Below are positions 1 to 64,000 of a stretch of DNA of 64,000 nucleotides, piece by piece; positions within the stretch are counted from its first letter, which is position 1; each line of letters begins with the position of its first letter. The translations under genes were made by a program, and so were the position numbers. The notes below the pieces were generated by a model, which was given only the letters and a program-made list of their open reading frames with translations, was not told the DNA's origin and ran no database searches. Source of the DNA: Escherichia coli (GTDB lineage: Bacteria > Pseudomonadota > Gammaproteobacteria > Enterobacterales > Enterobacteriaceae); assembly GCA_902500205.1 (NCBI GenBank), contig GCA_902500205.1_4868.1; one strand, written 5' to 3'.

Positions 1-849
1 GCCGTTATCACGTACAACGAACAACACTTTGAACCAGACATCTACGATCCAACGCAGGTCAGTTTTAAAAACGGGATACTGGCAACTGTCGCTTTGATTG
101 AAGGGGAAGAAGTAATTGAGGACTCCAACGCCATTAGTGAGCGGTTCGCTGCTAAGGCTGAAGCCGATGTTACCAAACTCAAAGAAGTCACAATGACGTT
201 TACCCAGAACCTGTTGGAGATGGTAAAAGAAGGGGACCACGTAGACGTGGATTCAATTCTATGCACCTTCACCGACAACCTGACCGGCGATATGAGCGGG
301 TTCAGTAAAGAAGCAGCGGAAACGCTGCGTGAGTTAAGCTCCTTTGCACCACGCTCTGGTGTTCGTGGGTTTATCGACAAAATCGAAGTGGTTTACCACG
401 GCGAGGTGGAAGATATGACCCCGTCTTTGGCGGAGATGGTTCGTAAATACGACCGTATACGTCGGAAGACTGCGCTGGCTCTCAAACGTGACGAGCCGAA
501 GGACGGTCGAGTCAACGGTGATTTTCGTGTTGAGGGGGTGCCGTTAGCGTACAATAGCCTGTGTGTCCGATTCTACATCACACACCGGGTAGAGATGGCA
601 GCAGCGGATAAGATGGTTATTGCTAACCAGCTGAAAACGACGGTTCAGGAAGTGATGTATGGAACCAACAAAACGGAAGACGGGCAGGAACTCGACATTA
701 TCTTTGGTCGTGATTCCGTCGACGCACGTATCGTAGGTTCTATCATGCGCATCGGAACCACCAACGCTGTCGGGTATCGTGGTGGGGAGAATATCGGACG
801 CATCTTAGATGGTGAAGACGTCCCAGCCTTGCCGGCTAAAATCAACTAA
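1..849 (+). CDS. hypothetical protein, possibly 5'-partial (frame is open from position 1; first in-window start is TTG at 94)
   Basis: ORF track 94..849; no in-frame stop between 1 and 93. Confidence 0.5.
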   Translation, partial: AVITYNEQHFEPDIYDPTQVSFKNGILATVALIEGEEVIEDSNAISERFAAKAEADVTKLKEVTMTFTQNLLEMVKEGDHVDVDSILCTFTDNLTGDMSGFSKEAAETLRELSSFAPRSGVRGFIDKIEVVYHGEVEDMTPSLAEMVRKYDRIRRKTALALKRDEPKDGRVNGDFRVEGVPLAYNSLCVRFYITHRVEMAAADKMVIANQLKTTVQEVMYGTNKTEDGQELDIIFGRDSVDARIVGSIMRIGTTNAVGYRGGENIGRILDGEDVPALPAKIN

Positions 850-896
850 TGTAGGGCGGGTCGCTCCCGCCCGGTAAATAAACTCCGGAGTTAATA

Positions 897-1190
897 ATGG
901 GAATTTTAGATACGCTCAAGCAGCAGCATGGGATTCCGGTGGGCCGTAATAGCACGAATCCGGAAACGGAAGGTTATTCCCCACAGCAACGCATGAACTT
1001 TGTTGTTCTGGGCAATGCGGTTGAATTGGCCACCGAAATTATTCACGGACTGCTGAAGGGCAGCAATGGCCTGTCTGACCGCATGGGCGATCAGCGTTTG
1101 CTGAAACGAGACATCGCTGATATGGTGGGTGCGCGTATTACTGGTCGCATCCAGGATTCTATCAGCACCAAAAACGGGGGTCAGGCATGA
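897..1190 (+). CDS. hypothetical protein (97 aa)
   Basis: ATG preceded by GGAG; stop overlaps next start (ATGA). Confidence 0.6.
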   Translation: MGILDTLKQQHGIPVGRNSTNPETEGYSPQQRMNFVVLGNAVELATEIIHGLLKGSNGLSDRMGDQRLLKRDIADMVGARITGRIQDSISTKNGGQA

Positions 1191-2662
1191 TCAACTTATA
1201 TTCACTTAATGCTGTCACCAACGCAATGAAACTGGCGAAACAACACCAGGTTCGTTTAGAAGCTGACGTTGACAGTCCTGTTGGTCTACTGACAAAAGCG
1301 ACTACGCAGCAGAGCGTTTTCGATACACAGATAACTGACGAAGAGTTCTTCCAGTCTCTGCCGGATATCACTGCACTGAAAACGCCGCAATCTGGCACGG
1401 GCGAAGCGTCTGTAATCGCGGACACGGCAGCGGGTCCAGAAACGCTGAACGTCGAAGACCACGAACCGACACTGTTCGAACTGAAACGTATGGCTATCCA
1501 ACGTTGTCAGGGTATGCTTGACTTTGCCCGTAACGTTATTCAGCCGTTTGTTCAACTGGTTATCCAAAACAACCAGGGTATTGAAAACCAGGCAGTTAGC
1601 GAAGAGTGGGCACTCGTACCTGCAGGTATGGACCCGGCGCTGAACTCCCCGGTGGTACAGGCGTTAATTGATTCGGTAGAAAACCCGCTGGGTAATGGTA
1701 CTACGCATCCCGCAGTTAAAGCCAACGTCCCTGCCGATATCGAACTGCCGGAAACCGGCAGCAAAGCATACGACGATCTGGTTAAAGAACTGTTGAATGC
1801 GCTGGGTTGGAATATCAACGAAGCCGTTCGCAACATGCTCGAAGGGAACATGCTCTCTCCGGTAAGCGACCAGGCACCACACAACCTGAAACGCAACATT
1901 CTGTTTATGCTGCTTTCTGGCTACTACCTGGAAATGCCGTGGAAAGACTCTGGTCTGAATAGCGGGCAGTGGAAAGCACAGATGCTGCCATTACATTACA
2001 GCTATATCGGCTGGGTTTACGCCTACACCCAGAACATCGTTACCCGCATCAAGACCGGTAACATTGTCTTCGGATACGACAACGTTGAGAAGAAAGTGTA
2101 TATCTGTCAGGAAGTGATGGACGACTATCTGGAAAAAGGTGGTAGCGTTGAAGCGTTACTGGGCGCTATCTACCAGCTGGACGAAGGTGACACCAATGTC
2201 TCCACGCGTGTAGCTTCACTGTTGGAAAAACAGAAAGACTACATCGCTGCCTGGGGCCACCGTTCTGCGATTCAGCGTGCTAAGCTCGACAGCAGTTGGG
2301 TAACACGCAATCGCCAGTCACTGAAACAAGCGTTTAACGTGGCCATCGATGCAACCGATCCTGAACTGTTCTGGCGTGGACAGGACGGTCAGGTAGCAAC
2401 GCCGGAGTTCGTTAAGAAATCAACGGCAAGCTTCATCGATTCGTTCTTCACAACCGACACCACAGACATCACTGAGTTCGTTATCAAAGTCTCCGCGACT
2501 GAGGTCTTCGGTGAATACGAACTGTCCAAGCTGATGCTGGATATTCATCGTGGTATGATTGCTAACCGTCAACCTGACGAGGTGGCAACCGACTGGATGA
2601 TTAACTACGTCCTGGATTGGATTTGTGGCGGTGTGGTTATTTCTGTACCGAGCAAAGTTTAA
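1187..2662 (+). CDS. hypothetical protein (491 aa)
   Basis: Long ORF, translationally coupled to upstream gene. Confidence 0.65.
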   Translation: MINLYSLNAVTNAMKLAKQHQVRLEADVDSPVGLLTKATTQQSVFDTQITDEEFFQSLPDITALKTPQSGTGEASVIADTAAGPETLNVEDHEPTLFELKRMAIQRCQGMLDFARNVIQPFVQLVIQNNQGIENQAVSEEWALVPAGMDPALNSPVVQALIDSVENPLGNGTTHPAVKANVPADIELPETGSKAYDDLVKELLNALGWNINEAVRNMLEGNMLSPVSDQAPHNLKRNILFMLLSGYYLEMPWKDSGLNSGQWKAQMLPLHYSYIGWVYAYTQNIVTRIKTGNIVFGYDNVEKKVYICQEVMDDYLEKGGSVEALLGAIYQLDEGDTNVSTRVASLLEKQKDYIAAWGHRSAIQRAKLDSSWVTRNRQSLKQAFNVAIDATDPELFWRGQDGQVATPEFVKKSTASFIDSFFTTDTTDITEFVIKVSATEVFGEYELSKLMLDIHRGMIANRQPDEVATDWMINYVLDWICGGVVISVPSKV

Positions 2663-2671
2663 TAAAGAGAG

Positions 2672-3400
2672 GTGGTCGTGAGCGCCATTGAAACAGCACG
2701 TCGTGACGCGACGAAAATTCATGCAGATTTAGTGGACCAAGGCACGGCCACCATCACCAAAGGGGGATGTTACATTTACATCCCTGTTGGCTTCGTGGCT
2801 AAAGAGCTGGCGGTAATTTCTTCGCAAGTCGAAATCGTCGGTATTTTCGCTATCTCCACTGACCGCAAAACCTACGGGGTATCGAACGTCACGACGTTCA
2901 TTGAAATTACCCCGTCGGCGTTTGAGGAAATTGACGTTCAGGGTGTGCCGTATTACGAGTTCCGTTTTGACCCCGGCACGGTGGTGTTCCCCAACCGAAT
3001 GCTGCAAGTGCTCTCCTCGCCAGTCTACAACATCGCTTCGTACATCTACGACTTCGGAAACCGGCCTTTCTGGTACACCGCAGTAGATGACGCTGAGCTA
3101 TTGTCTGACACTAAGACGTGGAACGGCTTTACGGTCTTTAACGACCAGATCACCGCTGACTGTTATGCTGCCCACACACAGCGTAAGGTTGGCGACCCGC
3201 GGACGTATTTCCGCTACACCCTGAAAAAAGACAGCGATTTGATGAATCGGGTGCAGTTTATTCCGCTGCGTTCAGGTTCATTGAACAAAACTTCCCGGCT
3301 GGCCAAGATTGCAGATGTGGAACTGAAACAGGGTATCCGTTCTGCACTCCAGGTCGATCCGGTACGTGCAGAGCCACTCGAGGATTTGTATATGAGGTAA
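2672..3400 (+). CDS. hypothetical protein (GTG start at 2672 or 2678)
   Basis: ORF track; GAGG Shine-Dalgarno upstream. Confidence 0.55.
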   Translation: MVVSAIETARRDATKIHADLVDQGTATITKGGCYIYIPVGFVAKELAVISSQVEIVGIFAISTDRKTYGVSNVTTFIEITPSAFEEIDVQGVPYYEFRFDPGTVVFPNRMLQVLSSPVYNIASYIYDFGNRPFWYTAVDDAELLSDTKTWNGFTVFNDQITADCYAAHTQRKVGDPRTYFRYTLKKDSDLMNRVQFIPLRSGSLNKTSRLAKIADVELKQGIRSALQVDPVRAEPLEDLYMR

Positions 3401-3462
3401 CTGAGGTAGGGTTATTGTACGTCCCCAATAACCCGCTTCGGTAATAACAACTGGGGAAACCA

Positions 3463-4266
3463 ATGGAAAACTTGTCACTACGTTATAACTGCGTGGCACT
3501 CGCTGGGGTCAATAAAGGGGCAACGCTAAAGAAAGATGCGGACGGATATTACTACGTCCTGTTAGGTGCACTGAATATTTTCAACTCTGAGAATATTTAC
3601 TACGCCTATAACGAGTCAAAACATGTCTTCGAGCGCTCTAACGTTTTCATGCGTAAAGTTTTGGCGGGGAATCTCTTCGGTGAAGAAGACCATCCGCAAT
3701 ACGAACAAGGCATGAGCGAAGCCCAGTGGATCGAACGTAACGAATGGATCGAAACGCGTAACGTGTGTATGCACATTCGCGAAGTAGAAGTGAAGCCGAC
3801 CGACCAGATGTGTAACGGTCTGCCGGTGATGGAAATTTGGGGTTGGATTAAACCTAACCGTGAACGTGGTCCGCTTCTGGCGGAAGCACTAGAGAACCCA
3901 CATCAGAACGTGTGTTTCTCGCTGCGTGCTATCGTTCGTGAAGGTCGTCTGGGTACGACTATCGTACGCCGCATCGATAAACTGGTCACCTTTGACTGGG
4001 TTATTGAAGATGGCCTGCAAATCTGTAACAAATACTCTGCGATTCAACGCGGTAGTAAAGTAGCACAGGAATCTACTCGCACTTACGTCGACCGCCCTAT
4101 CAGTCGTCAAGTGTTGGAAGACATTCTGTACAATCCGACAACGACCAGCGCTGTTGCCACTGAGTCCCGTCGTGGTGCTCTCCAGCAACTCGCGCAGGAA
4201 TACCTGCAGCTGGCTCCGAAAGTGTCCAATCTGCGGGTAATGGGCATGGGTGTAAGGAGCTGGTAA
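3463..4266 (+). CDS. hypothetical protein (267 aa)
   Basis: ORF track, same-strand gene array. Confidence 0.6.
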   Translation: MENLSLRYNCVALAGVNKGATLKKDADGYYYVLLGALNIFNSENIYYAYNESKHVFERSNVFMRKVLAGNLFGEEDHPQYEQGMSEAQWIERNEWIETRNVCMHIREVEVKPTDQMCNGLPVMEIWGWIKPNRERGPLLAEALENPHQNVCFSLRAIVREGRLGTTIVRRIDKLVTFDWVIEDGLQICNKYSAIQRGSKVAQESTRTYVDRPISRQVLEDILYNPTTTSAVATESRRGALQQLAQEYLQLAPKVSNLRVMGMGVRSW

Positions 4267-4269
4267 AAA

Positions 4270-4899
4270 ATGGCAGAACATATCGACCCGTCATTAGAGC
4301 GGTGGTGTGAACGCCAGATGCCGCACGTCGCCAAAAAGTTGACGTTACGTAAACTGACTGAACAGCCGCTGCATTTAAGCAAGTGTAAGATACCGACGTT
4401 TTCGCCGCGTATCCCACTTTCGTGCGCGCCAGATGAAGACAAGACCGTGCCCAGGATTTGCTGCTCGGTAGATTTAGAGCGAGCGATTAAGGGTGCACGT
4501 CACAACTTCTCTGCAATCGAAATACCCACACGATTGTATCTTTACGGTTTTGATGAACGTGATGTAGCGCAGCCTTCGGTCAACCTGACACAGGAACCGA
4601 ATCGGGCGGGTGAAGTATGGATTGTACCACACCGCATGTCGAACTGGGATATCAAACCGATTTACCTGGGCGAGATGCGGTTGTCAGAACTTCGCAACGG
4701 TGGCCATGTTTTTGTCTATCACTTAAGTTTCGGACAAGATGTGCGCCTGTCTACCAGTCAACTGTTGAAAGCCGGCGAATTTTATCGACTGATTATCAGC
4801 GTCAACTGGGAGCGCGGTGAAGTTAAGGTCTCGGAGGCGGTCGCCACTGCGCGTACTGCTTTTGATAACGCACTGAACGAATACGTCGTTTCACCGTAG
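4270..4899 (+). CDS. hypothetical protein (209 aa)
   Basis: AAGGAG upstream of ATG. Confidence 0.6.
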   Translation: MAEHIDPSLERWCERQMPHVAKKLTLRKLTEQPLHLSKCKIPTFSPRIPLSCAPDEDKTVPRICCSVDLERAIKGARHNFSAIEIPTRLYLYGFDERDVAQPSVNLTQEPNRAGEVWIVPHRMSNWDIKPIYLGEMRLSELRNGGHVFVYHLSFGQDVRLSTSQLLKAGEFYRLIISVNWERGEVKVSEAVATARTAFDNALNEYVVSP

Positions 4900-4954
4900 T
4901 GCCTAGTTCGTGGTCTGCAAATCACAACTAAAAACCACTACAGTAGGGGGACGC

Positions 4955-5254
4955 ATGAAGGTCGTTAACATCGCAATACCTCCGACCCTTCGTTGTTTGA
5001 CGCCGGAAGAACTGAAAGCGTTAGCGATCTACGCTATCCAAGGAAAGGCTGGTAAAGAAGTGCTTGCCGAAATCTTATCGGAACGTTTTGATACAAAACG
5101 CAAGGTTAATAACATCATCTCCGGAATCGCGTCGCTAGATATCATGGCACTCTATTGCGACATTAAAGAGGCTGGAGTGACAATCGACTATCGCCGTACT
5201 TACTTTCTACTCACTGAGCCGTATCGTTCGAATATGGCAATAAAGCAGATGTAA
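4955..5254 (+). CDS. hypothetical small protein (start moved to ATG 4955)
   Basis: ATG at 4955 in frame with track ORF 4910..5254. Confidence 0.45.
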   Translation: MKVVNIAIPPTLRCLTPEELKALAIYAIQGKAGKEVLAEILSERFDTKRKVNNIISGIASLDIMALYCDIKEAGVTIDYRRTYFLLTEPYRSNMAIKQM

Positions 5255-5307
5255 TTTTTTACATGACGTTGGTTTCATGTGTTGGGGAACAAAATAAGGA
5301 CAAGAAG

Positions 5308-5856
5308 ATGTTTTATCTGGATAGCGATGGCGTTTTTGCACGCTGGCGTAAATACGTTTTATCCACGCATTTTCCCGGAATGACGATTAAAGAGTTTAAC
5401 GCACTACCTGAACTCCGTCGCCGTAGTTTGGTTCGTTCGATGTATCAGAACGATCCTGACTTGTTTTACAAACTCGAACCAATTGAGGGTGTAGAGCGAA
5501 TCCTGGAAACGGTAGATAGACTTTGCGACAGTTGGGCAATACTCACCTCTGGATCAGAAGATCACTACGACCACCAATTGGTTGTGGATTCAAAACAACG
5601 GTGGTTCATGAAGCACTTTGGGGTACCAGCTGACAAAGTCATCGTCACCGAAAGTTCAGGGCAGAAGAAAGCTTACGCCTCGCGAGGTAATTTGCTTGTC
5701 GACGATTATGGTCGTAACTGTCGAGAATGGATTTTGCAAGGTGGCGCGGCAATATGGTCGCGAACTGAAGAACCGAACATTGATGGCATTTGCCTCCAGT
5801 GTGAAGCGTTCTACAATGACCCGATTACTCACTCGGGGACACTACTGCAAGTCTAA
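5308..5856 (+). CDS. putative HAD-like nucleotidase (weak call)
   Basis: N-terminal MFYLDSDGVF resembles the DxDG nucleophile motif of HAD 5'(3')-deoxyribonucleotidases; AAGGA before ATG 5308. Confidence 0.3.
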   Translation: MFYLDSDGVFARWRKYVLSTHFPGMTIKEFNALPELRRRSLVRSMYQNDPDLFYKLEPIEGVERILETVDRLCDSWAILTSGSEDHYDHQLVVDSKQRWFMKHFGVPADKVIVTESSGQKKAYASRGNLLVDDYGRNCREWILQGGAAIWSRTEEPNIDGICLQCEAFYNDPITHSGTLLQV

Positions 5857-5930
5857 GCTCCACTAGGCTCATCCTATCTTCGGATACGGGTGAGTCTTTT
5901 TATTTTATTAATTGCATTCAAAAAGAACTG

Positions 5931-5951
5931 AGATATATATTACTTAGGTGA
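5931..5951 (+). promoter_or_regulatory. phage promoter-like motif, class 1 (AGATATATATTACTTAGGTGA; contains TATATTAC)
   Basis: One of 8 copies of a conserved oriented motif, about 50 nt upstream of gene 6003. Confidence 0.5.
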
Positions 5952-6002
5952 GCGTTACACGTTAACGCTTTAATCGACTATTACCCAGAAGGAGTATTTA
6001 CA

Positions 6003-6401
6003 ATGACTAACCAACTACGCCAAGACCCGTTTGTTGCCATGATGCTTTGTGCTAAAGCCGAGAGCAACGAAGCCGATTTAATTCGTCTGTTGACTGATGA
6101 CGAATACCTTATCTCCGAGCGCGATAAACGTTTAAAAGAACTCTACAAGCCAGAAACCGGTGAATCGCTCGGCAATCAAGACGCCTGGAAGTTTCTTATT
6201 CTTGTTGCTGATGAAACGTGGCGAGCAAAAAATCCCATCGTCTGTGATATTACAGACCTACCGTACAAATACGGCGGACTCATCACTAGCGACCAGCACC
6301 TTAAAGCGTTCTTTGTTGGTGAAGCAATGCAAGAACTGCAAGATGTTCTTATTACAGCAACGGACACTTTGAAACGTTTGCGCGCCGAGCAGCTAATCTG
6401 A
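6003..6401 (+). CDS. hypothetical protein (132 aa), promoter-proximal
   Basis: Conserved leader AAGGAGTATTTACAATG. Confidence 0.6.
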   Translation: MTNQLRQDPFVAMMLCAKAESNEADLIRLLTDDEYLISERDKRLKELYKPETGESLGNQDAWKFLILVADETWRAKNPIVCDITDLPYKYGGLITSDQHLKAFFVGEAMQELQDVLITATDTLKRLRAEQLI

Positions 6402-6455
6402 TCTCTCAAAAATCACGAATCGTACAAATCCTTTGACTGTGTAGGAAGGAATAAA

Positions 6456-6845
6456 ATGAAAATCGCAGAGGGGTTAGTAGATGCGTGCAGAGACCCATTC
6501 ACGCTGTGGGTTCTTTGTGGCTTGCGCCGAGACGATCGTTTCGGTGAGTTTGTTCGAAATCCAGATGCTTTACTAAGCTTCGTAGAAAGCGAGGAGAAGC
6601 GTTTAGAGGAGATTAAAGAGGAAAGTAGTACCCTTACACCAGATATGGTGGTTTATAGCCGTATGACGTCACACAGGTGGCGTACGACCCATCGGCTGAA
6701 GGGAACCTCAATGAAGGAATTGATTGAAGGGTTATCAAAGGCGCTTTCGTCTGATAACATTATCTGGCCGGTGTTGTATACCAACGAAGACCATTCTGAT
6801 AACGTGAAGGTTACACTGACACGTTGTTATCACACATTCTCGTAG
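6456..6845 (+). CDS. hypothetical protein (129 aa)
   Basis: AGGAAGG upstream of ATG. Confidence 0.55.
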   Translation: MKIAEGLVDACRDPFTLWVLCGLRRDDRFGEFVRNPDALLSFVESEEKRLEEIKEESSTLTPDMVVYSRMTSHRWRTTHRLKGTSMKELIEGLSKALSSDNIIWPVLYTNEDHSDNVKVTLTRCYHTFS

Positions 6846-6879
6846 TAGTTAATCGACCATTACCGTAAGGAATATTTAC

Positions 6880-7551
6880 ATGCAGGGCACTGAACTCAAC
6901 AAACTTTGGGAAAAACTGGTTCGTCAATTCCGCGACTTCTATCGATATACCGATAGCGCGCATCGCATGGATCACATCAACTCAGTTAAATCAAATGCGA
7001 TTCGTATCGCGTATATGCTTGGGCAAACCGAACACCTGAAGCTGATACTGATTGCGGTGGCAGCTCACGATATCTTCTCTACCAAAGAAGACCGCGCGTC
7101 ACACCACATCAAAGGGTATAGCTGGATACTGGATAACAAGCCAGTGCTCAAACGTAAGTATAAACTTACCGATGATGAATGTTTGACGATTGCCCATGCA
7201 GTCTTAGAACACCGCAGTTCTCACAAAGGGAACTACAACGGGATTGTCTCTGAGATAGTTGCCGCAGCTGACCGCGGTATACCGTCTGTAGATGACGTGA
7301 GCAATTACATGCACCGTTCTTATCTGTTTGCCCGTGAACAGGGTAAAAGTAAAGGCGATGCAAAATTCCATGCCGTTGGTCACGTCCAACAGAAGTTCGG
7401 ACGCAACGGTATTAGTAATGTCCCTAGTTGGTACGGTACGCTCTTCGCAGAGCGCATTCTGGAACGCAGGGATTTCGTGGAGCAGCTAGATATTAGCTAT
7501 TTCACAGATACCATTATCGACGACCTCGAAGCTCGTCTTTCACACGATTAA
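6880..7551 (+). CDS. putative HD-domain phosphohydrolase
   Basis: H..HD..H..H..D pattern (SAHRMDH, AAHDIFS, HHIKG, AAADRG); conserved leader AAGGAATATTTACATG. Confidence 0.4.
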   Translation: MQGTELNKLWEKLVRQFRDFYRYTDSAHRMDHINSVKSNAIRIAYMLGQTEHLKLILIAVAAHDIFSTKEDRASHHIKGYSWILDNKPVLKRKYKLTDDECLTIAHAVLEHRSSHKGNYNGIVSEIVAAADRGIPSVDDVSNYMHRSYLFAREQGKSKGDAKFHAVGHVQQKFGRNGISNVPSWYGTLFAERILERRDFVEQLDISYFTDTIIDDLEARLSHD

Positions 7552-7577
7552 TCACACTGACCTTAAGGAATATTAAG

Positions 7578-8066
7578 ATGGCTGAAGTAACTTCAATGAA
7601 AGCACTGCACAAACTGATCGCTGAACTGGACACGCCGGCAGCAACCCTGTCCGAAGACCTGGCGCTGAATGCTGAGCCGCTGGTTAAGATTTACGAAGAA
7701 ACACTCCCCGTAACGAAAGTTGGGGATGTGGACTATCGCTTCACACTGGAAGACGCGGACGCTCTGCGACAGCACGACGCAAACTTCACTGAACTGTTCG
7801 GTGGCATTGCCGGTGGTCTGATTGCTGACCGTGCGAAAGCGGATAGCGAAATCGGTGCACTGGACTTAACGCTGGATATCGGTAACGCAGCATTCTCTAC
7901 CGTGTTCTCTCGCCCGGTTACTGAAAACCCAACTCAGAAAGAATGGGCAGCGTCCATCTCTTACGGTTACGGTTCTCCAAAGTCTAAAGCGTTGGAAGGC
8001 AAGCTGCGTAAAGAGTTTGCCAAGTCCATGATGGCAACTGATGAAGAAGACGAAGACGACGAATAA
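7578..8066 (+). CDS. hypothetical protein with acidic C-terminal tail (DEEDEDDE)
   Basis: Conserved leader AAGGAATATTAAGATG; optimal codons. Confidence 0.6.
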   Translation: MAEVTSMKALHKLIAELDTPAATLSEDLALNAEPLVKIYEETLPVTKVGDVDYRFTLEDADALRQHDANFTELFGGIAGGLIADRAKADSEIGALDLTLDIGNAAFSTVFSRPVTENPTQKEWAASISYGYGSPKSKALEGKLRKEFAKSMMATDEEDEDDE

Positions 8067-8428
8067 TGATTCCGTCCAGCCCAAAGGAACTCGCTGAGCT
8101 ACTCGGGGCTAAAGTGGAATGTCATCCTAATGTGAATCCTGCTACTGGGTTACGTTGGGATGGCACCATTGCGTCACACGAGGAAATCGGTCTCACCGTC
8201 ACCTTCCCTAAACCTATGCCTGCGCCTATTGCGCTTGCTGTTAATCCTAAATTTTATCGAGAGGAATACACCATGTCACAATCAGAAAACGCGAAACAAG
8301 TTATCGTAGACACCTTGCAGGATTTTGACCCGGAAGAGTTCGGGCCTGATGCCGACGGCGGTGAAGCACGTGCTGCGCACATTGCAGAAATCATTGAAGA
8401 AGCCTTGAAAGAAAAAGGCTTCCTCTAA
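8066..8428 (+). CDS. hypothetical protein (120 aa)
   Basis: Start overlaps upstream stop. Confidence 0.55.
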   Translation: MIPSSPKELAELLGAKVECHPNVNPATGLRWDGTIASHEEIGLTVTFPKPMPAPIALAVNPKFYREEYTMSQSENAKQVIVDTLQDFDPEEFGPDADGGEARAAHIAEIIEEALKEKGFL

Positions 8429-8485
8429 AGAAAACATTAGGGTGGTCTTATGACTGCCCTATTTTTTTTTGATTTTGGAGCTACA

Positions 8486-9028
8486 ATGAAGCAACTTAAT
8501 ACTCTCGGTCAGGATGATATCAAACCGATTCCATCTGATATGAAACGTGAAGACATTATTCGCCACATCAATCAGATCGGTGACGTGTTTACGTTGTCCA
8601 TGAAAGCCATATTGGAAGACGCATTCGAAACCATTGCCGAATATCCGGTTGAGATTATTCCGCACACCATCAACGGCTACCAGCGTTTTCTCGACACTAT
8701 TACCAAAGGTAGTAGTGGTCGTATCATCGCAGGCTTTATCATCCGCTTTAAGTGCTTGTTGCAAGTAGAGCTGGGTGACGAGGTACTCCGTCGGCTGGAA
8801 CACGAACTCATTAGCATGTCTGCCAACGACATTCTCGCGGCCGAATCGGGGCAAGGTTATAAAGACGGGATGTCTCTCTGGAAGATTGCCCATCCTGACC
8901 TAGGTGACGTTCAACCACCGTCTGAGTTCGATGTGCTCGTAACTTATCTGTTACTGCTGCAAATTAAGAACCTATTAATTCGTGCTAATGCGCAGCGTGA
9001 AATTGATGCTAGCCAACCGAAAAAATAA
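8486..9028 (+). CDS. hypothetical protein (start moved to ATG 8486)
   Basis: GGAG upstream of ATG 8486. Confidence 0.5.
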   Translation: MKQLNTLGQDDIKPIPSDMKREDIIRHINQIGDVFTLSMKAILEDAFETIAEYPVEIIPHTINGYQRFLDTITKGSSGRIIAGFIIRFKCLLQVELGDEVLRRLEHELISMSANDILAAESGQGYKDGMSLWKIAHPDLGDVQPPSEFDVLVTYLLLLQIKNLLIRANAQREIDASQPKK

Positions 9029-9075
9029 AACGTACCTCTCTCCATCCGGAGAGAGGTAACGCTTGTTTTTTTTGT
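9020..9075. terminator. bidirectional intrinsic terminator between convergent genes
   Basis: Hairpin CTCTCTCC-ATCC-GGAGAGAG flanked by an A-run upstream and a T-run downstream. Confidence 0.7.
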
Positions 9076-9076
9076 C

Positions 9077-9952
9077 TTAGCGCATCTGGTTGGCCATCTG
9101 CTCGTCGGAGACAGAGTTGTAGCCACCTGGGGTTGCGTTGACGTCCGGGTTGATACCATCGGTCTGCTGAGACGGAGTGAGCCACAGTTTGCGTTCGTAA
9201 GGACGCAGACCGTACAGCTTCATACGGTCCAGCTCTTTCGCAGCGGCCTGCATCGGACCCCAACCTGTCCATTGCTGGGAGGTAAAGGCGATTGACAGTT
9301 CGTTAATCTGCGGACCGGTGTTGGTTTCACGCTCACCGATATCCTGGCCAGCGGTTTCCGGAATCATGTTCGTTAACCACCACGCGTTCTGCGGTTTACG
9401 CTGATACGCATCTGGCTCGATGAACAGCACGGTCATGCTGTACATATCCGGCAGGTGGTCAGGAACGTTCGGGTTGATTGCGGCCAGGCCTGGGTGACCA
9501 GTCTGGGGATCACAAACACCGTAAACCAGCCACGCCCACAGCATGTTCTGGTACACCTTCCCGAGTTTATCCGGGGTGGTGAAGGTAACAGAGGACAGTG
9601 CTTCCGTTACCAGACCAGCTTCATACTGGGTACGGTTGTTACGACCCTGCTGAGTTTCAACAGCCGCATGGCTCAGGGTTTTATCCAGGCCAGTAATCTC
9701 GGAGTGAACCTCGATAAAGGACTTGATAGCCTGACGCCACATCTGCGGGTTCGGCATGTAATCCACCCAACGAGGGAATTCCATGACACGCGCAATGACG
9801 TTACGACGCAGACGAGAGGCGTTAGTAACGAACTTGCCAACCTGTCCAACCGGGCCGTTTTGGCCCGAGGAGAACGCGTTGACCATATCGTACTGGCCGC
9901 CGTCGACGTGCAGACCCTGATCAGGCAAAATGAGACGATCTTTGATTGCCAT
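9077..9952 (-). CDS. virion structural protein, candidate tail tube
   Basis: Immediately downstream of and co-oriented with the candidate sheath gene; optimal codons; no motif-level support. Confidence 0.3.
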   Translation of the reverse strand: MAIKDRLILPDQGLHVDGGQYDMVNAFSSGQNGPVGQVGKFVTNASRLRRNVIARVMEFPRWVDYMPNPQMWRQAIKSFIEVHSEITGLDKTLSHAAVETQQGRNNRTQYEAGLVTEALSSVTFTTPDKLGKVYQNMLWAWLVYGVCDPQTGHPGLAAINPNVPDHLPDMYSMTVLFIEPDAYQRKPQNAWWLTNMIPETAGQDIGERETNTGPQINELSIAFTSQQWTGWGPMQAAAKELDRMKLYGLRPYERKLWLTPSQQTDGINPDVNATPGGYNSVSDEQMANQMR

Positions 9953-9955
9953 CTA

Positions 9956-12001
9956 TTAGCTCTCCCGACGGTAAACTTTGATAGTGGTGTTGAACTGGGT
10001 GAGCAGCACACCGCCTTCAGCGATCAGGTCCAGCGTCACAGAGTAACCATTGGATTTATCGTCTGCAGTGAAGTACGCCTTCGGAGTGACGACAGCAACG
10101 TTATCGAGACGGCCTTCCAGACGTTCGATAATTTTGTTCTCAATCATCTTCGCACGTTCATCATCCGTCATGGCCGCTTCGCCAGACATGTCCGCCCATA
10201 CACGGTCGGAAACACGATAGACGTAGGTCATCATGAAGTTGAACAGGGCGTTGTTCAGTACAGAACGATCTTCGCTGTAGATTGACTGAATCGCCGGAAT
10301 GAACAAGCGATAGTAGTCGTAGGAACGGGCAGTGATCAGCGACACATCCCAGTCAGACGCATACACTTCGTTGCCTTTCCACGGCATACTCAGGTCAGTC
10401 AGATCTTCGATAATCGTCAGTTCGCCACGGCTGAAACGATAAGCCGGTTTTGCACGACCGTCGCCTGCACCCAGGTACTTCGAGAAGAAGTTCGCCAGGG
10501 AGTAGTTCATCGGAACAGGCTTCTTGTAGGAAGAGTTCTTGATGAACGCCGATTGGCCGGTGACCATACCACGTGCAGCCGGAGTGCCGTAATAGGCAGA
10601 TTCCGGTACCGCTGTGATCAATTCGATCAGGGCGATTTTTGCACTTTCTTCTGTCTGCTCATCGTTACGACCTTGGTTGTAAACGTGAGTCGCCAGCGTC
10701 AAGAAGGTGTTACGTGAACGACCGATGAAGTTCACGAGCGCAGCTTTAGTATCGAAGCTAAAGCCAGAGTCCCAGAAACAACCCAGCGAGTATTTCAGCT
10801 CGTTGTCGTAACGGACTTTACCGCCATCCGGGAACAGCAGCATTTCACGGCGAACGAGTTCGTCGTAAACGTCGTTGTTCATGGTACCATCGCTACCACC
10901 TTGCAGGTAGTGGATGTTGGATGCGGAGAACACAACTTTACCGGTTTCAGTAGCCGGGTTTACCTGAAGACCATCGTAAGGCTGGCCCAGTAAATCATAG
11001 CCGCCAAAGATGTCAACCATATACGGGTCAGCAGGCGCATCAGTTGTGATAGCGGCCTGAGCCAAGCCCAGTACAGTTTCCAGGTTCTCGCGATACAGAT
11101 AGAACTGCTCGAAAGGACCATAATCTGGCAGCTCGCCAATGTCAGGCATCGTCTGACGATATGCATCCGCAACAACAACTTCGAAGTCGAGTTGCGTTCT
11201 CATCGGCTGATAGTATGCATCGGGCTTAAAGCTAAAATTGATGCTACTCATGCCAGTGAGAGTTTTCCACACTACCGGAGAAGTCACGCCTGCCAGGGTT
11301 TCGAACCATTGCAGGGTGTAAACACGACCACCGACTTCATTTTGATAGGAGGAGGTCAGAGCCGGGCTGGATTTCTCGCTGAGTGGGATCAGTTTGAAAC
11401 CGAAACCGTTGACGTCAGCACCCGCATACGGGCCTGCGATATCGAACAACGGATACAGCTTCGATTTCGTGCCGCCTTCGCCAGTCATCGTCCCCTCGAT
11501 AACCACACCTGCGCCGATGGCCGGGGTAGTTTCGTCGATTACGACAGAACGGAAGACGATTACCAAACCGTCAACTTGTTCTTTGATCTTGGGCTTGCCC
11601 GAGTTGTCGTACTGAACGATCCCGTTGCTGTCGCGTTCGTAGGACGGAACTTTCGTTTCGAGTACGTCGGCGAATACGCGAACACTTGCGGTTTTCGCAT
11701 CTTCAGGGATCAAGCGCTGATACATACACTCGTTTGCGTTAGCGTTGAACATCGCCTGATAGGGCGTGTTGAACGTCGCGTAGGGGCCTCGCAAGTCAAA
11801 GACATTGCGACCAAGCAGAGACAGTGCATTATCCCCGGTTAACGGGAACGCCTCGTTGTCTACCCCGCGCGCGGCAAAGGTGAAGATCAGCGGCTTATGA
11901 ATTGCGTCACCCGTAGGGGTACGCACAAGCTCGGGGACAGAGTTATCCTGCCAACCTTGCTTGTTATTCAACGGCGCGCCGTTTCGTGGAATAAAAGTCA
12001 T
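9956..12001 (-). CDS. abundant virion structural protein, candidate tail sheath (681 aa)
   Basis: Size typical of contractile-tail sheaths; strongly optimised codons; followed by a tube-sized gene and a strong terminator. Confidence 0.4.
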   Translation of the reverse strand: MTFIPRNGAPLNNKQGWQDNSVPELVRTPTGDAIHKPLIFTFAARGVDNEAFPLTGDNALSLLGRNVFDLRGPYATFNTPYQAMFNANANECMYQRLIPEDAKTASVRVFADVLETKVPSYERDSNGIVQYDNSGKPKIKEQVDGLVIVFRSVVIDETTPAIGAGVVIEGTMTGEGGTKSKLYPLFDIAGPYAGADVNGFGFKLIPLSEKSSPALTSSYQNEVGGRVYTLQWFETLAGVTSPVVWKTLTGMSSINFSFKPDAYYQPMRTQLDFEVVVADAYRQTMPDIGELPDYGPFEQFYLYRENLETVLGLAQAAITTDAPADPYMVDIFGGYDLLGQPYDGLQVNPATETGKVVFSASNIHYLQGGSDGTMNNDVYDELVRREMLLFPDGGKVRYDNELKYSLGCFWDSGFSFDTKAALVNFIGRSRNTFLTLATHVYNQGRNDEQTEESAKIALIELITAVPESAYYGTPAARGMVTGQSAFIKNSSYKKPVPMNYSLANFFSKYLGAGDGRAKPAYRFSRGELTIIEDLTDLSMPWKGNEVYASDWDVSLITARSYDYYRLFIPAIQSIYSEDRSVLNNALFNFMMTYVYRVSDRVWADMSGEAAMTDDERAKMIENKIIERLEGRLDNVAVVTPKAYFTADDKSNGYSVTLDLIAEGGVLLTQFNTTIKVYRRES

Positions 12002-12058
12002 GGAACGTCTCCATATATTCGTCTTAAAGACCTGATGGTCATACTAAGGATCATACTC

Positions 12059-12964
12059 ATGGCACTCGAAAACGCTTACAGCGGTAATCCCTTTAATGCA
12101 CTTGACCTTACTCGCACCAAGGCAGACCTGGAATTAGCCCGTAAACTTAACCAAACTGTCTCGCAGTCCGATGAAGTTCATTACGTTGTTGAGACCGCTG
12201 ATGTAAAACCGTTTCCTTTGCCGATTGTTATCGGCGACGACGTTTATGTATACGCAGCCACGTTTACCACGCTGGATAAGACCAACGAGCTAAAAATACG
12301 AAACCCAGTCGAACACGCATTGCGTCTCGACCAGGCTCGCTGGGAATTGGTGTGGAAACGGAGTAATGGTAAGCTTGCTGCACTGATGGCACAGATGCCC
12401 TACCACCATGAGATTTTCAGCAAATGGGTGTCGGATGCGATTACCCACACGTTTGCACTTGCTCCATATCAAAGTGGGCAAATCAAAGCGTTGGCTGCAT
12501 TGTTCTCTGTGGGACAGTTCTATAATCACGTCGAAGATGATGTGAAAGCTTTACGTTTGCAGCAGATGCTGGAGCAACAATTAGGCTTACCTGCGGAACT
12601 GTTTGAATCAGTGACAGGCCACACAGAATATCTTTTCCCGCGTAATATCGCAGAATTCGTCGAAATGGTGCAGGCTGCAGATATCACTCCGCGGGTGCGT
12701 GACCTGAGCATTCTGTCTCTGCAGCAGATGTTGAATACCAGCTTCTTCGGGGTGAGTTATGAAAAACAACTCGCTACCAGCGCCATCGAATATCCGCCTA
12801 GTCTCTTCGTTATGATTAAGGCTTGTCTGGATAATAACATGTTTAACCGCAGTCGGTTAGGTGGGATTGTGAAGAAGTCAGACACCGCTAAGAAACGCGA
12901 TAAGTTTGAATTCACCTACAACCTTCTGATGAATCAAAACACCAAACCACTGAACATCAAGTAA
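12059..12964 (+). CDS. hypothetical protein (start moved to ATG 12059)
   Basis: AAGGA 8 nt upstream of ATG 12059; track start 11897 would overlap the divergent gene. Confidence 0.5.
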   Translation: MALENAYSGNPFNALDLTRTKADLELARKLNQTVSQSDEVHYVVETADVKPFPLPIVIGDDVYVYAATFTTLDKTNELKIRNPVEHALRLDQARWELVWKRSNGKLAALMAQMPYHHEIFSKWVSDAITHTFALAPYQSGQIKALAALFSVGQFYNHVEDDVKALRLQQMLEQQLGLPAELFESVTGHTEYLFPRNIAEFVEMVQAADITPRVRDLSILSLQQMLNTSFFGVSYEKQLATSAIEYPPSLFVMIKACLDNNMFNRSRLGGIVKKSDTAKKRDKFEFTYNLLMNQNTKPLNIK

Positions 12965-12974
12965 GAGGCCCACT

Positions 12975-15488
12975 ATGGAGAACTGGCTGGTCGCTCACGC
13001 CGTTAAAAATGCGTGGCAGCGTCCGTACCTCGATGGGGTGTTGAACATTGCGCCTTTTCGATTAACTGAAAAGACCGGAGCGATCGGGTTTTTCAAGCAC
13101 GGGCGTAATCCGATTCCTTTACCGGGCGAGGGGTGGTGGCACGCGTTTGTAATTGACAAGCTCCACCTCAACTACGGCAACTTGAGCATCCCTCCTGAGC
13201 GCTGGAAGAAACTTACTACGTGTGTAAATAACTTCCATGCGTGGATGCAGGTGTACAACGAAGATGGGACAATTATCCCGTCGAACTCTGTGTATTTCTG
13301 GCGGACACTCTCTGGTCAGATTTACATGGCGATTCCGCAAACGGAACGCTACAAGTGGTTAGACGACACACCATGTTATCTACGCATTTATGCCGGTAAT
13401 GATGGCGGCGAAAACGCTCCTGTTGTTAAACCGACATTCATCGAACCGTATAATCCGCCGAACCCACAACAGATCCAGATCGTCTTAGACCGTTATAATC
13501 TGTTGAAAGGCCAGAAAATCGGCTATGTCGATTTCTGGGTAAACGGAAAGATGATTGCTAATCCTAAGCCCGCGGATATCAAAGCATGGGATGATGTTGA
13601 AATTCGTGTCGATGGGCGTATTCGTCGTGTGATTGAATACCGTTGTGGGGATTTGCAAACGTTCTACTCAACGCTTGACCAAACACGAAAATACCTGCTG
13701 CACATTCCAAAAGGGGATGGCATTTGGATTTTCAACAACGACTGTGAAATTCAGTTGTTGTGGAAAGGCGAAGGGCGTTACTACCACCGCCACCGTCATC
13801 AGGCCGTGCGTCAATTGACGTGGAACGATATATCGATTCCGTCGATGCGGATTTCGAAATACCGCACCGCTTTCACTAACCCAATGAATGATATCGACGA
13901 ACTAACGATTCGTTTATTGATACGCGACGATTTCCTTGACCTGAAGCCGCTGTATAACTCCACCCACACACATGACCTCTATCGTCTTAGCGACGAGCAG
14001 ATCATCGGTGCGATGGTGGGGGCAAACTCCAACGTACCAGAGTGGACCGCAGCAGCGCTCGAGGAATCGGCAGCGAATCGGTTAGCGGCAGCCAAACTCC
14101 GGAACATCACACGCGATCTCTGCACTGATGCGTACGGCTACAATGCCGCCGCACGTTACAGTGCCGACACTCCACAGCGTCTGGAACTTACATCCGGTGG
14201 CTATCGCGGTACTTTGCCCGACTTACTGGCAACGCTGTCAACTGTATACGAGTACGATGCCGATGGGTTGCTGTTAGAACATCACCGTAATGCAGGCTAC
14301 GATGTTTACATCCCTCGCAATCCAGAAGCACGAATCATCGAGGCTATTGCGGGTGAAGTCTCGGATGCGGTGAAGATTGTTGACAACGCTCCCGACTTTG
14401 AAATTGAGCCGGGTTCAAACGTTGGGTTGTGGATTCGAATGGTCATCGGGGAAGTTCCAACCAACGACTACTACAAAGCCGAGGAAGGAACGGATTATAC
14501 TCGCGACGGAAATAAAATCACCTGGACCGTAGATCGGACACGACGTCACCCGACAGTGATTTACGACGACTTCCATCTGTTCTTCGAAGTGGATGTTAAG
14601 GTGTCGGAAGGTCAGATACGTATTCCGATTGTAGCACGCAACCAAGACGGGCAGCAGCGCACGCTGTGGCTACCGATGGAAACGGTTGAAGTGTGGTTGA
14701 ACAACCACCCACTGGTGCACGGTATCGATTACCACACCCGCTGGCCGGAAATTGTGGTGGTTTGTAAAGCGTGGATGGCGGACGGGGATACAAATAAAGT
14801 CTCAGTGCGTTGTCGTGGCGTGACCGGTGAACTCCGTATTCCTAAACATGGTTTCGTGTCAAACGGACTGCTGTCTAATAACAGCCAGTTTGATTGCCGT
14901 GACGACAAAGTGATTCGTGTCGTGGGCGGCGGTTCACTGCTATTGCGTGACGAAGTCGTGTTCCGTGAAGACAACACTGTAGGTGTTGACATCGTGCAAG
15001 ACGGGTTCCCATACTCGGTCGACGATCCGACTATTCCGTTGCGGACGCTGGTAAGCGGCGATACGTACGACTTGCGCGACACTGCCCGTGATTTGGACAC
15101 ACGCGTCGAGGCTTACCTGTCTAACTGGTTCCCGACACCTCCGCCGGTTAACCCGGTACCGTTGCCGTATCTGTATCACCTCTATTCGCCAACCCTGAAC
15201 AAAATCTTGTGGGACTACTTGCAAGGTATTCTGATTCTGCGGGAAGACGATCCGGAGTATCGTATCTCGACGTCACAGCTGGATGACATCATGGAGCGTT
15301 ATAAAGACCTCCTGCCGTTTGACCCGGCCTATATCGGTTACGATAAAGCGTTTGTGAAACTGCATCCGCATGTGAAGTACGAAACGGTAGAAATCAACGA
15401 ACTTGGCTTTGCTTTCTTAGACCGCGTCAATGAACGTTATCTGAATGGCGAAGTGCAGCTTAATCAGTATCTGATAATCAAGGGTTAA
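12975..15488 (+). CDS. large hypothetical protein (837 aa), possible virion protein
   Basis: Long ORF with GAGG upstream, in the same array as the terminase gene. Confidence 0.6.
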   Translation: MENWLVAHAVKNAWQRPYLDGVLNIAPFRLTEKTGAIGFFKHGRNPIPLPGEGWWHAFVIDKLHLNYGNLSIPPERWKKLTTCVNNFHAWMQVYNEDGTIIPSNSVYFWRTLSGQIYMAIPQTERYKWLDDTPCYLRIYAGNDGGENAPVVKPTFIEPYNPPNPQQIQIVLDRYNLLKGQKIGYVDFWVNGKMIANPKPADIKAWDDVEIRVDGRIRRVIEYRCGDLQTFYSTLDQTRKYLLHIPKGDGIWIFNNDCEIQLLWKGEGRYYHRHRHQAVRQLTWNDISIPSMRISKYRTAFTNPMNDIDELTIRLLIRDDFLDLKPLYNSTHTHDLYRLSDEQIIGAMVGANSNVPEWTAAALEESAANRLAAAKLRNITRDLCTDAYGYNAAARYSADTPQRLELTSGGYRGTLPDLLATLSTVYEYDADGLLLEHHRNAGYDVYIPRNPEARIIEAIAGEVSDAVKIVDNAPDFEIEPGSNVGLWIRMVIGEVPTNDYYKAEEGTDYTRDGNKITWTVDRTRRHPTVIYDDFHLFFEVDVKVSEGQIRIPIVARNQDGQQRTLWLPMETVEVWLNNHPLVHGIDYHTRWPEIVVVCKAWMADGDTNKVSVRCRGVTGELRIPKHGFVSNGLLSNNSQFDCRDDKVIRVVGGGSLLLRDEVVFREDNTVGVDIVQDGFPYSVDDPTIPLRTLVSGDTYDLRDTARDLDTRVEAYLSNWFPTPPPVNPVPLPYLYHLYSPTLNKILWDYLQGILILREDDPEYRISTSQLDDIMERYKDLLPFDPAYIGYDKAFVKLHPHVKYETVEINELGFAFLDRVNERYLNGEVQLNQYLIIKG

Positions 15489-15490
15489 TC

Positions 15491-17134
15491 ATGGCGAAGA
15501 TTGCGTCCAAATTAATCGACAAGGATCGCGGGTTCGAAGTCTGGGACCCGAGTGAATTGTACGAACCAAACAAACCAACAGGTTACGTACCTAACCCACG
15601 CGACCTCATCGTGAACGACATGACCTCCGGTTTTGACCGTGTGGTTAGCGTAAACTATTCGGTACCGTCGTGGGAAACAGAACCGTTCGGTGGCGTTGGT
15701 GTGGCAAACCAAGACGGGCGTCTTAATGGTCACTACCCACTACGCTCTGACAGATATCGCGTCTACGTGGACAGCACCAAACTTCCACCGACGATGGTTA
15801 TCGATGATGCCGTCACTTTCAACGGTCCCGATATCGACGGTGTGCGTATCTTGCGTGGCTCATCTGTAAACGATGATGCGGAAATCCTGTCTGGTTATTA
15901 CAAAGACGGGGTTCTGAAAAAGAACTATCTGCCGGTGCAGACTATCAGTGCGGCTGACGCAGAAACCGTGGTGAAGCAAGCGATTCCTGGGAGCTGCCTG
16001 GCCGAAGTCAGTAACGGCGAAGAGTGTACCTTCCTGGTCTACTCCGACGTCGGTAACGTTGTTCAGATCGCTCACGGTCACATCATCAAGACCAATCTGG
16101 TGATGGCGCAAGAGACTCCGTCTCGCACTGTGCTAGGTATTAAACTGGTTTCTCCGTTCCTGGTAGACGACAACGGTACTACGCTGACGCTGCCGATTAA
16201 CATCCCGCTGGAATCTATTCCGCTGTGGTGTGACATCCAGTACAGCGACGGAACCAAACGCCTACCTATTGATGGCTCGCGTGTGAAGTTTAACGGTCTG
16301 CGCAACTCTGGTGCTCACGACACATTCTACATTGCGTCAAACGCCGGTAATGAGTTACCTTGCCAGTTAAGCTATCAGCTGGCCCGTGGTGAAACCTACG
16401 GTGGTACTGACATTGTTAAAGATACAATTGTCAAAGACTACACCGCTGTAACCGAAACAGTCGATGGTGCTTATTCCATGAAGCTGTTTGTGGTTCCGCG
16501 TTGGTTGGATGCGAACCGTGGTTATCGTCTGTCGTTCCTGCTGTACAACCTGACACGCGGCCAAGTCTACGACGCGACCGCAAACATCCAGTACACCACA
16601 GGGACTACTTTCGACCCACTATTGATGGGTGTGAAACAGCGTCTGAACGTGCAGGTGGATATCAGCAAAGTAAATCCACAATTCCGCGCATTCATCCAGG
16701 CGCAGTCTTTCGCCATCACGTTAGTGAACCCAGGTAACGAGTTGAATACCAACTTCCTTATCGAATACCTGCCAGATGGGCTGGTCTACGGTAATGAAAT
16801 TTGGGCGGAGTTCAAATACTCTAACGTCAACTACTCCACGCTGAACCTTCGTTGTGGTTGTGCCTCTAAAGCCGAGTGGCTTAAAGCGTTGTACGAGCCG
16901 ATTTATCCGCTCTACGATCGTCGTAATGAATCTGAGGCTCCCGAGCCTACACACTTTGAGGTGCATGTCGGTGGTAAGGTTTACACCCACAGCATCGATG
17001 AGTGGTTAAATGAGCAAACGGTAGATTATCGTATCGCTCTGGACGATTCGTTAGTTATTCGCTGGATTCGTCGCACTCCTACGGATACGCTTAACCTCGC
17101 GGCTACGCCAATGCTGGCGCACCACATCGAGTAA
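15491..17134 (+). CDS. hypothetical protein (547 aa), possible virion protein
   Basis: Coupled to the upstream gene. Confidence 0.6.
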   Translation: MAKIASKLIDKDRGFEVWDPSELYEPNKPTGYVPNPRDLIVNDMTSGFDRVVSVNYSVPSWETEPFGGVGVANQDGRLNGHYPLRSDRYRVYVDSTKLPPTMVIDDAVTFNGPDIDGVRILRGSSVNDDAEILSGYYKDGVLKKNYLPVQTISAADAETVVKQAIPGSCLAEVSNGEECTFLVYSDVGNVVQIAHGHIIKTNLVMAQETPSRTVLGIKLVSPFLVDDNGTTLTLPINIPLESIPLWCDIQYSDGTKRLPIDGSRVKFNGLRNSGAHDTFYIASNAGNELPCQLSYQLARGETYGGTDIVKDTIVKDYTAVTETVDGAYSMKLFVVPRWLDANRGYRLSFLLYNLTRGQVYDATANIQYTTGTTFDPLLMGVKQRLNVQVDISKVNPQFRAFIQAQSFAITLVNPGNELNTNFLIEYLPDGLVYGNEIWAEFKYSNVNYSTLNLRCGCASKAEWLKALYEPIYPLYDRRNESEAPEPTHFEVHVGGKVYTHSIDEWLNEQTVDYRIALDDSLVIRWIRRTPTDTLNLAATPMLAHHIE

Positions 17135-17178
17135 CAAACCTTCCTCCACCCCTTCGGGGGTGGAGGTATGGAGATTGT

Positions 17179-19290
17179 ATGATACTGCGAAAAAACGATT
17201 GGCGGCACTATCCGGGGGCGATTGTTGACGATGTCACGCCAAACGTGCACTTCCTTCAATTCGCCACAACACTACAGGGATTAGGTGTCCAGCACTGGTA
17301 CGTACACCTGGCGTTACACAATCCTGAGCTACGTGGTGTTGATCCATTCAGTCCGGATTTAACGCTCGAACAAAAAGCGATGATTGTTACGGAGTGCGCG
17401 GAAAACCCATGGTACTTCTTCCGTGAATGTGTCCGTGTCCCTGCGGATGGTGTAAAAAACGGGATGCCGTTTCGTCTAGACCGCGGTAACTTTTCGATGT
17501 ACTGGATTTTCTTCAACAACATCGACGCCGCTATCGAGTTTCTCCGTCAGCATGGTAAAACTGTCGGGATGTCCGCACTGCTATTATGGCTGATGCGCTT
17601 CCTGGAGAACTCACGTACGATTCTTATCACGAAGGGTCCTGCCCTGCGTGAAGAAACTATCAACAAGATGAAGCAACTGCGTAACGCGTTACCGGATTAC
17701 CTCTGGCCTCATCATCCGGACGATCCTGATAACCGTGAGACATTTGCTTGTCTAGCACAGGGTAACAAACTTATCACCGGCATCGGCCAGAACGATAAGG
17801 AAGCCGCGAACGGGGTAGGCCGTGGACTCACAGCCGGACGCCTGTTCTCGGACGAAGGACCGTTTACCAACAACATCCACCATATCCTCCCTGCTGCACT
17901 AGCATCGGGTACCGCGGCGCGTCGTATTAACGAAGCCGAAGGTGTTCCATACGGCAACGTCTTCGCAACAACGCCTGGGGATTTGGCGACAGAAGAAGGC
18001 GAGTACATGTACAGCCTGATGACGTCGGGGATTTCGTGGGATGAACGGTATATCGACATTCCGACTCGTGCACAACTGATTGACATGATTCGCAAAGGCT
18101 CTACTGCGAAGATTCCACGTATCATGTTCTACGTGAAATACAACCACCGCCAACTCGGTACCACGGACGAAGAACTCGCAGATATGATTGCGAACGCCCC
18201 AGGTACACTAGACCAAATCCGCCGTGACTTCGGTGGTGAATGGACAACCGGTGGTTACAACAAACCGTTCTCAGGCGATGATGCAAGACGTATGAACGCC
18301 TCGCGTATTCGTGCGGCGCAGAAAATTATTTCTGCTTCCAACTACGTAACGGATTGGTATTACACTGAAGAACAGATGCTGGTTAAAATGCAAGACCGCC
18401 ACATCATCGGTTTGGATACTTCCGAAGCCGTTGGACGTGACGCCATTGCCATGTCAATCGTCAACTCTGTCACTGCCGAATATGCCGGCAAGCTCACCGT
18501 GAACGAAACAAACGTCATCGGGTTTGCGATTCACTTAGCAGACTTCATGATCGAATATCCGAACACGGTACTCATTCTGGAACGACGGTCTACCGGCTCC
18601 TCGGTAGCAGATGCCATTATACTGCAGCTGCAATCTAAGGTTCGCGATTTGCATCGTCGTTTGTACGTGAAAGTGACCCAGGATTACTCAAGGAACGATG
18701 AACTTTACAAAGAGTTCCATCGTGGCCCTGTGGGCAGTCCAGAGCGCTTCTGGGACAAATTCCGTAAATACATCGGTTTCTCAACCGACCAGGATAAACG
18801 CCGTAAGTTGTATGGTGAAGTATTTACCACGGCGTTGCGTCTTTCTGCGGACTTACTGCGGTCAGGCGAATTGATCGACCAAATCCTCGGTCTCGTCGAA
18901 CGAAACGGGCGCATAGACCACCGTGCATCCGGTCACGATGACCTGGTAATATCCTGGCTTCTGGCAATGTGGTTACTTCTGTTCGGCAACAACTTAGGCC
19001 ACTACGGTATAAGTAACAGCCGACTGATGATGCGCAACCGCAATATGCTCGGGGGCATGGCAGGTGAATTCGATGAAGAGGCTGCAGTCGAGGAAGAAGA
19101 AAAGCAACAACAACTGATGGGGCAAATTGAAACGATGATTAGACAGAGTCAAGTTGTAGCCGACCCGGTACAACAGCTCATGTACAAGAATCGTATTCAA
19201 GCGCTCGTCTCTCAACTCAACACTGACGTTCGTAACGTCGCATCGATGGAAAGCTTGAAAGAGCTAATCCAACGACAGAGGATGAAGTGA
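17179..19290 (+). CDS. terminase large subunit (ATPase plus nuclease)
   Basis: Walker A LRQHGKT close to T4 gp17 SRQLGKT; C-terminal nuclease-type motif RASGHDDLVISWLLA. Confidence 0.7.
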   Translation: MILRKNDWRHYPGAIVDDVTPNVHFLQFATTLQGLGVQHWYVHLALHNPELRGVDPFSPDLTLEQKAMIVTECAENPWYFFRECVRVPADGVKNGMPFRLDRGNFSMYWIFFNNIDAAIEFLRQHGKTVGMSALLLWLMRFLENSRTILITKGPALREETINKMKQLRNALPDYLWPHHPDDPDNRETFACLAQGNKLITGIGQNDKEAANGVGRGLTAGRLFSDEGPFTNNIHHILPAALASGTAARRINEAEGVPYGNVFATTPGDLATEEGEYMYSLMTSGISWDERYIDIPTRAQLIDMIRKGSTAKIPRIMFYVKYNHRQLGTTDEELADMIANAPGTLDQIRRDFGGEWTTGGYNKPFSGDDARRMNASRIRAAQKIISASNYVTDWYYTEEQMLVKMQDRHIIGLDTSEAVGRDAIAMSIVNSVTAEYAGKLTVNETNVIGFAIHLADFMIEYPNTVLILERRSTGSSVADAIILQLQSKVRDLHRRLYVKVTQDYSRNDELYKEFHRGPVGSPERFWDKFRKYIGFSTDQDKRRKLYGEVFTTALRLSADLLRSGELIDQILGLVERNGRIDHRASGHDDLVISWLLAMWLLLFGNNLGHYGISNSRLMMRNRNMLGGMAGEFDEEAAVEEEEKQQQLMGQIETMIRQSQVVADPVQQLMYKNRIQALVSQLNTDVRNVASMESLKELIQRQRMK

Positions 19291-19529
19291 TGACTCAACT
19301 CTACTATGCAATCGTGATGGTAATGTGGATTTGCCTGTACTTTGGCTTACGCCACACCATCGAAGTAATACGCATCCACGCACAAAGCCACGATGTCTGC
19401 ACACGCACAATGCGGCTCGGACAGATCACCTGTAGCTTTGGCGTATTGCTTATCGGTGGACTATCGACCGCGGGGCTACACGTTGTGTATACCCTACATC
19501 AAGTTGCCGTATCGGGAGCACTCGCCTGA
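19287..19529 (+). CDS. small hydrophobic protein, probably membrane
   Basis: Two hydrophobic stretches; start overlaps the terminase stop. Confidence 0.45.
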   Translation: MMTQLYYAIVMVMWICLYFGLRHTIEVIRIHAQSHDVCTRTMRLGQITCSFGVLLIGGLSTAGLHVVYTLHQVAVSGALA

Positions 19530-19544
19530 ATCAACTTTAACTCG

Positions 19545-19600
19545 AAAAAATACGACGTAGCCACCTCTCCGAAACTGGAGAGGTGGCATTTTATTTTATT
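19545..19600. terminator. bidirectional intrinsic terminator
   Basis: Hairpin CCACCTCTCC-GAAA-CTGGAGAGGTGG with A-run before and T-run after. Confidence 0.7.
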
Positions 19601-20972
19601 TCTGCAAAGAGCGGATCAAGAAGTACAACAACAACGCATTACGCAAAGCGGCCAATGCGGCTTCATGGCGGATATGTGTTTCTCGTGCAGCCAGTTTCTC
19701 AATCCGTTCACGCAACGATAACACGTATGGGTTAGGGGACTTCGAAGCCTGGTACAACGAACGCATACGCAGTAGAACCGTACTCGCATCGTTAAAGTTC
19801 AGACGAGAAGTAACAATTTCGTCGAACGCGTGCGATAGCGTGTCCTCCATGATAGCGTTAATCTCATCACGCTTTTTGCCAAGTGGTAGACTTGCAATAT
19901 ACGCCAGCAAAGTTTTCAGTGCCGCGGGAGATGCTTTGGGTACTAGCTCCAACACCACTTTTGCTAATTGCTCTTTGTAAAGATTGTTGATATCGTAAGA
20001 CGCATCAAACAGATTCTGCTTAGCGATATCCAGTGCACCCACTTTGTCACGGATAATCGACTCGCCATCTAACTCAATTCGGGTTGACTGCGTAATCACA
20101 CGACTGTTATCACGACGCACTTTGTCAAGCACCGCGTAATAGTCCTTCACGGTTTGTTTGGTACGGGTGTTCAGGTCGGTGATAAAACGCAATACCAGGT
20201 CTGGCGTATCAAAACGTTTAACCGCGTCGTAGTTTGGGTACTCCGGAGAACAGAAGTATTCTGAACGCTCCTGCATGTGCAGACCCCAGTTGCCTAAACG
20301 ACGGATATCGAACTTTAACGACAACATCGAGTATGCGGCGTCGGCGGCGGCCATATCGACCGGCTTGGGGAAGAAGTGATAATATATACTGGAGTAGAAT
20401 TTGAATTGCAGAAGCGTTACTAACGATACCGCCGCGGCGTGGATTTCACGATCGGCGAATTTCGGCATCATTCGATGTAGAGTATACACCGTAGAGAGGT
20501 TATACGGATCACCCGCCACTGCCCAGTCGGTGTTAATCGTACCCGATTCTTTAATCATCTCGAACAGATAATCTTCATCCACTTTCAAGACATCTTCAAA
20601 AAAGCGGTTACGGTCAGAATCGTAGAAACGAATGGTGTGGACGCCTAATAGATTAGACCCTAGCCACTCCACATTGCCTTCACGTTTAAGAATGTTATCC
20701 ACGTGAAGTTGAATTTGCTTTGCAAAACGACGATCGATAACGACGTGTTTAAAACATTCGTCAAACACTTTACGTAATCGGTCATTCTTCATGGCTTCTG
20801 CAGCAACTACCAGCCCCATCGGAACGTAGCCGCCAAAACCGTAGTCGTAATACAAGCCCGTAGAATACGTGTCATCGTCGAAGAATGGGTCACGTCCGAA
20901 TGATTCGACGGCAACCTTCACTCCGGTATCACGATAACAACCGGCACTGAAATCATAAACCAATTCAGACAT
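19596..20972 (-). CDS. hypothetical protein (458 aa)
   Basis: Long minus-strand ORF followed by a terminator. Confidence 0.6.
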   Translation of the reverse strand: MSELVYDFSAGCYRDTGVKVAVESFGRDPFFDDDTYSTGLYYDYGFGGYVPMGLVVAAEAMKNDRLRKVFDECFKHVVIDRRFAKQIQLHVDNILKREGNVEWLGSNLLGVHTIRFYDSDRNRFFEDVLKVDEDYLFEMIKESGTINTDWAVAGDPYNLSTVYTLHRMMPKFADREIHAAAVSLVTLLQFKFYSSIYYHFFPKPVDMAAADAAYSMLSLKFDIRRLGNWGLHMQERSEYFCSPEYPNYDAVKRFDTPDLVLRFITDLNTRTKQTVKDYYAVLDKVRRDNSRVITQSTRIELDGESIIRDKVGALDIAKQNLFDASYDINNLYKEQLAKVVLELVPKASPAALKTLLAYIASLPLGKKRDEINAIMEDTLSHAFDEIVTSRLNFNDASTVLLRMRSLYQASKSPNPYVLSLRERIEKLAARETHIRHEAALAALRNALLLYFLIRSLQK

Positions 20973-21044
20973 GGCGCTAAACCTCTAAAAATTTACGGAT
21001 ATATGTTATCATACTGAGAGTATACCTGAAGGAGATTTTACCCA

Positions 21045-22178
21045 ATGATGAACTATGAACGTAAGCACGCGTGGCAAGAAAAGCTACGCACGGGACAGAT
21101 ACATTCTGCCCAACAAGTGAAGATGTGGGTGCTGCCGCACGGCGTCATCTGCGAAATGGTCCAGGTCGGAGGATTACCTATTCTTCGAAATGGTAAATAC
21201 GATTCGATGAACACGGTACTCGCGCGCTTGCTGGCCGATGCAGGCATAATGGGTACCGTGATTTTATATTCAACCGCAACGATTCCCCAGAATCTTTCTC
21301 GCTGGTTAACGCATTGGCTTTCCAATGACCCTGGCGAGGACGATCCGTGGCTACGTTCGATGACAGTGACAACAATGGGTCAACGGCCGACGAAACCCCT
21401 CCCATTCCAGGTCAATGTAATTGAACCAGCTATTCTGGAAGCGGGTGAAGTGTTTGAAGCAATCAAACATCGATCTCGCGATGTTAGCATCAGTCAGTTT
21501 CTTATCGAAGCGAATGATGTGACTTACCGGCTGGAACCTGTACGACGTATGGACGCTCGTATCGTCGACTGCACAGAGTTCGGTTATGTCTTGCGTACAC
21601 AGGGCAACCATACCTTCCTGGCATCGATGCTCTCTCGCCGCGTGCAGGGACAGTTAGCACACTACAAAGTGTCCCCTGCTGACCTCGTCGGTACCGACGT
21701 TAAGGTCGAATACACAATGTTTACCGAAGGGAATCGACTGTGTAATTTTAAGTCTCCGGTAGTCTATCGGAGTAAGGCACTTGATGCCTTAGGCGACCAG
21801 AATGTCCCGACATACGATGGCCCCTATCCGTTTAAATCGCAAGCATCTGCAAACCGTGCGCTCCTTACGGTAACTCGGTGTAAACGCGCAGCGATCACAC
21901 TGACCGACGGGGAAATTTATGGTAAGGACACTGAGTCTGACGCAAAACTCTTTTCGTTCCGGCGTGGTGTGAAACCTGGATTGTATGCCGCGACGTTTGA
22001 AAAGGGGGATGACGTCGAGTTCTGGCAGTTCGACAGCGATTTCGCAGTAGATGCGATTGACCCAGATGCGTTAGTGAGTGTCATCACAGACCAAATCTTT
22101 TACGCGACGGGTATGAACCTGCTGGAAATCTTTTTAATGTACGATGCCAGATTACCTTCACAGTCAGTCAAAACGTAA
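21045..22178 (+). CDS. hypothetical protein (377 aa)
   Basis: GAAGGAG upstream of ATG. Confidence 0.6.
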   Translation: MMNYERKHAWQEKLRTGQIHSAQQVKMWVLPHGVICEMVQVGGLPILRNGKYDSMNTVLARLLADAGIMGTVILYSTATIPQNLSRWLTHWLSNDPGEDDPWLRSMTVTTMGQRPTKPLPFQVNVIEPAILEAGEVFEAIKHRSRDVSISQFLIEANDVTYRLEPVRRMDARIVDCTEFGYVLRTQGNHTFLASMLSRRVQGQLAHYKVSPADLVGTDVKVEYTMFTEGNRLCNFKSPVVYRSKALDALGDQNVPTYDGPYPFKSQASANRALLTVTRCKRAAITLTDGEIYGKDTESDAKLFSFRRGVKPGLYAATFEKGDDVEFWQFDSDFAVDAIDPDALVSVITDQIFYATGMNLLEIFLMYDARLPSQSVKT

Positions 22179-22188
22179 GGAGCCTCCT

Positions 22189-22698
22189 ATGTTTACTGCG
22201 CCAACCATGCGGGTGGAGCAAGGTCTTAACCTGGTGGTACACGACCAGCGGTTAATCGACCTCTGCGACACAAGCATAATTACTGCGATGATGGACCATA
22301 ACCCTTTAGGTGACTACGGAAATACCAGCGAGATTTTGGCTGTTGCTGCCGTCCTCCGTCGTATTTACGGTCAAATAACCATCGTAGATCTCTGTAACTT
22401 CATTGACAACCACAGAGATTTAACTAAAGGGTTGGTCGCACTTACTCAAGATGGGGTGTCAAGTTTTGACAGTTCTCTTGGTAATTTCCTAGACATCGGT
22501 TCCGGGTTCGACTCCGGGCTAATGTTCATCACTCGTGAACGCTACGTCGCCGTCTGGGAATTTCTGCAACGCATGGGTGTGCATGTTCCTGCAAAGATCA
22601 TGCATTACCAAACTTACGACCTGAATATTTTCGGGGAGCCAGGGTTATGGATAAAACCAGTACACCTTGGCCTTGATGGCTACACCATCAAGTGTTAA
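22189..22698 (+). CDS. hypothetical protein (start at ATG 22189)
   Basis: AAGGAG upstream of ATG 22189. Confidence 0.55.
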   Translation: MFTAPTMRVEQGLNLVVHDQRLIDLCDTSIITAMMDHNPLGDYGNTSEILAVAAVLRRIYGQITIVDLCNFIDNHRDLTKGLVALTQDGVSSFDSSLGNFLDIGSGFDSGLMFITRERYVAVWEFLQRMGVHVPAKIMHYQTYDLNIFGEPGLWIKPVHLGLDGYTIKC

Positions 22699-22705
22699 GT
22701 CACTA

Positions 22706-22756
22706 GGCGTACTCTCTTCGGGGAGTACGCCAATCTTATTTTTTTTATTTTTTTGG
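22706..22756 (+). terminator. intrinsic terminator
   Basis: Hairpin GGCGTACTC-TCTTCGG-GGAGTACGCC followed by a long T-run. Confidence 0.7.
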
Positions 22757-23289
22757 TTACTTTTTAACCAACCGGTTAAAGGGGTCTGGGAAGCATCAGA
22801 AAACGATTAGGTGGTATCGACGTAGGGTAGCTCGTTTTTGGCAGTTTATCGTTTTCTAGGGTCTGTTACGTGCGTTTTAGAGGGGGTTATGTATCGAGAC
22901 AGAGAATTTATTTTTGTCGGGGCGAGGAAATTCAGGGAATGGGGATTCAGGATTGTATGTTTTTTAACCAGTTATTAAAAACGCTCTAGAAAGCGCTAGA
23001 ACGAGATTTAACTCAGACCCAGTACACTTGGGTTCCCTATACCGGAAAATCGCGCCAGCGGGCCGCTGAGAGCGCGAGAGAGCCATTCCCGTTTCGGTTC
23101 CGAGGTGACGGTCGCGGCCGGCGACGACGATCACACGTTGGGTAGCACTTCGTGCCATGTCTGGGTGAAAACTGGATCGTTCTGTAACCGACACACACTG
23201 TCGGTTACTTACGAGTTCTTTGGGTTGTTTAATTCACTCTAAAATCCCCCTTAGGGGATAATTTAATCTAATTCTCAAAATTTCTTTTT

Positions 23290-23560
23290 AAAACAATCAC
23301 TTAGATTGTTTTTTAGATTGATCCTGTGGATCGGGTCGAAGACCCTTTCCTTATACGCGTGCGCGTGCGCGCACCCGTATCCTCCAGGATCTTTTAAAAT
23401 ATATAATAATATTAAATATAATAATACCTTTAGGTATTATATTTAATTATTATAATTATTTATATAAATAAATATATTAATATATTAAGATCTTAAAACG
23501 CGTGCGGGCGCGCGCGTGATCCTTATTAAGAGATCGTGATCGGACGGAAGACCGAGATCG
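23290..23560. promoter_or_regulatory. GATC-rich AT island flanked by alternating CG tracts; candidate origin-like or unwinding element
   Basis: 8 GATC sites within 239 bp; a roughly 105-bp almost pure A/T core (23392..23497); flanking tracts ACGCGTGCGCGTGCGCGCAC and ACGCGTGCGGGCGCGCGCGTG; inverted repeat AAAACAATC..GATTGTTTT at 23290..23312. Confidence 0.4.
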
Positions 23561-24467
23561 GGTACCCTGTGTATTTTTTACGTGGTTTCCCTATCGTGTG
23601 TTCAGACCACCACTCGATGTCCAAAAACCCATAGCTTCGGTGGTCGCCTCCCTGGTCGGTAGACTCTGACAAGTCGACCCACACCACCAACCCGTCCGGG
23701 GACGGATTTTTATTCCAACGACAAGCTCCACGAAAATCCCCGCAGAGGGACTCACTGCTGTGTGACTCACCGGCTCCTGGACGCCTACGCCTCGAGCCGG
23801 TAATTTTTTGATTACGTGAGTTTGTTGTTATATGCGAATAGCGATTGACCGCGCCAATGGTCCAATCACTTTTTAAACCCTGCACGCTAGGGCTCCAAGT
23901 CCTGGGATTGATACCCAGGACGCTTTTTCGAAAATACCTGCCGTGGTGTCTTCGACAAAGCGCAATCTAACACTGCGTGATTTATTATGTTCTGGAAAAC
24001 TTTCGCCGTGGAACAGAACCGGTGAGCGTCGGCGGGGATTCCGACAATCACCACCCATTCAGGTACTCGGTAGATAACCGACCTGCCGACGGTGCTACGT
24101 CGGGCGTAGTTCGGTTTGCGAGAGTGTCGAGAAAGTCGACTGCGCACCCATGACAAAATCCGAGTTGACCGTGGCAGCGCCAGAGGACTGGGCAGCGGAG
24201 AGACGTCGTTGAACTTACCTCCGATAGTTATCGCTGATTCCGCTCTGGCGTCGGGCCAAAACTGATTCGAATTCGGCGTTGCGTCGAAAAGGGGTCTGCG
24301 TGTAGAACCGCAGACTTGGGGGATAACTCCAAAGTGGGGTGATCGGATCTTGACGGCTCGGAATAGACGAGAGGGGTGGGTACTCCCGTTGAGAAACGAC
24401 GGTACCTGGCTGATTAAAATTTACAGATTCTGCGTGAGGTATGATAAACCAAACGGAGAATTAAACC

Positions 24468-25043
24468 ATGAACTTGTATCGCGTCGGGTTTTACCGAAAC
24501 GAGATGCCTGAATCGGTTTTGGTTGTCTTAGCCGAAAACGAGGAGCAGGCCAAATCCTTCTGGCCGGTTAGCGCAGAGCGTCCAGCGGTTGCGTGCTGCT
24601 ACGACGGCGCTGTGTCTACCCCGATGGTTACGCCTGGGGTGGTTCTGAAGCAAGGCCGATGGGAAGATTACTCCCATCCCGGTTTGGAGTTTGTTTCCGA
24701 ACCTGCCAGACATTCCTGGGAATTTCCCTCAGGCAACACCGAGACGTATTTCGGATTTCAGGTTAAACAACCTTCGACGCTCAAACTGTACCTGGTGTAC
24801 AGCGACGCCGCTACCGAAGACTACGTCGATTCCGGAATCATCGTCGGGGCAACAACCCCTGCTGCGGCATTCGCACATTGGGACGGTGATAAACCCGGAA
24901 TCGTTTCGGTCTGTGAGCTACCACTTGAAGCCGGTTTGGTTACGAACATCAAGTGTGAGCAAGGCCAGGAGCTGACTTGGATGCGCCAGGATTACCTGAC
25001 GGAAACGACATTCGAATACACACCGAGGAGGGTGACCCAATGA
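24468..25043 (+). CDS. hypothetical protein, translationally coupled to the HslV-like peptidase; N-terminus paralogous to gene 25766
   Basis: ATGA overlap with the next gene; shares MNLY...VV.A..EEQA N-terminal pattern with 25766..26008. Confidence 0.55.
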   Translation: MNLYRVGFYRNEMPESVLVVLAENEEQAKSFWPVSAERPAVACCYDGAVSTPMVTPGVVLKQGRWEDYSHPGLEFVSEPARHSWEFPSGNTETYFGFQVKQPSTLKLYLVYSDAATEDYVDSGIIVGATTPAAAFAHWDGDKPGIVSVCELPLEAGLVTNIKCEQGQELTWMRQDYLTETTFEYTPRRVTQ

Positions 25044-25531
25044 CGACGATAGCGTTCGACGGAAAAGTCTTAGCTGCTGACGGTCAGCTGACCCGCGGGT
25101 CGAATATCTGCAACCTGAACACCCAGAAGTTATTCATCTGCCCTTCTGACGAGGAATGGTGGATTACTGGTGAACGGATTGTGGCGTTCGGAGTAAGCGG
25201 TGACATCACAGGACAGTTGGCCCTGCTGGAAACGGTCCGCTTGAGACCCGGCTACAAGGGATTAACACAAAGCTCGCAGTTACCTACGAAGATGGATTTT
25301 ACTTTCCTGATGCTTTTGGCCTCAGGAAAAGCGATAGTCGGCGGAAAACGTGAAGACGACGTGACGTTGTGGTGGAGTGAAGCCACACCACCTCTGGCAA
25401 CCGGAAGCGGTTACGAGTATGCGTTGGGTGCGATGAAGATGGGCGCGAATGCGGTTCGTGCTGTTGAGATTGCGTCCGAATGCGATATCTACACCGGTGG
25501 TGAGATTAGCACTTACGAATTACGGAGGTGA
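25040..25531 (+). CDS. HslV-like Ntn-hydrolase peptidase (proteasome beta-type fold)
   Basis: Begins MTTIAFDGKVLAADGQ (Thr1 nucleophile exposed after Met removal, as in HslV MTTIVSV..GDGQ); GSGYEYALGAM and CDIYTGGEI match HslV GSGG..A.AA and ICIYTNH regions; GAGGAGG upstream. Confidence 0.75.
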   Translation: MTTIAFDGKVLAADGQLTRGSNICNLNTQKLFICPSDEEWWITGERIVAFGVSGDITGQLALLETVRLRPGYKGLTQSSQLPTKMDFTFLMLLASGKAIVGGKREDDVTLWWSEATPPLATGSGYEYALGAMKMGANAVRAVEIASECDIYTGGEISTYELRR

Positions 25532-25623
25532 ATCATGCGGGAGTCAGAAGCACGCAAGCTTGACCCCATCAATCGCCTGCGATAACGGGGTAGCGCATCC
25601 GTATAAACACGTTCAAGAATTCT

Positions 25624-25699
25624 AGGAAAGTGACGCAATTGGTAGCGTACCGGTCTCCAAAACCGGCTGTTTAGAGTTCGAGTCTCTACTTTCCTGCCA
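25624..25699 (+). tRNA. tRNA-Trp (anticodon CCA), 3' CCA encoded
   Basis: Manual cloverleaf: acceptor AGGAAAG/CTTTCCT, D-stem ACGC/GCGT with GG in loop, anticodon stem CCGGT/ACCGG with loop CTCCAAA, T-arm TAGAG-TTCGAGT-CTCTA. Confidence 0.85.
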
Positions 25700-25765
25700 C
25701 ATTTAGCCAACAAGGCCATGATTCAAAGCAGAATGACACCGAATGTCTAACTGCGGAGAATAATC

Positions 25766-26008
25766 ATGAACTTGTATTTGCTAGAACGAACTGACGATAT
25801 CGGGTATGATGAATTTGATTCCATAATCGTGGCGGCTCCTACGGAGCAAGCCGCGTGTGCAATTCCTCCCGACCGTGGTCATTGGATGGACTGCCGCTGG
25901 TTACCGAAAGAGCGCTGGGATGAAGGGCTTACCCTGACCGTTACCCTTATCGGCACTACGCACTATCCTGCTGGGACCGTCGTTCATGAATCGTTCAATG
26001 CTGGCTAA
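25766..26008 (+). CDS. hypothetical small protein, N-terminal paralog of gene 24468
   Basis: Same leader and MNLY start as 24468; followed by a UUCG-loop hairpin at about 26012..26030. Confidence 0.5.
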   Translation: MNLYLLERTDDIGYDEFDSIIVAAPTEQAACAIPPDRGHWMDCRWLPKERWDEGLTLTVTLIGTTHYPAGTVVHESFNAG

Positions 26009-27047
26009 ACAGTGGGCTTCGGCCCACTAACCCTATTCGAGCCATGATACTTACTCAGATTGTGCGGGTTGATGTCCCGCATGAGCCGGTAGCAGCTCAG
26101 ACCTACGGTAAACCGATAAATCCGTAGCAGCCAGGTACACAAAGCACCAGGTCGCTTGTACAGGATGCTGGGTATCTGACCGGTCATAACCTCATTCGAT
26201 ACGAGACACGTTTATGCATGAAATATTCCAGTACATCAGGATGTTGATTTCAAACGTCCGGTTCTGGGTATTCAATCATGTTTGGTTTACAGGCGATGGG
26301 TTTTCCCGCAAGGGCCCCACTTACAGACTGGCGTCTCCACGACAACCGTCCCTAGGGGACAGGCAAGCACCGGCCCATTAAGCCGCCATGCTACGCCTGT
26401 AAATCCACAATCTGATAACCGAATGGGATTGAGTTCCCAGTGTTAGGGTGACTGTGTGTCACCGTAGGCGCGGTACCTCATACGGCCGGTACGCCACGAA
26501 TGTACGTGATAGCAGGTGGTGCTTGGAGACGCTAAGACCTGACCTTACGGCCAGGCTCAGAAGAAGAAGTTCATCACCCGCATTCAGAAATGAATTTAGG
26601 TTAATTATTGGAAGTGGTGAAATCGTTTACGTGATAACTTAGTAGTATGCAACGAACAATACCAGAGTGACTTTACGAGGTTACTGTGGTATATGTCGGT
26701 GCGCCGGGCAACGTGTTGCCGCAGATAAGCCCGAGGGAGCTGAATGCACTAACACACGCCGGGATGCACCGGCACCTTACAATGGGAGCGCTGTCACCAT
26801 CAGTGATGACAGGAGTGAAGGATTCGTACCTCACTCGACTGGGCGGAAGCCTGGGCGTTCCCCCATCTTCACATCATGGCCGGCTTGCCGGTTCAACGTA
26901 GACGTCTCGTAAGAGATTTCCAGTCAGGCAACTGATAACACACCTAAGCGTCGACCTTGGACGTATGGTGTCTGGTTAAGTCCCCCGAAACGGAAACCAG
27001 TAGGGGTGTGGTACGTTGAGTGTAACTATCATGATGCCATGAACAAT

Positions 27048-27117
27048 GGCTTTGTAGCTCAGGTAGGTAGAGCAGCCTCTTCGAGGAAGGTCGCCGGTTC
27101 GAGACCGGTCAAAGCAA
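27048..27117 (+). pseudogene. tRNA-like element with truncated anticodon arm (degenerate tRNA?)
   Basis: Good acceptor (6 of 7 bp), D-arm GCTC-AGGTAGGTA-GAGC and T-arm GCCGG-TTCGAGA-CCGGT, but the anticodon arm is only CCTC-TTC-GAGG. Confidence 0.3.
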
Positions 27118-27119
27118 GA

Positions 27120-27189
27120 GCAGTGAAGTTAGAGGAATTAACACCCGACTCATAATCGGATATTTCGCGGGTTCGAATCCCTGCCACTT
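27120..27189 (+). pseudogene. tRNA-like element with CAU anticodon loop (degenerate tRNA-Met/Ile-like?)
   Basis: D-arm GTTA-GAGGAAT-TAAC and anticodon arm CCGA-CTCATAA-TCGG are fine, T-loop GGGTTCGAATCCC present, but T-stem and acceptor pair poorly. Confidence 0.3.
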
Positions 27190-27572
27190 GCTCGCCCCAT
27201 TTGTGTTATCCTTATCCCGAAGGCATTCGAAATAAGACGCGTATCCACACACGGGTCAAGGGTAACACGAACCACTTCCGCGGTCACCGTGTCCATTGCC
27301 GCCTACCTGCATGGGCTGTCCTCCGACACGGTGACTTCGGGCCAACTTACAGGCCAGGGCTGTTTGGGTTTTTCTTACGCATCCATCCAGAGCCACCTCG
27401 CGCCCTAGTCTGTATACCCCTTTTCTGTTCCTGGTTTGCCAACTAAATCAATTAAGCCTGGTGCGTTGCCCTGGGAACAGAAAAACTTATTCGGTTACAC
27501 ACCGAACCCACCCACGAGGGATATGTCGTGGACCACCAATAGAAGCAGCAATAGTAGTAAGAAGGAAGCAAC

Positions 27573-28394
27573 ATGTTTACAGTTAAACGTGTAATTGATG
27601 GTGACCGCATTATTACCGAGCATGAAAAGGTTCGTATCGGTGACCGTAAGTCTCGTGTATTCCGCGAGGCATTAAAAATGCTCGAGAACGAGCGCTTCGA
27701 CATCGTTGTCGATGATGAAAAGTTAGCCCTTAATCCGGGGTTAAAACGCGTTGCCCCTGATGTGCCTGATCCGAACACCATGCATTTGTCTGACTACTGC
27801 AGCTGGTCGCACAGATTATATAAAAGTCAGGTTTATGCACACACGTATTTGCGGCAGCTTTTCCCCAACCTTATTATCCCCGATTTGGAAACGGTCGAGG
27901 TGTTTAACTGCAACGCACGCGAGTTTATTAGCTACGTGCTAGATAATAAGGGCAATGCTATCTTGGTACTGGACACAAATTCCAGTATACCTGATGCTGT
28001 GGCTAGCATACGTGGTGAAATCGTCGGTTACGGTACTCCCCCAGAGAAATTAGGCTGGTACAAACCATCTCCTGATAGCGACATGGCGATCATTGTCTAC
28101 ACTCAGGAAGAACTGCAACAAGTCGAATTAGAGCCTGGTCCATCTATCGAGTTCACTGATGTCCAGGAGCAAACGCAGTGGGTTAACGGTGAGTGCGTTG
28201 TTACTGTTTTAAAAGGCGCTCGCCCTGGCGACCGGTCAGTCGATGAACTGATTGGCGCAATGTGCATCGAAGAAGAATCTGGGTACGATCCTGATAACCA
28301 GATCAGTGCCGGTGCGTTGTACGAACTGTTTTATAAAGGCGACGAAGTCTACGTGGTTAACTCTCACGGTAAGACTACCGACGCCCTTCGCTGA
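27573..28394 (+). CDS. hypothetical protein (273 aa)
   Basis: AAGGAAG upstream of ATG; terminator downstream. Confidence 0.6.
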   Translation: MFTVKRVIDGDRIITEHEKVRIGDRKSRVFREALKMLENERFDIVVDDEKLALNPGLKRVAPDVPDPNTMHLSDYCSWSHRLYKSQVYAHTYLRQLFPNLIIPDLETVEVFNCNAREFISYVLDNKGNAILVLDTNSSIPDAVASIRGEIVGYGTPPEKLGWYKPSPDSDMAIIVYTQEELQQVELEPGPSIEFTDVQEQTQWVNGECVVTVLKGARPGDRSVDELIGAMCIEEESGYDPDNQISAGALYELFYKGDEVYVVNSHGKTTDALR

Positions 28395-28484
28395 ATTAGC
28401 TAACGCCCAGTAGCTATGTTCCTGACGATTAGCCCTCGTCTGACCTTGTAAGACCTTGTAGATTTACATGCCAACACCAGGGAA

Positions 28485-28527
28485 GTCCTCACTCTTCGGA
28501 GTGAGGACAACTCTTTTATTTTTTTTG
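28485..28527 (+). terminator. intrinsic terminator
   Basis: Hairpin GTCCTCACTC-TTCG-GAGTGAGGAC plus T-run. Confidence 0.75.
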
Positions 28528-28543
28528 TATTCCAAATATACAC

Positions 28544-28564
28544 AGATAGATATTACCTAAGTGA
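28544..28564 (+). promoter_or_regulatory. phage promoter-like motif, class 1 (AGATAGATATTACCTAAGTGA)
   Basis: Conserved motif copy directly after a terminator and upstream of gene 28618. Confidence 0.5.
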
Positions 28565-28617
28565 GATGAGAAAGCCTCATCTGAATTCTCCCAACTCGAC
28601 TATAAAAGGTATGCATC

Positions 28618-29568
28618 ATGTACAGACCAAGTAATCCTAGCGCTATCGAAGGATTAAACCAGGATGGCTTCAGCCTCGCAGAAGCAACCCGCATTCGACC
28701 TTTCTTACCTCGCAGATTCTTCCCTTTCGGTTCGTTATACAGAACGAACTTTGACGCCTGGGAAGCGATACGTGCTGTAAAAGATGCACTACAGTACAAG
28801 AACTTCGAATTCCGATTTGTGTTCAAATGGGGCAACGGCGAATTGCTCCACTACTTCGGATTCCAACAGAACGAGTTTATTGAGTATACCTCACCTACGT
28901 ACCACACCAGGTTCTTAAGTATCGAATTCGTTCGCCATTTCGGCGATGCACTCTTTACGGAACGTGCGGCAGATGAAAACCATGGACGTAGGCTGGTGTT
29001 AACGAACGGTGGATTACGCATCAAGATGAATCGTTTACGGGAAGCGTATAACCAGCTCATCAATCCTGAACCGGTAATGTTTCCAACAGTCGCAGATTTG
29101 AACGTTACACCACTCCAGCTACCTGTGGATATAGACAAACCGATCCTGGCAATCAGAGCACTGCAGGCAGGTTACGCAAACTGGTATAAAGGGCACAGTC
29201 TCCCGAACACCAGATTGAACATCGAACCGTATGAGTTGTGTTTATTCTTAACTCTACGCAAGCGGTTTGAGCCAGATAACTTAGACTTACGTTATCTGGC
29301 TAAAACAGATAGCGGTAGTTACTACCCAACGACCTGGATGCTAGCGGCTGTACTACCCGGCGGTGAAATTATCGGTAACCCTGTCACCGATGTTCAACAG
29401 TTACCATCACCGTTAGCACCACCGAAGGATTCAATCTATCCATACGCTTCGTGGTACGCGAGTAGTATTGGCGTGAGGTGGTTGATGTTACACGTTCCCG
29501 AAGAGGTCTATAATTTATTCCCGCATGAGCAATGGCTCCGTGCGTATGAAATTCGGTTTGGTTGGTAG
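28618..29568 (+). CDS. hypothetical protein (316 aa)
   Basis: Promoter motif upstream, terminator downstream. Confidence 0.6.
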   Translation: MYRPSNPSAIEGLNQDGFSLAEATRIRPFLPRRFFPFGSLYRTNFDAWEAIRAVKDALQYKNFEFRFVFKWGNGELLHYFGFQQNEFIEYTSPTYHTRFLSIEFVRHFGDALFTERAADENHGRRLVLTNGGLRIKMNRLREAYNQLINPEPVMFPTVADLNVTPLQLPVDIDKPILAIRALQAGYANWYKGHSLPNTRLNIEPYELCLFLTLRKRFEPDNLDLRYLAKTDSGSYYPTTWMLAAVLPGGEIIGNPVTDVQQLPSPLAPPKDSIYPYASWYASSIGVRWLMLHVPEEVYNLFPHEQWLRAYEIRFGW

Positions 29569-29579
29569 TCGATGCTTTT

Positions 29580-29613
29580 GAGGGAACTTCGGTTCCCTCT
29601 TTTTTTCTTTTTT
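29580..29613 (+). terminator. intrinsic terminator
   Basis: Hairpin GAGGGAAC-TTCG-GTTCCCTC plus T-run. Confidence 0.75.
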
Positions 29614-29637
29614 CACGACTGCCTCAGAATCTTATAG
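29610..29637 (+). promoter_or_regulatory. promoter-like motif, class 2 (TTTTCACG..CTTATAG)
   Basis: Near-identical arrangement recurs at 35611..35637, both just after a terminator and 15-25 nt before a start codon. Confidence 0.35.
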
Positions 29638-29649
29638 GAGGAAGTTACC

Positions 29650-30066
29650 ATGATTACGCAGTGCTATTACCAGACGCAAGATTTATTTAAAGCATTGGAA
29701 GAAAATAAGTTACCCACGACTTTAAGACCGCAGTGCAGTTATTCAAGAATGCTTGCAAGTGAGGTCTTTCCGGTGCTAATGCAGTTGCCTCAATTCCAAC
29801 CGTGGCTCGACTCGCTAGATGTGGTAGATGTTGTGGCTATCTACACTGGGTCAGACACACCAACAATAAATACAAGCGAGTGTTTATCCCGTAGCGAATC
29901 GTCGGTGTTAAATGAAATGCCGCAGCTAATGCCTTCTTTATTCGATTCGATGTGCGCTGCAGTTATGCAGAAACGACTACCTTATGAGGAAGTATTCGCC
30001 ATTGTGTTAGACAGCATCCACGCAATGAATTATAAACACTATAAAACCCTCGGAACTTTACACTGA
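29650..30066 (+). CDS. hypothetical protein (138 aa)
   Basis: AGGAGG upstream of ATG. Confidence 0.55.
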   Translation: MITQCYYQTQDLFKALEENKLPTTLRPQCSYSRMLASEVFPVLMQLPQFQPWLDSLDVVDVVAIYTGSDTPTINTSECLSRSESSVLNEMPQLMPSLFDSMCAAVMQKRLPYEEVFAIVLDSIHAMNYKHYKTLGTLH

Positions 30067-30133
30067 CTTTTTTACGGCAGGCACCTATCTTGTAGGGAGT
30101 CTGTGCTGTAATAGATTCCAAAGGAGATGCTCG

Positions 30134-30523
30134 ATGAAAAACAAACTGCGTCCGCTGGACGTGATTATGGCGCATCCGGATACCCTCAAGAAAATTAAAG
30201 TGGTCAACGAACTTGACCGTGGTCTCCTGGATACTATTCAATGGGGTTTTACTTTCCACCCCGATGAAGAGAACAACACGCGTCAATTAGATGTCTGCGA
30301 CGGCGTAGAAATCGATTGGTCTTCTAACGAAGGCTTTGATGATGTCGTCGATTATGTTAAACAAGCCACCGTTCCGCCTGTGTTCCCAGTAGCGGGTTTA
30401 GCGGAACACACAATTTCTCTCCGCCGACTGGTTAACGCTCAACCAGAAATCGTGCGTGAAGGTGAAGCGTGGACGTCAGGCATTACCCACCATCTTAAGG
30501 ATGTGTTGGGTGTTGCCGGTTAA
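30134..30523 (+). CDS. hypothetical protein (129 aa)
   Basis: AAGGAG upstream of ATG. Confidence 0.55.
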   Translation: MKNKLRPLDVIMAHPDTLKKIKVVNELDRGLLDTIQWGFTFHPDEENNTRQLDVCDGVEIDWSSNEGFDDVVDYVKQATVPPVFPVAGLAEHTISLRRLVNAQPEIVREGEAWTSGITHHLKDVLGVAG

Positions 30524-30575
30524 AAAAGAAGAAGTACCTCTACGCGAGTAGAGGTACGGAATCTTTCTTTTTTTT
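30521..30575. terminator. bidirectional intrinsic terminator
   Basis: Hairpin GTACCTCTAC-GCGA-GTAGAGGTAC between A-run and T-run. Confidence 0.7.
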
Positions 30576-30576
30576 G

Positions 30577-31389
30577 TTACGACTTGAAGCGTCCACCGTT
30601 CATGTAGTTCCAACGGTTTCCGATGTTGTCGTTGTGGACCAGACAACGTTGCATTTTCGGCAAGGTGTCTTCGAACATTTGACCCGCGTCCGAGTAACCT
30701 TCAATAACGTTTCTGAAGGCACCGAACTCCATACCATTTTCCAGTTTACCGGAGTCCATGTCGAAGATCATGGTGTTGTAGATATATTGCTTAACAGCCA
30801 TAACTGCCAGCTCACCTACAACCGGATAGAAGGCCGGCTTGATTTCGTTCATCTCCTGGGATAGTTCGTACTTCACCACGAGTTTGGTAGAGTAAACGAA
30901 CATGCCTGGGTCTTTGATACGGATGGTATTCGGACCGAGCACTTCAACTTCTGGTGAGGCGATACGCGGCATCGCGGATTGACTATCAACCACTTGCTGG
31001 GTGGATGCTAATACGCCAGAGGTGGCACCGTCCAGATATGAACCTGCGGGAGGCATGGTGTACGCCTGTCCGGCAACGGGTGTTACAGAGATATGGGCGT
31101 CCAGAATTGGGCGACCACCTGTTTTGATGTCGTCGAGATAATACACGCGACTGAAATAATCTTGCGTGTCGTTATCCCAAGGAACACCTTGCAAATCTAC
31201 TTCTTGATACTGCCCCATTCTGGAGATTTCAGGGACCAGAATTTCACGAATAACGCGTTGTTGAATTTCGTTATCTACAGAGCTTGCAATTCCCAGTAAC
31301 TTGAGGTTTTCTGGAACAAAAGCCGCCTGTAGAATCGGGGCAGGGATATGCTGTCTGATTTTACGCAGACAGTAGTCGATAACATTCAT
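30577..31389 (-). CDS. hypothetical protein (start moved to ATG 31389)
   Basis: AGGAG upstream of the minus-strand ATG at 31389; optimal codons. Confidence 0.6.
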   Translation of the reverse strand: MNVIDYCLRKIRQHIPAPILQAAFVPENLKLLGIASSVDNEIQQRVIREILVPEISRMGQYQEVDLQGVPWDNDTQDYFSRVYYLDDIKTGGRPILDAHISVTPVAGQAYTMPPAGSYLDGATSGVLASTQQVVDSQSAMPRIASPEVEVLGPNTIRIKDPGMFVYSTKLVVKYELSQEMNEIKPAFYPVVGELAVMAVKQYIYNTMIFDMDSGKLENGMEFGAFRNVIEGYSDAGQMFEDTLPKMQRCLVHNDNIGNRWNYMNGGRFKS

Positions 31390-31508
31390 TCTAAGGCTCC
31401 TATGAAGCTCGTAGGACAACTCATACCATCGGGTAATGCTATCCCATTACCTGACATTAAAATACGTTTTACGACCTTTATGTGCGCACCATACTCGAAG
31501 AAATTTTG

Positions 31509-31528
31509 CATAGATATTATCTTCGTGA
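31509..31528 (+). promoter_or_regulatory. phage promoter-like motif, class 1 (CATAGATATTATCTTCGTGA)
   Basis: Conserved motif copy upstream of the 31553..35571 gene array. Confidence 0.5.
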
Positions 31529-31552
31529 ATTATCCTTAAGGAGCATTTCTCG

Positions 31553-31873
31553 ATGACGCGCATGTTCTTTAATTTCTCTCCAGGGACAAATGAACAGATT
31601 GTGCCTGCGGACATGTTACTGTGCGCGATACAAGAAGTTATTTATCCCGGCACGCATGAGTTTCCACGTGAGTGGACACGCATTGCCGAAAGTTATTTTG
31701 GCACGGAAGCGTGGTTTGTTATTTCGGCGTTGGGCCGAAACCATCGCTATCCCTTTCATTACAAAAATGGAGTTGTGCAAACGTGGTCAGAATATACCTC
31801 GAACCAGCTGCGGTTCATTCTAGCTTCTGGGGGCCTGTCGATGCTTCCCAGTACGCTACCGCTCTGCGGATGA
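31553..31873 (+). CDS. hypothetical protein (106 aa), first gene of a tightly coupled array
   Basis: Conserved leader TAAGGAGCATTTCTCGATG. Confidence 0.55.
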   Translation: MTRMFFNFSPGTNEQIVPADMLLCAIQEVIYPGTHEFPREWTRIAESYFGTEAWFVISALGRNHRYPFHYKNGVVQTWSEYTSNQLRFILASGGLSMLPSTLPLCG

Positions 31874-32433
31874 GCCAAAAAGAACGCGAGATGTTAACTG
31901 TACAACTGTTACACACTGCGCTCGAAGATATCTTTTACTCCGTTCCGGAAATGCCTAATGCACGTATGGAACCTTTGCTGGAACCTTATACTGACGCTTT
32001 TAATCTCACGATGATGTTGGTGGCTGACCAGATCATACTCCCACCGAAAACAGTTCCTGTGGAACGTACATATGTTTCCAGTGGCGGTTTGGGTGCCCCG
32101 GTTAATAAGACGAAAGAGACCGTAGCGATTTTACGTTCTACCGAATATCTTATCGGATTGGCATTCGAAGACTGTTACAACAGTTTCCTGGACAGTATCC
32201 ATGCACTTGTGGAGAATGCTGTGAAGGCCACCAACCAGCCGTTTAATCGTTATGCGACGATTAAACTGGAACCACACATAACCCATCGTGGGCAGGTGCA
32301 ATCTCTGGAGTTGCAAATTGGAGAAGACATCAGATTCATCCACTACCGCCAGTGCTTCCCAAACAAACGATATCGTCCGTCTGGTACTGATCGATCACAT
32401 CGCCTCGACGGCATACGTCAGGATATTGAATGA
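31870..32433 (+). CDS. hypothetical protein (start moved to ATG 31870, overlapping the upstream stop)
   Basis: ATGA overlap; the track's earlier start would overlap the upstream gene for 200 nt. Confidence 0.5.
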   Translation: MSQKEREMLTVQLLHTALEDIFYSVPEMPNARMEPLLEPYTDAFNLTMMLVADQIILPPKTVPVERTYVSSGGLGAPVNKTKETVAILRSTEYLIGLAFEDCYNSFLDSIHALVENAVKATNQPFNRYATIKLEPHITHRGQVQSLELQIGEDIRFIHYRQCFPNKRYRPSGTDRSHRLDGIRQDIE

Positions 32434-32755
32434 CCCCAGCGACATCATGTTCAGCATGTATGATGTTAATACGGGGTTGAAGCATATCATTCTCTGTATG
32501 CTCGAATACATGATTCCGACATTTACAGAACACGGTACGTGGGACGTAGAAACAGTCTCACTGATTGTTAGGTGCTATCGTCCCAGAAGTCATTCGCGGG
32601 AAATCCACACCATCGCGTCTCACGTTCATCGTGCTATCTGTGAGGAAATGGGCATTCCTCCGAAAGGGTATCGGTATCATTATAATCAAGCAGACAGAAT
32701 TCTCCGTTTCATTCCACGTAAGGTAACAGATGTCTATGATGACGGTTTATACTGA
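32426..32755 (+). CDS. hypothetical protein (start uncertain: TTG 32426 or ATG 32447)
   Basis: Frame of track ORF 32288..32755 trimmed to avoid the upstream gene. Confidence 0.35.
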   Translation: MNDPSDIMFSMYDVNTGLKHIILCMLEYMIPTFTEHGTWDVETVSLIVRCYRPRSHSREIHTIASHVHRAICEEMGIPPKGYRYHYNQADRILRFIPRKVTDVYDDGLY

Positions 32756-33137
32756 GTTCGTGCGATTGACTTGCCGACTCACCGCACTCGTCAAAGAGAA
32801 TCTCGGCATCGATTACCAGGATGCTGCGGTAGAGCTTGACGACTATATCGAGCAAATTGTTCGGTTGCATGTTCTGCGGAAAAAATATGGCGTTATCGAT
32901 AGCATGATACGCCAGTTCTTTATGGAGTATGTTCACGATAACCCAATCATTACTCCAACCACGTCGGCAAAATACTGGGCTCTTTGTCGATTTGAGTTGT
33001 TGATACGGGACACCGATTGCATCTGGCAAGCAATCGACGAGGACATGACTTATTTACCACAATCCGACTTCCTCCTTTGGCATGTAGGAGATGGTGTCTG
33101 GAAAATGTTAACTACAGGGGTTACTTACAATGATTGA
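32730..33137 (+). CDS. hypothetical protein (135 aa)
   Basis: AAGG upstream of ATG. Confidence 0.5.
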   Translation: MSMMTVYTEFVRLTCRLTALVKENLGIDYQDAAVELDDYIEQIVRLHVLRKKYGVIDSMIRQFFMEYVHDNPIITPTTSAKYWALCRFELLIRDTDCIWQAIDEDMTYLPQSDFLLWHVGDGVWKMLTTGVTYND

Positions 33138-33639
33138 GCGATCTCATTTTTATATCCCCGGCTATCAGTTATTGGCTGGGCCGTTAACGGAGTTTTCGCC
33201 AAACGATGTGCTCCGCGAAGTGAATGACGATTTGAACTCGATAATCAATACCGCCATGAGCTTCGTGGAACGTGGAACCATTGGTAGTGAGTTAAAGTTT
33301 ATGATGAACAATACCTTTGGGTTTGTTTCTCGTACACTGAATGCGCACGGCGTTGTGTTGGAAAATGAGCAAGTAATCACTTACGGCACCGCAATTCAAA
33401 ACATCGGTCGTGCGTATATGACCGCCGTATCGCAGTCTCCTTATTGGTTTACTCACTACGGTCGTTGGGTCGGTGCACAATACACAACGCGCAATCCGGC
33501 GGATGTCGAATTCTTATTAGACTATAACGGTGGTGATAAATTCCCACAGTTTGCCAGCCAGGAAGCGTACGAGCGAATCACCCCACAACTTCTGCCTGTT
33601 ATCGATTTGCTTATCGGTAATCTCGGAGGTCGTGTATGA
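33130..33639 (+). CDS. hypothetical protein (169 aa)
   Basis: Overlapping start/stop with neighbours. Confidence 0.55.
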   Translation: MIERSHFYIPGYQLLAGPLTEFSPNDVLREVNDDLNSIINTAMSFVERGTIGSELKFMMNNTFGFVSRTLNAHGVVLENEQVITYGTAIQNIGRAYMTAVSQSPYWFTHYGRWVGAQYTTRNPADVEFLLDYNGGDKFPQFASQEAYERITPQLLPVIDLLIGNLGGRV

Positions 33640-34124
33640 GCGTTCTGTTTGATGTGGCGGATATTGCGAACCAATATAGCGCGACTCGGTTTTACGAGCA
33701 TGTTCGTGAAGCGGCATTGCGTGTACTGGAAGCCAGTAACCTGGAGATTGATGAAACACAGATACGTGATTTTTATCAACGTTTTGCGTTTGCGTATATC
33801 ATCGGTGTGAAAACTCGTGACCCTTCGACGATGGTTGATTTGTTACAGGAAGACACGCTTGAACCTCTGGGCAATTGGGAGTTGGTGTCCGATGGTCTGT
33901 CCGTTGACCAGTTCGCTAAGGAAACGTCTGTCGATACGACGTTTCTGGCAGCACAAGGTTCGCCCGAACAACATCAAGCCGCCTTCGGCGCTGCGGTAAG
34001 TTTGCTGGCCGAAGAGTTAACAAACTTAACTGGTTTTGCTGGGCTGATAGAGTCGCTGTATCCGGGGCGATATCAAACGTATGTGGGTGATAGTTTTAAC
34101 GATGTGGTGTTAATCTGCGAATGA
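33636..34124 (+). CDS. hypothetical protein (162 aa)
   Basis: GGAGG upstream; ATGA overlap. Confidence 0.55.
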   Translation: MSVLFDVADIANQYSATRFYEHVREAALRVLEASNLEIDETQIRDFYQRFAFAYIIGVKTRDPSTMVDLLQEDTLEPLGNWELVSDGLSVDQFAKETSVDTTFLAAQGSPEQHQAAFGAAVSLLAEELTNLTGFAGLIESLYPGRYQTYVGDSFNDVVLICE

Positions 34125-34552
34125 AACTGTACATGACCATAGGCGAAGTCTTCAAATATGAGTCGTTGTTGGCACGGGCCGAGATTGCTGATACTAGCGA
34201 GATCGAGCCCGCTGTCGCTTATTTGTTTCTGGCCAGTTACGCCGAATTAACGGTACGTTCTATTGTTAATGGGCTAGGTAAGGGTAAGAACTTTCTTACT
34301 TTTATTCCCCCAGACCCTGCGTTGATACTGGAACAGTTGCGCGGGATGTGGGGTACTGAAAAGGTGCTGCCTCTAAACTGCTACAGCATGAGCAGTGGGA
34401 TTAAGGATGATGTTCGGTTCTATGAAATCCTTTCCGTGATAGAACGTGTGTGGGGCATGGCTGGCTTGACTCCAGAAGACGGAGCAAAAAAGACAAAGGT
34501 TTCACTCCTTATGAATGAAATTGGCAACGCACTCATCTGTGTTGAATGTTAA
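34121..34552 (+). CDS. hypothetical protein (143 aa)
   Basis: ATGA overlap with upstream gene. Confidence 0.55.
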   Translation: MKLYMTIGEVFKYESLLARAEIADTSEIEPAVAYLFLASYAELTVRSIVNGLGKGKNFLTFIPPDPALILEQLRGMWGTEKVLPLNCYSMSSGIKDDVRFYEILSVIERVWGMAGLTPEDGAKKTKVSLLMNEIGNALICVEC

Positions 34553-34561
34553 GGAGTACGA

Positions 34562-35161
34562 ATGATCTACAAGGTGATCGCCAACCACTTGATTAATGTG
34601 GACTTGGGGGTCGTGGGGTATCTTCCGGACGGTATGCGGTTTTTGGATTTGGTGGTTGACACCGTAGTCCGCCTACCGCGTATCACCGTGGAGATACCCG
34701 TAAAAGAATTGGACCAGGACGAGATACACGAACTTATACGTGAAACGCTGACTAGCTATACGTACGAGTTTCGTTGCATGTTGCCTCGCACCGACCTTAC
34801 GTTCTTGCACGACTTCTTTACGTTACTGACTGACGAGTACCGTCGGTGGAAGTTTAATGTTGCAATGGAAGCCAGCACTGAGTCACATTTTAACGGGCTG
34901 ACACCATTGTTAGATTTAGCGTTGGTGTACAAAGAGCAAGACAGTTCACACTGGGCCACGCTCAAGCACTACACGTTGGATCTAATGGCGACCGCCGTAA
35001 CGGAGGCAGTTATGGCGCATTATGTTGAGCCGGTGAAGATGTTCTTAGAGGCGCATAATGGCGCTATCCGTACGTTGGTTCTCAAGGTGGACTTCCCGAA
35101 AACACCAGTGACCAATGCTTTGGATATGAGGCTGCTTATTGATGTTCCTGAGGAGGAATAA
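34562..35161 (+). CDS. hypothetical protein (199 aa)
   Basis: AAGGAG upstream of ATG. Confidence 0.55.
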   Translation: MIYKVIANHLINVDLGVVGYLPDGMRFLDLVVDTVVRLPRITVEIPVKELDQDEIHELIRETLTSYTYEFRCMLPRTDLTFLHDFFTLLTDEYRRWKFNVAMEASTESHFNGLTPLLDLALVYKEQDSSHWATLKHYTLDLMATAVTEAVMAHYVEPVKMFLEAHNGAIRTLVLKVDFPKTPVTNALDMRLLIDVPEEE

Positions 35162-35571
35162 TGTTCGATTTACGCACACTGGTCGCTGGGCAAAAAGTTA
35201 ACATTGTTTACGACACCCCTTTGAAAGGGCAAGAGACGCGTGTAATTATTCTGGCAACCGGCGTTGGCTATGAAATGGCCAAAAGCTATATGGATGTGAT
35301 GGCGGAGCAGAAGAATATCTACTCATCCATCGTCTCTCAGCCAGAAGATAACGTGAACAAATACACGTATCTGATTTTCAAAGGTGTTGACGGCAAACCA
35401 AAAGTCGCTGCCGATGCCTGGATTCGTGATGTTCAGATTATCGAAAACACGAAGGTGCGCTTCACCGTCACCCTGGATAACAAACAGGAGATTGACGACC
35501 TTAAACGCGCCCTGGCTGCCAATGGTTTCAATGATGTCGATTTTGAAATCGTTGAGAGCATTGCCGGTTAA
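35161..35571 (+). CDS. hypothetical protein (136 aa), last gene of the array
   Basis: AGGAGG upstream; terminator downstream. Confidence 0.55.
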   Translation: MFDLRTLVAGQKVNIVYDTPLKGQETRVIILATGVGYEMAKSYMDVMAEQKNIYSSIVSQPEDNVNKYTYLIFKGVDGKPKVAADAWIRDVQIIENTKVRFTVTLDNKQEIDDLKRALAANGFNDVDFEIVESIAG

Positions 35572-35577
35572 AGTAAT

Positions 35578-35615
35578 CCCACTCTTCGGAGTGGGTTATT
35601 TTTTTTTCTTTTTTC
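35578..35615 (+). terminator. intrinsic terminator
   Basis: Hairpin CCCACTC-TTCG-GAGTGGG plus long T-run. Confidence 0.75.
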
Positions 35616-35637
35616 ACGTATCCCGCAAGTCTTATAG
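35611..35637 (+). promoter_or_regulatory. promoter-like motif, class 2 (TTTTCACG..CTTATAG)
   Basis: Second copy of the motif seen at 29610..29637. Confidence 0.35.
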
Positions 35638-35662
35638 CTGAGTAAAAACCAAGGGGCCAGAC

Positions 35663-37942
35663 GTGGACTACAATTCACCATTTCGTCTTAGTCAAGACGA
35701 GTATCATCGCGACATTGACGTTATCGATGCGTACTACGAACAACTGGCGCTCTACATTCATACCGTCACCAACGGGAAATATTCTTTGGAGTTCTGTCGA
35801 CAGCAGGTCGAAGAAATGTTCCAACCTGGTGGTGAGTTAGTACACGAATTCCCCGTGTGTAAGATGTGGGTGCGCAATCAAAAGACCGGCGATCGCGAAG
35901 AAAAATACACCACGGTAGATAAACTGTTCCGTACAGTGATTGATAAGCAGATCATTTCTGCACCGTCGTTGACTTTCTATTTGCCGGAACACGTAAAGCG
36001 TTCTAAGCTTGCCGAATTTACCGCAGAGAACGTGCGTAAGCGTGCGGTGGTTAAGAAAGAGATGTATGCGGCCGGTGCTGCAGGCAACGAAGTTTTACGT
36101 ATTAACAAAAAGAACGAACAGAACGCTGTTAAAACGCTGAACAACGGGATGTCTGGTGCATTCTCATCACCGTACACGGTAATCTTTAACCAGTCTTCGC
36201 ACTCTGTATTGACGTCAACCTGCCGTACGGCTACATCGTTCGGTAACGCGGGCAACGAACGTCTACTGGGCGGTAATCGTCACTACGACACGCCGTCCCG
36301 TGTTATCGACCACTTACTGTCTATTGGTACACTGACTAACTTTGCGGAGTTCAAGAAGTGTATGGAACTCTATAACCTCCACTACCCAACAGTGGACGAG
36401 GTTATGGAAGTGGTTATGTACTCTGCAGAGTTTTACTTCCGTAACGACGAAGGGCTGGAGTTCATTCGTCACTACGTCGGTAATTGTAGCCCGCTGGTAC
36501 GTGCAGCGTTTGTCTACATGGGTGACTTCTACCACCTGGCGAAATACAACGATGAATTCATGCGCGGATTTATCGGTGCGCTGATTGCCGAGGAGATGGA
36601 AGACGAGATCACCGATTGGGATGCTGCTGAGCGCTCTATCGACGGTGACATGCAGATCATTATCTCGCAGTTCCGTACTGATATCGTGCCGTTAGGTAAG
36701 TCGTTCTCTGACGTTAAACTCAAAGACGAAAACACGAACAAAGCGGAACCGTGGGATAAGCAGGAAAAATACAAAGAGCTGATTCGCTCAGCTGTGTATC
36801 TGCAGAAAACCATCGGTAAGTACGCGTGCTTGATTCGTAATATCCTGACCACCAAAAACCTGCCAATCAACATTGCCAGGATGCCTGATGTGGTTCGTCG
36901 TGTTGGCGTGGTGTCTGATACCGACTCCACGATGATGACTGCACAGTGGTGGGCGCAGTGGTATACCGGTCAACATTACGGTCGTGAAGCTACGCGCGTA
37001 TCGGATGCGATGATTTATATCGCAACCCAGCACTTACGTCATCTGATGGCGAGTATGTCGGCGAATATCGGTGTGGCGAAAGAGCGTCTGTTTTTGTACG
37101 CAATGAAGAACGAATTTAAGTTCGACTCCTTTGCGTTAACCACGAAAGCAAAACACTATTTCTCCATCATCACTGGCCAGGAAGGGCAGTTGAAGTCTGA
37201 CCCTGAGTTAGAAGTTAAGGGCGTGTCTTTACGTACGTCGAACATTCCTCCGGTGGTCATGAAAGAGTTCAAACGCACGATCAAAGAACTCTGTGAGATC
37301 GTGGCACGTGGTGACAAGATTAAGATTCTGCCTCTGCTGGAAAAGGTTGCTGCAATTGAGCACGTTGTGGTGGACTCTATTCGTGCTGGTAAAGCAGGCT
37401 ACCTGAAAACAACCAACGTCAAAGACCGTAGTGCGTACTCTGAAGATGATGAAAAGAGTTACCACTACCACCGCATGTACAACGCTATCTTTGGACCGAA
37501 GTACGGCTACCTGGACGAACCGCCTTATGACGCCGTGAAGCTTCCGGTAAACCTGGAGAACAAAACAGCCGTTAAAGAGTGGCTGGAAAACATTAAAGAC
37601 CCGATGATTAAGACCACCGCAACACGGTGGTTCGAAGAAAACAACTATCGTACCTATCGTACTCTGATACTGCCAGAGTTCCTGGTGGAAAACTTCGGTA
37701 TTCCGCCGGAGCTGATTGATGCTGCAGACACACGTCGAAGCGCATTCTCCACAGTAGAACCTTACTATCACATTCTGGAATGTCTGGGTGTGTTCATGAT
37801 GGACAAGAATAGAACTCGTCTGCTTTCGGATTACTACGGTGAGTCTGTAGATTCCGTCAAGGAAGAATTAGGTAGTGGTGAGTACGTTAAGAAATCTGAA
37901 CGTGATGGAGAGGAAGAAGATGGGGAAGAAGCGGAGGAGTAA
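35663..37942 (+). CDS. large protein with family-B DNA polymerase-like motifs (putative polymerase catalytic subunit); GTG start
   Basis: KTLNNGMSGAF resembles PolB motif B (K...NS.YG) and VGVVSDTDS resembles motif C (YGDTDS); no exonuclease motifs seen and motif spacing is atypical. Confidence 0.35.
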   Translation: MDYNSPFRLSQDEYHRDIDVIDAYYEQLALYIHTVTNGKYSLEFCRQQVEEMFQPGGELVHEFPVCKMWVRNQKTGDREEKYTTVDKLFRTVIDKQIISAPSLTFYLPEHVKRSKLAEFTAENVRKRAVVKKEMYAAGAAGNEVLRINKKNEQNAVKTLNNGMSGAFSSPYTVIFNQSSHSVLTSTCRTATSFGNAGNERLLGGNRHYDTPSRVIDHLLSIGTLTNFAEFKKCMELYNLHYPTVDEVMEVVMYSAEFYFRNDEGLEFIRHYVGNCSPLVRAAFVYMGDFYHLAKYNDEFMRGFIGALIAEEMEDEITDWDAAERSIDGDMQIIISQFRTDIVPLGKSFSDVKLKDENTNKAEPWDKQEKYKELIRSAVYLQKTIGKYACLIRNILTTKNLPINIARMPDVVRRVGVVSDTDSTMMTAQWWAQWYTGQHYGREATRVSDAMIYIATQHLRHLMASMSANIGVAKERLFLYAMKNEFKFDSFALTTKAKHYFSIITGQEGQLKSDPELEVKGVSLRTSNIPPVVMKEFKRTIKELCEIVARGDKIKILPLLEKVAAIEHVVVDSIRAGKAGYLKTTNVKDRSAYSEDDEKSYHYHRMYNAIFGPKYGYLDEPPYDAVKLPVNLENKTAVKEWLENIKDPMIKTTATRWFEENNYRTYRTLILPEFLVENFGIPPELIDAADTRRSAFSTVEPYYHILECLGVFMMDKNRTRLLSDYYGESVDSVKEELGSGEYVKKSERDGEEEDGEEAEE

Positions 37943-38046
37943 GAATAAGTCACGATCGTGTGTACCACAAACAATAACCGTTACGTGGGTGGACCCAGCA
38001 CCGGTACCGACGGCGCTACTCAATCTTTGGTTATCTTATCTAAAGG

Positions 38047-38328
38047 ATGAACATTGTGTCGAAACGAAACAGTAAAGCAAATAACTGGGGCTGGCGACAG
38101 CTCTATTTGCACAGCCAGCCTAACCTGGTACGGCAGCATGTGTTGTCTTTGCCGACGCAGTTTCAAACAATGGCATCGTGTGAAGGTTCAGTATCGCCAC
38201 GCGATGATCGTTGGAAAACCGTGAAACCGGTTGTGTCTATTGACAAGCAATTTGACAATCCTCTCGACGGTTGGTTTGCAGCAATAGGCGGTTTAAACGT
38301 ACGGGTGGAAGGGTATGTATCGAAATAG
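38047..38328 (+). CDS. hypothetical small protein
   Basis: AAAGGA upstream of ATG. Confidence 0.4.
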   Translation: MNIVSKRNSKANNWGWRQLYLHSQPNLVRQHVLSLPTQFQTMASCEGSVSPRDDRWKTVKPVVSIDKQFDNPLDGWFAAIGGLNVRVEGYVSK

Positions 38329-38512
38329 TGGGAAGTCCACAGAGATGATAACCGCAATCCGTCGCGACCTCGAAGAACGAGGTTGTGTGGATATTGAGTT
38401 GCATCAGGCAGGCGAAACGGTGCATATCACGGCATTGGATGCCAAACGGAAACGTAGCATCACTGTGTGGGGTAAACCGTACGCAAGTGATCTCACGGAG
38501 ACGATAAAATAG
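38315..38512 (+). CDS. hypothetical small protein
   Basis: GGAAGGG upstream of ATG; terminator downstream. Confidence 0.4.
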   Translation: MYRNSGKSTEMITAIRRDLEERGCVDIELHQAGETVHITALDAKRKRSITVWGKPYASDLTETIK

Positions 38513-38520
38513 TAGACAGA

Positions 38521-38568
38521 CAAAAAAAATAAAAAAAAGAACTACACACCGAAGTGTGTAGTTTTTGT
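38521..38568. terminator. bidirectional intrinsic terminator
   Basis: Hairpin ACTACACAC-CGAA-GTGTGTAGT between a long A-run and a T-run. Confidence 0.7.
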
Positions 38569-38615
38569 ATATAGTATGAATACTCGAAAGAGTGTTCGCG
38601 AGGAGAGAGTAAGTC

Positions 38616-39683
38616 TTATTTTTCTTCTAGCTCTGTCATCAACGGGATAATCAAATCGCGTTGGATGAAGTTATAGAAGGATTTGGTCAAACGTGTGAGG
38701 ACTTTAGAGTCCACATAACGCGCCAAATCAACCAACATCGTACGTTTGTGTTTCTCCATATTCCCCTGGTTGTATTGAAGACAAAACAGTGCCCAGTACC
38801 AGTTCACCATGTTCTGGTGCCAGGTGTTCTGCAGTGTTTGACCTGGTTCTCGAAAGACAATCAGTTCCAGTGCAGTGTGGCCTTCTTCATCAGGGTGTTG
38901 GAAGAACAATGGGATGTTGTTTAAGACTTGTCCCGGTAACGGGTTGGCAGCCAGTAGTTTACTACGGATGCCTTTTGCGTGCTTCACAGCTAAAGCTTGA
39001 AGCGGCGGAACAGGAATGACACGTAATGTTTCATCCGGTTCAATCTCTTTCCCGAAGGCTATCGCACGATGTATATTTACAAAGGCGATATCCATGTAGC
39101 TCGGCAACATGCGAGAGATCACATGTCGTTGGAGATACACAGGTGTGGCAATAGGTTCGGTACCGCGACTGTAGTGCTGCTGGCCTTTGACATATTGCCA
39201 AAGCAAAGCAACCAGGTTGATTTCGATCACCGTAACACCTCGGGGCCGTCCGTCACCGAACTTCCAATTGAGGTTGGTATACTCATGGTAGAGGTAACGG
39301 GCGGGGGTGTAGTCGCGGAACGAAAGGTCTGGATTTACTGGGCGGGCTACGAGAGAGATTACCTCATCTTGGCCCTGGATAAACTTGCTATTAAAGATTT
39401 GACCGTACTCACCAACAGACGTCAAGCGTAAGGCGTTACCGATCTGAACAAGCTTGCGACGGCAAGCCCATTCGATGTCTTCGTACTCTGGTTCACCGGC
39501 ATAGCCGATGGCAGACAACACCTGTTGCAACAAATGGCCATTACCAGCACTGCGATTAAGCTGTTCGAAGTAGTTGCGTATACGCTGGCTGTTGTTTTTT
39601 ACGTGAGCCGCTAATGTTATAGCGGAGGGGTCCGTGCTGTGACCCTTTATGGCCACTTGGTTTAACTCGGCTTGGCTGAACAT
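38616..39683 (-). CDS. hypothetical protein (start moved to ATG 39683)
   Basis: AAGGAG upstream of the minus-strand ATG. Confidence 0.6.
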   Translation of the reverse strand: MFSQAELNQVAIKGHSTDPSAITLAAHVKNNSQRIRNYFEQLNRSAGNGHLLQQVLSAIGYAGEPEYEDIEWACRRKLVQIGNALRLTSVGEYGQIFNSKFIQGQDEVISLVARPVNPDLSFRDYTPARYLYHEYTNLNWKFGDGRPRGVTVIEINLVALLWQYVKGQQHYSRGTEPIATPVYLQRHVISRMLPSYMDIAFVNIHRAIAFGKEIEPDETLRVIPVPPLQALAVKHAKGIRSKLLAANPLPGQVLNNIPLFFQHPDEEGHTALELIVFREPGQTLQNTWHQNMVNWYWALFCLQYNQGNMEKHKRTMLVDLARYVDSKVLTRLTKSFYNFIQRDLIIPLMTELEEK

Positions 39684-39735
39684 GGCAGACTCCTTAGATT
39701 CCACATAGGAAGTCAGTCACAGTCAAAAATATCTC

Positions 39736-39756
39736 AGATTGATATTATCTATGTGA
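39736..39756 (+). promoter_or_regulatory. phage promoter-like motif, class 1 (AGATTGATATTATCTATGTGA)
   Basis: First of two tandem motif copies upstream of gene 39890. Confidence 0.5.
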
Positions 39757-39831
39757 CAGTTCCTGAGAAATGTCTGGACTATGTGCCTTGTAAGTAAGCG
39801 ACGGCGTACTTGCATTCCATGGAATTACAGG

Positions 39832-39849
39832 CAGATATTATCTCTGCGA
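39832..39849 (+). promoter_or_regulatory. phage promoter-like motif, class 1 (CAGATATTATCTCTGCGA)
   Basis: Second tandem copy, about 40 nt upstream of ATG 39890. Confidence 0.45.
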
Positions 39850-39889
39850 ACCGAACTATGATTGCAATCACTATTAAGGAATATTTAAA

Positions 39890-41743
39890 ATGGTAAAAAT
39901 CGTTGACTCTAACAACAACGCTCAGCAGAACAACACTCAGACTCAAGACACCGCACCACTGGGCGGTCTGGGCAACGAGACTGTAAAAGTGCAAACTGCT
40001 GTGCCGGGTACTTCTACTGTCAGCCAATTCGATAACGCATTTGGCATCCGCAACATCAGCACCTATGCAATGCACTTCGTCAACCTCCTGGACGAGCTGA
40101 AGAAAAGCAACGAATACCTCAACGCGTTCCGCTGGGGCACCATCGCCGGCGTGGGTAACGAAATGGGTTCCGCGGCGTATGTCGCAGGCCAGTGGCAGGG
40201 CCACTGGCTGTATGGTATCATCTTCTTTGAACGCGGTCAGTCTCTGCGTCTGAAAGAAACTACCAACAACGGCCAGGAAGACTACTACACCATCACTGAA
40301 CTGTTCAACAAAGACGTGCTGGCAGTAGTACAGAAAAACATCATGGAAGCGCATGGTCTGACCAATGCGAACTTCATGATCATCAACTCCGTACCAGACC
40401 TGGGTAAAGTTCTGGATGCTGAGTGGGCACGTACTCTGATGGGTCAGATGATGATGGGCATCTTCGGTCGTATCGCAGGCTACCTGGGTACGCTGAACCT
40501 GCGTAAGCATGACCGTTATCAGGCTGCAGTAATGCCGCTGGAAGATGGTGCGGTTGTGGATGCTAACGGCCACGCACAGCGTGCTGATTTCGCAATCACC
40601 GTTGAACACAGCCCAAGCAACGTAACCGACGCCACTCCGACTCTGCTGGACACCAATCAGGTACAGGTGTATCCGCGTGTATCCGGTACTGGTTTCGTCA
40701 ATATGCGTTTCACCGGTCAGAAGCCTGTCGTTAACGGCGTCTACGACCTGAAACAGCTGCAGGCTGAAATCGTAGTAAGTCTGATCGATTCTCAAACTGA
40801 AGGTGCAATGGCACCGTATGAACGTCAACTGCTGCTGCTGGCTGCATTTGCAGAAATCGCGGCAATCGGTGGCTGGCGTGACCTGTTTGTGAAACGTCTG
40901 AACAAACAAGATCGCAAGTTCTCCCGTGTGGCAGAATACCTGTCCTGGGGCGCTGACGCTCGTCCTGACGTATCCAAAATCGACGGTAGCCGTGAAGCTA
41001 TCGAAGGTTGCCTGGATATGTTCGCACCGCGTGAAGCAGCACTGGTAGTTAGCCATCGTGCCGGTAACGGCCTGGGTGGTCTGTCTACTTTGCTGTCTGA
41101 AATTGCGGTCGGTTACGACAACTCTCTGAAACAGCTGCTCGCTATTCTGAATTCCATGTCCCCGCGTGATCAGAACGGCGAAGTTGTTGCAGCGACCAGC
41201 TTCACTGCAGTATTTGCTTCTGCACTGAAAGCACAGCTGGGCGATGCCTTCAATGGTACCATCCATTGCAGCCACATCGTGAAAGCAGCCGTACCGACTG
41301 TTTCCGGTGTTTACACCGGTACTGCACAGAAACGTAGCTTCCAGGATATGGACCTGATTTCCGTTGTTACCAAACTGGGTGATAACGCGAACGACGTCTA
41401 TAGCTACCTGAACGCACAGTCCTACAGCCACCGTGAACTGAACGAGCGTCAACAGCGTATCTACATGCTGAAACTGGCCGCTTCTCTGTTCGCATCCAAA
41501 GCACCGCAAGCTACCGGTGAATCTCTGGATATGGCTATCAACCCGATCTTCGGTAAATGCCTGCTGGACTTCGTCCGTAACAACTGCACCTGGTCTATGA
41601 CTGGTGTAAATGCCTACAACACGATGGCGACCTCTCTGTTCTTCAACAACGGTGGGGAAGACTTCACGCTGTCTGGCAACGGCCTGTCTGCAAGCGGTTC
41701 CGATTTCGGTCTGGGCGTGACTCTGAGCAACTTCAAACTGTAA
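39890..41743 (+). CDS. abundant protein; candidate phage-nucleus shell protein (chimallin) or major capsid protein (617 aa)
   Basis: Strongest codon optimisation in the window; two tandem promoter motifs and conserved leader AAGGAATATTTAAAATG upstream; strong terminator downstream; size fits chimallins (about 600-630 aa). Confidence 0.45.
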   Translation: MVKIVDSNNNAQQNNTQTQDTAPLGGLGNETVKVQTAVPGTSTVSQFDNAFGIRNISTYAMHFVNLLDELKKSNEYLNAFRWGTIAGVGNEMGSAAYVAGQWQGHWLYGIIFFERGQSLRLKETTNNGQEDYYTITELFNKDVLAVVQKNIMEAHGLTNANFMIINSVPDLGKVLDAEWARTLMGQMMMGIFGRIAGYLGTLNLRKHDRYQAAVMPLEDGAVVDANGHAQRADFAITVEHSPSNVTDATPTLLDTNQVQVYPRVSGTGFVNMRFTGQKPVVNGVYDLKQLQAEIVVSLIDSQTEGAMAPYERQLLLLAAFAEIAAIGGWRDLFVKRLNKQDRKFSRVAEYLSWGADARPDVSKIDGSREAIEGCLDMFAPREAALVVSHRAGNGLGGLSTLLSEIAVGYDNSLKQLLAILNSMSPRDQNGEVVAATSFTAVFASALKAQLGDAFNGTIHCSHIVKAAVPTVSGVYTGTAQKRSFQDMDLISVVTKLGDNANDVYSYLNAQSYSHRELNERQQRIYMLKLAASLFASKAPQATGESLDMAINPIFGKCLLDFVRNNCTWSMTGVNAYNTMATSLFFNNGGEDFTLSGNGLSASGSDFGLGVTLSNFKL

Positions 41744-41770
41744 TCGAATCGGTTACTGAGTAGTTAGGAA

Positions 41771-41810
41771 ACGGACGGGGGCTAACGCCTCCGTCCTTCC
41801 CTCTTTTTTT
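41771..41810 (+). terminator. intrinsic terminator
   Basis: GC-rich hairpin GGACGGGGG-CTAA-CGCCTCCGTCC plus T-run. Confidence 0.7.
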
Positions 41811-41825
41811 GTTGAGGTTGACAGT

Positions 41826-43777
41826 GTGAGAAAGGTACCAAAATTCTACGGAATATCCGGCCGGTTGGTTAGTCAGGATAACTATTTGTCCGATTTGCAA
41901 ATAGAAGCTGCTGCCAAAGGTATTAAACCACCCACTATTATTAACGATGTCGCCGTTAACGGGGATGCGATCGAGGTTGCTGAACTTATCGATCGCATGG
42001 TACAGAACAGAATCGTTGACGAAGAACTGAACTCTGCACCGATTTGTAGTTTGGATTGTCCGGCACCGATCGCGCATCGTTACAATCTCGGTTGTAAGTG
42101 TCCGACGTGTGGCTATGTTGTAACTGAACATCGAATTGAATCCGATGTCTGGTTACGTGCACCCGATGAAATGGGTAACTTCGTCAACCCACGATTCTGG
42201 GCAATGTTCAATGCTTTCTTTAATAGCAAGTTGAAGAAGTTTGAACGTAACAAGGTCACTATCGAACGCGGTAATGACTTGATGATGTGGATGATTGACC
42301 CGTATTACCGTATAGAAGAACCAGACGGTAAACGCGCACATGCTGTGAAACGTGTATTGGAAGAACATGGTTTCGTTCGTGGCTTGCGCAATCTGGTTGA
42401 TAACCACGTTAGTATCTTTAACATCCTTACCACGCCAGAAGCCTGGAAGGAAATCTTCGCACCTAATCGGCATAACGCCGCTGAAGGTGAACGCTTACGT
42501 TTACAATGGAAGGAGCTATTCGAAACGCAACGCCATGCATTCTTCCCAAGACACTTACCGCTAATCTCCTCTAAGCTTATCGTTACTGAGGAAGGTCGTC
42601 GTGGTGTCATGGTAGACCCAGTGTTCACGGGTGCTATCGATGCGGTGAAAAATATCGCGTTACTTTATACGCGGCGTAAAGCGATCGAACCACGTTTTCT
42701 GATTAGTCGCGCTTTGAAAGCCAACCGTCAGTTAACGTACTTCCACATGGACTTCCGTCGTGAGTCTATGGAAGGTAAACCGGGTGACTATCGTGCGAAA
42801 TTGGGTTCTACCCATATCCCATTCGGTGGTCGTGCAACCATCTCACCTATCTCAGAACCACACGATGCCTGGAAGTTAAAAGCACCATGGCGTTGGATGG
42901 TTGGGTTGATGTCGACCCACATCGAGAACAAACTGCTACGACGGGGTTATTCGTCACGGCAATGTGAACGTATCGTTGCAAAAGCGGCAATGCAGTATGA
43001 CCCGCTTGTAGATGAAATCTTTAAAGAACTGATTCGTGAATCCCCAGGCGGTCTTGGGATCATGGTCATACCGCTACGTAACCCAACGCTGGTACAGTTG
43101 TCTATTCAAACGCTGTACATCGATGAAGTTGTTACCGATGTTAACCAGTGTTCGCTGCGTATCTCTGACCGTGTGATCAAGATGGCTAACGGTTCGAAAA
43201 GAGCCCCATCGGACGGGAAACCTCTGATGCGTATTCTCCTGAAATGCTGGGAAACCCTAAAGCGTATCTACCAGAAATGGGGACGAAAGTCTGAAACAAC
43301 AGATACGATGGCCTACGCTAAACAATACTGCTAACGGTTGTGATAATGGGTAATCAGCAGCGAAGCCTCGTGAGAGGAACGTTCAACGACTATCGCTGAA
43401 ATGCGAGTAGGGGTCCCAGTGGACTTCGAAGTGGGAGAACACCTAAGGCGATAGCTATGGTGAAGATATAGTCTGTGCCTTATCGAGAGATAAGGAGGGT
43501 GTCTTAGCACACCTGCTGTATACGGAAACGGTATACGGTGGACAAACAGGATTTCGATGGCGACCAGTTCCAGGTACGTTTGCCAGTCGATGAAACTGAG
43601 ATGAAGTTGGCGCTCCAATTCCGTCCAGATAACGGCTTTATGTCTTCTACTGATGTGGACCGCGTAGAACACGGCATGGTTTTACATAACGAGCTAATCA
43701 GTATGCAGAACCAGTTCCTTATTGAAGCAGATGAGGATGATGAAGAAGGCATTCCGTTGGAAGCGGTGATGGGCTAA
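41826..43777 (+). CDS. RNA polymerase beta-prime subunit, N-terminal fragment, interrupted by a group I intron (exon 1 from 41826 to about 43166, exon 2 from about 43532 to 43777)
   Basis: Zn-finger-like CSLDC..CKCPTC; NPTLVQLSIQ matches beta-prime APTLHRLGIQ; exon 2 carries DFDGDQFQVRLP (catalytic NADFDGDQ); GTG start with GAGG upstream. Confidence 0.7.
43167..43531 (+). ncRNA. group I self-splicing intron (boundaries approximate)
   Basis: Canonical core elements: Q-like AATCAGCAGC (43351), R GTTCAACGACTA (43381..43392), S AAGATATAGTC (43463..43473, identical to the Tetrahymena S element), P9 hairpin CCTTATC..GATAAGG; 5' exon can end in T and intron in G with frame restored. Confidence 0.7.
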
Positions 43778-43790
43778 TAGGAGTATTGTA

Positions 43791-44372
43791 ATGTGGCTAC
43801 AAGGTAGCACGGTGTGGACGAAACAGACCGAAGGTAGCGGGGCACTCAGCGTATTCAAAGAATCGTTTTCGCTGTCTAGCCTGGCACCCGATCTCGTTGA
43901 CCGTGTAAAAGAACATTGTCAGGACTTAATCTCACTGGAGCGTTTCCGTGAAACATTCAGTACCGCACGTAAATTACGTTATAGCGATGCGGTAGAGATG
44001 GTAAGACAGATCGAAGAGTTGGGTGAATTCCAGTTCGCCAATGCTGCTTTACAGCCATTCCTCGTTGCCATGCCGGAATATCGTAAGTTGTATAATGACG
44101 GTATGGCGACTGGCTATGAGAACGGCTTTTCGCGGTTGGATGTGTTCAAAGGCAATGCGTATATGCGTACCGATGACCACTTCCGCGAAGCAACATCGGG
44201 CATTTCGACGAAGTACGATGAAGATAAGATTTGGCAATGGGCTACCAATGAAGATCGTGCAGTACGACTGAGTCGAATCGATAAAGTGGATATTCAACTT
44301 AACTGGGCACGCATGTCAGCTTTCGACTGGGAAGATGGTGATCCCTGTTCGGAACTTGGCGCGACGTGTTAA
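43791..44372 (+). CDS. hypothetical protein (193 aa)
   Basis: AGGAG upstream of ATG; terminator downstream. Confidence 0.55.
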   Translation: MWLQGSTVWTKQTEGSGALSVFKESFSLSSLAPDLVDRVKEHCQDLISLERFRETFSTARKLRYSDAVEMVRQIEELGEFQFANAALQPFLVAMPEYRKLYNDGMATGYENGFSRLDVFKGNAYMRTDDHFREATSGISTKYDEDKIWQWATNEDRAVRLSRIDKVDIQLNWARMSAFDWEDGDPCSELGATC

Positions 44373-44380
44373 AAAAAGAT

Positions 44381-44407
44381 GGGGCTTCGGCCCCTCTTTT
44401 TTTCTTC
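44381..44407 (+). terminator. intrinsic terminator
   Basis: Hairpin GGGGC-TTCG-GCCCC plus T-run. Confidence 0.7.
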
Positions 44408-44455
44408 ACTGGGGGCTGTATGCAGCATCCTACCTTGAATTTGACAGGAGCTAAC

Positions 44456-44842
44456 ATGATTGCGGTAGGAACCTTATCCACACGTGGCTGGGCACGTACA
44501 CCCCAGGAAAAGGCGCGTGAGTTGATGAACCATTACACCGAGTCTGGCTATAGCCAATCGGTGGTTTATCGTGGGAACATTAAATCACTTGCGTATACGC
44601 AAGCTGTGTTTGCACAAGATCCCGACGGGATGGTTGCCCAGATTAAAATGGATTTGGAGAACCTCTACGGGAACGTATTTCCTGCTGGCGTTGAAGTTGA
44701 AACCAGCTGGGAGTTTTTAAAAGATTCAGATGTGCGTTACCGCATCTTCATTAGTGTCCGTGTGCAAGAAGTTGTAGACGGTGAATGGTACGATGTTGAG
44801 CGGTACGTGGATACCGAGTCGAGTGCGATTGAGGATATGTAA
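44456..44842 (+). CDS. hypothetical protein (start moved to ATG 44456)
   Basis: AGGAG upstream of ATG 44456. Confidence 0.5.
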   Translation: MIAVGTLSTRGWARTPQEKARELMNHYTESGYSQSVVYRGNIKSLAYTQAVFAQDPDGMVAQIKMDLENLYGNVFPAGVEVETSWEFLKDSDVRYRIFISVRVQEVVDGEWYDVERYVDTESSAIEDM

Positions 44843-45516
44843 TGAGCCAGGAACCTACATTTAACGGTGTACCGTTAAGTCAGATGAATGAGCAGATGCG
44901 CTTTGAGTATAACAAACTCAAAGAGATTGAAAAGGATTTGGCGGAAAGCCAGAACGTCTGTAGCGTCTTCACCGAAGCACAGTTCCGACGTCAGGGCTTA
45001 CCACTGTTGTCCGGGATGCTTGATGGTACTTTTAACGAAGAGACCTGGACGGCTTACGTAGGAAGTCCATTTGTACCCCTACAGATTGTGGACGATGCTG
45101 ATAATAGCAAACTGCTATTTACCATCCCCGCTCTGCTGAACACCGGCCGCTCGTTAATCACCGTTGACGGCGAACCTTCCCTCTCTGATGAGACTGAGTA
45201 CATCCGTCGTCAGGTTGATGTGATTGCAACCGTCGGTGAAACCCAGATGTACAAGATGATCGATTACACCCTAACCGGGATCGAAAATATGTCTCTGGCT
45301 GAAAATTCAGTTCGTGCGAAGTACATTATTGACTTGCTGAACTGGATTTTCCGACGCTACGGTGTGGGTGGTCAATTGCCATATCCGGAAGGGTTGGTTG
45401 AATACGTCGATAAAATTACTGGCGGTAAAAACACGGCGACAGCTGCAGAGACTTCGGTGCAAGCCCCAGCTCAAACGCAGCCAATCGTAGGGATCGGTGA
45501 TGGAGAAGATTACTAA
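44842..45516 (+). CDS. hypothetical protein (224 aa)
   Basis: ATGA overlap with the upstream gene. Confidence 0.55.
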   Translation: MSQEPTFNGVPLSQMNEQMRFEYNKLKEIEKDLAESQNVCSVFTEAQFRRQGLPLLSGMLDGTFNEETWTAYVGSPFVPLQIVDDADNSKLLFTIPALLNTGRSLITVDGEPSLSDETEYIRRQVDVIATVGETQMYKMIDYTLTGIENMSLAENSVRAKYIIDLLNWIFRRYGVGGQLPYPEGLVEYVDKITGGKNTATAAETSVQAPAQTQPIVGIGDGEDY

Positions 45517-46648
45517 ACCTCCCAAGAAACCAGAAGGCGTTAAGCGCCTTTTGAACACTAATGATATCCATTTGTTGCATAAACGTGTGCCCACATGGCA
45601 CATCGTGGATGTGATACGTGAGATACTCATTAGCTGCGAAAATACGCTTGACGCCTTTTATATAGCAGGGGATTTATTTGATGATTCCCGACATCTTCGC
45701 CAGGAAGATTCTCAAGAAGCTGTGGGCTTCTTGACGTGGTTGCTCCAGTGGTCTAAGGCCACTAATACCGCCGTTCGCATCGTTGAGGGAACACCGTCCC
45801 ATGACCACGGCCAGTCCAAAATAGTTGAGTCGCTGAACATCAGTATAGGCGCAGACTGTTTGTATTTGGCAGGGATCGGGATATTTTACGATCCGGCTCT
45901 CGATGCGATGGTAGGTTGGGTGCAGGACGAATATAAAGCTGCTGGCGTCGATGAAATTAATGCTGCTGCCACTGAGGCAGAAATGGCAGAACTGATGGCG
46001 ACACGAGGCCTGGAGAAGTTAGACTTTATCTTCATGCACGGCTGCTTCCAGTTTCAACTCCCTGTCGAGTCCCCTCGTTCTTTCCACGAGGAGTTCTGGT
46101 TGCCGAGAGTCAAGCACCTGATATTTATCGGGCATGACCATCGACCCAAGGAATTAGACAAGATAAGAGTTGTAGGTAGTCCTGAGCGACTATCTCAAGG
46201 TGAAGAGGAGGACAAAGGCGTAGCTCTTGTCGATTTCACCGATACGGTTGCCAGGGATTATTTCCTGGTTAACCCACGCGCGTGCCCGCAGAAAAAGATT
46301 CGGGCACAGGAAGACTTTGATGCGCAGTTAGCAGCTTGTCTTTCTGCATTAGAATACATCGACAATCATCCTTCGTCCGCTATTGGACGATTTGAAGTCG
46401 AGTATTACGCAGGTTCACCGATGGCCGAATATGTTAGTCGGTGGAAAAAAGAATACACGTTCCACATTTCTGGAGAACGTGTGCGCTCCTCTGAAGAAGA
46501 GGAGTTGTTAGTGAAGAGTTTTTCGAACGAAGCCCCAGTGTACGAAAAACCTACTCCTGAGAACTTCGAACGGTTGGTTCTCGAAGAGCTAACATCAGTG
46601 AAGTACGACCCTGATGTTGTTACTGCAATCATTAGGAAAATAGAATGA
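45500..46648 (+). CDS. SbcD/Mre11-like calcineurin-type phosphoesterase (recombination/repair nuclease)
   Basis: Ordered metallophosphatase motifs: NDIHL (D.H), GDLFDD (GD..D), GTPSHD (GNHD-like), FMHGC, GHDHRP. Confidence 0.65.
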   Translation: MEKITKPPKKPEGVKRLLNTNDIHLLHKRVPTWHIVDVIREILISCENTLDAFYIAGDLFDDSRHLRQEDSQEAVGFLTWLLQWSKATNTAVRIVEGTPSHDHGQSKIVESLNISIGADCLYLAGIGIFYDPALDAMVGWVQDEYKAAGVDEINAAATEAEMAELMATRGLEKLDFIFMHGCFQFQLPVESPRSFHEEFWLPRVKHLIFIGHDHRPKELDKIRVVGSPERLSQGEEEDKGVALVDFTDTVARDYFLVNPRACPQKKIRAQEDFDAQLAACLSALEYIDNHPSSAIGRFEVEYYAGSPMAEYVSRWKKEYTFHISGERVRSSEEEELLVKSFSNEAPVYEKPTPENFERLVLEELTSVKYDPDVVTAIIRKIE

Positions 46649-47481
46649 ATCCAATCAGTGTTGATCGCACTTTCGGGTTCTATTCAGTGTCAATCGCCAG
46701 TTCGCTGGCGTTTGAAGGTCTGCTGCATACCGGCGAATACGCCGACTGGAAAGGCGAATTGCCTATCCATTCCTATCAGGAAATATACCTGAATCTCCGG
46801 ACATTGTTCCGTAACGCCTTCTATGCGTTTGAAGAGAATAGAGAACGGTTAACACCCGACGTGATGCTAACATCGATTGAAGAAGATATTAATAATCTTA
46901 CGGCTACCGCGAGAGCGGTAGCCCCTTCGGTGTTATGCGTTCCGTACCTTTGTAGCTATCGTAGCGCTAACAAAGTGTTTCCCGAAGCCTCGTTCAAAAA
47001 CATCGCAGGCGGGCAGGATAAGATGACGCCAAACCAGCTGCACTATAATGCACTGGAACACGACACCTTAAAAATGTACGGTGAGAAACACGAAAATGAC
47101 TTCCGTCAATTCGATGTTTTCCCAGAGGGTAGCCGCGACACACTGTTACTGACCCACATGCCAGCTGATCTCCTGGCACGTAAAGATTTCCCTAAACTGG
47201 GTTTGTTGGAATCACACACCGGTAAAGTGAAAACGCAACTGGAGTGGTACACCAAACTTAACGGGAAACCCCAACATATTCCGTTTAACAAAGCGTTCCT
47301 GACGTTGTTTGGCGACGGGATAATGTTTTCACCCCTCGATCGCAAAACGCGTGGGGTGGTGTTAAAAACCGCAGAGAAGTACAGCTGGAAACAGGATACC
47401 ACAATGGACCGTATTTATAACTGTCTAAAACTGGTGAATGAGCCATTTGTAATTGAACTGCTCCGCAGGCTTATGAAGTAA
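46645..47481 (+). CDS. hypothetical protein (278 aa)
   Basis: ATGA overlap with the nuclease gene. Confidence 0.55.
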   Translation: MNPISVDRTFGFYSVSIASSLAFEGLLHTGEYADWKGELPIHSYQEIYLNLRTLFRNAFYAFEENRERLTPDVMLTSIEEDINNLTATARAVAPSVLCVPYLCSYRSANKVFPEASFKNIAGGQDKMTPNQLHYNALEHDTLKMYGEKHENDFRQFDVFPEGSRDTLLLTHMPADLLARKDFPKLGLLESHTGKVKTQLEWYTKLNGKPQHIPFNKAFLTLFGDGIMFSPLDRKTRGVVLKTAEKYSWKQDTTMDRIYNCLKLVNEPFVIELLRRLMK

Positions 47482-47546
47482 GTTAAAATTTACGTTAGTG
47501 GGACATCATGTGTGAACCACTAGACTGCTTTTCCGAAAAGGATGAA

Positions 47547-48206
47547 ATGATGATTAACCAAGAAATTTTCAAAGACAAATGGCTTTACCCGCAGACCGAA
47601 CCGGATCAGCAAAACCGTACGCGTAAACTCAACATCGAACCGAATGATTTCAACGGCGATGTTGAAACTTTGAAGTTTAGCTACTCCTTTGGTAAGGGCG
47701 AAGGTCTCTATTTCTCTGCGCCGATTACGGTTTGCCGTACCATTATCGAAGCTCTGCAGGATTGTCTGCGTAAGAGCGAAAAGAGTATGCTGAAGTTTAC
47801 TAACGAAAACGGCAACAAACCGCCCGTTAGTCTGATTGTTGGCCGTGAAGACAACCTGGTACCGTTCATCGCTATTGCCGGTGAAATCCAGGGCGTTGGT
47901 GCCCGCCAGAAGAAGTTCTACTTCTCCTACCCGAAAGGTTTCCGTATTTTCCGCGACGGCCAGCAGGTTTCTGATTTAGAACTTGCCGAGCGCTGCGCAC
48001 GTGCGTTTATCACTAACTTCGAGAAGTTCTTACAGAACCTGGAAGAGAAATATAAGCCGCGTGAATTCCAGCAAGGTGGTGGTAGCTTCGGTCGTGGCGG
48101 ATACGGCGGTGGCCAGGGTGGTGGTCAGCGTAGCGGCGGCGGTTATCAACAGCAGCAACAATCTGCACCTCCAGCAACCACTGATTCTTACGACGAATTC
48201 CTCTAA
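47547..48206 (+). CDS. possible single-stranded DNA-binding protein (Gly/Gln-rich tail ending DSYDEFL)
   Basis: C-terminal GGGSFGRGGYGGGQGGGQRSGGGYQQQQQ tract followed by an acidic/aromatic tip, as in SSB-type proteins; AAAGGA upstream; beside the nuclease gene. Confidence 0.3.
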   Translation: MMINQEIFKDKWLYPQTEPDQQNRTRKLNIEPNDFNGDVETLKFSYSFGKGEGLYFSAPITVCRTIIEALQDCLRKSEKSMLKFTNENGNKPPVSLIVGREDNLVPFIAIAGEIQGVGARQKKFYFSYPKGFRIFRDGQQVSDLELAERCARAFITNFEKFLQNLEEKYKPREFQQGGGSFGRGGYGGGQGGGQRSGGGYQQQQQSAPPATTDSYDEFL

Positions 48207-48292
48207 GAAACAAAATAAAAAATACGCCCAAGGGAAACCTTGGGCTATTAACGCTTATGCGTGGTCCTGCAACACACACTGTAAGAAGATTT

Positions 48293-48313
48293 AGATAGAT
48301 ATTATCTCAGTGC
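48293..48313 (+). promoter_or_regulatory. phage promoter-like motif, class 1 (TAGATAGATATTATCTCAGTG)
   Basis: Conserved motif copy about 30 nt upstream of ATG 48342. Confidence 0.5.
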
Positions 48314-48341
48314 AATCGACTATTCGCGGAGTTCAACTATA

Positions 48342-49976
48342 ATGAAAATTATGAAGATTAAAGACCGGATGACAATCGAGCATCGTGGTCAAGAGGTCAC
48401 ATTTATTGGCTTACGTTATCGGAAGGATAACAACGCACCCGACTACATCACTGTTAAAGGTAAACAGATTGCACGCGACAACATTCTCTTCATGGAATTA
48501 CAACGCGTGTGGGATTATTTAACGCCAGACGAACAAGATGAACTGTTCATGGCGTATCTGATGCTGGACGAGCTGGCAAACGAATCGACGGAAACGCAGC
48601 GTAAGCACATGCCGAAGATTGTGCAGACGATTGCGAAGTTCCACAAGGCCGAAGTGTATCGTAAGCTGTATCCCATCGATAAGCTGTGGATTCCGCAGAA
48701 CATGGAAGATACGCACGATGAAATGAACAGTAATTATCCGGAAGCGATGACGTACATTCGTCCGGACTATTACGAGTTGTTGATACTGGTCCTGATGATT
48801 AAACCGTATATTCCGGTGTTCCTCACCATGGGGACGTTCCCGATAGGTAAGAACTTGCCAATCGAAACACATCGGAAAATGGTGTACAATCTGACATACT
48901 GTCTGGAGATGCTTCAAGACACAGAAGTCATGTCTTTACCTGCTATTCCGAAACTGCGTGGGTTCCTACAGACAGTGATGGAAAAGGTAGAAAAAGAACT
49001 GGCAAACAAAGGTACGAACAGCACCAGTTTGTCGGTACTGGCTACGGTGCGGGGCTATGGCACGGATATGATGGAAGATTATATCCTGGCGTATGCTATT
49101 ATTAAATTGTTGGCTGTCCGTGAAGTCGGTGGTGAATTACCGATTGAAATCATGGTTAACAACAATATCGTCACCGGCATGTATTTTCTGGTTAAACAAG
49201 AGATTGAAACAGGTTTTGCAAACAAAATCTCTAACCAGCCGGTGCTGTTAAAAGCGCATCCGGAAAGTGTGGTATTCAATGGCGAAAAGGGTAAGATAAA
49301 CGCCATGGATTTGGTGCAGGCACGTTCTCCTGCACAGATGAAAGAATACGTCCGTACCGAGTACGTATTTAAAGAATACCGCTCTTTCTTGAAAACAATG
49401 CGTCTGGATAATGCCGCTCCAGCAGATGTTAAGTTATTGATTGATTCGCAACTGGCAACACATGACGGTCCTGTCTATACGTTGCACGAATGGTTAGTCG
49501 CATTAGCACTCCATCGTAGCGTGCATTATAAGACGTATACTGAATGTGGACCAGAAGCGTTTCGCTACGGTATGGCGTTGGCACAGGCAACTTATCTCAA
49601 TTATGGAATGTATGACGTTGCGCAACTGTTAAGTTGCAATATGGTGCGTTCTGAGATGTCTGCCGGTTATGCAGCCGACCCAATTCGATCTGAACTCAAA
49701 GCAGATTTAGATAGATATTATCTTCAGGAGTATCGCAACCCGCGTAATCTCGAACCGCAATCTACACCACGGGAATCACTGACCTTGTTACACAAGGATC
49801 ACATCAACCCGTATCTGTTCCATCTCAGGGCTACACCAGAAGCAGCTGCGCTGCTGAAGTGTGAGACGGATCAGCCAAACTATATACCTCACTTGTCACT
49901 GCACAATAGCCTGGCGGAGTTTATGGTGTTGAATGCACGTCGCAAGTTAGAAGAAGTTGAATGGTTTAATTCTTAA
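48342..49976 (+). CDS. hypothetical protein (544 aa)
   Basis: Promoter motif upstream; long ORF. Confidence 0.6.
   Translation: MKIMKIKDRMTIEHRGQEVTFIGLRYRKDNNAPDYITVKGKQIARDNILFMELQRVWDYLTPDEQDELFMAYLMLDELANESTETQRKHMPKIVQTIAKFHKAEVYRKLYPIDKLWIPQNMEDTHDEMNSNYPEAMTYIRPDYYELLILVLMIKPYIPVFLTMGTFPIGKNLPIETHRKMVYNLTYCLEMLQDTEVMSLPAIPKLRGFLQTVMEKVEKELANKGTNSTSLSVLATVRGYGTDMMEDYILAYAIIKLLAVREVGGELPIEIMVNNNIVTGMYFLVKQEIETGFANKISNQPVLLKAHPESVVFNGEKGKINAMDLVQARSPAQMKEYVRTEYVFKEYRSFLKTMRLDNAAPADVKLLIDSQLATHDGPVYTLHEWLVALALHRSVHYKTYTECGPEAFRYGMALAQATYLNYGMYDVAQLLSCNMVRSEMSAGYAADPIRSELKADLDRYYLQEYRNPRNLEPQSTPRESLTLLHKDHINPYLFHLRATPEAAALLKCETDQPNYIPHLSLHNSLAEFMVLNARRKLEEVEWFNS
49709..49729 (+). promoter_or_regulatory. 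phage promoter-like motif, class 1, intragenic (TAGATAGATATTATCTTCAGG)
   Basis: Full-length motif copy inside the 3' end of CDS 48342..49976, about 260 nt upstream of gene 49989. Confidence 0.4.
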
Positions 49977-49988
49977 GGAGTATTTAAA

Positions 49989-51689
49989 ATGCAGCTTGTA
50001 AATCTACTGATGTATCCGGTCTACGATGTTCCAGAGCAAGTTCGTCGCCGCATCGGCTTTAACGCATCGACGGGTGCACTGGATGACTTAGCAGCAGCGG
50101 TTGAACTGGGCGGGGAAAAAGCTGTGGGAACACAGCAGTATCAAGAAGCATTATCTGCCATCGTGGGCTTCGATGGCACCCAGAATGGTTTTGAGCGTCC
50201 ATTCATCAACGTGTCCGATGATGACAATCGTCCTGTACAGTTCCAATGGGAATCACGTGATACCGGTATCTTTAACTTCGTGGCGGTGTTTATTGCTAAA
50301 CCTCTGAATGCAACACGCACTCAGGAAACGCAATACATCGTCTCCGGTTATACCAGTCAGGCAGAAACCAGCCTGGGTAGCTTGCTGCCGGACGATATGG
50401 TGTTGTACATTAACGACATCTACGGCTTACAGGCAACGTATACACACGATGCCCTGGGCGGCAAAACATTGAACCCAGACTCATTCCGTCTACTGGATAA
50501 CTACGTTTTATCGAAAGCGTTGTCTGTTGAAGGTCAAACAGAAAGTACGGTAGATATCATTTCGATCGCGAAAGCGGCGGACATGGTAAAACGTATTGAA
50601 ATGAATAGCGGTGAGAAGTTCGTCCCAACGAGCGACTCTGTGCTATCCGCAACCAGTAGCTCTGCACCACAGTTGATGGTATCCCAACTCCAGCGTCCAG
50701 AAAACTACGTATCTGCCATCAGTAATGCGTATCTGGCAAGCTCTGGGGTAGATACCGAACTCGGTAGCGTGGAAAGCTTCTTTGCAGGTAATAACTCCAT
50801 CGGCGTTGAATCTGAATTGAAGCAACGTGGTGTTATCCGTAACTACAGCAACCACGAACTGATTGCTGCGATGCGTCAAGCACTCCAGAACGGGATGTCT
50901 GATGTATCTGGCGGCTGGAAAGCAACCAGTAAGGCGACGTTCCGTTTGGCTGATTTGCGTAATGCGATTGTCAACCCAATGCGGTTGGATGAATGTATCC
51001 GTGAATCGCTGGCGCTGGCAAGTCGCCGTGGGTTGGGTGCAGGGCTGGTTAACCAAACCGACCACTGGATTGGACGTAATGGCTTCTCCACGCAGGGTAG
51101 TCTAGTTGCGTATGATCTGGCTATGTCTATCGGGCCGATTATGTCACGTAACCTGATTGGTGAAGTGAGCTTTGTCTTTGATAACCGCAACACAGATATC
51201 ATGATAGAGCCTACGCTGGAAGTTATTCCTAACTCAGTCAGCAGCATCACGCACCATCAGTTACCTGCTGCTTTAGGTCGTCGTTTCTTGCAGAACATGA
51301 AAGAAGCGATGGTTCAGGTTACTAAACATAACCATATTCGCTGCCACATGCTGGTCACCGCATTGTTGGGGACCGTTACTCGTATTGAAATCCGTGTCGA
51401 CGACGAACCGCTGGAATATTACACCTACGCGTCGTTTATGCAATTCCGTCTCCATACCGGCAACACCACCGATCTCAAATACGTTGGTGAGCTGGCACAG
51501 AACACCGCAACGCTGTTGAAAGCCGTGGAAGAAGGTTATACAGAATTCGAGAAAGGCCAAGGCCGGGGTCGAATGCTATCTAACATTCCAACTAACACAG
51601 GTGGCTTAGATCCTCTTGGAGGTCTTGACCTGGGTGGTGGCTTAGGCGGTATAGGCGGAAACGGACTCGGCAACGGTCTCATTGATTAA
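49989..51689 (+). CDS. hypothetical protein with Gly-rich low-complexity C-terminal tail (566 aa)
   Basis: Conserved leader TAAGGAGTATTTAAAATG; C-terminus GGLDPLGGLDLGGGLGGIGGNGLGNGL. Confidence 0.6.
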   Translation: MQLVNLLMYPVYDVPEQVRRRIGFNASTGALDDLAAAVELGGEKAVGTQQYQEALSAIVGFDGTQNGFERPFINVSDDDNRPVQFQWESRDTGIFNFVAVFIAKPLNATRTQETQYIVSGYTSQAETSLGSLLPDDMVLYINDIYGLQATYTHDALGGKTLNPDSFRLLDNYVLSKALSVEGQTESTVDIISIAKAADMVKRIEMNSGEKFVPTSDSVLSATSSSAPQLMVSQLQRPENYVSAISNAYLASSGVDTELGSVESFFAGNNSIGVESELKQRGVIRNYSNHELIAAMRQALQNGMSDVSGGWKATSKATFRLADLRNAIVNPMRLDECIRESLALASRRGLGAGLVNQTDHWIGRNGFSTQGSLVAYDLAMSIGPIMSRNLIGEVSFVFDNRNTDIMIEPTLEVIPNSVSSITHHQLPAALGRRFLQNMKEAMVQVTKHNHIRCHMLVTALLGTVTRIEIRVDDEPLEYYTYASFMQFRLHTGNTTDLKYVGELAQNTATLLKAVEEGYTEFEKGQGRGRMLSNIPTNTGGLDPLGGLDLGGGLGGIGGNGLGNGLID

Positions 51690-51701
51690 GGATTATTAAC
51701 C

Positions 51702-53069
51702 ATGAAATTGATTGAATTCTACCGTTCGTTTCTGACCTCGCTCGGATACGGATTCGAAGGTGACATGTTGACCATCGATGATGGTCATCCGGCAATGTTC
51801 ACCTACAACAAAGTGAAGCGCCGCTTGGTGCTTCCAACTGCAGCGATGATTAAGCGTGGGTTGGAAGATGACGAAGGTAGTGAATGTCATGCGTTCCACC
51901 CACTGTGTGAATCGGTACTGGCTGGCGAATCTGGAACGATTCGTTTCCTGAAGAAAGCCATCAGCGCGAACCTCTTCCTGAAAAGCTTCGAGTTAATCGA
52001 TGCGATTTTGGAAACAGCAGCCGAAGGAAAAAATATCCGTCTGGCATCGTACAAGAAGTTTTTAAGCGATGTGGTTTGTGCTGACCTGAAAGATCCAACG
52101 ATGGATAAGAAACTGGTTCAGAGCTGGCACGCAGTGAAGAACTACGTTTACGGGTTGCTGGAAGAAGATAAAAAGACAAAGATCACCAGTATCTTCATCT
52201 CCAGCGATATGACCATTGAAGGTATCAAATATATCCGCGTGGCGAACTACAAACACATGTTTGAAGAAGAGTCACTGGATGGTACGGCAACATTCTTCGG
52301 TGCCAAGCTCCAGCGTAAGCAGGATAAGGTCATTATCTTTAACCTGCTAACTGCAGTGTTTGGTTGGTATCCTTCGGTTACGGGTTCTAACGATCCGCGT
52401 CCGTACTTCGGTTCTTTGGCACGCGGTTGGGCACAATACGTGACCAACTACAATCAAGTGGTTCGTGGTCTGCGTGACCACACTCCACTGCGTCCGTTAG
52501 AAGAAGAATGGATTGGCCAACTGGATAACATGAGCGTTTATGATAACGTTATCCAAACTCTGCCGTATAATACCGGCCCACGTAACGATCAGGCAACAGA
52601 CACCACCGCAACGGATTTCCGTATCGGGCGTACACCTGCCGGTACAAAGCCGGTCGTTGCTTTAGCTTCTCAACAAGCTCCGCAGGAAAATCTTGATCTC
52701 AACGATCCGGTAAACTATTTCCGTGCGAAGAAAGCGCAACAGGCGTCTTCAGCTAATAGCTTCAATGCGTTAGCACCGAAGATTCAGGAAGCGCTGCGTG
52801 AGAACAACGGCCATTTACCGAAAGGGACAATTAAAGAACTGTCTCTCGGTGAAGCGCTGCGTGGTAATGCGGTGACGAAAGAAAGTGGTCTGGGTTCTGG
52901 TTTGCTGGGAAGTAGTAATAATCTCTTGGGGGGTAGCACGCAGTTGGGCGGCGGTAGCACCAACCTCTTAGGAGGGAGTAGTGACGTGTTAGGTGGTCTG
53001 GGTGGTTTAGGTGGCGGAAGTAGCAGCATTTTAGGCAACCTACCATTCTCATCAGCTAATTTACGTTAA
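51702..53069 (+). CDS. hypothetical protein with Gly/Ser/Leu-rich low-complexity C-terminal tail (455 aa)
   Basis: C-terminal repeats of LLGG/LGG over the last 80 residues or so; terminator downstream. Confidence 0.6.
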   Translation: MKLIEFYRSFLTSLGYGFEGDMLTIDDGHPAMFTYNKVKRRLVLPTAAMIKRGLEDDEGSECHAFHPLCESVLAGESGTIRFLKKAISANLFLKSFELIDAILETAAEGKNIRLASYKKFLSDVVCADLKDPTMDKKLVQSWHAVKNYVYGLLEEDKKTKITSIFISSDMTIEGIKYIRVANYKHMFEEESLDGTATFFGAKLQRKQDKVIIFNLLTAVFGWYPSVTGSNDPRPYFGSLARGWAQYVTNYNQVVRGLRDHTPLRPLEEEWIGQLDNMSVYDNVIQTLPYNTGPRNDQATDTTATDFRIGRTPAGTKPVVALASQQAPQENLDLNDPVNYFRAKKAQQASSANSFNALAPKIQEALRENNGHLPKGTIKELSLGEALRGNAVTKESGLGSGLLGSSNNLLGGSTQLGGGSTNLLGGSSDVLGGLGGLGGGSSSILGNLPFSSANLR

Positions 53070-53079
53070 GCGTTAGAAA

Positions 53080-53107
53080 GAAGGGACTGGGCGTCCCTTC
53101 TTTTTTT
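53080..53107. terminator. intrinsic terminator (probably bidirectional)
   Basis: Hairpin GAAGGGAC-TGGG-CGTCCCTTC plus T-run. Confidence 0.7.
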
Positions 53108-53430
53108 CAAGATTCTACGATAGTCGATAAGATGTTACTTACCACACCGACACTAGGAACCAATAAGGTTCTTATCTCTGGCGTGAAATCAAACGGAGTA
53201 GAAATTCCGTTCATTAACATCATCGGATAAATAATACTATTATCGTACTGTTTGAGACGACAGTACGCGTAGAAACTGTGTACCTCTGGGTAGGCATATT
53301 TTGGGTCAACAACTTCTTCTGTAGTATCTGGGTGTTTGCGAAGGAAGTCTGTATAGTCATGCAACACCTTATACTTGGTCGAATCAGGCGAAGGTATTAT
53401 TTCGGATAAGGTAGCAAATTTATCTAGCAT
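53107..53430 (-). CDS. hypothetical protein (107 aa)
   Basis: AGGAGA upstream of the minus-strand ATG 53430. Confidence 0.55.
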   Translation of the reverse strand: MLDKFATLSEIIPSPDSTKYKVLHDYTDFLRKHPDTTEEVVDPKYAYPEVHSFYAYCRLKQYDNSIIYPMMLMNGISTPFDFTPEIRTLLVPSVGVVSNILSTIVES

Positions 53431-53450
53431 CGTCTCTCCTTAAAATAAAA

Positions 53451-53474
53451 CAGATAGATATTATCTTACCGAGG
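53451..53474 (+). promoter_or_regulatory. phage promoter-like motif, class 1 (CAGATAGATATTATCTTACCGAGG)
   Basis: Conserved motif copy about 25 nt upstream of the RNAP beta gene start. Confidence 0.5.
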
Positions 53475-53496
53475 TAACCAAAAGGAGCATTTACGA

Positions 53497-55734
53497 ATGA
53501 AAACACCAGTCGAACTCATGTCAAGCGTTGCTGACCGTGAGGTGAATATCACTGGCGTATCTGGGGCACGTGCCTCAATGGTGGGTGGACATATGAAGTC
53601 GGCGGTACCACTGGACAATCCAGATCCGACTATCCATTTTACCGGCGCTGATGTGAACTACCACGATTATTGTTTTAACGATATCGTGGAAGATAGTGGT
53701 ACTGTGTGCAGTTACACAACCAAAGAAGGTGTTACTCGTGCAGCTGTTTTTGCACGCTATGGTCGTGAAGGGGATCACGATCCGCTCCAGCATGTTATCT
53801 TCTTCACGCGCGCAGATTTAACCAACCAGCGCAAAGTGATGATTGATGTAATCGATATTAAGTATTACACCAACCACGATAACATTTTCTCGTCTAAGAA
53901 AGAGGCTACTGGGAAACTTCAGGCGTTGCTGCGCGGACAGACGCAGCACCTGGAAAAAGATGAAATGCTTACCGTACTGCCGGCACAGAAAGACGGTGAG
54001 TTTGTCGATGGGGTCAATCTGCACACTGTGACAATGTCGCACCCAGACATTATCGAGGACTCGTACACCATCTCCGAAACTGCAGCGAAGGCGATGCACG
54101 CTTATGGTTTGCGTGCAATCGACTTTACCTTGCGCGACGACGAGTACCTGCTTGATACGTATGGGACAACGGGTATTGATGGCGTTCGTCGGCCACAGTA
54201 CCTGCCCAATAAAGGACAGGCAATTCGCGATGATGGGTTGGTTATAGCCGCGCGTCGTTTCGATAAGCTGTGGGCGGCTATTGACTCGCACGTGGGCGAA
54301 ACACAACATATCTCTCCGCACTTCGACCGTTGTGAGTATGTTGACGCTGACCCTGAGCATTACAAAGCGCGTCAGGCCGGCGACTTTGAAAAGATGGAAC
54401 GTACTGGTTCTCGTGTCGTTGATATTCAGGTATGGCGGGACGAAACCAAATGCGATCGTGGTGTTAACAATATCGCATGTACCGAAGAGAACAAACGCGA
54501 GTTAGATCACTACGCGAACGCTTTGAAACGTTTTTACAATGATATCGTGCGGTTCTATTTTGCGATGTCCAAAGACAAGAACATTGTCTGGTCACCGAAA
54601 GCGTTTGAGATCCTTGACAAGGCGTTCTGTTCTGAGACGTATGAAGTCTATAACGACTTCCGTGAAGAGATTGGTCGTGAATACGATGAAGCCATGCGCA
54701 AAGGCGAGTATAACCGTTCTGCTGATAAGAACGTGTTAAACAAACTGGCGCAGCCGGTTCAGCGTGGTCTCTGGGACCCAATTGGTAGTTACACGATACG
54801 CATCGTGGTACGTTATCCAATCCCAGTTACCGTCTCATCGAAAATCACCGACCGTTCAGGTACAAAAGGTATCGTGGGTGCAGTGCGGCCTGATGAAGAA
54901 ATGCCGATTAACGAGTTCGGAGAACGTGTGCATGTCATTCGTTCCATGAACGCCGTAATTCGTCGTTCGACTTATGCTGCGCTGTTCCACATGTATTGGT
55001 CTGCTGCATCCGAGCAGTTGAAGATGCGGTTGAAACCTTTACTTGCCGCCAACCAGGTTGACGAAGCCTGGGAAATCCTGATGGACTATATCGATCGCTA
55101 TAACCCACGCTGGACATTCTATCTCAATGCCAGTCACCCGGATACTGGGTCACGTCTGGAACTCTTTAAAGAGATTTACGACTTCACGATTCGTATCTGG
55201 CTTCCCCACGAATTGAATGCTACCCAGGTAGAAATCTGCCGTGCTCTAGGCGAGTATGCACCACGCAAGTCTAAGCTACTGATTACTAACTATCAGGGTG
55301 AGAAAGAGTGGACGAAGAACCAGTTCTACGTCGGCATGGTAGAGACTCTGCGCCTGGATAAAACCGGTCGTGAGTTCTCCAGTATCTCGTCGATGTACAC
55401 GAACTATTTGGGTTGTATTGATGCATCCAACCAAGGACGTGGTTCATATCCGATTAACCTGAAAGGGTTGAAGTGGGGTGGTCCTTCCGAGCAGCGTCTT
55501 ACCGACGGCTTTGGTCCGGGCAACTTCCCCGAAACTCATGACCGCGCTAATAACCCTGCGGTACACCGTGCGATCGTAACGGGGCTGTATAACTCGCCAA
55601 CACCAACCAATCCGGGGGTGCTGGTCGATCGTAAGAAACTGCCAATGGGTGATTCGCAGATTGACAGGATGATACGTAACATCCATCGCTGTGAAGGTTT
55701 TGAATTAGTGCGTCCAATTCGGGAGGATAAATAA
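53497..55734 (+). CDS. RNA polymerase beta subunit, C-terminal portion (split-gene form)
   Basis: DRSGTKGIVGAVRPDEEMPINEFGERVHVIRSMN matches bacterial beta GRHGNKGVISKI.PIEDMPYDENG..PSRMN; EDSYTISE and LDKTGREFSSIS match further beta blocks. Confidence 0.75.
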   Translation: MKTPVELMSSVADREVNITGVSGARASMVGGHMKSAVPLDNPDPTIHFTGADVNYHDYCFNDIVEDSGTVCSYTTKEGVTRAAVFARYGREGDHDPLQHVIFFTRADLTNQRKVMIDVIDIKYYTNHDNIFSSKKEATGKLQALLRGQTQHLEKDEMLTVLPAQKDGEFVDGVNLHTVTMSHPDIIEDSYTISETAAKAMHAYGLRAIDFTLRDDEYLLDTYGTTGIDGVRRPQYLPNKGQAIRDDGLVIAARRFDKLWAAIDSHVGETQHISPHFDRCEYVDADPEHYKARQAGDFEKMERTGSRVVDIQVWRDETKCDRGVNNIACTEENKRELDHYANALKRFYNDIVRFYFAMSKDKNIVWSPKAFEILDKAFCSETYEVYNDFREEIGREYDEAMRKGEYNRSADKNVLNKLAQPVQRGLWDPIGSYTIRIVVRYPIPVTVSSKITDRSGTKGIVGAVRPDEEMPINEFGERVHVIRSMNAVIRRSTYAALFHMYWSAASEQLKMRLKPLLAANQVDEAWEILMDYIDRYNPRWTFYLNASHPDTGSRLELFKEIYDFTIRIWLPHELNATQVEICRALGEYAPRKSKLLITNYQGEKEWTKNQFYVGMVETLRLDKTGREFSSISSMYTNYLGCIDASNQGRGSYPINLKGLKWGGPSEQRLTDGFGPGNFPETHDRANNPAVHRAIVTGLYNSPTPTNPGVLVDRKKLPMGDSQIDRMIRNIHRCEGFELVRPIREDK

Positions 55735-57839
55735 TGGCGGGTCGTTCTGTACACGTACGTGATTTGCGTATGCTTAACTCTGATCAGGTGTGGAAACTAC
55801 GCGGGCGTTATTACGTGACGTTTGACGATGGTAAGTCGTTGGAAATGTCTAGTCGCCACATCAAACTCAGCTGGCCGTATTGGGGTGTGTCGCGTCTGTA
55901 TCCGCAGGTGCCCACTCCATCGACCATGGCGTATCGTCCAGGTCAGGTAGCAACAGATGACCTGCATCTGGACTTTATGTCGGAAGCAGCGGTACTGGCC
56001 CGTAAAGCAGGTGTCGACCTTGCTGAAACGCGTTATATCTTGAGTCAACATGTCTACGCCGATGCGTTCAACATGACAGTGAAGAACTTGCTGTCCTATT
56101 GTACGACAATCGACTTTGATACGATGATGGAGATCTACGACCACCCGAACTTCGAACTCATCCGTCAGTGGGAAGTGCAATACCCTACTGGCTACGATGA
56201 AGATGGTCGGGATATGGTTGAAGAAGCGTACAAGCTTATCGAGAAAATCTTCAAAGACCCTGCGCTACGGTATAACCCGGTCGTGATGTCGGTACTGGAC
56301 GGTACTGTGAAGATGAACCAGGTACTGCAAGCCTTCGTGCGTGGTAAAACGTCAGAAATTGACTCACGTGTATACACCAATCAGGTGTGGGAAGGCTTCT
56401 TTACCGGAATGCACTCGGTTATTTCGCGTTTGAAAGAATCCGGTGCAACTTCACGTTCCCACTTGTACAACACTGACAAGATTGCCGAAGCAGAATACGC
56501 CTCACGTAAACTGCAGTTGGCAGCAAACGTACTGATGTATTTCACGTACGACGACTGCGGTACAACTCACGCACACCGCTACACGTTTAAGGATACGCAG
56601 CTGGATGAGCGTGCCTATAAAGCGATGGTGGGGATGCGTTATCGTTTAGAAGGCGATAATGGTCCGTGGTTGAGATTTGAGAAAGGTGGATACGCAGACC
56701 TGGTTGGCAAACCGCTGGTCTTCCGTAGTGCCATGACCTGTAAAGAGATGGCGAATCAGTCCATCTGTGCGACCTGTATGGGGGATTTGATTTATAACCT
56801 CTCTGAAGGTACGTCACCAGGTCACCTGGCGTCCACGTCCATCTCGGAAAAGGGTACACAGGGAATTCTCTCTACCAAGCACCTTGACTTCTTGCGTTAT
56901 CTGCTCAACCTGGTACTCACCCCACGTATGCGTGAGTATATGACCGAATACAAACATAACTCTCTGAAAGGGTTGTGCTTGCTACCAAAACCACAGCGTG
57001 GTAATTGGTCAGAATACGAGTTGGTTGTTACCGACAAAGTTTATTCGGAGCTGAGCCAGATTGCGTACCATGAAGATCTCGATGCAATTGATGAAACGGC
57101 ATTACCAGAAATCACCGACTTAACTTTCCAACGTCGTTTAGAAGATGGGCAGATAATCGCTGCGGATTCTATCGATGTGCGAATGGGTGTTTGTGGGAAC
57201 TTCTCTAAACCGTTCCTGCACTACTTCTTGAAACAACGAGCGAACATTCGTATCGAGAAGAAGACGGTAGAAATCCCCTTAAAAGGATGGAACCCGAAAC
57301 ACCCGGTCCTGGTCTACACCAACCGTTCTGAATCGATGGCAGAATTCGTAGCCGGCTTAGAAACCAAGCTCCGTTCGATTGCAGCTGATAAGAACGAAGA
57401 CATTGTGGAAATCATCAACACAGCCTCGACTGTGAAGCTGAACAAGAAACAAGGTCGTGTGAAACCGGTGACGTTGGTTGAAATGGGTGGTGCTACAGAG
57501 AAACAGTGTACTTATGCGTTGATGGACACGTTTAAGTATATCCAGCGTAAGCTGAGTGGTATACCGATGACGCACATTGCGATTATGTTGGCGATATCTC
57601 GCGTAGAGTCACCAACCAATCCGTTCCCGGCGGTAGGATTTGACAGTGAAGATTCTACTAATGCTACAGGGAAACGGTTTGTCGATCACAACACGCTCAT
57701 TAGTTTGCGCTCGGCAATTCCGATGTTGTTGTTTGAAGGACAGCAGGGGAACATCGATCGCGTTGGTTTTTATACCGAGTACAAAATCCCGGCATCGTTG
57801 TACGATGACCTAGGAGCCGCTGTGGTAATTGAGTTGTAA
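55734..57839 (+). CDS. RNA polymerase beta-prime subunit, C-terminal portion (split-gene form)
   Basis: ICATCMGDLIYNLSEGTSPGHLASTSISEKGTQGILSTKHL matches beta-prime CAHCYGRDL...SIGEPGTQLTMRTFH; ATGG overlap with the beta gene. Confidence 0.7.
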   Translation: MAGRSVHVRDLRMLNSDQVWKLRGRYYVTFDDGKSLEMSSRHIKLSWPYWGVSRLYPQVPTPSTMAYRPGQVATDDLHLDFMSEAAVLARKAGVDLAETRYILSQHVYADAFNMTVKNLLSYCTTIDFDTMMEIYDHPNFELIRQWEVQYPTGYDEDGRDMVEEAYKLIEKIFKDPALRYNPVVMSVLDGTVKMNQVLQAFVRGKTSEIDSRVYTNQVWEGFFTGMHSVISRLKESGATSRSHLYNTDKIAEAEYASRKLQLAANVLMYFTYDDCGTTHAHRYTFKDTQLDERAYKAMVGMRYRLEGDNGPWLRFEKGGYADLVGKPLVFRSAMTCKEMANQSICATCMGDLIYNLSEGTSPGHLASTSISEKGTQGILSTKHLDFLRYLLNLVLTPRMREYMTEYKHNSLKGLCLLPKPQRGNWSEYELVVTDKVYSELSQIAYHEDLDAIDETALPEITDLTFQRRLEDGQIIAADSIDVRMGVCGNFSKPFLHYFLKQRANIRIEKKTVEIPLKGWNPKHPVLVYTNRSESMAEFVAGLETKLRSIAADKNEDIVEIINTASTVKLNKKQGRVKPVTLVEMGGATEKQCTYALMDTFKYIQRKLSGIPMTHIAIMLAISRVESPTNPFPAVGFDSEDSTNATGKRFVDHNTLISLRSAIPMLLFEGQQGNIDRVGFYTEYKIPASLYDDLGAAVVIEL

Positions 57840-57842
57840 ACC

Positions 57843-57869
57843 GAGGGGCCTTGCGCCCCTCTTTTTTTG
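57843..57869 (+). terminator. intrinsic terminator
   Basis: Hairpin GAGGGGC-CTTGC-GCCCCTC plus T-run. Confidence 0.7.
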
Positions 57870-57885
57870 TGCGAAGAGGGGTAGC

Positions 57886-60630
57886 ATGGTAGAAATTCAA
57901 ATGACTTACACGAGTATGGGGGTACGGGTTGAAGTCCCTATCCGCCAGGCTGAAAGGGCCATACTCGCGTGGGCCGAAGAGAATATGCACGCCCCAAAGA
58001 TGGGCAAGCAACATGGACGAATAACTACGGAACGCGGTGACGCGTACTACGCCCACATTCCGTCTTTAAGGACGTTCATTTTCCATAAAGTGTTCGCTGA
58101 GAAGATTAAACATATCCTCCAACGAGCAGCAATTGAATATGCTTTTCAGTACAAGCTGACAGAGCACCATCCTGAGCGAGGAACACCTTACTGCTGTACA
58201 TTTGATAACTACGGCTTCTCGATGGTAGAAAGCGATCCGGAGTCGCGTTTCTACTATCAGAACGAGGTTGTGGATGCAGCGTCCGATCCAAACCGACCAC
58301 AGACAATCTTTGCCATTCAGACAGGAAGAGGAAAATGCTGTGCTCATGGTACACGTGTGCGTGTACCGGGTGGTTGGAAGAACATTGAGGATATACAGCT
58401 AGGTGATTACGTTACGGGGCGTGACGGAAAACCAGCAATGGTCTCTGGAGTGTTCCCACAGGGTGTGGTTGACCTGTATCAGGTGACGTTTTGGGATGGT
58501 AGGAGTGTTGATGTATGCGGTGAGCATTTGTGGCAAAGCTACTACGTTAATACCACCGAGAACCGTCGCTGGGGTGTACGCGATACTCTAGAGATGAAAC
58601 GTTTAATCTCGATGCCTAATCCGCGTGTGTATATTCCGTTGCCTGAACCGGAGGAGACTCCAGAAAAGGATTTCCCGGTTAGTCCATATCTGTTGGGTGT
58701 GTTATTGGGCGACGGTAGTTTAACCGGTGGCTCCGTTGTTTATCACAAACACGATGTGGAAATAATGGAGAAGGTATTATCGGAACTGCCAGAAGGTTAT
58801 ACAATCCACGTTTCCAAGTATCGTGATGGTCTTACAAAGACTATCAATAGCCCAGGTCACGACCATTGTATTCGTGACGGACTGAAAGAACTGGGAATCT
58901 GGGGTTGTGCTGCTTGGGAGAAATATATACCGGCGGAGTATTTTGAAGGGTCTATTGAACAGCGTTGGGAACTCTTACGTGGTTTGATGGATACCGACGG
59001 GACGGTAAATAAGGATGGGGGGCAACCCTCATTCTGTTCTACCAGCAAGGCGCTGGCGTTGGGCGTCCAGGAATTAGTTCGTTCTCTGGGCGGAATAGCC
59101 ACTATCTCCGAGAAAAAGCCGAAGTATACTTATCTCGGTGAAAAGAAAGATGGCCGTTTAGCTTACATTGTATTTATTCGCCACAAAACACCATCGAAAC
59201 TGTTCCATCTTCCAAGGAAGAAAGAACTGTGTCGTGATAACGGTCAATACAACGATATACTGAAACTTCGTGTTAAGTCTATCGAACCTATTGGGCGTGA
59301 CCTTGGCACGTGTATTCGTGTCGAGAACGCCGATGCGTTGTTTGTGGTGGACAAATGGATTGTTACGCACAACACCAAGACTTGCATGAAAACAATGGTG
59401 AAACGTGGTACCAGAACTGCGTTAATCCATAGACCTTCATACGTCCCTAAATGGTTGTTTGATGTGTGCGACGACGAGACCGGTTTACGCATTACGCGTG
59501 ACGACGTCTTAGTCTGTACCGGCGTACAAGCCATCTACGACGCTCTGGAGATGGGTAAGTCGGGAGAGCTGGATAGACGGGGCATTAAGGTAATAATCCT
59601 CCCCACAGTCTCTCTACAGCGTTTCCTGAAGGAATACATTAACACCGCTGCGACTAACCCTGTGGATCTGGATACGTTTTATGATGTTCTGGGCGTGGGT
59701 CTGGTAGCGATGGATGAGGTGCACGAGCATTTTCACCTCGTTTACATGGCAGGTATAATGTTGAACCCGCCAGCATCGATAGAAATGTCTGCAACTCTTA
59801 AACCGGGTAGCAGCAAAGCGTTTATCGCGGAGCGGTATTTAGAACGGTTCCCAATGGAGTACCGAATCAGTATTCCAATCATTCCGGTGGTTGATGTGAA
59901 AGCGTTGTACTATCGACTGGATGATAAGAAGTTTGCGTGGTGGGCATCGAAGATGACGCCGTATAACCACAAACTCTTCGAAGGGAAGCTGATTAAAGAG
60001 AACTTGCATTTAGAATACGCGAACATGATCTGGGATGTGGTTGAGAAATCGTTCCTTAAACGGTATCAACCCGGCCAGAAGTGTTTGCTGCTATTTGCCA
60101 CGGTTGCAATGTGTGAGTTCTTTACCGAGTATGTGAAAGATAAGTTGTCGCGTGACCCTGTATTCCATCCACTCATGGTGGCGAAATATAATGCAGGCGA
60201 TTCGTATGACGACTTTATCCAAGCAGACTTCTCTATCTCCACACCGGGGAAAGCGGGGACTGCGGTCGATAAACCTGGGTTGGTACACATGTACATTTCA
60301 ACCCCGGTAGAAGACCAGCAACTGAACGAACAGATGGCCGGTCGTCCACGTAAGATTCTCCACAACGAATGGGGTGAAATAGACCCAACGGTGTGGTTAT
60401 TCCATGCGTATAACGTACCGAAGCATTGCAATTACCTGAATGCCCGCCAGAAATCACTCAAGGATGTCGTATTGTCGTTCCGTATCGCGACATCCCCCTA
60501 CGTTGTAAGGAAATCACATGCTCACTCCGCCGCGTCCAGCAGAGCCACTGCCACCCTACATCGGAATGACTTTAGCAAGTTTTCTCGAAAACGTTCTAAA
60601 GGCGTATCCCGGCGTAGAAGACGTCGCTAA
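57886..60630 (+). CDS. DExH-box helicase/ATPase precursor containing an intein in the P-loop
   Basis: Extein junction gives Walker A GRGK|T; Walker B/DExH AMDEVHEH downstream; ATG 57886 lies after the terminator (the track's earlier start does not). Confidence 0.65.
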   Translation: MVEIQMTYTSMGVRVEVPIRQAERAILAWAEENMHAPKMGKQHGRITTERGDAYYAHIPSLRTFIFHKVFAEKIKHILQRAAIEYAFQYKLTEHHPERGTPYCCTFDNYGFSMVESDPESRFYYQNEVVDAASDPNRPQTIFAIQTGRGKCCAHGTRVRVPGGWKNIEDIQLGDYVTGRDGKPAMVSGVFPQGVVDLYQVTFWDGRSVDVCGEHLWQSYYVNTTENRRWGVRDTLEMKRLISMPNPRVYIPLPEPEETPEKDFPVSPYLLGVLLGDGSLTGGSVVYHKHDVEIMEKVLSELPEGYTIHVSKYRDGLTKTINSPGHDHCIRDGLKELGIWGCAAWEKYIPAEYFEGSIEQRWELLRGLMDTDGTVNKDGGQPSFCSTSKALALGVQELVRSLGGIATISEKKPKYTYLGEKKDGRLAYIVFIRHKTPSKLFHLPRKKELCRDNGQYNDILKLRVKSIEPIGRDLGTCIRVENADALFVVDKWIVTHNTKTCMKTMVKRGTRTALIHRPSYVPKWLFDVCDDETGLRITRDDVLVCTGVQAIYDALEMGKSGELDRRGIKVIILPTVSLQRFLKEYINTAATNPVDLDTFYDVLGVGLVAMDEVHEHFHLVYMAGIMLNPPASIEMSATLKPGSSKAFIAERYLERFPMEYRISIPIIPVVDVKALYYRLDDKKFAWWASKMTPYNHKLFEGKLIKENLHLEYANMIWDVVEKSFLKRYQPGQKCLLLFATVAMCEFFTEYVKDKLSRDPVFHPLMVAKYNAGDSYDDFIQADFSISTPGKAGTAVDKPGLVHMYISTPVEDQQLNEQMAGRPRKILHNEWGEIDPTVWLFHAYNVPKHCNYLNARQKSLKDVVLSFRIATSPYVVRKSHAHSAASSRATATLHRNDFSKFSRKRSKGVSRRRRRR
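58336..59373 (+). mobile_element. intein (346 aa) with LAGLIDADG homing-endonuclease domain
   Basis: Starts with Cys directly after GRGK, ends VTHN followed by Thr; Hint blocks (GDYV..DG, GEHLW); LAGLIDADG motifs LLGVLLGDGSL and LLRGLMDTDGTV. Confidence 0.75.
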
Positions 60631-60901
60631 GAAACTCTGCACCGACGCCACTATCAACCAGGCGTTTCACTACTACATGGTCACTGAACATTACAGCGGC
60701 CTGTTCCTTAACCAACGCGGGTTGACGTATTACGTCACCCGCACGTCAAGTATCCGTAACACTTCGTCGTACGAGTTATATACGTACGTGTTGTGGAATG
60801 AGAACCCGGCCGGTAGTGTCGATCAGAATCCAAAGATGGCTTATCGTCTTTACTCTGAAAAATGGCACGATTGGGTGACTGTTCCACACGATGCAAGTTA
60901 A
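60518..60901 (+). CDS. hypothetical protein (127 aa); start overlaps the helicase 3' end in another frame
   Basis: AAGGA 6 nt upstream of ATG 60518. Confidence 0.45.
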   Translation: MLTPPRPAEPLPPYIGMTLASFLENVLKAYPGVEDVAKKLCTDATINQAFHYYMVTEHYSGLFLNQRGLTYYVTRTSSIRNTSSYELYTYVLWNENPAGSVDQNPKMAYRLYSEKWHDWVTVPHDAS

Positions 60902-60910
60902 TCACGTTTT

Positions 60911-60933
60911 GGGTGTATATTGTGTATACACCC
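60911..60933. repeat. perfect inverted repeat GGGTGTATA-TTGTG-TATACACCC (operator-like)
   Basis: 9-bp arms with 5-bp spacer, 30 nt upstream of gene 60962. Confidence 0.5.
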
Positions 60934-60961
60934 AACCCCTAATTTCAAAAGGATTATTACG

Positions 60962-61582
60962 ATGAGTCGTCGCAAAAAGAAACCCGCTTATAACCCACGT
61001 AAAGACGCCCGCGATTTCGTCAAGGCGATGATGCAGTCTGTGTTGAAAAAACAAGCTGTGTTTATCGAAAGTACCGAATTCCTGTCAGGCAGAATTGATC
61101 GGGAGCGTGAAGTAACTGAAGCCATTACGCACGAAGAGCTGAAAGCTTTCACATTGAAAGCGCTGGATGAAGCACAGGCGGCTTTCCTTGGCATGTGCCA
61201 ACAGGGCAAAGAGCTGTTCGGTAAACTGATTGTTGAGGCAGACGCTAAGGCGGTGCCGGTGTTTGACATGCTGAACGATAACAGCAAAACGTGGAAAGAA
61301 ATCAAAGACCAGTTCCACGTCGACCACACCGAACTGTCCCTGATTGACCAGCGGGCAAACATGCTTGCGATGGATATTCAGGGCACCAGTATCGAAATCT
61401 TCTCCACGTATAACGCGAAAGTGAAGTTCGTGAAGCAGGCGCTGAATAACGGTCATACCGTGGAACAAGCCGAAGTTCTGTTGGCCGAAGCTTTGGCTAA
61501 TAATTCGAAAGAACTCCCTAAAAACGCCATCGTCGATCACAACGACGTTGTAGTAGAAACCGAGGAAGCGGCTAATGTCTGA
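60962..61582 (+). CDS. hypothetical protein with basic N-terminus (MSRRKKKP)
   Basis: AAAGGA upstream of ATG 60962. Confidence 0.55.
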   Translation: MSRRKKKPAYNPRKDARDFVKAMMQSVLKKQAVFIESTEFLSGRIDREREVTEAITHEELKAFTLKALDEAQAAFLGMCQQGKELFGKLIVEADAKAVPVFDMLNDNSKTWKEIKDQFHVDHTELSLIDQRANMLAMDIQGTSIEIFSTYNAKVKFVKQALNNGHTVEQAEVLLAEALANNSKELPKNAIVDHNDVVVETEEAANV

Positions 61583-63545
61583 GATCCAAGATCAGCGTCC
61601 GGGTAATGCCCGTCGCCCTAATCCCGACCAGCCAGCCCCTGTGGCGGCTGCTACCCAACAAGAGATGATTCTTCCGACCGTGCCTGATGACGCGACCTCG
61701 GATGCAATCATCATGGCTATTAAACAAGCCAATCCCGATTTTTCTTTTGCCCGTGCAGAAGAAGTTTATCACCAACACTATCATCGTCCTGAGCCTAAGC
61801 TTGAGCGTCCGACGTTTGTAGAAGAGGCGTTGCCTGAACCTGCTGCGCCTGTACCACCGGCACCTCAGACTTTTGCTGAACAGGTGCAGGAGCACCTACA
61901 TCGTGCCCCGGAACCGGTAGTAGAGAAAGCGCCTGCGGTAGAACCTGCTCCGCAGCCAAAAGCTCCGGAAGCGGTTGCACCGGCCCAGCCGGCTGTAAAA
62001 GAAATGGAAGATGCAGCACCGAAGGTTCCGGAACAACAACAGGTGCGTGAGATTAACTTCGGTAATACCCATTTAGCTGAAACTGCCGAAATGGGTGAAG
62101 ACGAAGCTGATCGTATTCTGACACAGTCGAAGATGTTGATTGGTCTGAAACAAGACCCTAACATCATTGCAGACTCCCTGCAAAAGTTCCTCGGTAATAT
62201 TAAACGTTCACCGAAAGACGGCCGGCTGCTATTCGAAAGCCCTGAACAGCAACAGGTATACGATGACATCTATCGCGCTTTGAACATGACCCCGCCACGT
62301 CTACAGGACGGCGTACCGGCATTCGCGGGTGCACTGGACCGTGGCGACACCGCTTGGGAACAGCGTGTGATGTTGCCGGACGGTAAGGCATCTGGTGCTA
62401 TTGCACCGCGTGACAATATGCACACCGGTGCCCTGGCTGCTTTGCGTCGTGTACGTAAGTCGGGTATTCCGAACATGGTTTGGTTGCCGGCCACAGGTAT
62501 CTACGTGGGCTTCCGCGCACCGCATGAACGTGACCTTTGTGACTTCGACATGCGCCTCACACTGGAAACTGCGACCATCGGTATGCAGACCTACGGTTTG
62601 ATGCTGTCGTCGTCTTCTGGTGTGTACATGCGTCACATGGTTGAATTCGCACTTCAGTTTGTTACTGAAGCAACCATCGACTGCGCGGGTAACGATCTGC
62701 GTACTGTGCTGTTGGATACCATTGATCTGGCTGACTACTGGCTGGTTATTCTGGGTCCGTTGCAGGCGAAGTGGCCGTCTGGTATTCCATGGACGCTGAT
62801 GTGCGGTGAGGACGGTTGTACTCAGCAGGAAGATGTGAAGCTGAATATCGCGCGTTGTATCCGTTTCGGTTCCGGTCTGTTTAGCGACCTGCAGAAACAA
62901 CTGTGGGCACGTCAACGCGGTACTGAGCGTCCAGTGATTTCTATTGCAGAACAGCGCGAATATATCGCGGCGCATCAGGTTGACCCATCTTCGGTATTTG
63001 AATACCACGACGTGCGTGTTGAATTTGGCCGTTCTACCCTGGGTAGCTTCTTTGACTCCACCGAGAAGTGGATTGAAGACGTTAACGCGTCAACTACGGC
63101 AGCGCTGTCTGAATTTGCTACCGAGCGTGAACGTGAATCCCATATGCGTTTAACTGCAGAAGCCCGTCGCTTAACGCGCTACGCTCACATGGTGAAATCT
63201 ATCACCGTTAATGAGCAACGTGAAGTAAACGGTGAAATGCAGGTTATCCCACAAACTGAAACCGACACAGCGAAAATCGTTGAGATGCTGGAAGAGCTGT
63301 CTTCCGACCGTATCTACGTTGGTCAGTTTGAAAACGCGATTGCTGAATACAACGAACGTACACGTTTAGCGGTATTCGGTTACATGGGTAAACGCTGCCC
63401 GGCGTGTGGTAAAACACACGGCGAGAAAGACGGTCTGTATCGTGGTATTGTTACCATCTCACCGGACAGGGTTTTTTTCGTGCTCTCTCGAGTGGTGTCC
63501 GAGATTCAGAAATTCTTGCTGGATCAATACGCCGATATTGGCTAG
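61575..63545 (+). CDS. hypothetical protein with Pro/Ala-rich low-complexity N-terminal region (656 aa)
   Basis: GAGGAAG upstream of ATG; residues 90-150 or so are PA-rich repeats. Confidence 0.6.
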   Translation: MSEIQDQRPGNARRPNPDQPAPVAAATQQEMILPTVPDDATSDAIIMAIKQANPDFSFARAEEVYHQHYHRPEPKLERPTFVEEALPEPAAPVPPAPQTFAEQVQEHLHRAPEPVVEKAPAVEPAPQPKAPEAVAPAQPAVKEMEDAAPKVPEQQQVREINFGNTHLAETAEMGEDEADRILTQSKMLIGLKQDPNIIADSLQKFLGNIKRSPKDGRLLFESPEQQQVYDDIYRALNMTPPRLQDGVPAFAGALDRGDTAWEQRVMLPDGKASGAIAPRDNMHTGALAALRRVRKSGIPNMVWLPATGIYVGFRAPHERDLCDFDMRLTLETATIGMQTYGLMLSSSSGVYMRHMVEFALQFVTEATIDCAGNDLRTVLLDTIDLADYWLVILGPLQAKWPSGIPWTLMCGEDGCTQQEDVKLNIARCIRFGSGLFSDLQKQLWARQRGTERPVISIAEQREYIAAHQVDPSSVFEYHDVRVEFGRSTLGSFFDSTEKWIEDVNASTTAALSEFATERERESHMRLTAEARRLTRYAHMVKSITVNEQREVNGEMQVIPQTETDTAKIVEMLEELSSDRIYVGQFENAIAEYNERTRLAVFGYMGKRCPACGKTHGEKDGLYRGIVTISPDRVFFVLSRVVSEIQKFLLDQYADIG

Positions 63546-63589
63546 ACCAGGAAGACGTTCCGTCCGAGCAAATCATTACAACGCTCAAG

Positions 63590-63961
63590 ATGGATACCAC
63601 CTCTCTCTTCAAGCAGCGTAGCACACGTCCTATTACGTATCAGGAAGCCCATAACGAGCTTCTGGAAGCGTATGACCGTACACTGGCTCTTAATACCGGC
63701 GACCATCAGGTAGGGTTGTCGGATTTTGAAAACCCGGTATACGGTAGTCTTTACGATATCTGGTACGCCACTTACTTACGTGAAGAGGTCGGTGAAAACT
63801 ACCGGATGTCGATAGACGAGTTCCTCGACCGCCCCCGCTGGCAGATACTGCTGATGCTCGACAATATCCGTCGTCGCAAAGCGATTATCGCCAAAGCCGG
63901 CGAGCAGGTGGCAGGTGAACGTGCGTTAAAGGAGCTGGAGAAAGATCTGACGGGACATTAA
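63590..63961 (+). CDS. hypothetical protein (123 aa)
   Basis: ORF followed by a terminator. Confidence 0.5.
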   Translation: MDTTSLFKQRSTRPITYQEAHNELLEAYDRTLALNTGDHQVGLSDFENPVYGSLYDIWYATYLREEVGENYRMSIDEFLDRPRWQILLMLDNIRRRKAIIAKAGEQVAGERALKELEKDLTGH

Positions 63962-63969
63962 TAGAAATT

Positions 63970-64000
63970 CGGGGCTTCGGCCCCGTTTTCTTTTTTTTTT
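63970..64000 (+). terminator. intrinsic terminator
   Basis: Hairpin CGGGGC-TTCG-GCCCCG plus T-run at the window end. Confidence 0.7.

Follow-up and report, generated by a model that had tools for sequence, protein, structure and literature searches.

A divergent family B polymerase from a phiKZ-like jumbo phage, most likely split within its catalytic palm

Introduction

Canonical single-chain family B DNA polymerases (PolB; PF03104 plus PF00136) carry Exo I–III and motif A in the same polypeptide; T4/RB69 gp43, the canonical RNA-primed replicase of this type, shows the order Exo I, II, III, A, B, C, KxY, in the case of T4 within a single chain of 898 aa. Split versions of such enzymes exist, among which we count gp43A/gp43B of some T4-related Aeromonas phages, the two-gene PolB of Methanothermobacter thermautotrophicus, and the split-intein PolB of Nanoarchaeum. 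In these enzymes the catalytic core comes from two genes whose products must assemble; they stay close to canonical PolBs, and their halves are adjacent or intein-linked.

The polymerases of the phages phiKZ, EL and OBP were grouped as 'PolBrPhiKZ' by Kazlauskas and Venclovas in 2011, who also described the exonuclease on a separate ORF (PMC3201878), and they correspond to group 1 of Iyer 2021 (PMC7824862) and to the Pfam family PF20286, 'Divergent Family B DNA polymerase'. For phage SPN3US, gp18 and gp44 have been reported as a 'split subunit DNA polymerase' (PMC5694885). The gene and its two-piece arrangement are already known in the literature and in Pfam, and no new kind of system is at hand. 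Literature searches returned no biochemical or structural studies of this split polymerase. The 'split subunit' description is reportedly due to Cornelissen et al. 2012.

Here, a 759-aa ORF from a 64-kb stretch of DNA (64,000 nt, referred to as the window) is compared with these systems. It very probably encodes one of the two chains of the replicative PolB of an SPN3US-group (Seoulvirus) phiKZ-like jumbo phage, with a palm site that is most likely formed by both chains.

Results and Discussion

The polymerase-half gene occupies positions 35663–37942 on the plus strand (759 aa, GTG start). Its ortholog in SPN3US is gp18 (YP_009153312.1), with 98.6% nucleotide identity across the whole gene and few substitutions, and the GTG start, the upstream SH3DP gene and the intergenic element are all found in SPN3US as here. 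The corresponding protein of Escherichia phage vB_EcoM_Lh1B is 100% identical over aa 1–745. The window is collinear with the SPN3US genome (240 kb, Seoulvirus), in which genes nearby carry the annotation RNA polymerase beta subunit. This is the setting of a phiKZ-like jumbo phage that encodes multisubunit RNA polymerases; the source genome differs from SPN3US elsewhere, an intein in its helicase gene being one example. The GTG at 35663 is the furthest-upstream start possible for the ORF, and an aligned GTG start is present in orthologs from five other phages. Because F7, Y14 and R16 are invariant in the alignment of homologs, translation must begin at or before residue 7. A Shine-Dalgarno-like AAGGGG (35651–35656, plus strand), read from the sequence, lies 6 nt ahead of the GTG and is matched by an aligned AGGRG in the orthologs.

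Upstream, on the same strand, lies a gene for a 136-aa protein with an SH3 fold, of the SH3DP type that is associated with phage DNA polymerases (35161–35571; Pfam PF20287, E=3.2e-35; phrog_3235), a possible accessory subunit; the conserved SH3DP-polymerase gene neighbourhood was described by Iyer 2021 (PMC7824862). The two genes are separated by a terminator-like hairpin found by scanning, CCCACTC-TTCG-GAGTGGG (35578–35595) followed by a T-run (whole element 35578–35608, plus strand), and compensatory changes preserve this hairpin at the orthologous loci. The first-pass annotation had placed the ORF behind a class 2 promoter-like element, and such an element is indeed present and conserved upstream of the orthologs: it is bipartite (35609–35637, plus strand), consisting of TTTTTTCACG (35609–35618), 11 nt, and TCTTATAG (35630–35637), the last of these lying 25 nt ahead of the GTG. 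In the 64-kb window this composite pattern is seen twice, with zero occurrences expected. Upstream of the orthologs in five other phages, of which four belong to other genera and one is a more distant Seoulvirus, TTTTTCAC and TTATAG do not change and the spacer varies; the element is a candidate promoter. A related ACG-N13/15-TATAG element precedes the ATG of the gene of the partner protein introduced below at ≈ 25 nt, and the two genes may be co-regulated through what they share upstream. The idea that the element represents a general class of promoters was rejected: the 240-kb SPN3US genome has its strict form at just two places; the loose ACG-N-TATAG pattern occurs there 44 times, near a rough chance estimate made by hand, and TATAG stands ≈ 25 nt ahead of a long ORF in only three cases. 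A scan for sigma-70-type promoters gave a number of sites no higher than chance would produce.

The 759-aa protein matches PF20286 with 944.6 bits (E=4e-284), a full-length match in which aa 11–725 cover positions 3–705 of the 705-position profile, against a curated cut-off of 25.7 bits. PF00136 is reached only below its gathering score (17.9 bits vs a cut-off of 23, aa 94–189). The AF2 model has the fingers–palm–thumb fold of PolB, with RB69/T4 gp43 as best match at ≈ 12% sequence identity in the structural alignment, and the counterparts of motif B (KxxxNSxYG), motif C (DTDS) and KxY of canonical PolB are all present. The polymerase-fold hit whose absence would have refuted the first-pass annotation is present, and its suggestion that a family B polymerase has diverged or been split is borne out by PF20286, the gp43 fold match and a separate exonuclease gene. 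The family A and primase-polymerase alternatives named there fell away: the Pfam scan at E≤1 brought up PF20286 and PF00136 only, with no family A or AEP/PrimPol domain, and the PHROG matches are exclusively PolB-type 'DNA polymerase'. Direct similarity to solved enzymes is weak, and it is Pfam, PHROGs and the fold that carry the assignment as a polymerase: phmmer against PDB sequences gave nothing relevant, the family profile found a weak match to the Pol zeta fingers (E=0.01, profile positions 85–165, ending at motif B), and hhalign of the family profile with the single sequence of T4 gp43 recovered the KxY region only, at 2.5% probability. That the motif resemblance is a coincidence and the protein no polymerase at all, a reading to which the unproductive phmmer search might lend itself, deserves practically no credence against the PF20286 score, the invariant catalytic motifs, the RB69 gp43 fold match, and two chains that cover the full-length PolB profile in complementary fashion, in what is a core gene of ≈ 300 jumbo phages; the fold and profile results refute it.

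The domains follow one another along the plus strand. The N-terminal segment ahead of the fingers (aa 1–114, 35663–36004), delimited by AF2 secondary structure and conservation, contains a β-hairpin (aa 65–84) that holds the nearly invariant G76-D77-R78 according to model and alignment, and the region aligning with Pol zeta ahead of motif B begins in it; together with the C-terminus of the partner it probably completes the palm. The fingers (aa 115–166, 36005–36160) comprise two long helices (115–139 and 143–166) and are supported by the AF2 model, the motif B columns, the weak PF00136 match and the Pol zeta alignment. Within them lies motif B, K157-TL-N160-N161-GM-S164-G165 (36131–36157), of which K157, N160, N161, S164 and G165 do not vary among 40 homologs, the most distant of them at 35% identity. 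The K..NNGMSGAF noticed in the initial annotation of the DNA corresponds to KTLNNG/NNGMSGAF at aa 157–167 (36131–36163), and its VVSDTDS to aa 416–422 (36908–36928). The latter forms part of motif C, VVSDTDST (aa 416–423, 36908–36931), with the metal-binding aspartates D419 and D421 of the Mg-chelating DTD in the palm hairpin; S418-D419-T420-D421-S422-T423 is invariant in 40/40 homologs, and aa 416–544 are matched by the DNA polymerase profiles phrog_262 and phrog_1918. Judged by these alignments, the resemblance to motifs B and C is not due to chance.

The spacing of the two motifs, noted as wider than in canonical PolB at first reading, amounts to 262 residues (K157 to D419) vs 61 in T4 gp43 (K557 to D618), that is ≈ 200 more, because of a helical insert already known for PF20286-type polymerases. 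This family-specific insert (aa 179–410, 36197–36892) is predicted by AF2 to be mostly helical, and no other 20-aa block of the protein is as conserved as its first part, aa 181–200 (SVLTSTCRTATSFGNAGNER). Beyond motif C follows the KxY motif of the palm, K497-H-Y499 (aa 497–499, 37151–37159), which is invariant (40/40) and aligns with K703-R-Y705 of T4 gp43 (hhalign, weak, E=0.019), at a distance from motif C of 78 aa here vs 85 in T4. The thumb-like C-terminal domain of the AF2 model (aa 530–725, 37250–37837) ends in NRTRLLSDYY; in the family consensus NRTRLVSDYY, S722 is invariant, and L720 and D723 nearly so. This motif, in the form 'TRLISDFY', was flagged by Kazlauskas and Venclovas in 2011 as a possible variant of a clamp-binding motif, with no sliding clamp known for these phages (PMC3201878). 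The chain closes with an acidic disordered tail (aa 726–759, 37838–37939; …ERDGEEEDGEEAEE), with pLDDT <50 from aa 731, which is confined to close relatives (alignment occupancy at aa 741–759 of 0.22).

No Exo I–III motif is present in the ORF, as the first-pass annotation had remarked, and Pfam gives PF20286 and the weak PF00136 only. The separate exonuclease-domain gene that it advised looking for is found in the near-identical SPN3US genome: gp44 (YP_009153338.1; 594 aa, SPN3US 41224–43008, minus strand) bears Exo I–III and a putative motif A. In SPN3US coordinates it lies ≈ 30 kb from the polymerase-half gene on the opposite strand, ≈ 2.7 kb past the end of the window, and its presence in the source genome may be assumed from the near-identity to SPN3US and relatives. 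The Exo residues D152/E154, D266 and Y395/D399 are invariant in 38/38 homologs of the partner, and N262 is kept in 37 of the 38. Pfam detects no domain in this protein, and PHROGs, hhalign and Foldseek were needed for its assignment. It matches phrog_3011 ('DNA polymerase'); on the full-length profile phrog_262 it covers positions 91–369, and the 759-aa protein positions 576–701. Against T4 gp43, hhalign of the partner profile gives 96.3% probability, residues 231–529 falling on T4 183–429 as a single collinear stretch, and in Foldseek the partner model hits RB69 gp43 at E=1e-12.

The alignment with T4 ends with DADLTQAYPS of the partner on FDLTSLYPS (T4 D408-LTSLYPS), and the comparison with RB69 shows the same order. 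This motif, D506-A-D508-L-T-Q-A-Y513-P514-S, sits at the C-terminus of the partner, and D506, D508, Y513 and P514 are invariant (38/38). The stretch taken alone scores insignificantly in hmmsearch; its identification as motif A draws on collinearity, invariance and the hhalign alignment, and should be read as putative, the more so as AF2 models this region with low confidence. T4/RB69 gp43 is the best structural match for both halves, and its motif order equals that of the partner and the 759-aa protein in series, the chain being broken here between motifs A and B. Summed over the two chains, the distance from A to B is 243 aa vs 149 in T4, with ≈ 94 extra residues around the break.

The location of motif A is the point at which the present map departs from that of 2011. 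Kazlauskas and Venclovas placed both catalytic aspartates of the EL enzyme, D229 and D398, in the polymerase ORF, with the site modelled on RB69 (PMC3201878), and for Iyer 2021 the exonuclease is a stand-alone product of a gene located elsewhere (PMC7824862). On that basis the 759-aa protein would be self-sufficient, and the partner a loosely associating stand-alone proofreader. We consider this quite unlikely, since the residue that aligns with D229 of the EL-type ortholog, the motif A aspartate proposed in 2011, is N226 here, and since the column, with D in 28/40 and N in 12/40 homologs, cannot be an essential metal ligand; furthermore, AF2 puts N226 where two predicted helices meet rather than at a β-strand end. 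N226 was rejected as the motif A aspartate for being Asn. The invariant DxD..x.YP motif that aligns with motif A of T4/RB69 is on the partner, and in the 759-aa ORF neither motif A (DxxSLYPS) nor an invariant D-x4-Y-P was found. Other candidates in this chain were also rejected: D17 and D19 are conserved in only 24/40 and 27/40 homologs, D77 (D in 37/40) lies in a hairpin turn with no downstream Y-P, and D288 is invariant but lies within the helical insert.

The most likely arrangement is a catalytic site assembled from both chains. The 759-aa chain would supply the fingers with motif B, the helical insert of ≈ 230 aa, the motif C palm hairpin (D419/D421), KxY and the thumb, and the partner the N-terminal domain, the 3'-5' proofreading exonuclease (Exo I–III) and the C-terminal motif A. 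On association, the motif A strand of the partner would pack against the motif C hairpin of the 759-aa chain to give a single two-metal active site built from two chains, and neither chain alone should polymerise. In the monomer models, pLDDT is <50 where the halves should meet (partner 467–594, 759-aa chain 419–423). The two proteins occur in 301 and 296 phage records, respectively, with identical genus breakdown. Among the best 150 of 1464 representative relatives no fusion to a 3'-5' exonuclease domain was found, and one long outlier among them is fused to a 5'-3' nuclease instead. With respect to the map of Kazlauskas and Venclovas 2011, the refinement that these alignments suggest is that motif A most likely resides on the exonuclease chain and the split inside the catalytic palm.

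Members of PF20286 from Pseudomonas phages share 27–37% identity with the 759-aa protein. The phiKZ/EL/OBP types form one family with it and have in common the motifs, the long helical insert, the separate Exo gene, the upstream SH3-fold gene and the C-terminal TRL(I/L)SD(F/Y)Y; the SPN3US-group proteins differ by their additional acidic tail of ≈ 35 aa. In comparison with canonical single-chain PolB, Exo I–III and the putative motif A lie on the partner, and in contrast to the other split PolBs mentioned above, the halves are highly divergent, far apart on opposite strands, and their split is fixed across the family.

The helical insert may be looked at from the side of priming as well. Phages of the phiKZ group have no recognisable primase, and Iyer 2021 raised the possibility of a primase-polymerase for the group 1 jumbo phages, which lack DnaG-type and AEP primases and keep RNase H (PMC7824862). 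Because the insert starts with the protein's most conserved block, it presumably has an important role, and it might allow de novo priming, besides or instead of elongation. Such a primase-polymerase activity appears very improbable, given that no AEP, PrimPol or family A domain was detected and that the protein has the fold and motifs of PolB enzymes that extend primers; according to Iyer 2021 (PMC7824862), the multisubunit RNA polymerases of the phage itself are an equally open option for priming. A broader proposal, which retains the two-chain enzyme, would combine the trans-assembled active site with a helical module for clamp-independent processivity or primer initiation such as no other PolB has, the SH3-fold protein perhaps acting as third subunit; this we regard as speculative and rather unlikely.

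Conclusions

The 759-aa protein is part of the replicase used by nucleus-forming jumbo phages of the phiKZ-like group, which are relevant both to phage therapy and to phage cell biology. A split inside the catalytic palm predicts that both chains would be inactive alone, the key residues being D508 of the partner and D419/D421 of the chain described here. In addition, the hyperconserved block of aa 181–200 stands out in an enzyme for which neither a sliding clamp nor a primase is known.

Identity and fold of the polymerase gene product

The open reading frame at 35663..37942 (+) encodes 759 residues and begins with GTG, the most upstream start possible, which is preceded at a distance of 6 nt by a Shine-Dalgarno-like AAGGGG read from the sequence of the same strand. 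The aligned GTG is the start in the orthologs of five other phages, and residues F7, Y14 and R16 are invariant in the homolog alignment. The DNA is 98.6% identical to positions 11544-13823 of Salmonella phage SPN3US, annotated there as 'DNA polymerase' (YP_009153312.1); 60 SPN3US-like and Erwinia jumbo phages provide close matches, and residues 1-745 are 100% identical to a protein of Escherichia phage vB_EcoM_Lh1B. The SPN3US-like matches and the vB_EcoM_Lh1B identity indicate that the window is, as judged from sequence, part of a phiKZ-like Seoulvirus, a jumbo phage of ~240 kb.

The protein is a full-length match to the Pfam family PF20286, 'Divergent Family B DNA polymerase' (E=4.1e-284; 944.6 bits, cut-off 25.7 bits). 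In PHROGs it matches phrog_2927 'DNA polymerase', and a weak match to PF00136 is confined to residues 94-189. In an alignment of 40 homologs, with identity down to 35%, three motifs are invariant at their key positions: motif B of the KxxxNSxYG type (KTLNNGMSGAF, residues 157-167, nt 36131-36163, +; K157/N160/N161/S164/G165), motif C (VVSDTDS, residues 416-422, nt 36908-36928, +; S418-D419-T420-D421-S422-T423) and KxY (K497-H498-Y499). The first-pass annotation had described this frame with its GTG start and its motif B-like and motif C-like sequences, and the sequence bears this out at the coordinates that it gave. It had also allowed for a chance resemblance of the motifs, should no polymerase fold be found; the AlphaFold2 model built on the 40-homolog alignment (mean pLDDT 82.3) returned RB69 or T4 gp43 as all 50 of the top 50 Foldseek matches.

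The partner chain and the position of the split

The exonuclease motifs are found on the product of a separate gene, for which the first-pass annotation had proposed to look, namely a second SPN3US gene annotated 'DNA polymerase' (594 residues, SPN3US 41224-43008, minus strand). By collinearity with SPN3US its counterpart should lie ~2.7 kb past the window end and is therefore invisible in the window itself. Among 38 homologs of this partner, Exo I (D152/E154) and Exo III (Y395/D399) are invariant, as is D266 of Exo II, where N262 is asparagine in 37 of the 38. The partner matches phrog_3011 'DNA polymerase', and the best Foldseek matches of its model are RB69 gp43 (E=1e-12). On the full-length polymerase profile phrog_262 the partner covers positions 91-369 and the window protein 576-701, so that the two chains account for complementary parts of one family B polymerase. 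The suggestion of a divergent, split enzyme is thus borne out by the PF20286 match, the RB69/T4 gp43 fold and the Exo motifs on a separate chain.

The partner also carries the sequence DADLTQAYPS, with D506-x-D508 and Y513-P514 invariant. A single collinear hhalign alignment of the partner family with T4 gp43 (probability 96.3%, E=1.5e-9) takes in Exo II, Exo III and, at its end, DADLTQAYPS, which is matched to T4 FD408LTSLYPS, and the motif order against RB69 is the same. No D-x4-Y-P motif was found in the window protein, whose profile aligns with Pol zeta over motif B and the stretch immediately before it; in family B polymerases this preceding stretch corresponds to conserved region VI. Taken together, these observations place the chain break between motifs A and B, within the palm. 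The distance from A to B amounts to 243 residues summed over both chains, compared with 149 in T4, and that from C to KxY to 78 compared with 85. In the monomer models, pLDDT falls below 50 where the halves should meet, namely in partner residues 467-594 and in the DTD hairpin 419-423 of the window protein.

This assignment is in conflict with the 2011 domain map of Kazlauskas and Venclovas, in which both catalytic aspartates (EL D229 and D398) reside in the polymerase chain (PMC3201878). Residues 229 and 398 of the EL-type ortholog are indeed both aspartate, and D398 aligns with D421 of the window protein. EL D229, on the other hand, aligns with N226, at the junction of two helices predicted in the model, and this column holds aspartate in 28 and asparagine in 12 of 40 homologs; an essential metal ligand at the D229-equivalent position is thereby ruled out.

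Helical insert and C-terminal tail

The unusually wide spacing of motifs B and C described in the first-pass annotation amounts to 262 residues, compared with 61 in T4, and residues 179-410 between them are predicted to be mostly helical. They correspond to the helical insert described for this family by Iyer 2021, where it is suggested that the insert may compensate for a missing sliding clamp (PMC7824862). No other 20-residue block of the protein is as highly conserved as SVLTSTCRTATSFGNAGNER (residues 181-200, nt 36203-36262, mean column identity 0.87), which outranks motifs B and C, follows a low-confidence loop at residues 165-180, and stands at the start of this family-specific insert, without known counterpart in other family B polymerases. 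A disordered, strongly acidic tail (residues 726-759, nt 37838-37939, +) after the conserved TRLLSDYY motif is confined to the closest relatives.

Distribution of the two halves

By tblastn, 301 phage records contain the window protein and 296 the partner, with equal numbers in Pseudomonas (81/81), Erwinia (62/62), Vibrio (23/23), Serratia (21/21) and Aeromonas (20/20). Searching 1.84 billion representatives with a profile yielded 1464 relatives. The best 150 of these are all ~700-780 residues long, with a match that begins at their N-terminus, and consequently none of these 150 carries a fused 3'-5' exonuclease domain; the split appears fixed across the family. One metagenomic relative, P0260 (967 residues), bears a 5'-3' exonuclease/T4 RNase H-like (FEN) domain (PF02739 + PF09293) N-terminal to divDNApol, a Pol I-like pairing seen only once among the best 150 representatives, which could be a gene-calling artefact. 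Another relative, P0350, carries a C-terminal DUF4326.

Upstream gene and intergenic elements

Directly upstream of the polymerase gene lies a gene (35161-35571) whose product matches PF20287 (E=3.2e-35), the 'SH3 fold domain associated with phage DNA polymerases', a conserved neighbourhood according to Iyer 2021 (PMC7824862). The intergenic region contains a terminator-like hairpin and T-run, followed by the promoter-like element noticed earlier, TTTTTTCACG, 11 nt and TCTTATAG, with the GTG a further 25 nt on; its promoter role is putative. Five other phages, one a more distant Seoulvirus and four belonging to other genera, share the element ahead of their orthologs, with a varying spacer and compensatory substitutions in the hairpin. 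A second hairpin/T-run/TTTTTTCACG-N12-TCTTATAG copy (29588-29637, +) precedes the ATG at 29650 of a 138-residue gene (phrog_9322), with TATAG just 11 nt from the start codon. Two sites in the window show the composite pattern, where none is expected, and SPN3US as a whole has no more than two.

The partner gene is preceded by TACG-N15-TATAGCAGA (SPN3US 43009-43059, minus strand), which ends exactly 25 nt before the ATG, the same offset as at the polymerase gene. The two TATAGCWGA sites of the 240-kb SPN3US genome lie upstream of these two genes only. Four of the five aligned phages (SPN3US and three Erwinia phages of two other genera) also have ACG-N13/15-TATAG ahead of the partner gene; in the fifth, the Erwinia phage Phobos, the aligned region differs. 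Co-regulation of the two genes through a related upstream element is only a suggestion, since the common motif was defined after both sequences had been seen and the element does not represent a general promoter class.

Other features of the window and of SPN3US

The 'DNA helicase' of SPN3US (568 residues) has an ortholog of 933 residues in the window (57829-60630, +; the true start is probably the ATG at 57886). This ortholog contains an intein of ~345 residues (171-515) with Hint and LAGLIDADG homing endonuclease domains (PF14528, PF05203, PF05204), inserted at an apparent Walker A motif (AIQTGxGK before S/T); in the flanks, identity to SPN3US, where the insert is missing, is 89-92%. The AT-rich intergenic motif GATA(T/G)ATATTA(C/T) is found upstream of four genes (~5935-5955, ~21000-21015, ~48300-48320 and ~53455-53470, all +) and resembles the phiKZ early-promoter consensus TATATTAC. 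A single tRNA-Trp (CCA; 25624-25699, +) matches the annotated tRNA-Trp of SPN3US, in a region (22.7-27.5 kb) with many long intergenic gaps that spans the start and end of the linear SPN3US record. Outside the window, SPN3US 73754-75532 is annotated just 'polymerase' (phrog_2943 'polymerase'), and its product may be not a DNA polymerase but a subunit of an RNA polymerase.

A refinement of the split replicase

The window protein has been described before: it is the polymerase-half subunit of the split family B replicase of the phiKZ type, with SPN3US gp18 as near-identical ortholog, its own Pfam family and a name in the literature. The term 'split subunit DNA polymerase' for SPN3US gp18 and gp44 is attributed to Cornelissen et al. 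2012 (PMC5694885; PMC5105663). To judge by this phrase, the refinement proposed here may itself already have been published. What is added is limited to the hyperconserved segment at residues 181-200 and the assignment of motif A to the partner, which refines a known system and does not define a new one. We infer that the active site is a composite of both proteins, such that neither chain alone would be a polymerase.

Follow-up and report, generated by a model that had tools for sequence, protein, structure and literature searches.

An ORF-less group I intron beside the DFDGD codons of the non-virion RNA polymerase β' subunit gene of a Seoulvirus jumbo phage

Introduction

The β' N-terminal subunit of the non-virion RNA polymerase of the jumbo phage phiKZ is gp55, a 56-kDa protein (PMC4666361), and the non-virion polymerase transcribes late genes (PMC5105663). 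Introns in phiKZ gp55 and gp180 are cited as known, and group I introns with HNH endonucleases at gp56, gp72 and gp179 are credited to predictions by Mesyanzhinov 2002, in the passages of later papers that refer to them (PMC10914365, PMC11512511). In a long-read transcriptome of phiKZ, splicing of the predicted introns went undetected under the conditions of that study (PMC10914365); in the phiKZ polymerase that was purified and solved, gp55 and gp56.1 nonetheless form one joined chain (PDB 7OGP; 56-kDa gp55, PMC4666361). These phages transcribe inside a ribosome-free nucleus (PMC12908238), and T4 introns are reported, in work cited in PMC10914365, to need translation. The intron in gp210 of PhiPA3, the gene for the virion RNAP β subunit, is the subject of a detailed study (Birkholz et al. 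2024, PMC11620839), and the nvRNAP β' N gene of Bacillus phage AR9 is reported to be intron-disrupted (Lavysh 2016, as quoted in bioRxiv 10.1101/2020.12.14.422802).

The present analysis concerns a window, i.e. the whole 64-kb stretch of DNA studied, in which a reading of the letters alone (the original prediction) had placed a compact group I intron in a phage RNA polymerase β' gene. In the literature searched, no mention of an intron in any Seoulvirus was found, and the intron described here was previously unannotated; phiKZ-like phages, however, are known since long ago to have related introns in this place. The rarity implied by the original prediction was overstated, since phiKZ, EL and many other jumbo phages likewise have this gene broken at the codon concerned or beside it, and an interruption of the gene is also reported for AR9.

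Results

The interrupted gene and its setting

The window comes from an SPN3US-like jumbo phage of the genus Seoulvirus, the region being 99.2% identical to Escherichia phage vB_EcoM_EC001 (EC001). A nuclear-shell (chimallin) gene at 39890..41743 is followed directly by the polymerase gene, an order from chimallin to polymerase also seen in Vibrio and Photobacterium jumbo phages. ORF 41826..43334 (+ strand, 502 aa), which had been called β'-like, does match PHROG 2987 'RNA polymerase beta subunit', at profile positions 1-417 (E=5e-155), and the second in-frame block said to hold the DFDGD loop is ORF 43538..43777 (79 aa), which encodes DFDGDQFQVRLP and matches positions 418-477 of the same profile. 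On these profile matches, the two ORFs read as two consecutive pieces of one protein family.

The best match of the conceptually spliced protein among solved structures is phiKZ gp55 (PDB 7OGP chain A, 7ogp_A; E=1.4e-38, residues 52-494), with the alignment, which the original prediction had proposed as a check, extending through NADFDGDQ. Homologues in relatives carry the annotation 'nvRNAP beta' subunit 1', and the interrupted gene is, by homology, assigned as that of the phiKZ gp55 homologue, the β' N-terminal subunit of the non-virion RNA polymerase.

Intron identity and boundaries

In SPN3US the gene is single and uninterrupted (SPN3US_0023, 531 codons), reading ...KMANG-DFDGDQ..., and the window differs from this intron-less allele by a single clean gap of 356 nt, the ends of which can be shifted by one base. 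Since a group I intron ends in G and its 5' exon in U, one placement only is left, so that the intron is 43194..43549, with junctions 43193/43194 and 43549/43550. The parts of the gene are as follows.

41826..43193, + strand: exon 1 of the β' N-terminal subunit gene, 456 codons, ending ...AAC GGT (N G); PHROG 2987 positions 1-417, colinear with SPN3US_0023, phiKZ gp55 match
43194..43549, + strand: ORF-less group I intron, IA-type, 356 nt; Rfam RF00028, 356-nt gap relative to SPN3US, covariation with 11 homologues
43549, + strand: terminal G (ωG), 3' splice site, in the conserved tail GGACAAACAG; SPN3US gap, family comparison
43550..43777, + strand: exon 2, GAT TTC GAT GGC GAC... (DFDGDQFQVRLP...), 75 codons plus stop; PHROG 2987 positions 418-477

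Removal of 43194..43549 joins ...AAC GGT to GAT TTC GAT... and restores the frame, giving ...KMANG-DFDGDQ.... The predicted spliced junction in DNA reads ...GCTAACGGT followed immediately by GATTTCGATGGC, and the predicted junction-spanning peptide is ...VIKMANGDFDGDQFQVR, also given as MANGDFDGDQFQVR. The intron is thereby placed, from sequence comparison, after the Gly codon of NG/DFDGDQ (the slash marks the junction) and directly before its first Asp codon, and the spliced product would have the length of the SPN3US protein (531 aa), from which it differs at one residue (F431Y), far from the junction. The intron-less SPN3US allele and the continuity of the PHROG profile across positions 417/418 bear out the proposal that an intron splits a phage β' gene next to DFDGD. 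The intron ends in G in 11/11 members of the family, and the exon-terminal U43193 is wobble-paired with G43203 of the internal guide sequence.

A whole-window scan with the Rfam group I model RF00028 (gathering cut-off 50 bits), the search by which the original prediction was to be checked, returned one match, at 43174..43495 (+), with 69.4 bits and E=1.6e-15 over the full model (1-253), in agreement with a group I intron. The Rfam alignment misplaces P1, begins ahead of the intron and does not extend beyond P9, and the boundaries are therefore taken from the intron-less allele together with the group I rules. Rfam's own P1 (GAUGG with CCAUC) was rejected, CAUC being part of P2, which covaries. 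The minimum free energy of the intron is lower than that of shuffles (z=-3.43, more stable).

Secondary structure and covariation

Eleven homologous introns were aligned, i.e. those of the window, SaP7, three uncultured-phage contigs (retrieved from IMG/VR by a family-specific motif), Raoultella VB_ZK_P1, Klebsiella phiKp_32, Vibrio phage 2 TSL-2019, Pseudomonas EL and vB_PQ1, and the second intron of Photobacterium phage PDCC-1. Their pairwise identities are 55-81%, with the exception of three near-identical pairs (87-99.7%). Unguided, RNAalifold recovered P2, P3, P4, P5, P6, P7.2, P8, P9, P9.1 and P9.2, with compensatory change in 40/70 pairs. With the P7 pseudoknot added (73 pairs), 95.9% of cells are paired, against 34-47% in slid controls, in which pairing partners were shifted by 1-3 columns, and double changes occur at 41 pairs of the 11-intron structure, where the slid controls have 12-16; in 500 shuffles, no observed structure measure was attained even once. 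P1, P5a and P7.1 covary too. The elements of the fold, all on the + strand, are listed below.

43191..43205, +: P1 hairpin, GGU/UC-GAAAA-GAGCC (slash, 5' splice site after U43193, paired with G43203); guide covaries with the exon in relatives
43208..43228, +: P2 hairpin with GAAA tetraloop (43217-43220); compensatory in 6/8 pairs
43234..43240, +: P3 5' strand, partner 43433..43439; compensatory in 4/7 pairs
43245..43382, +: P4-P5-P6 domain; alignment, covariation
43245-50/43354-59, +: P4, part of P4-P5-P6
43254-57/43348-51, +: P5, part of P4-P5-P6
43263-69/43301-07, +: P5a, fully compensatory in 6 lineages
43360-62/43380-82 and 43366-69/43374-77, +: P6, part of P4-P5-P6
43388..43392, +: P7 5' strand GACUA, partner UAGUC at 43469..43473, pseudoknotted with P3; U-A to C-G in 3 sequences
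43393..43427, +: extra helices P7.1 (43393-96/43403-06) and P7.2 (43410-16/43421-27)
43433..43439, +: P3 3' strand; covariation with the 5' strand
43440..43462, +: P8; covariation
43463..43473, +: J8/7 and P7 3' strand, AAGAUAUAGUC, the classical S element; Rfam, covariation
43478..43539, +: P9, P9.1 and P9.2; covariation
43478-84/43489-95, +: P9, GNRA hairpin with GAGA loop (43485-43488)
43496-43514, +: P9.1; covariation
43515-23/43531-39, +: P9.2, with 7-nt loop GGAAACG (43524-43530) containing GAAA; covariation
43552..43557, +: candidate P10, exon-2 UUUCGA with UCGAAA at the start of the intron (43194..43199); 6/6 pairs

The core motifs named in the original prediction as Q, R and S are present, each once and on the + strand only, as AATCAGCAGC at 43352, GTTCAACGACTA at 43381 and AAGATATAGTC at 43463; among the classical elements, Q corresponds to the P4 3' strand, R to the P7 5' strand and S to J8/7 with the P7 3' strand. 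The hairpins it described as P9-like and GNRA-looped are recognisable in P9 and P2, with their GAGA and GAAA loops. The P5 extension contains a family motif, GAAACAA-N17-GCTAAACAATACTGCTAA.

The pairing of P1 with the exon is short, comprising three exon bases (GGU with GCC) in a hairpin of 5 pairs in total, and the guide tracks the exon, the window having GGU/GCC where relatives have GCU/GGC and GAU/GUC. P7.1 is UCGC/GCGA in the window and GAGC/GCUC in relatives, and P7.2 is compensatory in 6/6 pairs. Introns of subgroup IA, in the classes of Michel and Westhof, have extra helices P7.1/P7.2 between P7 and the P3 3' strand, and by this arrangement the window intron is assigned to subgroup IA. 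A 6-bp P10 is possible, as judged from complementarity between exon 2 and the intron start; in SaP7, the exon has a C to U change at P10 where the intron has AAAA.

Endonuclease content

As originally predicted, the intron is ORF-less, neither strand having a homing endonuclease ORF or a Pfam domain; nor did any Pfam match point to the remnant of an endonuclease, sense or antisense, and that idea was rejected. A tblastn search of the 64-kb window for a relative of the HNH enzymes of the family gave nothing below E=0.07. An intron without an endonuclease gene would be unable to move by itself.

In SaP7, Proteus phage 7, phiKp_32 and EL, an ORF of 288-339 aa with HNH and NUMOD or I-HmuI-like domains is located in the P1 loop; in the ORF-bearing relatives, this loop is capped at its base by a long stem (9-13 bp). 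The HNH enzymes of relatives that were tested are mutually homologous (E=1e-14 to 1e-59). In one contig (L014), an ORF ends just upstream of the guide sequence and its other end runs off the locus.

Distribution within Seoulvirus and beyond

A survey of alleles in ~36 Seoulvirus records found the ORF-less intron in 6 (EC001, Lh1B, JN03, 1252, SPLA3 and SPLA5c; 98.3-100% identical over the intron), a 1404-nt ORF-bearing intron in 3 (SaP7, Proteus phage 7 and SPFM1) and no intron in at least 21. Three alleles thus coexist in one phage species, i.e. intron-less, with an ORF-less intron and with a divergent HNH-NUMOD intron. In related Erwinia phages, the polymerase gene is uninterrupted.

The flanking codons follow the intron. 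All four sampled intron-bearing alleles read GCT AAC GGT/GAT, all four sampled intron-less alleles read GCA AAT GGA GAT, and the three synonymous changes, at -7, -4 and -1, accompany intron presence in 8/8 sampled alleles; that at -1 provides the splice-site U. The exons of the window and SaP7 differ at 25/1596 positions (~98% identical), whereas their intron cores are only ~75-79% identical, and this contrast indicates that the two introns are separate lineages at the same site. Derivation of the window intron from the SaP7 intron by loss of its ORF was therefore rejected (core ~75% identical, exons 98%).

SaP7, Proteus phage 7, EL, Raoultella VB_ZK_P1 and three uncultured phages all have an intron at the site used in the window; if positions up to one or two codons away are counted too, introns are found in phiKZ, in EL and in Vibrio, Raoultella and uncultured phages. 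The 15 bases coding A/G-D-F-D-G hold four insertion points next to one another and introns of two families with no relation to each other, the second family being putative; a pattern scan of IMG/VR for this second family gave no match. KTN4, a phage of the phiKZ species, has two Rfam-positive introns in its gp55 gene, with 74.7 and 87.5 bits.

Discussion

The evidence from the intron-less allele, the Rfam match and covariation makes it very probable that 43194..43549 is a functional, ORF-less, IA-type group I intron in the polymerase subunit gene. Self-splicing, which we infer from sequence, would proceed by folding of the intron in the pre-mRNA into a ribozyme extending from P1 to P9.2, attack by a free guanosine nucleotide after U43193, paired with G43203 in P1, and attack by the freed exon end after G43549, so joining GGU to GAU. 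Ligation would yield the 531-aa subunit with its Mg-binding catalytic Asp triad intact; translation of unspliced RNA would give a 502-aa product, stopping 47 codons into the intron (46 intron-encoded residues) and lacking DFDGD, such that active polymerase would depend on splicing. In this respect, the idea in the original prediction that polymerase production is coupled to splicing is sound, as the intron sits before DFDGD and an intact subunit would require its removal.

The boundaries given in the original prediction, 43167..43531, do leave the junction in frame, and that part of the proposal stands, but the position is wrong, by 27 nt at the 5' end and 18 nt at the 3' end. The product would read ...LRIS-YTVDKQ-DFDGD where SPN3US has ...LRIS-DRVIKMANG-DFDGD, i.e. 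it would lose DRVIKMANG and gain YTVDKQ compared with every intron-less relative, no P1 can be drawn with a U-G pair at 43166, and 43531 is inside P9.2; with the intron-less allele refuting them, there is next to no chance that these boundaries are correct. The break has also to be considered as that of a truly split gene, with 41826..43334 and 43538..43777 made as two polypeptides that assemble into the polymerase, as might be supposed from the GenBank annotation of EC001 ('beta subunit 1' and 'beta subunit 2'), the two CDSs likewise given for Lh1B, the split subunits of which jumbo-phage polymerases consist (PMC7598289) and the in-frame GTG at 43538. That GTG, however, is without a Shine-Dalgarno sequence and is inside the P9.2 hairpin, the break would fall within the catalytic loop and bring in 47 + 4 foreign residues in place of none, the ORF is single and unbroken in phages whose exons are 98% identical, and the intervening DNA is a covarying ribozyme, all of which makes a split gene highly improbable.

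Alternatively, a genuine intron may have lost its autocatalytic activity, in which case splicing would need a protein of the phage or the host, or would be poor and so throttle late transcription. The shortness of P1 would fit such a loss, as would the report that homologous phiKZ introns were not seen spliced in one long-read data set (PMC10914365). However, at least EC001 and Lh1B, both carriers, are viable and propagated phages (PMC8812316, PMC10302289), and, given that the non-virion polymerase transcribes late genes, splicing would have to occur in vivo. All core helices are moreover intact and under compensatory selection, P7 and J8/7 fit the consensus, and the six carrier records are 98.3-100% identical over the intron, so that loss of autocatalysis appears unlikely, if less so than a split gene.

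An autocatalytic intron thus remains the preferred reading, and its location calls for no special explanation. Active-site positions of conserved genes are the textbook landing places of homing introns, and an intron at this one is predicted by homing-intron biology; it is no evidence of a new regulatory principle. Presence/absence polymorphism and co-converted flanking bases, both marks of a homing intron, are seen here, and the third, an endonuclease, is absent. Arrival in the phage lineage by homing or recombination is most likely, as we infer from the presence of the intron in some isolates of the species and its absence from others.

A more speculative reading, which we regard as doubtful although less remote than the alternatives above, is that the ORF-less intron is kept as a cheap immunity allele against the SaP7-type HNH endonuclease, and is not a passive leftover. 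The occupied NG/DFDGD site and the three synonymous changes would then make the essential polymerase gene uncuttable in co-infection, and the SaP7 endonuclease would be expected to cut GCAAATGGAGATTTCGATGG but not GCTAACGGTGATTTCGATGG. If so, the intron would do for defence what the 'weaponised' PhiPA3 intron does for attack, while sparing the phage the cost of an endonuclease, and the crowding of insertions into 15 bases might be the trace of an arms race over one site.

The results also bear on annotation. The GenBank records of all six carriers of the ORF-less intron list a truncated polymerase subunit, some with a second small CDS; they should instead give a single CDS, joined across an intron that matches 43194..43549 of the window in position. 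The three alleles of an essential gene, with exons ~98% identical and in easy hosts (E. coli, Salmonella), amount to a natural experiment, which could address whether the outcome of a co-infection depends on intron endonucleases, as shown for PhiPA3 versus phiKZ, and how group I splicing takes place inside the ribosome-free phage nucleus, given the reported need of T4 introns for translation.

Comparison with known introns

The introns of T4 td, nrdB and sunY are of subgroup IA2, have P7.1/P7.2, interrupt essential genes of nucleic-acid metabolism, are polymorphic among close relatives and occur in ORF-less and ORF-bearing forms. Their ORFs are in P6 or P9 loops, not P1, their host genes differ from that of the window and T4 has no phage nucleus. 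With AR9, the likeness is at the level of the gene, the same subunit gene being, as quoted, intron-disrupted. The PhiPA3 gp210 intron is likewise a group I intron at conserved catalytic-region aspartates in a jumbo-phage RNA polymerase gene (PMC11620839); it interrupts, however, another subunit of another polymerase and has its own I-HmuI-like HNH endonuclease, shown to nick the gene of a competitor (PMC11620839), whereas the window intron has no endonuclease.

In phiKZ (gp55/gp56/gp56.1), the same gene is interrupted, by introns that are group I by Rfam, the second of them in the same catalytic loop, and PDB 7OGP has the mature protein as one joined chain. By contrast with the single ORF-less intron of the window, the phiKZ type has two introns with an HNH endonuclease ORF in each, and its loop intron, as seen in KTN4, is one codon upstream (KAPN/ADFDGDQ), its similarity to the window intron being confined to the core. 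The Pseudomonas phage EL intron, which lies between gp24 and gp26 and carries gp25, is in the same gene at the exact site (NA/DFDGD) and of the same family, including the P5-extension motif, although it is ~61% identical over the aligned core and has in its P1 loop a 326-aa HNH-NUMOD1 ORF annotated as 'putative replication protein'. SaP7, Proteus phage 7 and SPFM1 belong to the species of the window and share its insertion site and its three synonymous changes, with exons ~98% identical, but in them the intron is 1404 nt long, has a 288-aa HNH-NUMOD1 ORF and is ~75-79% identical to that of the window in its core.

Insertion points around the catalytic motif

The stretch coding for A/G-D-F-D-G is a hotspot for introns, its 15 bases holding four adjacent insertion points that are used by different phages (a slash after a residue or base marks the point of insertion below).

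N/ADFDGD: phiKZ type; KTN4 (locus L021)
NA/DFDGD or NG/DFDGD: window 43193/43194, EL (locus L009), others
NAD/FDGD: Vibrio phage 2 TSL-2019 (locus L007), Photobacterium phage PDCC-1 (locus L008)
DFDG/D: the second, compact insert family

In KTN4 the gp55 gene is divided into three exons by a pair of group I introns (Rfam scores 87.5 and 74.7 bits), each of which contains an HNH-NUMOD ORF; of these exons, GenBank labels only the first as a polymerase subunit.

L021 1422..2665: group I intron, Pseudomonas phage KTN4 (phiKZ species)
L021 2776..4145: group I intron, same gene

The compact inserts and the micro-exon

The compact inserts at DFDG/D, for which an Rfam search returned no match at E<=1, probably constitute a family of divergent group I introns that the Rfam model RF00028 misses. 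They range from 255 to 311 nt in size, and are present in Aeromonas jumbo phages, where the host gene adjoins that of the virion RNAP beta subunit.

L022 2493..2750: compact insert
L023 1918..2174: compact insert
L024 620..874: compact insert
L025 620..875: compact insert
L026 618..875: compact insert

With respect to their boundaries, the compact inserts obey the group I rules, i.e. an exon-final U, an insert-final G and a GCC guide. Their fold has a P3/P7-like topology and covaries, with compensatory changes at 28 of its 66 pairs.

In a Raoultella and a Klebsiella phage a second insert lies beside the window-type intron, with the same local coordinates in both.

L005 2848..3170: micro-exon and second insert, Raoultella phage VB_ZK_P1
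L006 2848..3170: micro-exon and second insert, Klebsiella phage phiKp_32

In both phages the window-type intron is followed directly by a 12-nt micro-exon, GATTTTGACGGT, encoding DFDG, 3' of which is the second insert (311 nt, its end reading ...AATGATG/GATACC). The catalytic motif is thus encoded on a micro-exon flanked by two introns.

A marker of the window-type intron family

A highly conserved motif in the P5 extension, GAAACAA-N17-GCTAAMCAATANNGCTAA, marks the window-type introns, the region being aligned in all 11 family members, and may make a tertiary contact. A scan of IMG/VR with this motif retrieved the family specifically, at 7 loci. PDCC-1 holds a second window-type intron, at a different locus from its first, which Rfam does not report at its gathering threshold.

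Window 43296..43337: P5-extension motif
L017 about 11613..12013: further window-type intron, Photobacterium phage PDCC-1

Anomalies in public records

The Salmonella phage SPFM1 record is colinear with SaP7 only as 60-base blocks in reversed order, every block being forward-oriented; apparently the deposited sequence was stored with the order of its 60-base lines inverted. The same artefact is suggested for several further SPFM records, which likewise match in 26-28 pieces. In Pseudomonas phage vB_PQ1 (PQ516283.1, L010) the intron 3' end and the start of the DFDGD exon are present twice, and the polymerase gene is split among many small CDSs; faulty assembly or sequencing errors seem to be the cause.

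L027, LR535901.1 224215..227814: SPFM1 locus

Other features of the window

27048..27117 (+): second tRNA match, Rfam, 36.4 bits (cut-off 29)
43331..43672 (-): antisense ORF, 113 aa, overlapping the intron 3' half and exon 2
39890..41743 (+): 617-aa ORF directly upstream of the beta-prime N gene, PHROG 8316, 'unknown function'

The second tRNA match has a shortened anticodon loop and was not called by ARAGORN, which found only tRNA-Trp (25624..25699) in the window. The antisense ORF, which has no Pfam match, is most likely spurious. In jumbo phages of Vibrio and Photobacterium, the gene in the place of the 617-aa ORF carries the annotation 'nuclear shell protein', and the order of the chimallin gene followed by the beta-prime N gene is kept across distant nucleus-forming phages.

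Follow-up and report, generated by a model that had tools for sequence, protein, structure and literature searches.

The closest described counterparts of this locus are the non-virion RNA polymerases (nvRNAPs) of jumbo phages. The phiKZ enzyme comprises gp55, gp68, gp71-73, gp74 and gp123 (PDB 7OGP, 7OGR; PMC4666361, PMC8287921), of which gp71-73 has been defined as beta-C (PMC4666361). In Salmonella phage SPN3US (JN641803), used as a genetic model with amber mutants, gp35 has been named nvRNAP beta-prime and gp77 is the beta-N subunit (PMC5105663). SPN3US-type nvRNAP genes are known biology, already annotated and discussed in the literature, and to find them again is ordinary. Introns in jumbo-phage polymerase genes have also been described: in PhiPA3, an intron endonuclease in a virion RNAP (vRNAP) gene, gp210, interferes with co-infecting phiKZ (Science 2024, PMC11620839).

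We analyzed a stretch of 64,000 nucleotides, hereafter the window, from a genome assembly labeled as Escherichia coli (GCA_902500205.1). It shares 97-99% nucleotide identity with phages vB_EcoM_EC001, 1252, JN03 and SPN3US, and on this basis we assign it to the genome of an SPN3US-like (Seoulvirus) jumbo phage, of which it is a portion. Four of the five nvRNAP subunit genes are present, in the same order as SPN3US gp23, gp30, gp34 and gp35 and at 98% nucleotide identity to them; the order also reproduces the phiKZ series gp54-55 ... 68 ... 71-73-74. The enzyme of phiKZ includes a beta-N subunit (gp123) that the window does not hold: no gp123 homologue was identified among the window ORFs examined, and SPN3US gp77 lies outside the window (PMC5105663). 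With phiKZ the locus has in common four homologous subunits, a beta-prime split after the double-psi beta-barrel (DPBB) domain, the DFDGD loop and a sigma-like fifth subunit, whereas the beta-prime-N proteins share only about 27% amino-acid identity (tblastn). A phage of this identity, carrying four nvRNAP subunit genes, a beta-prime-N gene split by an intron, an early-promoter motif and a spliced mRNA, is with high confidence the best overall explanation of the window.

Two of the subunits are encoded back to back, at 53497..55734 (745 aa) and 55734..57839 (701 aa), both on the plus strand and sharing a single base, stop against start; both ORFs are exactly as an earlier, sequence-only reading had given them. 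That reading had called the first simply beta; the protein is specifically the C-terminal half, aligning to residues 801-926 of cyanobacterial beta, and is the homologue of SPN3US gp34 and phiKZ gp71-73. It matches phiKZ chain 7ogp_C (PDB phmmer, E 1.8e-29), AR9 nvRNAP chain 7s00_C and phrog_3295 (E 6e-268). Its gene is continuous, while phiKZ gp71-73 is itself intron-split. The second protein, homologous to SPN3US gp35 and phiKZ gp74, is the C-terminal subunit of beta-prime, the part with the bridge helix and trigger loop; residues 8-548 match 7ogp_D (E 8.9e-39), and the protein also matches phrog_3015 (E 6e-241). The motif attributed to it is present, CATCMGDL...TSISEKGTQ, in which SISEKGTQ is the trigger-loop block, and its CATC...SISEKGTQ aligns to CMTC...SMGDKITS of phiKZ. 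Pfam matches fall in the correct domains but are weak: Rpb2_6 scores 24.1 bits on beta-C against a cut-off of 23.4, and the beta-prime-N and beta-prime-C scores (Rpb1_2 21.1, Rpb1_5 17.0) are below the gathering thresholds.

A fourth gene, which the sequence-only reading had missed alongside the three it listed, lies at 48342..49976 (plus strand) and encodes the sigma-like fifth subunit, homologous to phiKZ gp68 and SPN3US gp30. Its match to 7ogp_B is modest (E 1.8e-6) and extends over about 390 residues (query 47-436, chain 41-414); its match to phrog_3209 is strong (E 1e-159).

Whether the three genes first noted belong to the virion or the non-virion enzyme had been left open. They correspond to SPN3US gp23, gp34 and gp35 and are nvRNAP subunits, orthologues of phiKZ gp55, gp71-73 and gp74, with no orthology to the virion subunits gp240, gp241, gp218, gp42 and gp244. 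One might argue instead that they encode the polymerase packaged in the virion, or a mixture of both enzymes, since both are assembled from split beta and beta-prime pieces. The four window genes find their best PDB matches in the phiKZ nvRNAP chains 7ogp_A, B, C and D, but the phage chains returned by that search were all non-virion (phiKZ, 7s00/7s01) and none was labeled virion RNAP, so that an nvRNAP best match could in principle be a default. Several observations speak against a virion enzyme. The gene order agrees with the phiKZ nvRNAP cluster; between the genes lies the homologue of gp68, a fifth subunit purified only with the non-virion enzyme of phiKZ (PMC4666361); a tblastn search with the spliced beta-prime-N finds PHIKZ055 as its only phiKZ match and no second locus; and homologues of the virion subunits gp241 and gp244 are separate ORFs of the window, at 1..849 and 2672..3400, in PHROG families that differ from those of the nvRNAP genes. 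In SPN3US, moreover, gp35 is assigned to the nvRNAP and gp240, gp241, gp218, gp42 and gp244 to the virion enzyme, and the three proteins are reported to be absent from the virion proteome (PMC5105663). A virion or mixed enzyme is accordingly very improbable.

The locus departs from SPN3US in its beta-prime-N gene, the homologue of SPN3US gp23 and phiKZ gp55. The sequence-only reading had placed this gene at 41826..43777; the outer GTG start and the stop are correct, but there is no continuous ORF between them. Exon 1 (41826..43193, plus strand, 456 codons) carries the claimed zinc-finger cysteines (CSLDC...CKCPTC) and ends in ATG GCT AAC GGT (M-A-N-G). Past 43193 its ORF (41826..43334) runs out of frame through about 47 junk codons to a stop. 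Exon 2 (43550..43777, plus strand, 75 codons and a stop) opens with GAT TTC GAT GGC GAC, the claimed DFDGD, in another frame, as part of the ORF 43538..43777. The aspartates of this motif bind the catalytic Mg2+, and DxDGD is universally conserved (PMC8287921). SPN3US gp23 is uninterrupted, and relative to it the window carries an insert of exactly 356 nt at 43194..43549 (plus strand), the only choice of boundaries that leaves a U at -1, ends in G and restores N-G-D. SPN3US also lacks the intein that the window has in the next gene. With the insert removed, the exons encode a 531-aa protein identical to SPN3US gp23 at 530 of 531 positions, with the predicted junction peptide ...IKMANGDFDGDQFQVR... 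and an intact frame, N-G|D-F-D-G-D. Residues 52-494 of this product match phiKZ chain 7ogp_A (E 1.4e-38) and align NGDFDGDQ to NADFDGDQ of phiKZ, a match that holds only with the insert removed. Together with the beta-C and beta-prime-C matches and the 98-99% identity of the window to Seoulvirus, this bears out the claim of fragmented beta and beta-prime genes in a phiKZ-like jumbo phage, and the proposed profile searches (PDB phmmer, PHROG, Pfam) give clear RNAP matches.

The insert is a group I intron without an ORF. It matches Rfam RF00028 over all of the model (positions 1-253 of 253) at 69.4 bits, against a gathering score of 50 (E 1.6e-15), and its minimum free energy (MFE) folding z-score is -4.07. 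P1 pairs 43191-43195 (GGU|UC) with 43201-43205 (GAGCC) in only 5 bp, including the wobble U43193·G43203, and closes a 5-nt loop, L1 (GAAAA); this pairing was assessed by inspection and is also recovered by an unconstrained MFE fold. The remaining helices are P2 (43207-43229), P3 (43234-40/43433-39), P4 (43245-50/43354-59), P6 (43360-82), P7 (43388-93/43468-73), P8 (43440-62), P9 (43478-95), P9.1 (43497-514) and P9.2 (43515-39), and the 3' end is ...ACAAACAG, with the terminal guanosine (omega G) at 43549. Two further hairpins, P7.1 and P7.2, separate P7 from P3' in the manner of subgroup IA, to which we assign the intron by inspection only. The T4 td, nrdB and sunY-type IA introns share these hairpins and the J8/7-P7 block AAGAUAUAGUC, and likewise interrupt an active-site codon of an essential enzyme gene. 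T4 introns carry ORFs in P6 or P9 loops, unlike the ORF-bearing members of the present family, in which the ORF is in L1.

Comparative evidence supports the conserved P3-P8 core, including the P3/P7 pseudoknot. Compensatory changes preserve the P1 pairing in four relatives: SaP7 (GGU|AA with UUGCC), Raoultella phage ZK_P1 (GCU|AA with UUGGC), Vibrio phage 2 TSL-2019 (GAU|AG with CUGUC) and phiKp_32. In P7, U-A pairs are replaced by C-G in SaP7 and EL. Of the 70 pairs predicted by RNAalifold, 36 carry compensatory changes. In a test on six sequences only (the window and five homologous introns), from which the structure was itself partly derived, the named structure with its P7 pseudoknot (70 pairs, 16 helices) pairs 93.1% of cells and has 37 pairs changed on both sides, values that none of 500 shuffles reaches; slid controls give 36-47% and 10-12.

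We infer from the sequence that the intron splices in the phage. The beta-prime-N pre-mRNA would carry it between the Gly codon and the first Asp codon of N-G-D-F-D-G-D, where it would fold into a P1-P9.2 ribozyme; free guanosine would then attack after U43193, wobble-paired to G43203 in P1, and the freed 5' exon would attack after the terminal G43549, joining GGU to GAU and recreating the Mg2+-binding loop.

The split could alternatively be genuine, with beta-prime-N made as two separately translated polypeptides of 502 and 79 aa and the 356 nt serving as an intergenic spacer. The EC001, Lh1B and SaP7 records are annotated in this way, splits are tolerated in jumbo-phage RNAPs, and a GTG at 43538 starts the ORF that contains DFDGD. 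However, the supposed spacer has the score of a complete group I intron, its helices are backed by covariation, and its precise excision yields the near-perfect copy of the uninterrupted SPN3US product. The 502-aa ORF ends in a tail of some 47 residues translated out of frame from the ribozyme. By eye, nothing resembling a Shine-Dalgarno sequence precedes the GTG; a break between Gly and Asp at the site of Mg2+ binding would pull apart the strands of the catalytic double-psi beta-barrel; and in phiKZ the deposited 7OGP subunit sequence fuses PHIKZ055 and PHIKZ056.1 across the homologous insert. We therefore consider two polypeptides unlikely in the extreme, if slightly less so than a virion origin of the genes. 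Nor is the frame break at all plausibly a sequencing or assembly artefact or the mark of a decaying pseudogene, the least probable of these readings: fragmented assemblies do occur among the related SPFM phages in the database, yet the same 356-nt insert recurs at 98.3-100% identity in six independently sequenced isolates from different laboratories and hosts, the exons are strongly conserved, and the product is the catalytic subunit of the enzyme responsible for late transcription in phiKZ. Given its presence in six isolates and the universal conservation of the motif it interrupts, the intron must be removed for the phage to be viable.

Because the intron has gone unrecognized, at least six deposited Seoulvirus genomes show this catalytic subunit of the nvRNAP either split into two genes or truncated; in GenBank, EC001, Lh1B and SaP7 annotate the pieces as 'beta subunit 1' and 'beta subunit 2'. 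A beta-prime-N that is cut short and ends in a junk tail, together with a spurious 79-aa 'subunit', consequently passes into gene counts, core-genome analyses and protein databases.

The intron is of an already known kind, with relatives in phiKZ (gp55/gp56) and EL that occupy the same codons or adjoining ones. All three interrupt the same motif of the same gene, and their ribozyme cores are related: those of phiKZ (Rfam 75.6 bits) and EL (54.9 bits) both align with the window core. EL is spliced at the homologous codon boundary (NA|DFDGD) and phiKZ one codon upstream (N|ADFDGD). Both of these introns are about 1.4 kb long with a putative endonuclease ORF in the P1 loop, annotated as an HNH endonuclease in phiKZ and as a 'putative replication protein' in EL, whereas the 5-nt loop of the window intron holds none. 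No homing endonuclease ORF was found within the 356 nt on inspection of the ORF list; the intron is overlapped only by the reading frame that continues past the end of exon 1, by the ORF that starts at GTG 43538 and opens on exon 2, and by a spurious ORF on the minus strand.

The SPN3US species of Seoulvirus has three alleles at this site. One is intron-less, one is the ORF-less intron of the window, and the third is a divergent intron that encodes an HNH endonuclease and has a ribozyme core of only 78.6% identity. The third is found in SaP7 and Proteus phage 7, where a 288-aa ORF with HNH_3 and NUMOD1 domains sits in L1. The three codons before the insertion site are GCA AAT GGA in SPN3US and, synonymously, GCT AAC GGT in both intron-bearing alleles, which provides both the U at -1 and the pairing in P1. 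The window intron is a homing-endonuclease-less relative of the HNH-bearing introns at the same site in sister isolates, phiKZ and EL; as such it appears to be a resident selfish element that is no longer autonomously mobile. Without an endonuclease it has no means of attacking intron-less relatives itself; the sister allele of SaP7 and Proteus phage 7 could. PhiPA3 and its relatives offer a parallel, in that an RNAP subunit gene of a jumbo phage is interrupted by a group I intron which some related phages carry and others lack, but there the intron lies in a virion RNAP gene and has an active endonuclease, while the window intron lies in a non-virion RNAP gene and has none. Three natural alleles in one species make a ready system in which to study how introns home, lose their endonucleases and mediate competition in enterobacterial nucleus-forming phages.

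Across jumbo phages, four insertion points fall within a span of 15 nt in the NxDFDGD codons. The phiKZ intron enters at N|A; those of the window, SaP7, EL and the Raoultella and Klebsiella phages enter at N(A/G)|D; and that of Vibrio phage 2 TSL-2019 enters at NAD|F. The fourth point, DFDG|D, is occupied in the Raoultella and Klebsiella phages by a second, unclassified structured insert that leaves a 12-nt micro-exon. Independent insertions clustered in these codons across genera illustrate how selfish introns aim at invariant active-site sequence. We suggest tentatively, as a possibility somewhat short of an even chance, that the NxDFDGD codons of nvRNAP beta-prime-N are a recurrent and still active homing hotspot across nucleus-forming jumbo phages. 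If so, continuing intron invasion and endonuclease loss would be expected, possibly with endonuclease-mediated interference among co-infecting Seoulviruses, in parallel with PhiPA3 gp210 acting against phiKZ. The phage nucleus, by parting transcription from translation, might let these phages tolerate introns in their most essential genes.

The promoter motif claimed upstream of 53497 is a conserved sequence, AGATATTATCT, at 53456..53466 (plus strand), 31 nt upstream of the ATG. The window holds five exact plus-strand copies and 13 matches with at most one mismatch, against 0.69 expected. Other plus-strand copies lie at 48297..48307, 35 nt upstream of the ATG at 48342, and at 39833..39843, 47 nt upstream of the ATG at 39890; the latter is a likely early promoter of a transcript running into the beta-prime-N gene. 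By analogy with phiKZ, AR9 and 201phi2-1, the conserved AT-rich motif AGATAGATATTATCT is probably an early promoter read by the injected virion RNAP. Following the phiKZ and AR9 paradigm, the nvRNAP genes behind its copies would be transcribed early by that enzyme, and their products would, as in phiKZ, assemble into a polymerase that transcribes middle and late phage genes without host RNAP. One copy of the motif (49713) lies inside a coding region.

We report that the gene for the N-terminal part of the β′ subunit of the non-virion RNA polymerase (nvRNAP) is interrupted by a group I intron. A sequence-only reading had taken this gene to be one piece at 41826..43777; its DFDGD motif is indeed present, but the gene is not a single continuous ORF and is instead carried by two ORFs in different frames. 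The first, 41826..43334 (502 aa), ends in a seemingly out-of-frame tail (...KMANGSKRAPSDGKPLMRILL...), and DFDGD sits in a separate 79-codon ORF at 43538..43777. An Rfam scan of the window gave a single full-length Group I intron match, at 43174..43495 (69.4 bits, E 1.6e-15; gathering score, 50), which the earlier reading had overlooked together with a fourth subunit gene (48342..49976, described below). In megablast searches against phage genomes, 41826..43790 is 98-99% identical to phages of the Seoulvirus SPN3US group: the alignment is unbroken in six records, SPN3US and many others align over 82% of the query in two abutting pieces, and SaP7 and Proteus phage 7 have ~1 kb extra at this locus. 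For several SPFM records (LR535901-LR535917), the match to the window consists only of short pieces, dozens of them (40 pieces, 13% coverage), which suggests scrambled or low-quality assemblies; any exact count of intron alleles is accordingly uncertain.

Alignment to SPN3US delimits an insert of 356 nt. Placing the intron at 43194..43549 is the only choice that leaves U as the last exon base, G as the last intron base and the motif intact; boundaries at 43193..43548 and 43192..43547 were discarded, since with them the intron no longer ends in G and/or the exon no longer ends in U, or Gly becomes Glu. Joining exon 1 (41826..43193) to exon 2 (43550..43777) restores an ORF of 531 aa that is identical at 530/531 positions to the uninterrupted SPN3US gp23 and reads ...RVIKMANG/DFDGDQFQV... 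across the junction (the slash marks the splice site here and below). Intron removal is predicted to shorten the RNA by 356 nt relative to the DNA and to create the junction ...GCUAACGGU/GAUUUCGAU..., the junction peptide of the product being MANGDFDGDQFQVR. The empty insertion site in SPN3US is GCAAATGGA/GATTTCGATGG. GenBank records list the exons as separate or truncated CDSs, and the intron is currently mis-annotated in public records.

The fold is that of a group I ribozyme. By inspection, P1 pairs GGU/UC (43191-95) with GAGCC (43201-05) across a GAAAA loop, with a U43193·G43203 wobble at the splice site. This helix of 5 bp, U·G included, covaries in relatives, where it is formed by other bases: GGU/AA with UUGCC in SaP7, GCU/AA with UUGGC in both Raoultella phage VB_ZK_P1 and Klebsiella phage phiKp_32, and GAU/AG with CUGUC in Vibrio phage 2 TSL-2019. 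The P1 drawn by Rfam (CAAGAUGGC with GCCCCAUCG, three mismatches) was dropped, as it puts the splice site in the loop. We aligned six intron cores (window, SaP7, ZK_P1, Vibrio 2 TSL-2019, EL and phiKZ), from which RNAalifold predicted, unguided, P2, P3, P4, P5 and its extension, P6, P8, P9, P9.1 and P9.2, with compensatory changes in 36/70 predicted pairs. When the P7 pseudoknot is added, 93.1% of cells in this alignment are paired, versus 36-47% after sliding the 3′ partners, and 37 pairs change on both sides versus 10-12; none of 500 shuffles reached any of the observed covariation measures. An unconstrained minimum free energy fold recovers P1 and P2 (z-score -4.07). Between P7 and P3′ lie two hairpins, UCGC-UGAAAU-GCGA and GGUCC-CAGU-GGACU, which covary in SaP7 and ZK_P1 and, on inspection, look like the P7.1/P7.2 of subgroup IA.

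Related introns occupy the same few codons in other jumbo phages. The 356-nt window intron (NG/DFDGD) has no endonuclease ORF within 43194..43549, and ORF-less introns are also found in VB_ZK_P1 (NA/DFDGD, 365 nt) and Vibrio phage 2 TSL-2019 (NAD/FDGD, 392 nt). Longer introns with an ORF are found in EL (NA/DFDGD, 1417 nt), phiKp_32 (NA/DFDGD, 1430 nt), SaP7 (NG/DFDGD, 1404 nt) and phiKZ (N/ADFDGD, 1372 nt), the last two with an HNH ORF in the P1 loop (gp56 in phiKZ). All seven score as group I introns in Rfam. The SaP7 and Proteus phage 7 intron encodes a 288-aa protein with an HNH_3 and two NUMOD1 domains that matches PHROG HNH endonuclease families. Its ribozyme part (SaP7) is only 78.6% identical to that of the window, whereas the exons are ~98% identical, so the window intron did not arise recently from that of SaP7 by deletion. 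Each of the last three codons of exon 1 carries a synonymous change common to the two intron-bearing alleles (GCT AAC GGT versus GCA AAT GGA in SPN3US), and the last change creates the U required at -1, a pattern expected from co-conversion or from selection for P1. Among closer relatives that do not belong to the SPN3US species, phiEaH2, CR5 and Erwinia phages have the gene uninterrupted. In VB_ZK_P1 (~2848..3168) and at the same positions in phiKp_32, the group I intron is followed by a 12-nt micro-exon, GATTTTGACGGT (DFDG), and then by a second, 309-nt non-coding insert that ends before GATACC (D-T), with U at -1 and a 3′-terminal G. This insert is structured (z -3.74) and matches nothing in Rfam even at E<=1; partially related sequences occur in Aeromonas jumbo phages, in stretches that carry no annotation.

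Introns of phiKZ have been associated with gp55/gp56, gp72 and gp179/gp180 (PMC11512511), and in PhiPA3 an intron endonuclease in a virion RNAP (vRNAP) gene interferes with phiKZ (PMC11620839; reviewed in PMC12908238). Our literature searches turned up no intron for Seoulvirus or other SPN3US-like phages, and papers on SPN3US mention introns solely for the virion RNAP genes of phiKZ and 201phi2-1. The intron described here is a new example of an already known intron type in jumbo-phage RNAP genes.

The two other RNAP genes of the sequence-only reading, 53497..55734 (745 aa) and 55734..57839 (701 aa), are present on the + strand as claimed, the stop of the first and the ATG of the second sharing base 55734; the β′ C-terminal motif string (SICATCMGDL...ASTSISEKGTQGILSTKH) lies in the second. 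For all three genes the best PDB match is the phiKZ nvRNAP: 7ogp_A (PHIKZ055 fused to PHIKZ056.1, E 1.4e-38) for spliced β′-N, 7ogp_C (gp71-73, E 1.8e-29) for 53497..55734 and 7ogp_D (gp74, E 8.9e-39) for 55734..57839. Near DFDGD, β′-N also matches dozens of bacterial β′ chains, its NGDFDGDQ aligning with NADFDGDQ. The product of 53497..55734 had been read simply as β; it aligns with residues 801-926 of a cyanobacterial β of 1104 aa and is therefore the C-terminal half of the subunit, as gp71-73 are in phiKZ (PMC4666361). Pfam matches fall in the expected domains (Rpb1_2, Rpb2_6, Rpb1_5) and are weak, only Rpb2_6 exceeding the cut-off; PHROG RNAP families are matched at E 6e-268 and 6e-241. 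The three large ORFs that lie between these genes were searched for a fifth subunit. Only 48342..49976 gave a match, to phiKZ gp68 (E 1.8e-6 over ~390 residues), the sigma-like fifth subunit, whose role in the phiKZ nvRNAP has been described (PMC8287921); 49989..51689 and 51702..53069 have no PDB sequence match. PHIKZ055 is the sole phiKZ locus matched by spliced β′-N in tblastn, and on the SPN3US map the RNAP genes of the window are gp23, gp30, gp34 and gp35, where gp35 is nvRNAP β′ and nvRNAP β-N is gene 77, outside the window (PMC5105663). Whether the split genes were virion or non-virion had been left open: all three encode non-virion subunits, and the split itself is real, ordinary and already known for the SPN3US group. 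Upstream + strand genes are separated from the β-C/β′-C pair by a GC-rich hairpin with a T-run after it (53083..53107, GAAGGGACTGGGCGTCCCTTCTTTTTTT) and, on the minus strand behind it, a lone 107-aa gene (53107..53430) homologous to SPN3US gp33.

The promoter-like motif reported before 53497 is likewise present, as GATAGATATTATCT in the 66-nt spacer upstream. Its core, AGATATTATCT, occurs in five exact + strand copies (31512, 39833, 48297, 49713 and 53456), with near-copies at 28548 and 39740; allowing <=1 mismatch, there are 13 matches against 0.69 expected, a count reached by no shuffle. In most cases a + strand start codon follows 30-110 nt downstream of the copy. Those 31-47 nt upstream of the starts at 39890, 48342 and 53497 share a longer context (AGATAGATATTATCT stands at 39833, 48297 and 53456), and the motif in longer form is (c)AGAT-AGATATTATCT-nnGTG; the copy at 49713 falls within the gp68-like coding region. 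Jumbo-phage early promoters, the targets of the virion RNAP, are described as having a conserved AT-rich element that spans ~10 nt and lies near -10 (PMC7598289), and this resemblance suggests that the motif may be an early vRNAP promoter. β′-N lacks a copy of its own and probably shares a transcript with the gene before it, driven by the copy at 39833.

By analogy with phiKZ and AR9, the RNAP genes would be transcribed early, from AT-rich promoters, by injected virion RNAP, the β′-N transcript would self-splice by the two-step guanosine-initiated pathway, and five subunits would assemble into an enzyme transcribing later genes without host RNAP. In six viable isolates the intron splits the coding sequence of the Mg2+-binding loop, which is universally conserved, so it must be removed efficiently. 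Nucleus-forming phages separate transcription from translation (PMC12908238), and one may speculate that this gives such introns time to fold. Next to β′-N, where phiKZ and Vibrio phage 2 TSL-2019 have their nuclear-shell (chimallin) gene, lies a 617-aa ORF (39890..41743) that is a candidate chimallin by position; it has no PDB sequence match, no Pfam family and no detectable similarity to phiKZ gp54 (BLASTP E 0.67), and its sole PHROG match is phrog_8316, of unknown function.

Pieces of the virion RNAP are also encoded in the window: 1..849, truncated at the window edge, encodes the last 282 aa of a SPN3US gp241 homologue (phrog_3148 RNAP beta, E 3e-125; no PDB match for 1..846), and 2672..3400 is homologous to gp244, the C-terminal-most vRNAP β′ piece (PMC5105663). 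A whole-window Rfam scan returned two tRNA matches (25624..25699 and 27048..27117): a tRNA-Trp (CCA) at 63.6 bits, on which ARAGORN agrees, and a second, weak match (36.4 bits) that ARAGORN does not call. Finally, a 346-aa intein (58336..59373; Cys1 ... His-Asn, then Thr+1) with LAGLIDADG_3 and Hom_end_hint domains lies within ORF 57886..60630, in the Walker A loop (GRGK/T) of a helicase-like SPN3US gp36 homologue. SPN3US and many relatives are without it (GAGKS), and identity to SPN3US drops to 92% in the extein, versus ~98% elsewhere; the intein is also present in 5/6 isolates with the ORF-less intron.

Follow-up and report, generated by a model that had tools for sequence, protein, structure and literature searches.

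Three co-oriented, adjacent core genes (45500-46648, 46645-47481 and 47547-48206) are found in a 64-kb stretch of phage DNA, called the window throughout. Salmonella phages JN03, SPLA3 and others share 99% DNA identity with the window, which on sequence grounds is assigned to an SPN3US-like (Seoulvirus) nucleus-forming jumbo phage (chimallivirus). The genes very probably encode a SbcD/Mre11 nuclease, a remote FEN-fold protein and ChmC, as chimallivirus core genes. All are of known kinds, and near-identical genomes in GenBank already have the nuclease annotated. Family assignment, fold, synteny and the conserved tail are established here; binding of RNA, tetramers, localisation and essentiality are inferred from published orthologs. 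The features are listed below.

45500..46648, plus strand: SbcD/Mre11-family nuclease, 382 aa (phrog_100, profile against PDB, motifs)
45566-45574, plus strand: SbcD metallophosphatase motif N-D-I-H (residue 21; DIH)
45668-45682, plus strand: SbcD metallophosphatase motif GDLFD (residue 57)
45788-45805, plus strand: SbcD metallophosphatase motif III, GTPSHD (residue 97)
46034-46042, plus strand: SbcD metallophosphatase motif MHG (residue 179)
46130-46141, plus strand: SbcD metallophosphatase motif GHDH (residue 211)
46645..47481, plus strand: conserved 278-aa protein, distant FEN / 5'-3' exonuclease-like fold (predicted structure)
47547..48062, plus strand: ChmC folded Whirly-like domain, residues 1-172 (beta-beta-beta-alpha, then beta-beta-beta-beta-alpha)
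48063..48167, plus strand: ChmC disordered G/Q-rich linker, residues 173-207, QQGGGSFGRGGYGGGQGGGQRSGGGYQQQQQSA (pLDDT 30-48)
48168..48206, plus strand: ChmC acidic/aromatic tip PPATTDSYDEFL and stop codon (net charge -3)
48226..48245, no strand assigned: 8-bp GC-rich hairpin GCCCAAGG-GAAA-CCTTGGGC, 20 nt past the ChmC stop

The block holding the three genes is conserved, and also carries ChmA (the nuclear-shell protein) and non-virion RNA polymerase subunits. The gene order SbcD, gp66-like, ChmC, nvRNAP gp68-like, PicA-like is present in the window. SbcD, the FEN-like gene and ChmC follow each other in the same order in phiKZ, PhiPA3 and Goslar, as in 14/14 IMG/VR loci, one of which is cut before SbcD. 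Since these phages keep their genes in large frozen blocks, a functional link is supported only weakly by synteny. A scan for sigma-70 promoters and terminators revealed the hairpin after ChmC, and otherwise nothing decisive. An A-run precedes the hairpin, the T-run being on the minus strand; the element may mark the end of a transcript or stabilise it.

Translation from the ATG at 45500 yields a 382-aa product which corresponds at 100% to a database protein (P0019); the ORF list includes an alternative GTG at 45497. By sequence, the product is the ortholog of phiKZ gp65 (BLASTP 2e-32), SPN3US gp27 and PhiPA3 gp59. Searched as a single sequence, it retrieved nothing meaningful from the PDB, and from Pfam just Metallophos (E 0.035), a domain matched by 18/39 homologs. 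The best 15 PDB matches of the family profile (A2) are all Mre11 or SbcD proteins (E 8.8e-8 to 1.7e-3), and include T. maritima Mre11 (3qg5_C, E 8.8e-8), SbcD 6s6v (E 3.1e-6) and P. furiosus Mre11. The 'SbcD-like' family phrog_100 matches at E 3.9e-64. A nuclease of this type had been proposed from the sequence of the window, and the profile searches bear the proposal out. Alignments span residues 18-338 against 2-333 of the T. maritima protein and 204-365 against 217-379 of E. coli SbcD, and pass the phosphatase core, reaching the capping region. The five metallophosphatase motifs that had been read in the ORF are all present in the right order, and their key residues are invariant in 39 homologs. 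Motif III is a variant, GTPSHD and not GNHD: T-P-S replaces N, the canonical metal-binding Asn is absent, and the PDB alignment features a 2-residue insertion at this site.

The phage protein resembles E. coli SbcD, T. maritima Mre11 and T4 gp47 in the five ordered motifs and in full-length profile similarity, which for the first two includes the region past the catalytic core. In contrast to E. coli SbcD and T. maritima Mre11, G-T-P-S-H-D is invariant in the phage family in place of G-N-H-D. The gene may instead encode a metallophosphatase other than a SbcCD-type nuclease, such as a LpxH-like pyrophosphatase or a stand-alone phosphodiesterase. One source labels a homolog LpxH, LpxH profiles match weakly (E 0.08-0.75), and motif III is non-canonical; however, significant PDB matches are exclusively to Mre11/SbcD, the similarity continues past the phosphatase core to include the capping region, and the genomes concerned also have a conserved SbcC, which makes this alternative very improbable. 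The 45500-46648 protein is hence classified as a SbcD/Mre11-type nuclease, of predicted activity. It would process DNA ends and hairpins in recombination-dependent replication within the phage nucleus. In the phiKZ and SPN3US systems the nuclease gene or its partner is essential, and plaquing was strongly lowered by ASO knockdown of phiKZ 065, as of 067 (PMC12571901).

The original prediction saw no Rad50/SbcC-like ATPase next to the nuclease, and regarded the arrangement as atypical. The observation holds for all the 64 kb, in which the best tblastn match to SPN3US SbcC has an E of 0.14. Of 20 ORFs scanned against PHROG, ten near the finding and ten of the largest elsewhere, none matched a SbcC-like family, and a SbcC gene concealed within the window was rejected on both counts. 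The arrangement is not atypical, as separation of SbcD and SbcC has been published for SPN3US and phiKZ relatives (PMC5105663) and is the norm of the group. The search for a Rad50-like partner beyond the window, suggested at the outset, led to a SbcC gene ~147 kb from SbcD in SPN3US and other closest relatives. SPN3US 168900-171410 matches phrog_77 ('SbcC-like') at E 3.7e-96, and the same stretch is found at an identity of at least 99.5% in the best 12 matching records, all Seoulvirus-like. SPN3US gp186 (SbcC) is essential, and its distance from SbcD has been noted (PMC5105663). As in other SbcD/Mre11 systems, the SbcC/Rad50 ATPase resides in the same genome; in contrast to operon-borne SbcC/SbcD pairs, the two phage genes are far apart. 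The phage's own distant ATPase would most likely be the partner of SbcD.

The start of the middle gene (46645-47481) overlaps the SbcD stop (ATGA), and its product is the ortholog of phiKZ gp66. The predicted structure features a PIN-like alpha/beta core, a helical arch and a H3TH region. No 5'-3' exonuclease was matched by the family profile (A3) in the PDB, none of 48 family members matched Pfam, and no sequence-level tie to FEN families was found. T5 D15, T4 RNase H and E. coli ExoIX differ from the phage protein, as there is no profile similarity and TM is only ~0.4. Residues R8, N50, T53, R56, N57, Y101, T170, E189, S190, H191, K196 and K204 are invariant in the family. E189 is the sole acidic one among them; E24, E138, D175 and D224 are near-invariant. 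Canonical FENs have ~7-8 active-site carboxylates, most of which appear not to be conserved in the phage family, the acidic residues being mapped to FEN active sites by eye, without structural superposition. Structure prediction suggests a remote FEN/5'-nuclease fold with a remodelled active site.

The third gene has a plausible start at 47547 (ATGATG, with AAGGA 7 nt upstream), and a longer ORF begins at 47508. Its product is the ortholog of ChmC (phiKZ gp67, PhiPA3 gp61, Goslar gp176), and has a Whirly fold. Both the window protein (1.1e-66) and phiKZ gp67 (6.1e-80) match phrog_3284, and hhalign matched the ChmC family at 99.3% (E 2.2e-20). Because pairwise BLASTP with phiKZ gp67 lacks significance (E 1.1), the case for orthology is built on profiles, fold and synteny. 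In tblastn searches of a phage collection, Seoulvirus, Erwinia and Cronobacter relatives were matched, phiKZ was not. Single-sequence searches found nothing meaningful in the PDB and no Pfam family; the broad ChmC profile (A4) retrieved from the PDB Gly-linker artefacts and one insignificant SSB tail (3tqy, E 0.74). In the Seoulvirus records examined, the ortholog is annotated merely as 'hypothetical protein'.

The window protein is in the same PHROG family as the PhiPA3, phiKZ and Goslar proteins, and shares with them profile similarity, genomic position, Whirly-type fold and a disordered, low-complexity tail with an acidic end. Compared to the ChmCs of Pseudomonas phages, it is just ~17-19% identical, and has a tail which is G/Q-rich with RGG-like repeats, not N/G-rich; compared to the orthologs, the tip is shortened to ..D-S-Y-D-E-F-L. 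Of the six basic surface residues for RNA binding that were mutated in PhiPA3 ChmC (K30/K48/K59, R35/R44/R63), two align to basic residues (K30 to R26, R44 to K43), in a poor alignment of 17-19% identity; other conserved basic residues are K27, K50, R100 and K122/123. Plant Whirly proteins (StWhy2, p24/PBF-2) and trypanosome MRP1/MRP2 are 6-11% identical to the window protein and lack a SSB-like tail, and the first repeat is three-stranded in ChmC, not four-stranded as in these proteins.

The ChmC family was characterised in 2024, and in print tetramer formation, mRNA binding and association with the nucleus are documented for no ChmC other than those of PhiPA3 and Goslar (PMC11077065). Published orthologs have a Whirly fold and form homotetramers, and the PhiPA3 ortholog binds ssRNA with a Kd of 58 nM and ssDNA with a Kd of 184 nM (PMC11077065). 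ChmC condensates depend on the tail; by eCLIP, ChmC binds phage mRNAs, and knockdown retains mRNA in the nucleus and results in smaller nuclei, less DNA and no virions (PMC11077065). SPN3US gp29 (24.5 kDa), homologous to phiKZ ORF67, is essential (PMC5105663). By orthology, the window protein would bind phage mRNA, and ssRNA better than ssDNA; it would form condensates through its tail, and both the export of mRNA and the maturation of the phage nucleus would depend on it.

The same ORF had been viewed in the original prediction as a possible SSB, on account of a Gly/Gln-rich tail with an acidic/aromatic tip. The predicted Whirly/PUR-like fold rules out a canonical OB-fold SSB, a reading of negligible probability which has the tail composition as its one point in favour. 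The cue was sound nonetheless: the tail is conserved, Whirly proteins do bind single strands, and for the PhiPA3 ortholog this includes ssDNA.

The linker includes RGG-like GRGGY and GGGY repeats and the pentapeptide QQSAP. AlphaFold pLDDT is <50 for residues 173-209. The folded domain is mildly basic (+3), and D216, in the tip, is invariant in the ChmC alignment (A1). Mean G+N+Q content is 0.58 in tails of the ChmC family, compared to 0.50 in the linker of E. coli SSB and 0.10-0.11 in two control families. The tail type is real and family-wide: 48/54 ChmC representatives end in acidic plus hydrophobic residues, and 13/54 in a canonical bacterial SSB tip (..DDDIPF), which was found in none of the SbcD family (0/49), the gp66 family (0/72) and the window ORFs (0/80). 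Endings in the family include DFDDDIPF, FDDIPF, MDDDLPF and FDDDDFPM; phiKZ gp67 ends in FDEDMPSF. Aligned to the C-terminal 30 residues of E. coli SSB, the window tail scores 44, shuffles averaging 20.9 +/- 4.4 (p 0.001). QQSAP is common to the two, and a relative (P0009) has the longer QQSAPAA in common with SSB. At the DNA level, blastn-short of the gene against host ssb found GGT-repeat matches only, and QQSAP codons differ; a recent transfer from host ssb was rejected as the origin of the tail.

ChmC is similar to E. coli Ssb, T7 gp2.5 and T4 gp32 in the disordered, G/Q/N/P-rich linker and in the acidic tip with a terminal hydrophobic or aromatic residue. The similarity to bacterial SSBs goes further, as many ChmC relatives carry the exact SSB-Ct motif DDDIPF, and published ChmC orthologs also are tetramers, form condensates and bind ssDNA. 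In contrast to all these proteins, the ChmC domain is Whirly and not OB, and the folded part has no sequence homology to theirs; compared to bacterial SSB, the characterised ortholog favours ssRNA and has mRNA as its ligand in vivo. The term SSB has 0 occurrences in the ChmC paper (PMC11077065).

Two readings of the tail are considered. It is quite plausible, at somewhat under an even chance, that the likeness to SSB is convergent and involves no docking of partners: the linker would drive RNA condensates, and the acidic end would be autoinhibitory, an 'electronegative cluster' folding back onto the basic Whirly surface and curbing non-specific binding. This is the proposal of the ChmC authors themselves, and agrees with their delta-C data (PMC11077065). 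The opposite charges of folded domain (+3) and tip (-3), the lack of nucleotide likeness to ssb, and tip sequences which differ between clades point the same way. However, a plain charge cluster needs neither a conserved terminal hydrophobic/aromatic residue nor the I/L-P-F pattern, which recurs in 13/54 divergent representatives amid fast-evolving disordered tails. The tip of OB-fold SSBs performs autoinhibition as well as docking.

The second reading, possible and rather doubtful, is that ChmC is the missing replicative/recombination SSB of chimalliviruses, besides or instead of functioning in mRNA export. A Whirly tetramer would replace the OB-fold SSB, and have a bacterial-type linker and a DDDIPF-type docking tip; inside the phage nucleus, linker and tip would recruit DNA enzymes such as the SbcD and FEN-like proteins encoded next to ChmC, the polymerase, the helicase, UvsX, or SSB partners imported from the host, and the reported mRNA-export role would be only part of ChmC function. 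The canonical tips, absent in controls, the prevalence of acidic plus hydrophobic ends, the above-shuffle alignment to E. coli SSB with the shared QQSAP and the conserved order of the SbcD, FEN-like and ChmC genes are in line with this. A survey carried out in 2016 detected no SSB in phiKZ-like phages (PMC4889955), and a classic OB-fold SSB defines group 2 jumbo phages, not the phiKZ-type group 1 (PMC7824862). The ortholog is tetrameric and binds ssDNA at 184 nM, knockdown nuclei contain less DNA, and a tail-less form fails to rescue titre (PMC11077065). SSB-Ct docks many genome-maintenance proteins (PMC10164576). Against the reading stand the eCLIP signal on phage mRNAs, the preference for ssRNA and the nuclear retention of mRNA on knockdown (PMC11077065). 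The tip is moreover degenerate in the window (DSYDEFL) and in cultured phages, Pro being absent or an extra residue present; the gene has no DNA-level likeness to host ssb, and acidic tails may be merely autoinhibitory.

With the nuclease, the FEN-fold protein and ChmC so assigned, the uncharacterized core gene phiKZ 066 gains a first structural assignment, as FEN-like. Since ChmC has a SSB-type tail and no SSB has been found in phiKZ-like phages, the identity of the ssDNA coat in the phage nucleus becomes a directly testable question.

The genes at the locus are members of known families, and the two ORFs of the original prediction (45500-46648 and 47547-48206) exist as described. About 30 genomes of Salmonella, Escherichia and Proteus jumbo phages match the surrounding 3.5 kb at 98.7–99.1% identity; they belong to the genus Seoulvirus (SPN3US group, ~240 kb). 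Neighbouring ORFs fall into PHROG families that are characteristic of nucleus-forming phages related to phiKZ (chimalliviruses), among them pieces of a multisubunit RNA polymerase, a DNA polymerase of family B and a helicase resembling DnaB. Between 39.9 and 57.8 kb the genes run collinearly with phiKZ gp54-gp75. Two ORFs (41826-43334 and 43538-43777) carry the non-virion RNA polymerase gene, which appears split, and is annotated as two CDS in relatives, because a group I intron lies between the pieces. In several SPFM records (LR5359xx; Salmonella phages SPFM1, 5-9, 12, 14, 15, 20) the SbcD, gp66-like and ChmC genes of this locus give matches that look fragmented or frameshifted (4-5 tblastn pieces, odd protein lengths), which suggests sequencing or assembly errors rather than biology. 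Features of the window are:

25624-25696 and 27048-27117, + strand: two tRNA genes (Rfam, 63.6 and 36.4 bits)
39890-41743: 617-aa protein (phrog_8316), in the slot of the phiKZ nuclear-shell protein gp54
43174-43495, + strand: group I intron (Rfam RF00028, 69.4 bits, E 1.6e-15)
45788-45805, + strand: SbcD motif III, an invariant G-T-P-S-H-D in the SbcD family of these phages, versus G-N-H-D
48226-48245: 8-bp GC-rich hairpin, 20 nt past the ChmC stop, preceded by an A-run on the + strand
48316-48343: sigma-70-like TCGACT/TATAAT pair, after the hairpin and directly ahead of the next gene

Translated from the ATG at 45500, the SbcD ORF yields a 382-aa protein, 100% identical to a database entry (P0019). 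The five metallophosphatase motifs predicted for it are present in order (D-I-H, GDLFD, GTPSHD, MHG, GHDH), the third departing from the canonical GNHD, and their key residues are invariant in 39 homologs with identities down to 26%. In a profile-to-PDB alignment of the family 'EGTPSHD' stands opposite 'PG--NHD'; as judged from this alignment, a conserved three-residue T-P-S segment takes the place of the metal-binding Asn. Single-sequence searches gave E 0.035 only with Pfam Metallophos, which 18 of the 39 homologs matched individually, and no match in the PDB. Assignment to the SbcD/Mre11 nucleases is nonetheless right: PHROG places the protein in phrog_100 ('SbcD-like subunit of palindrome specific endonuclease'; E 3.9e-64), and a profile built from the 39 homologs hits, among solved structures, Mre11 and SbcD only (T. 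maritima Mre11, the best, 8.8e-8, profile 18-338 versus residues 2-333; E. coli SbcD, 3e-6; P. furiosus Mre11, 5e-6). By sequence (34% identity, E 2e-32) the gene is the ortholog of phiKZ gp65.

A tblastn search of the 64-kb window with SPN3US SbcC (best E 0.14) and PHROG scans of 20 ORFs revealed no SbcC-like gene. The missing Rad50/SbcC neighbour had been correctly noted, but is not atypical: for SPN3US, for phiKZ and for their relatives the SbcC and SbcD genes are described as 'drastically separated' (PMC5105663). The partner resides in the rest of the genome in relatives: SPN3US 168900-171410 encodes an 836-aa protein matching phrog_77 ('SbcC-like') at 3.7e-96, and the gene is found at at least 99.5% identity in the twelve best-matching records, all Seoulvirus-like, ~147 kb from SbcD, which resolves the concern. 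In Proteus phage 7 (MT679221.1, 169774-172281) the SbcC ortholog is labelled 'nuclease SbcCD subunit D', probably a mislabel. SbcCD is practically universal in jumbo phages (Iyer et al. 2021, PMC7824862). SPN3US gp186 (SbcC) is essential, and essentiality of gp27 (SbcD) was inferred in the same study (Thomas et al. 2016, PMC5105663); antisense (ASO) knockdown of phiKZ 065 reduces plaquing (PMC12571901). By analogy with T4 gp46/47, which process DNA ends for recombination-dependent replication, the phage complex would most likely serve the same function, as also argued in PMC5105663.

The locus had been read as a recombination/replication cluster. In phiKZ, PhiPA3, Goslar and 14 of 14 IMG/VR loci, one of which is cut off before SbcD, the genes for SbcD, the FEN-like protein and ChmC lie next to each other in one orientation. 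Large gene blocks held in fixed order are described in these phages (Prichard et al. 2023), and this block also contains shell, import and RNA polymerase genes, so synteny alone is no proof of a shared pathway. The observation is confirmed, the interpretation partly supported.

The 47547-48206 ORF, which likely starts at 47547 (ATGATG, AAGGA upstream), is not the OB-fold SSB proposed, but a member of the ChmC family. It has no Pfam or PDB match by sequence, and pairwise BLASTP with phiKZ gp67 is not significant; however, phrog_3284 matches it at 1.1e-66 across the whole profile and gp67 at 6.1e-80, and hhalign joins the Seoulvirus-like clade to the phiKZ-like proteins (probability 99.3%, E 2.2e-20). 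It occupies the slot of phiKZ gp67, PhiPA3 gp61 and Goslar gp176, all ChmC (Enustun et al. 2024, PMC11077065). According to that study, ChmC is a Whirly-fold homotetramer (Kd 58 nM for ssRNA versus 184 nM for ssDNA) which is bound to phage mRNAs in vivo and forms condensates with RNA that require the disordered C-terminal region. Its knockdown leads to small nuclei, less DNA and no virions, and tail-less ChmC does not rescue titre.

The Gly/Gln-rich tail with an acidic/aromatic tip, noted at the outset, is real. The last 47 residues, disordered in the AlphaFold prediction, consist of a G/Q-rich stretch followed by PPATTDSYDEFL. Tails were compared in 54 ChmC-family sequences (43 representatives from a whole-library profile search, close homologs and phiKZ gp67). 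G+N+Q average 58% of the 42 residues preceding the tip, against 50% in the E. coli SSB linker and 10-11% in the SbcD and gp66 control families. Lys and Arg are absent from the last ten residues in 52 of 54, and in 48 the ending contains two or more acidic residues and closes on a hydrophobic or aromatic one. Tips follow the bacterial SSB-Ct pattern in 13 of 54 (..DFDDDIPF, twice, FDDIPF, DSDIPF, DDNIPF, DDELPF, NDLPF, DNDIPY, FDDIPL and others); this canonical pattern is found in 0/49 and 0/72 control proteins and 0/80 window ORFs. phiKZ gp67 ends in FDEDMPSF, PhiPA3 gp61 in FDDEIPNF; the fourteen IMG/VR loci add FDDDDFPM, FGDDDFPM, MDDDLPF and SDDDYNM. The last 30 residues of the window protein score 44 against the last 30 of E. 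coli SSB (shuffles 20.9 +/- 4.4, p 0.001); QQSAP is common to both tails, and a relative (P0009) has QQSAPAA in common with E. coli SSB. Homologs of phiKZ gp69/PicA (49989-51689, +) and gp70 (51702-53069, +), encoded downstream, also have Gly-rich low-complexity tails, of Gly/Leu type (..GGLDLGGGLGGIGGNGLGNGLID and ..LGGLGGLGGGSSSILGNLPFSSANLR) rather than the G/Q type of ChmC.

The conserved SSB-type tail is a real signal. Condensation of E. coli SSB occurs via its linker, and in gp32 and gp2.5 the acidic tail serves both autoinhibition and partner recruitment. Many proteins of genome maintenance dock on SSB-Ct (PMC10164576). Kazlauskas et al. (2016, PMC4889955) 'did not detect SSBs in ... 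phiKZ-like phages', which they found 'rather surprising', and a classic OB-fold SSB is defining for group 2 jumbo phages, not for the phiKZ-type group 1 (PMC7824862). A full-text literature search for 'phage nucleus' plus 'SSB' returned nothing filling this gap; the ChmC paper describes the tail as N/G-rich with an 'electronegative cluster', and 'SSB' occurs nowhere in it (PMC11077065). Retention of the tail across the family, in phages with no detected SSB, would fit ChmC doubling as the phage SSB; we consider this rather unlikely, given published in vivo results that implicate mRNA and the degenerate tip of the phage in the window. Recent capture of the tail from host ssb is unsupported, nucleotide similarity to ssb being absent. 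In a phage group without a known SSB, the conserved tail of SSB type that this Whirly-fold protein carries is the sole lead meriting experiment.
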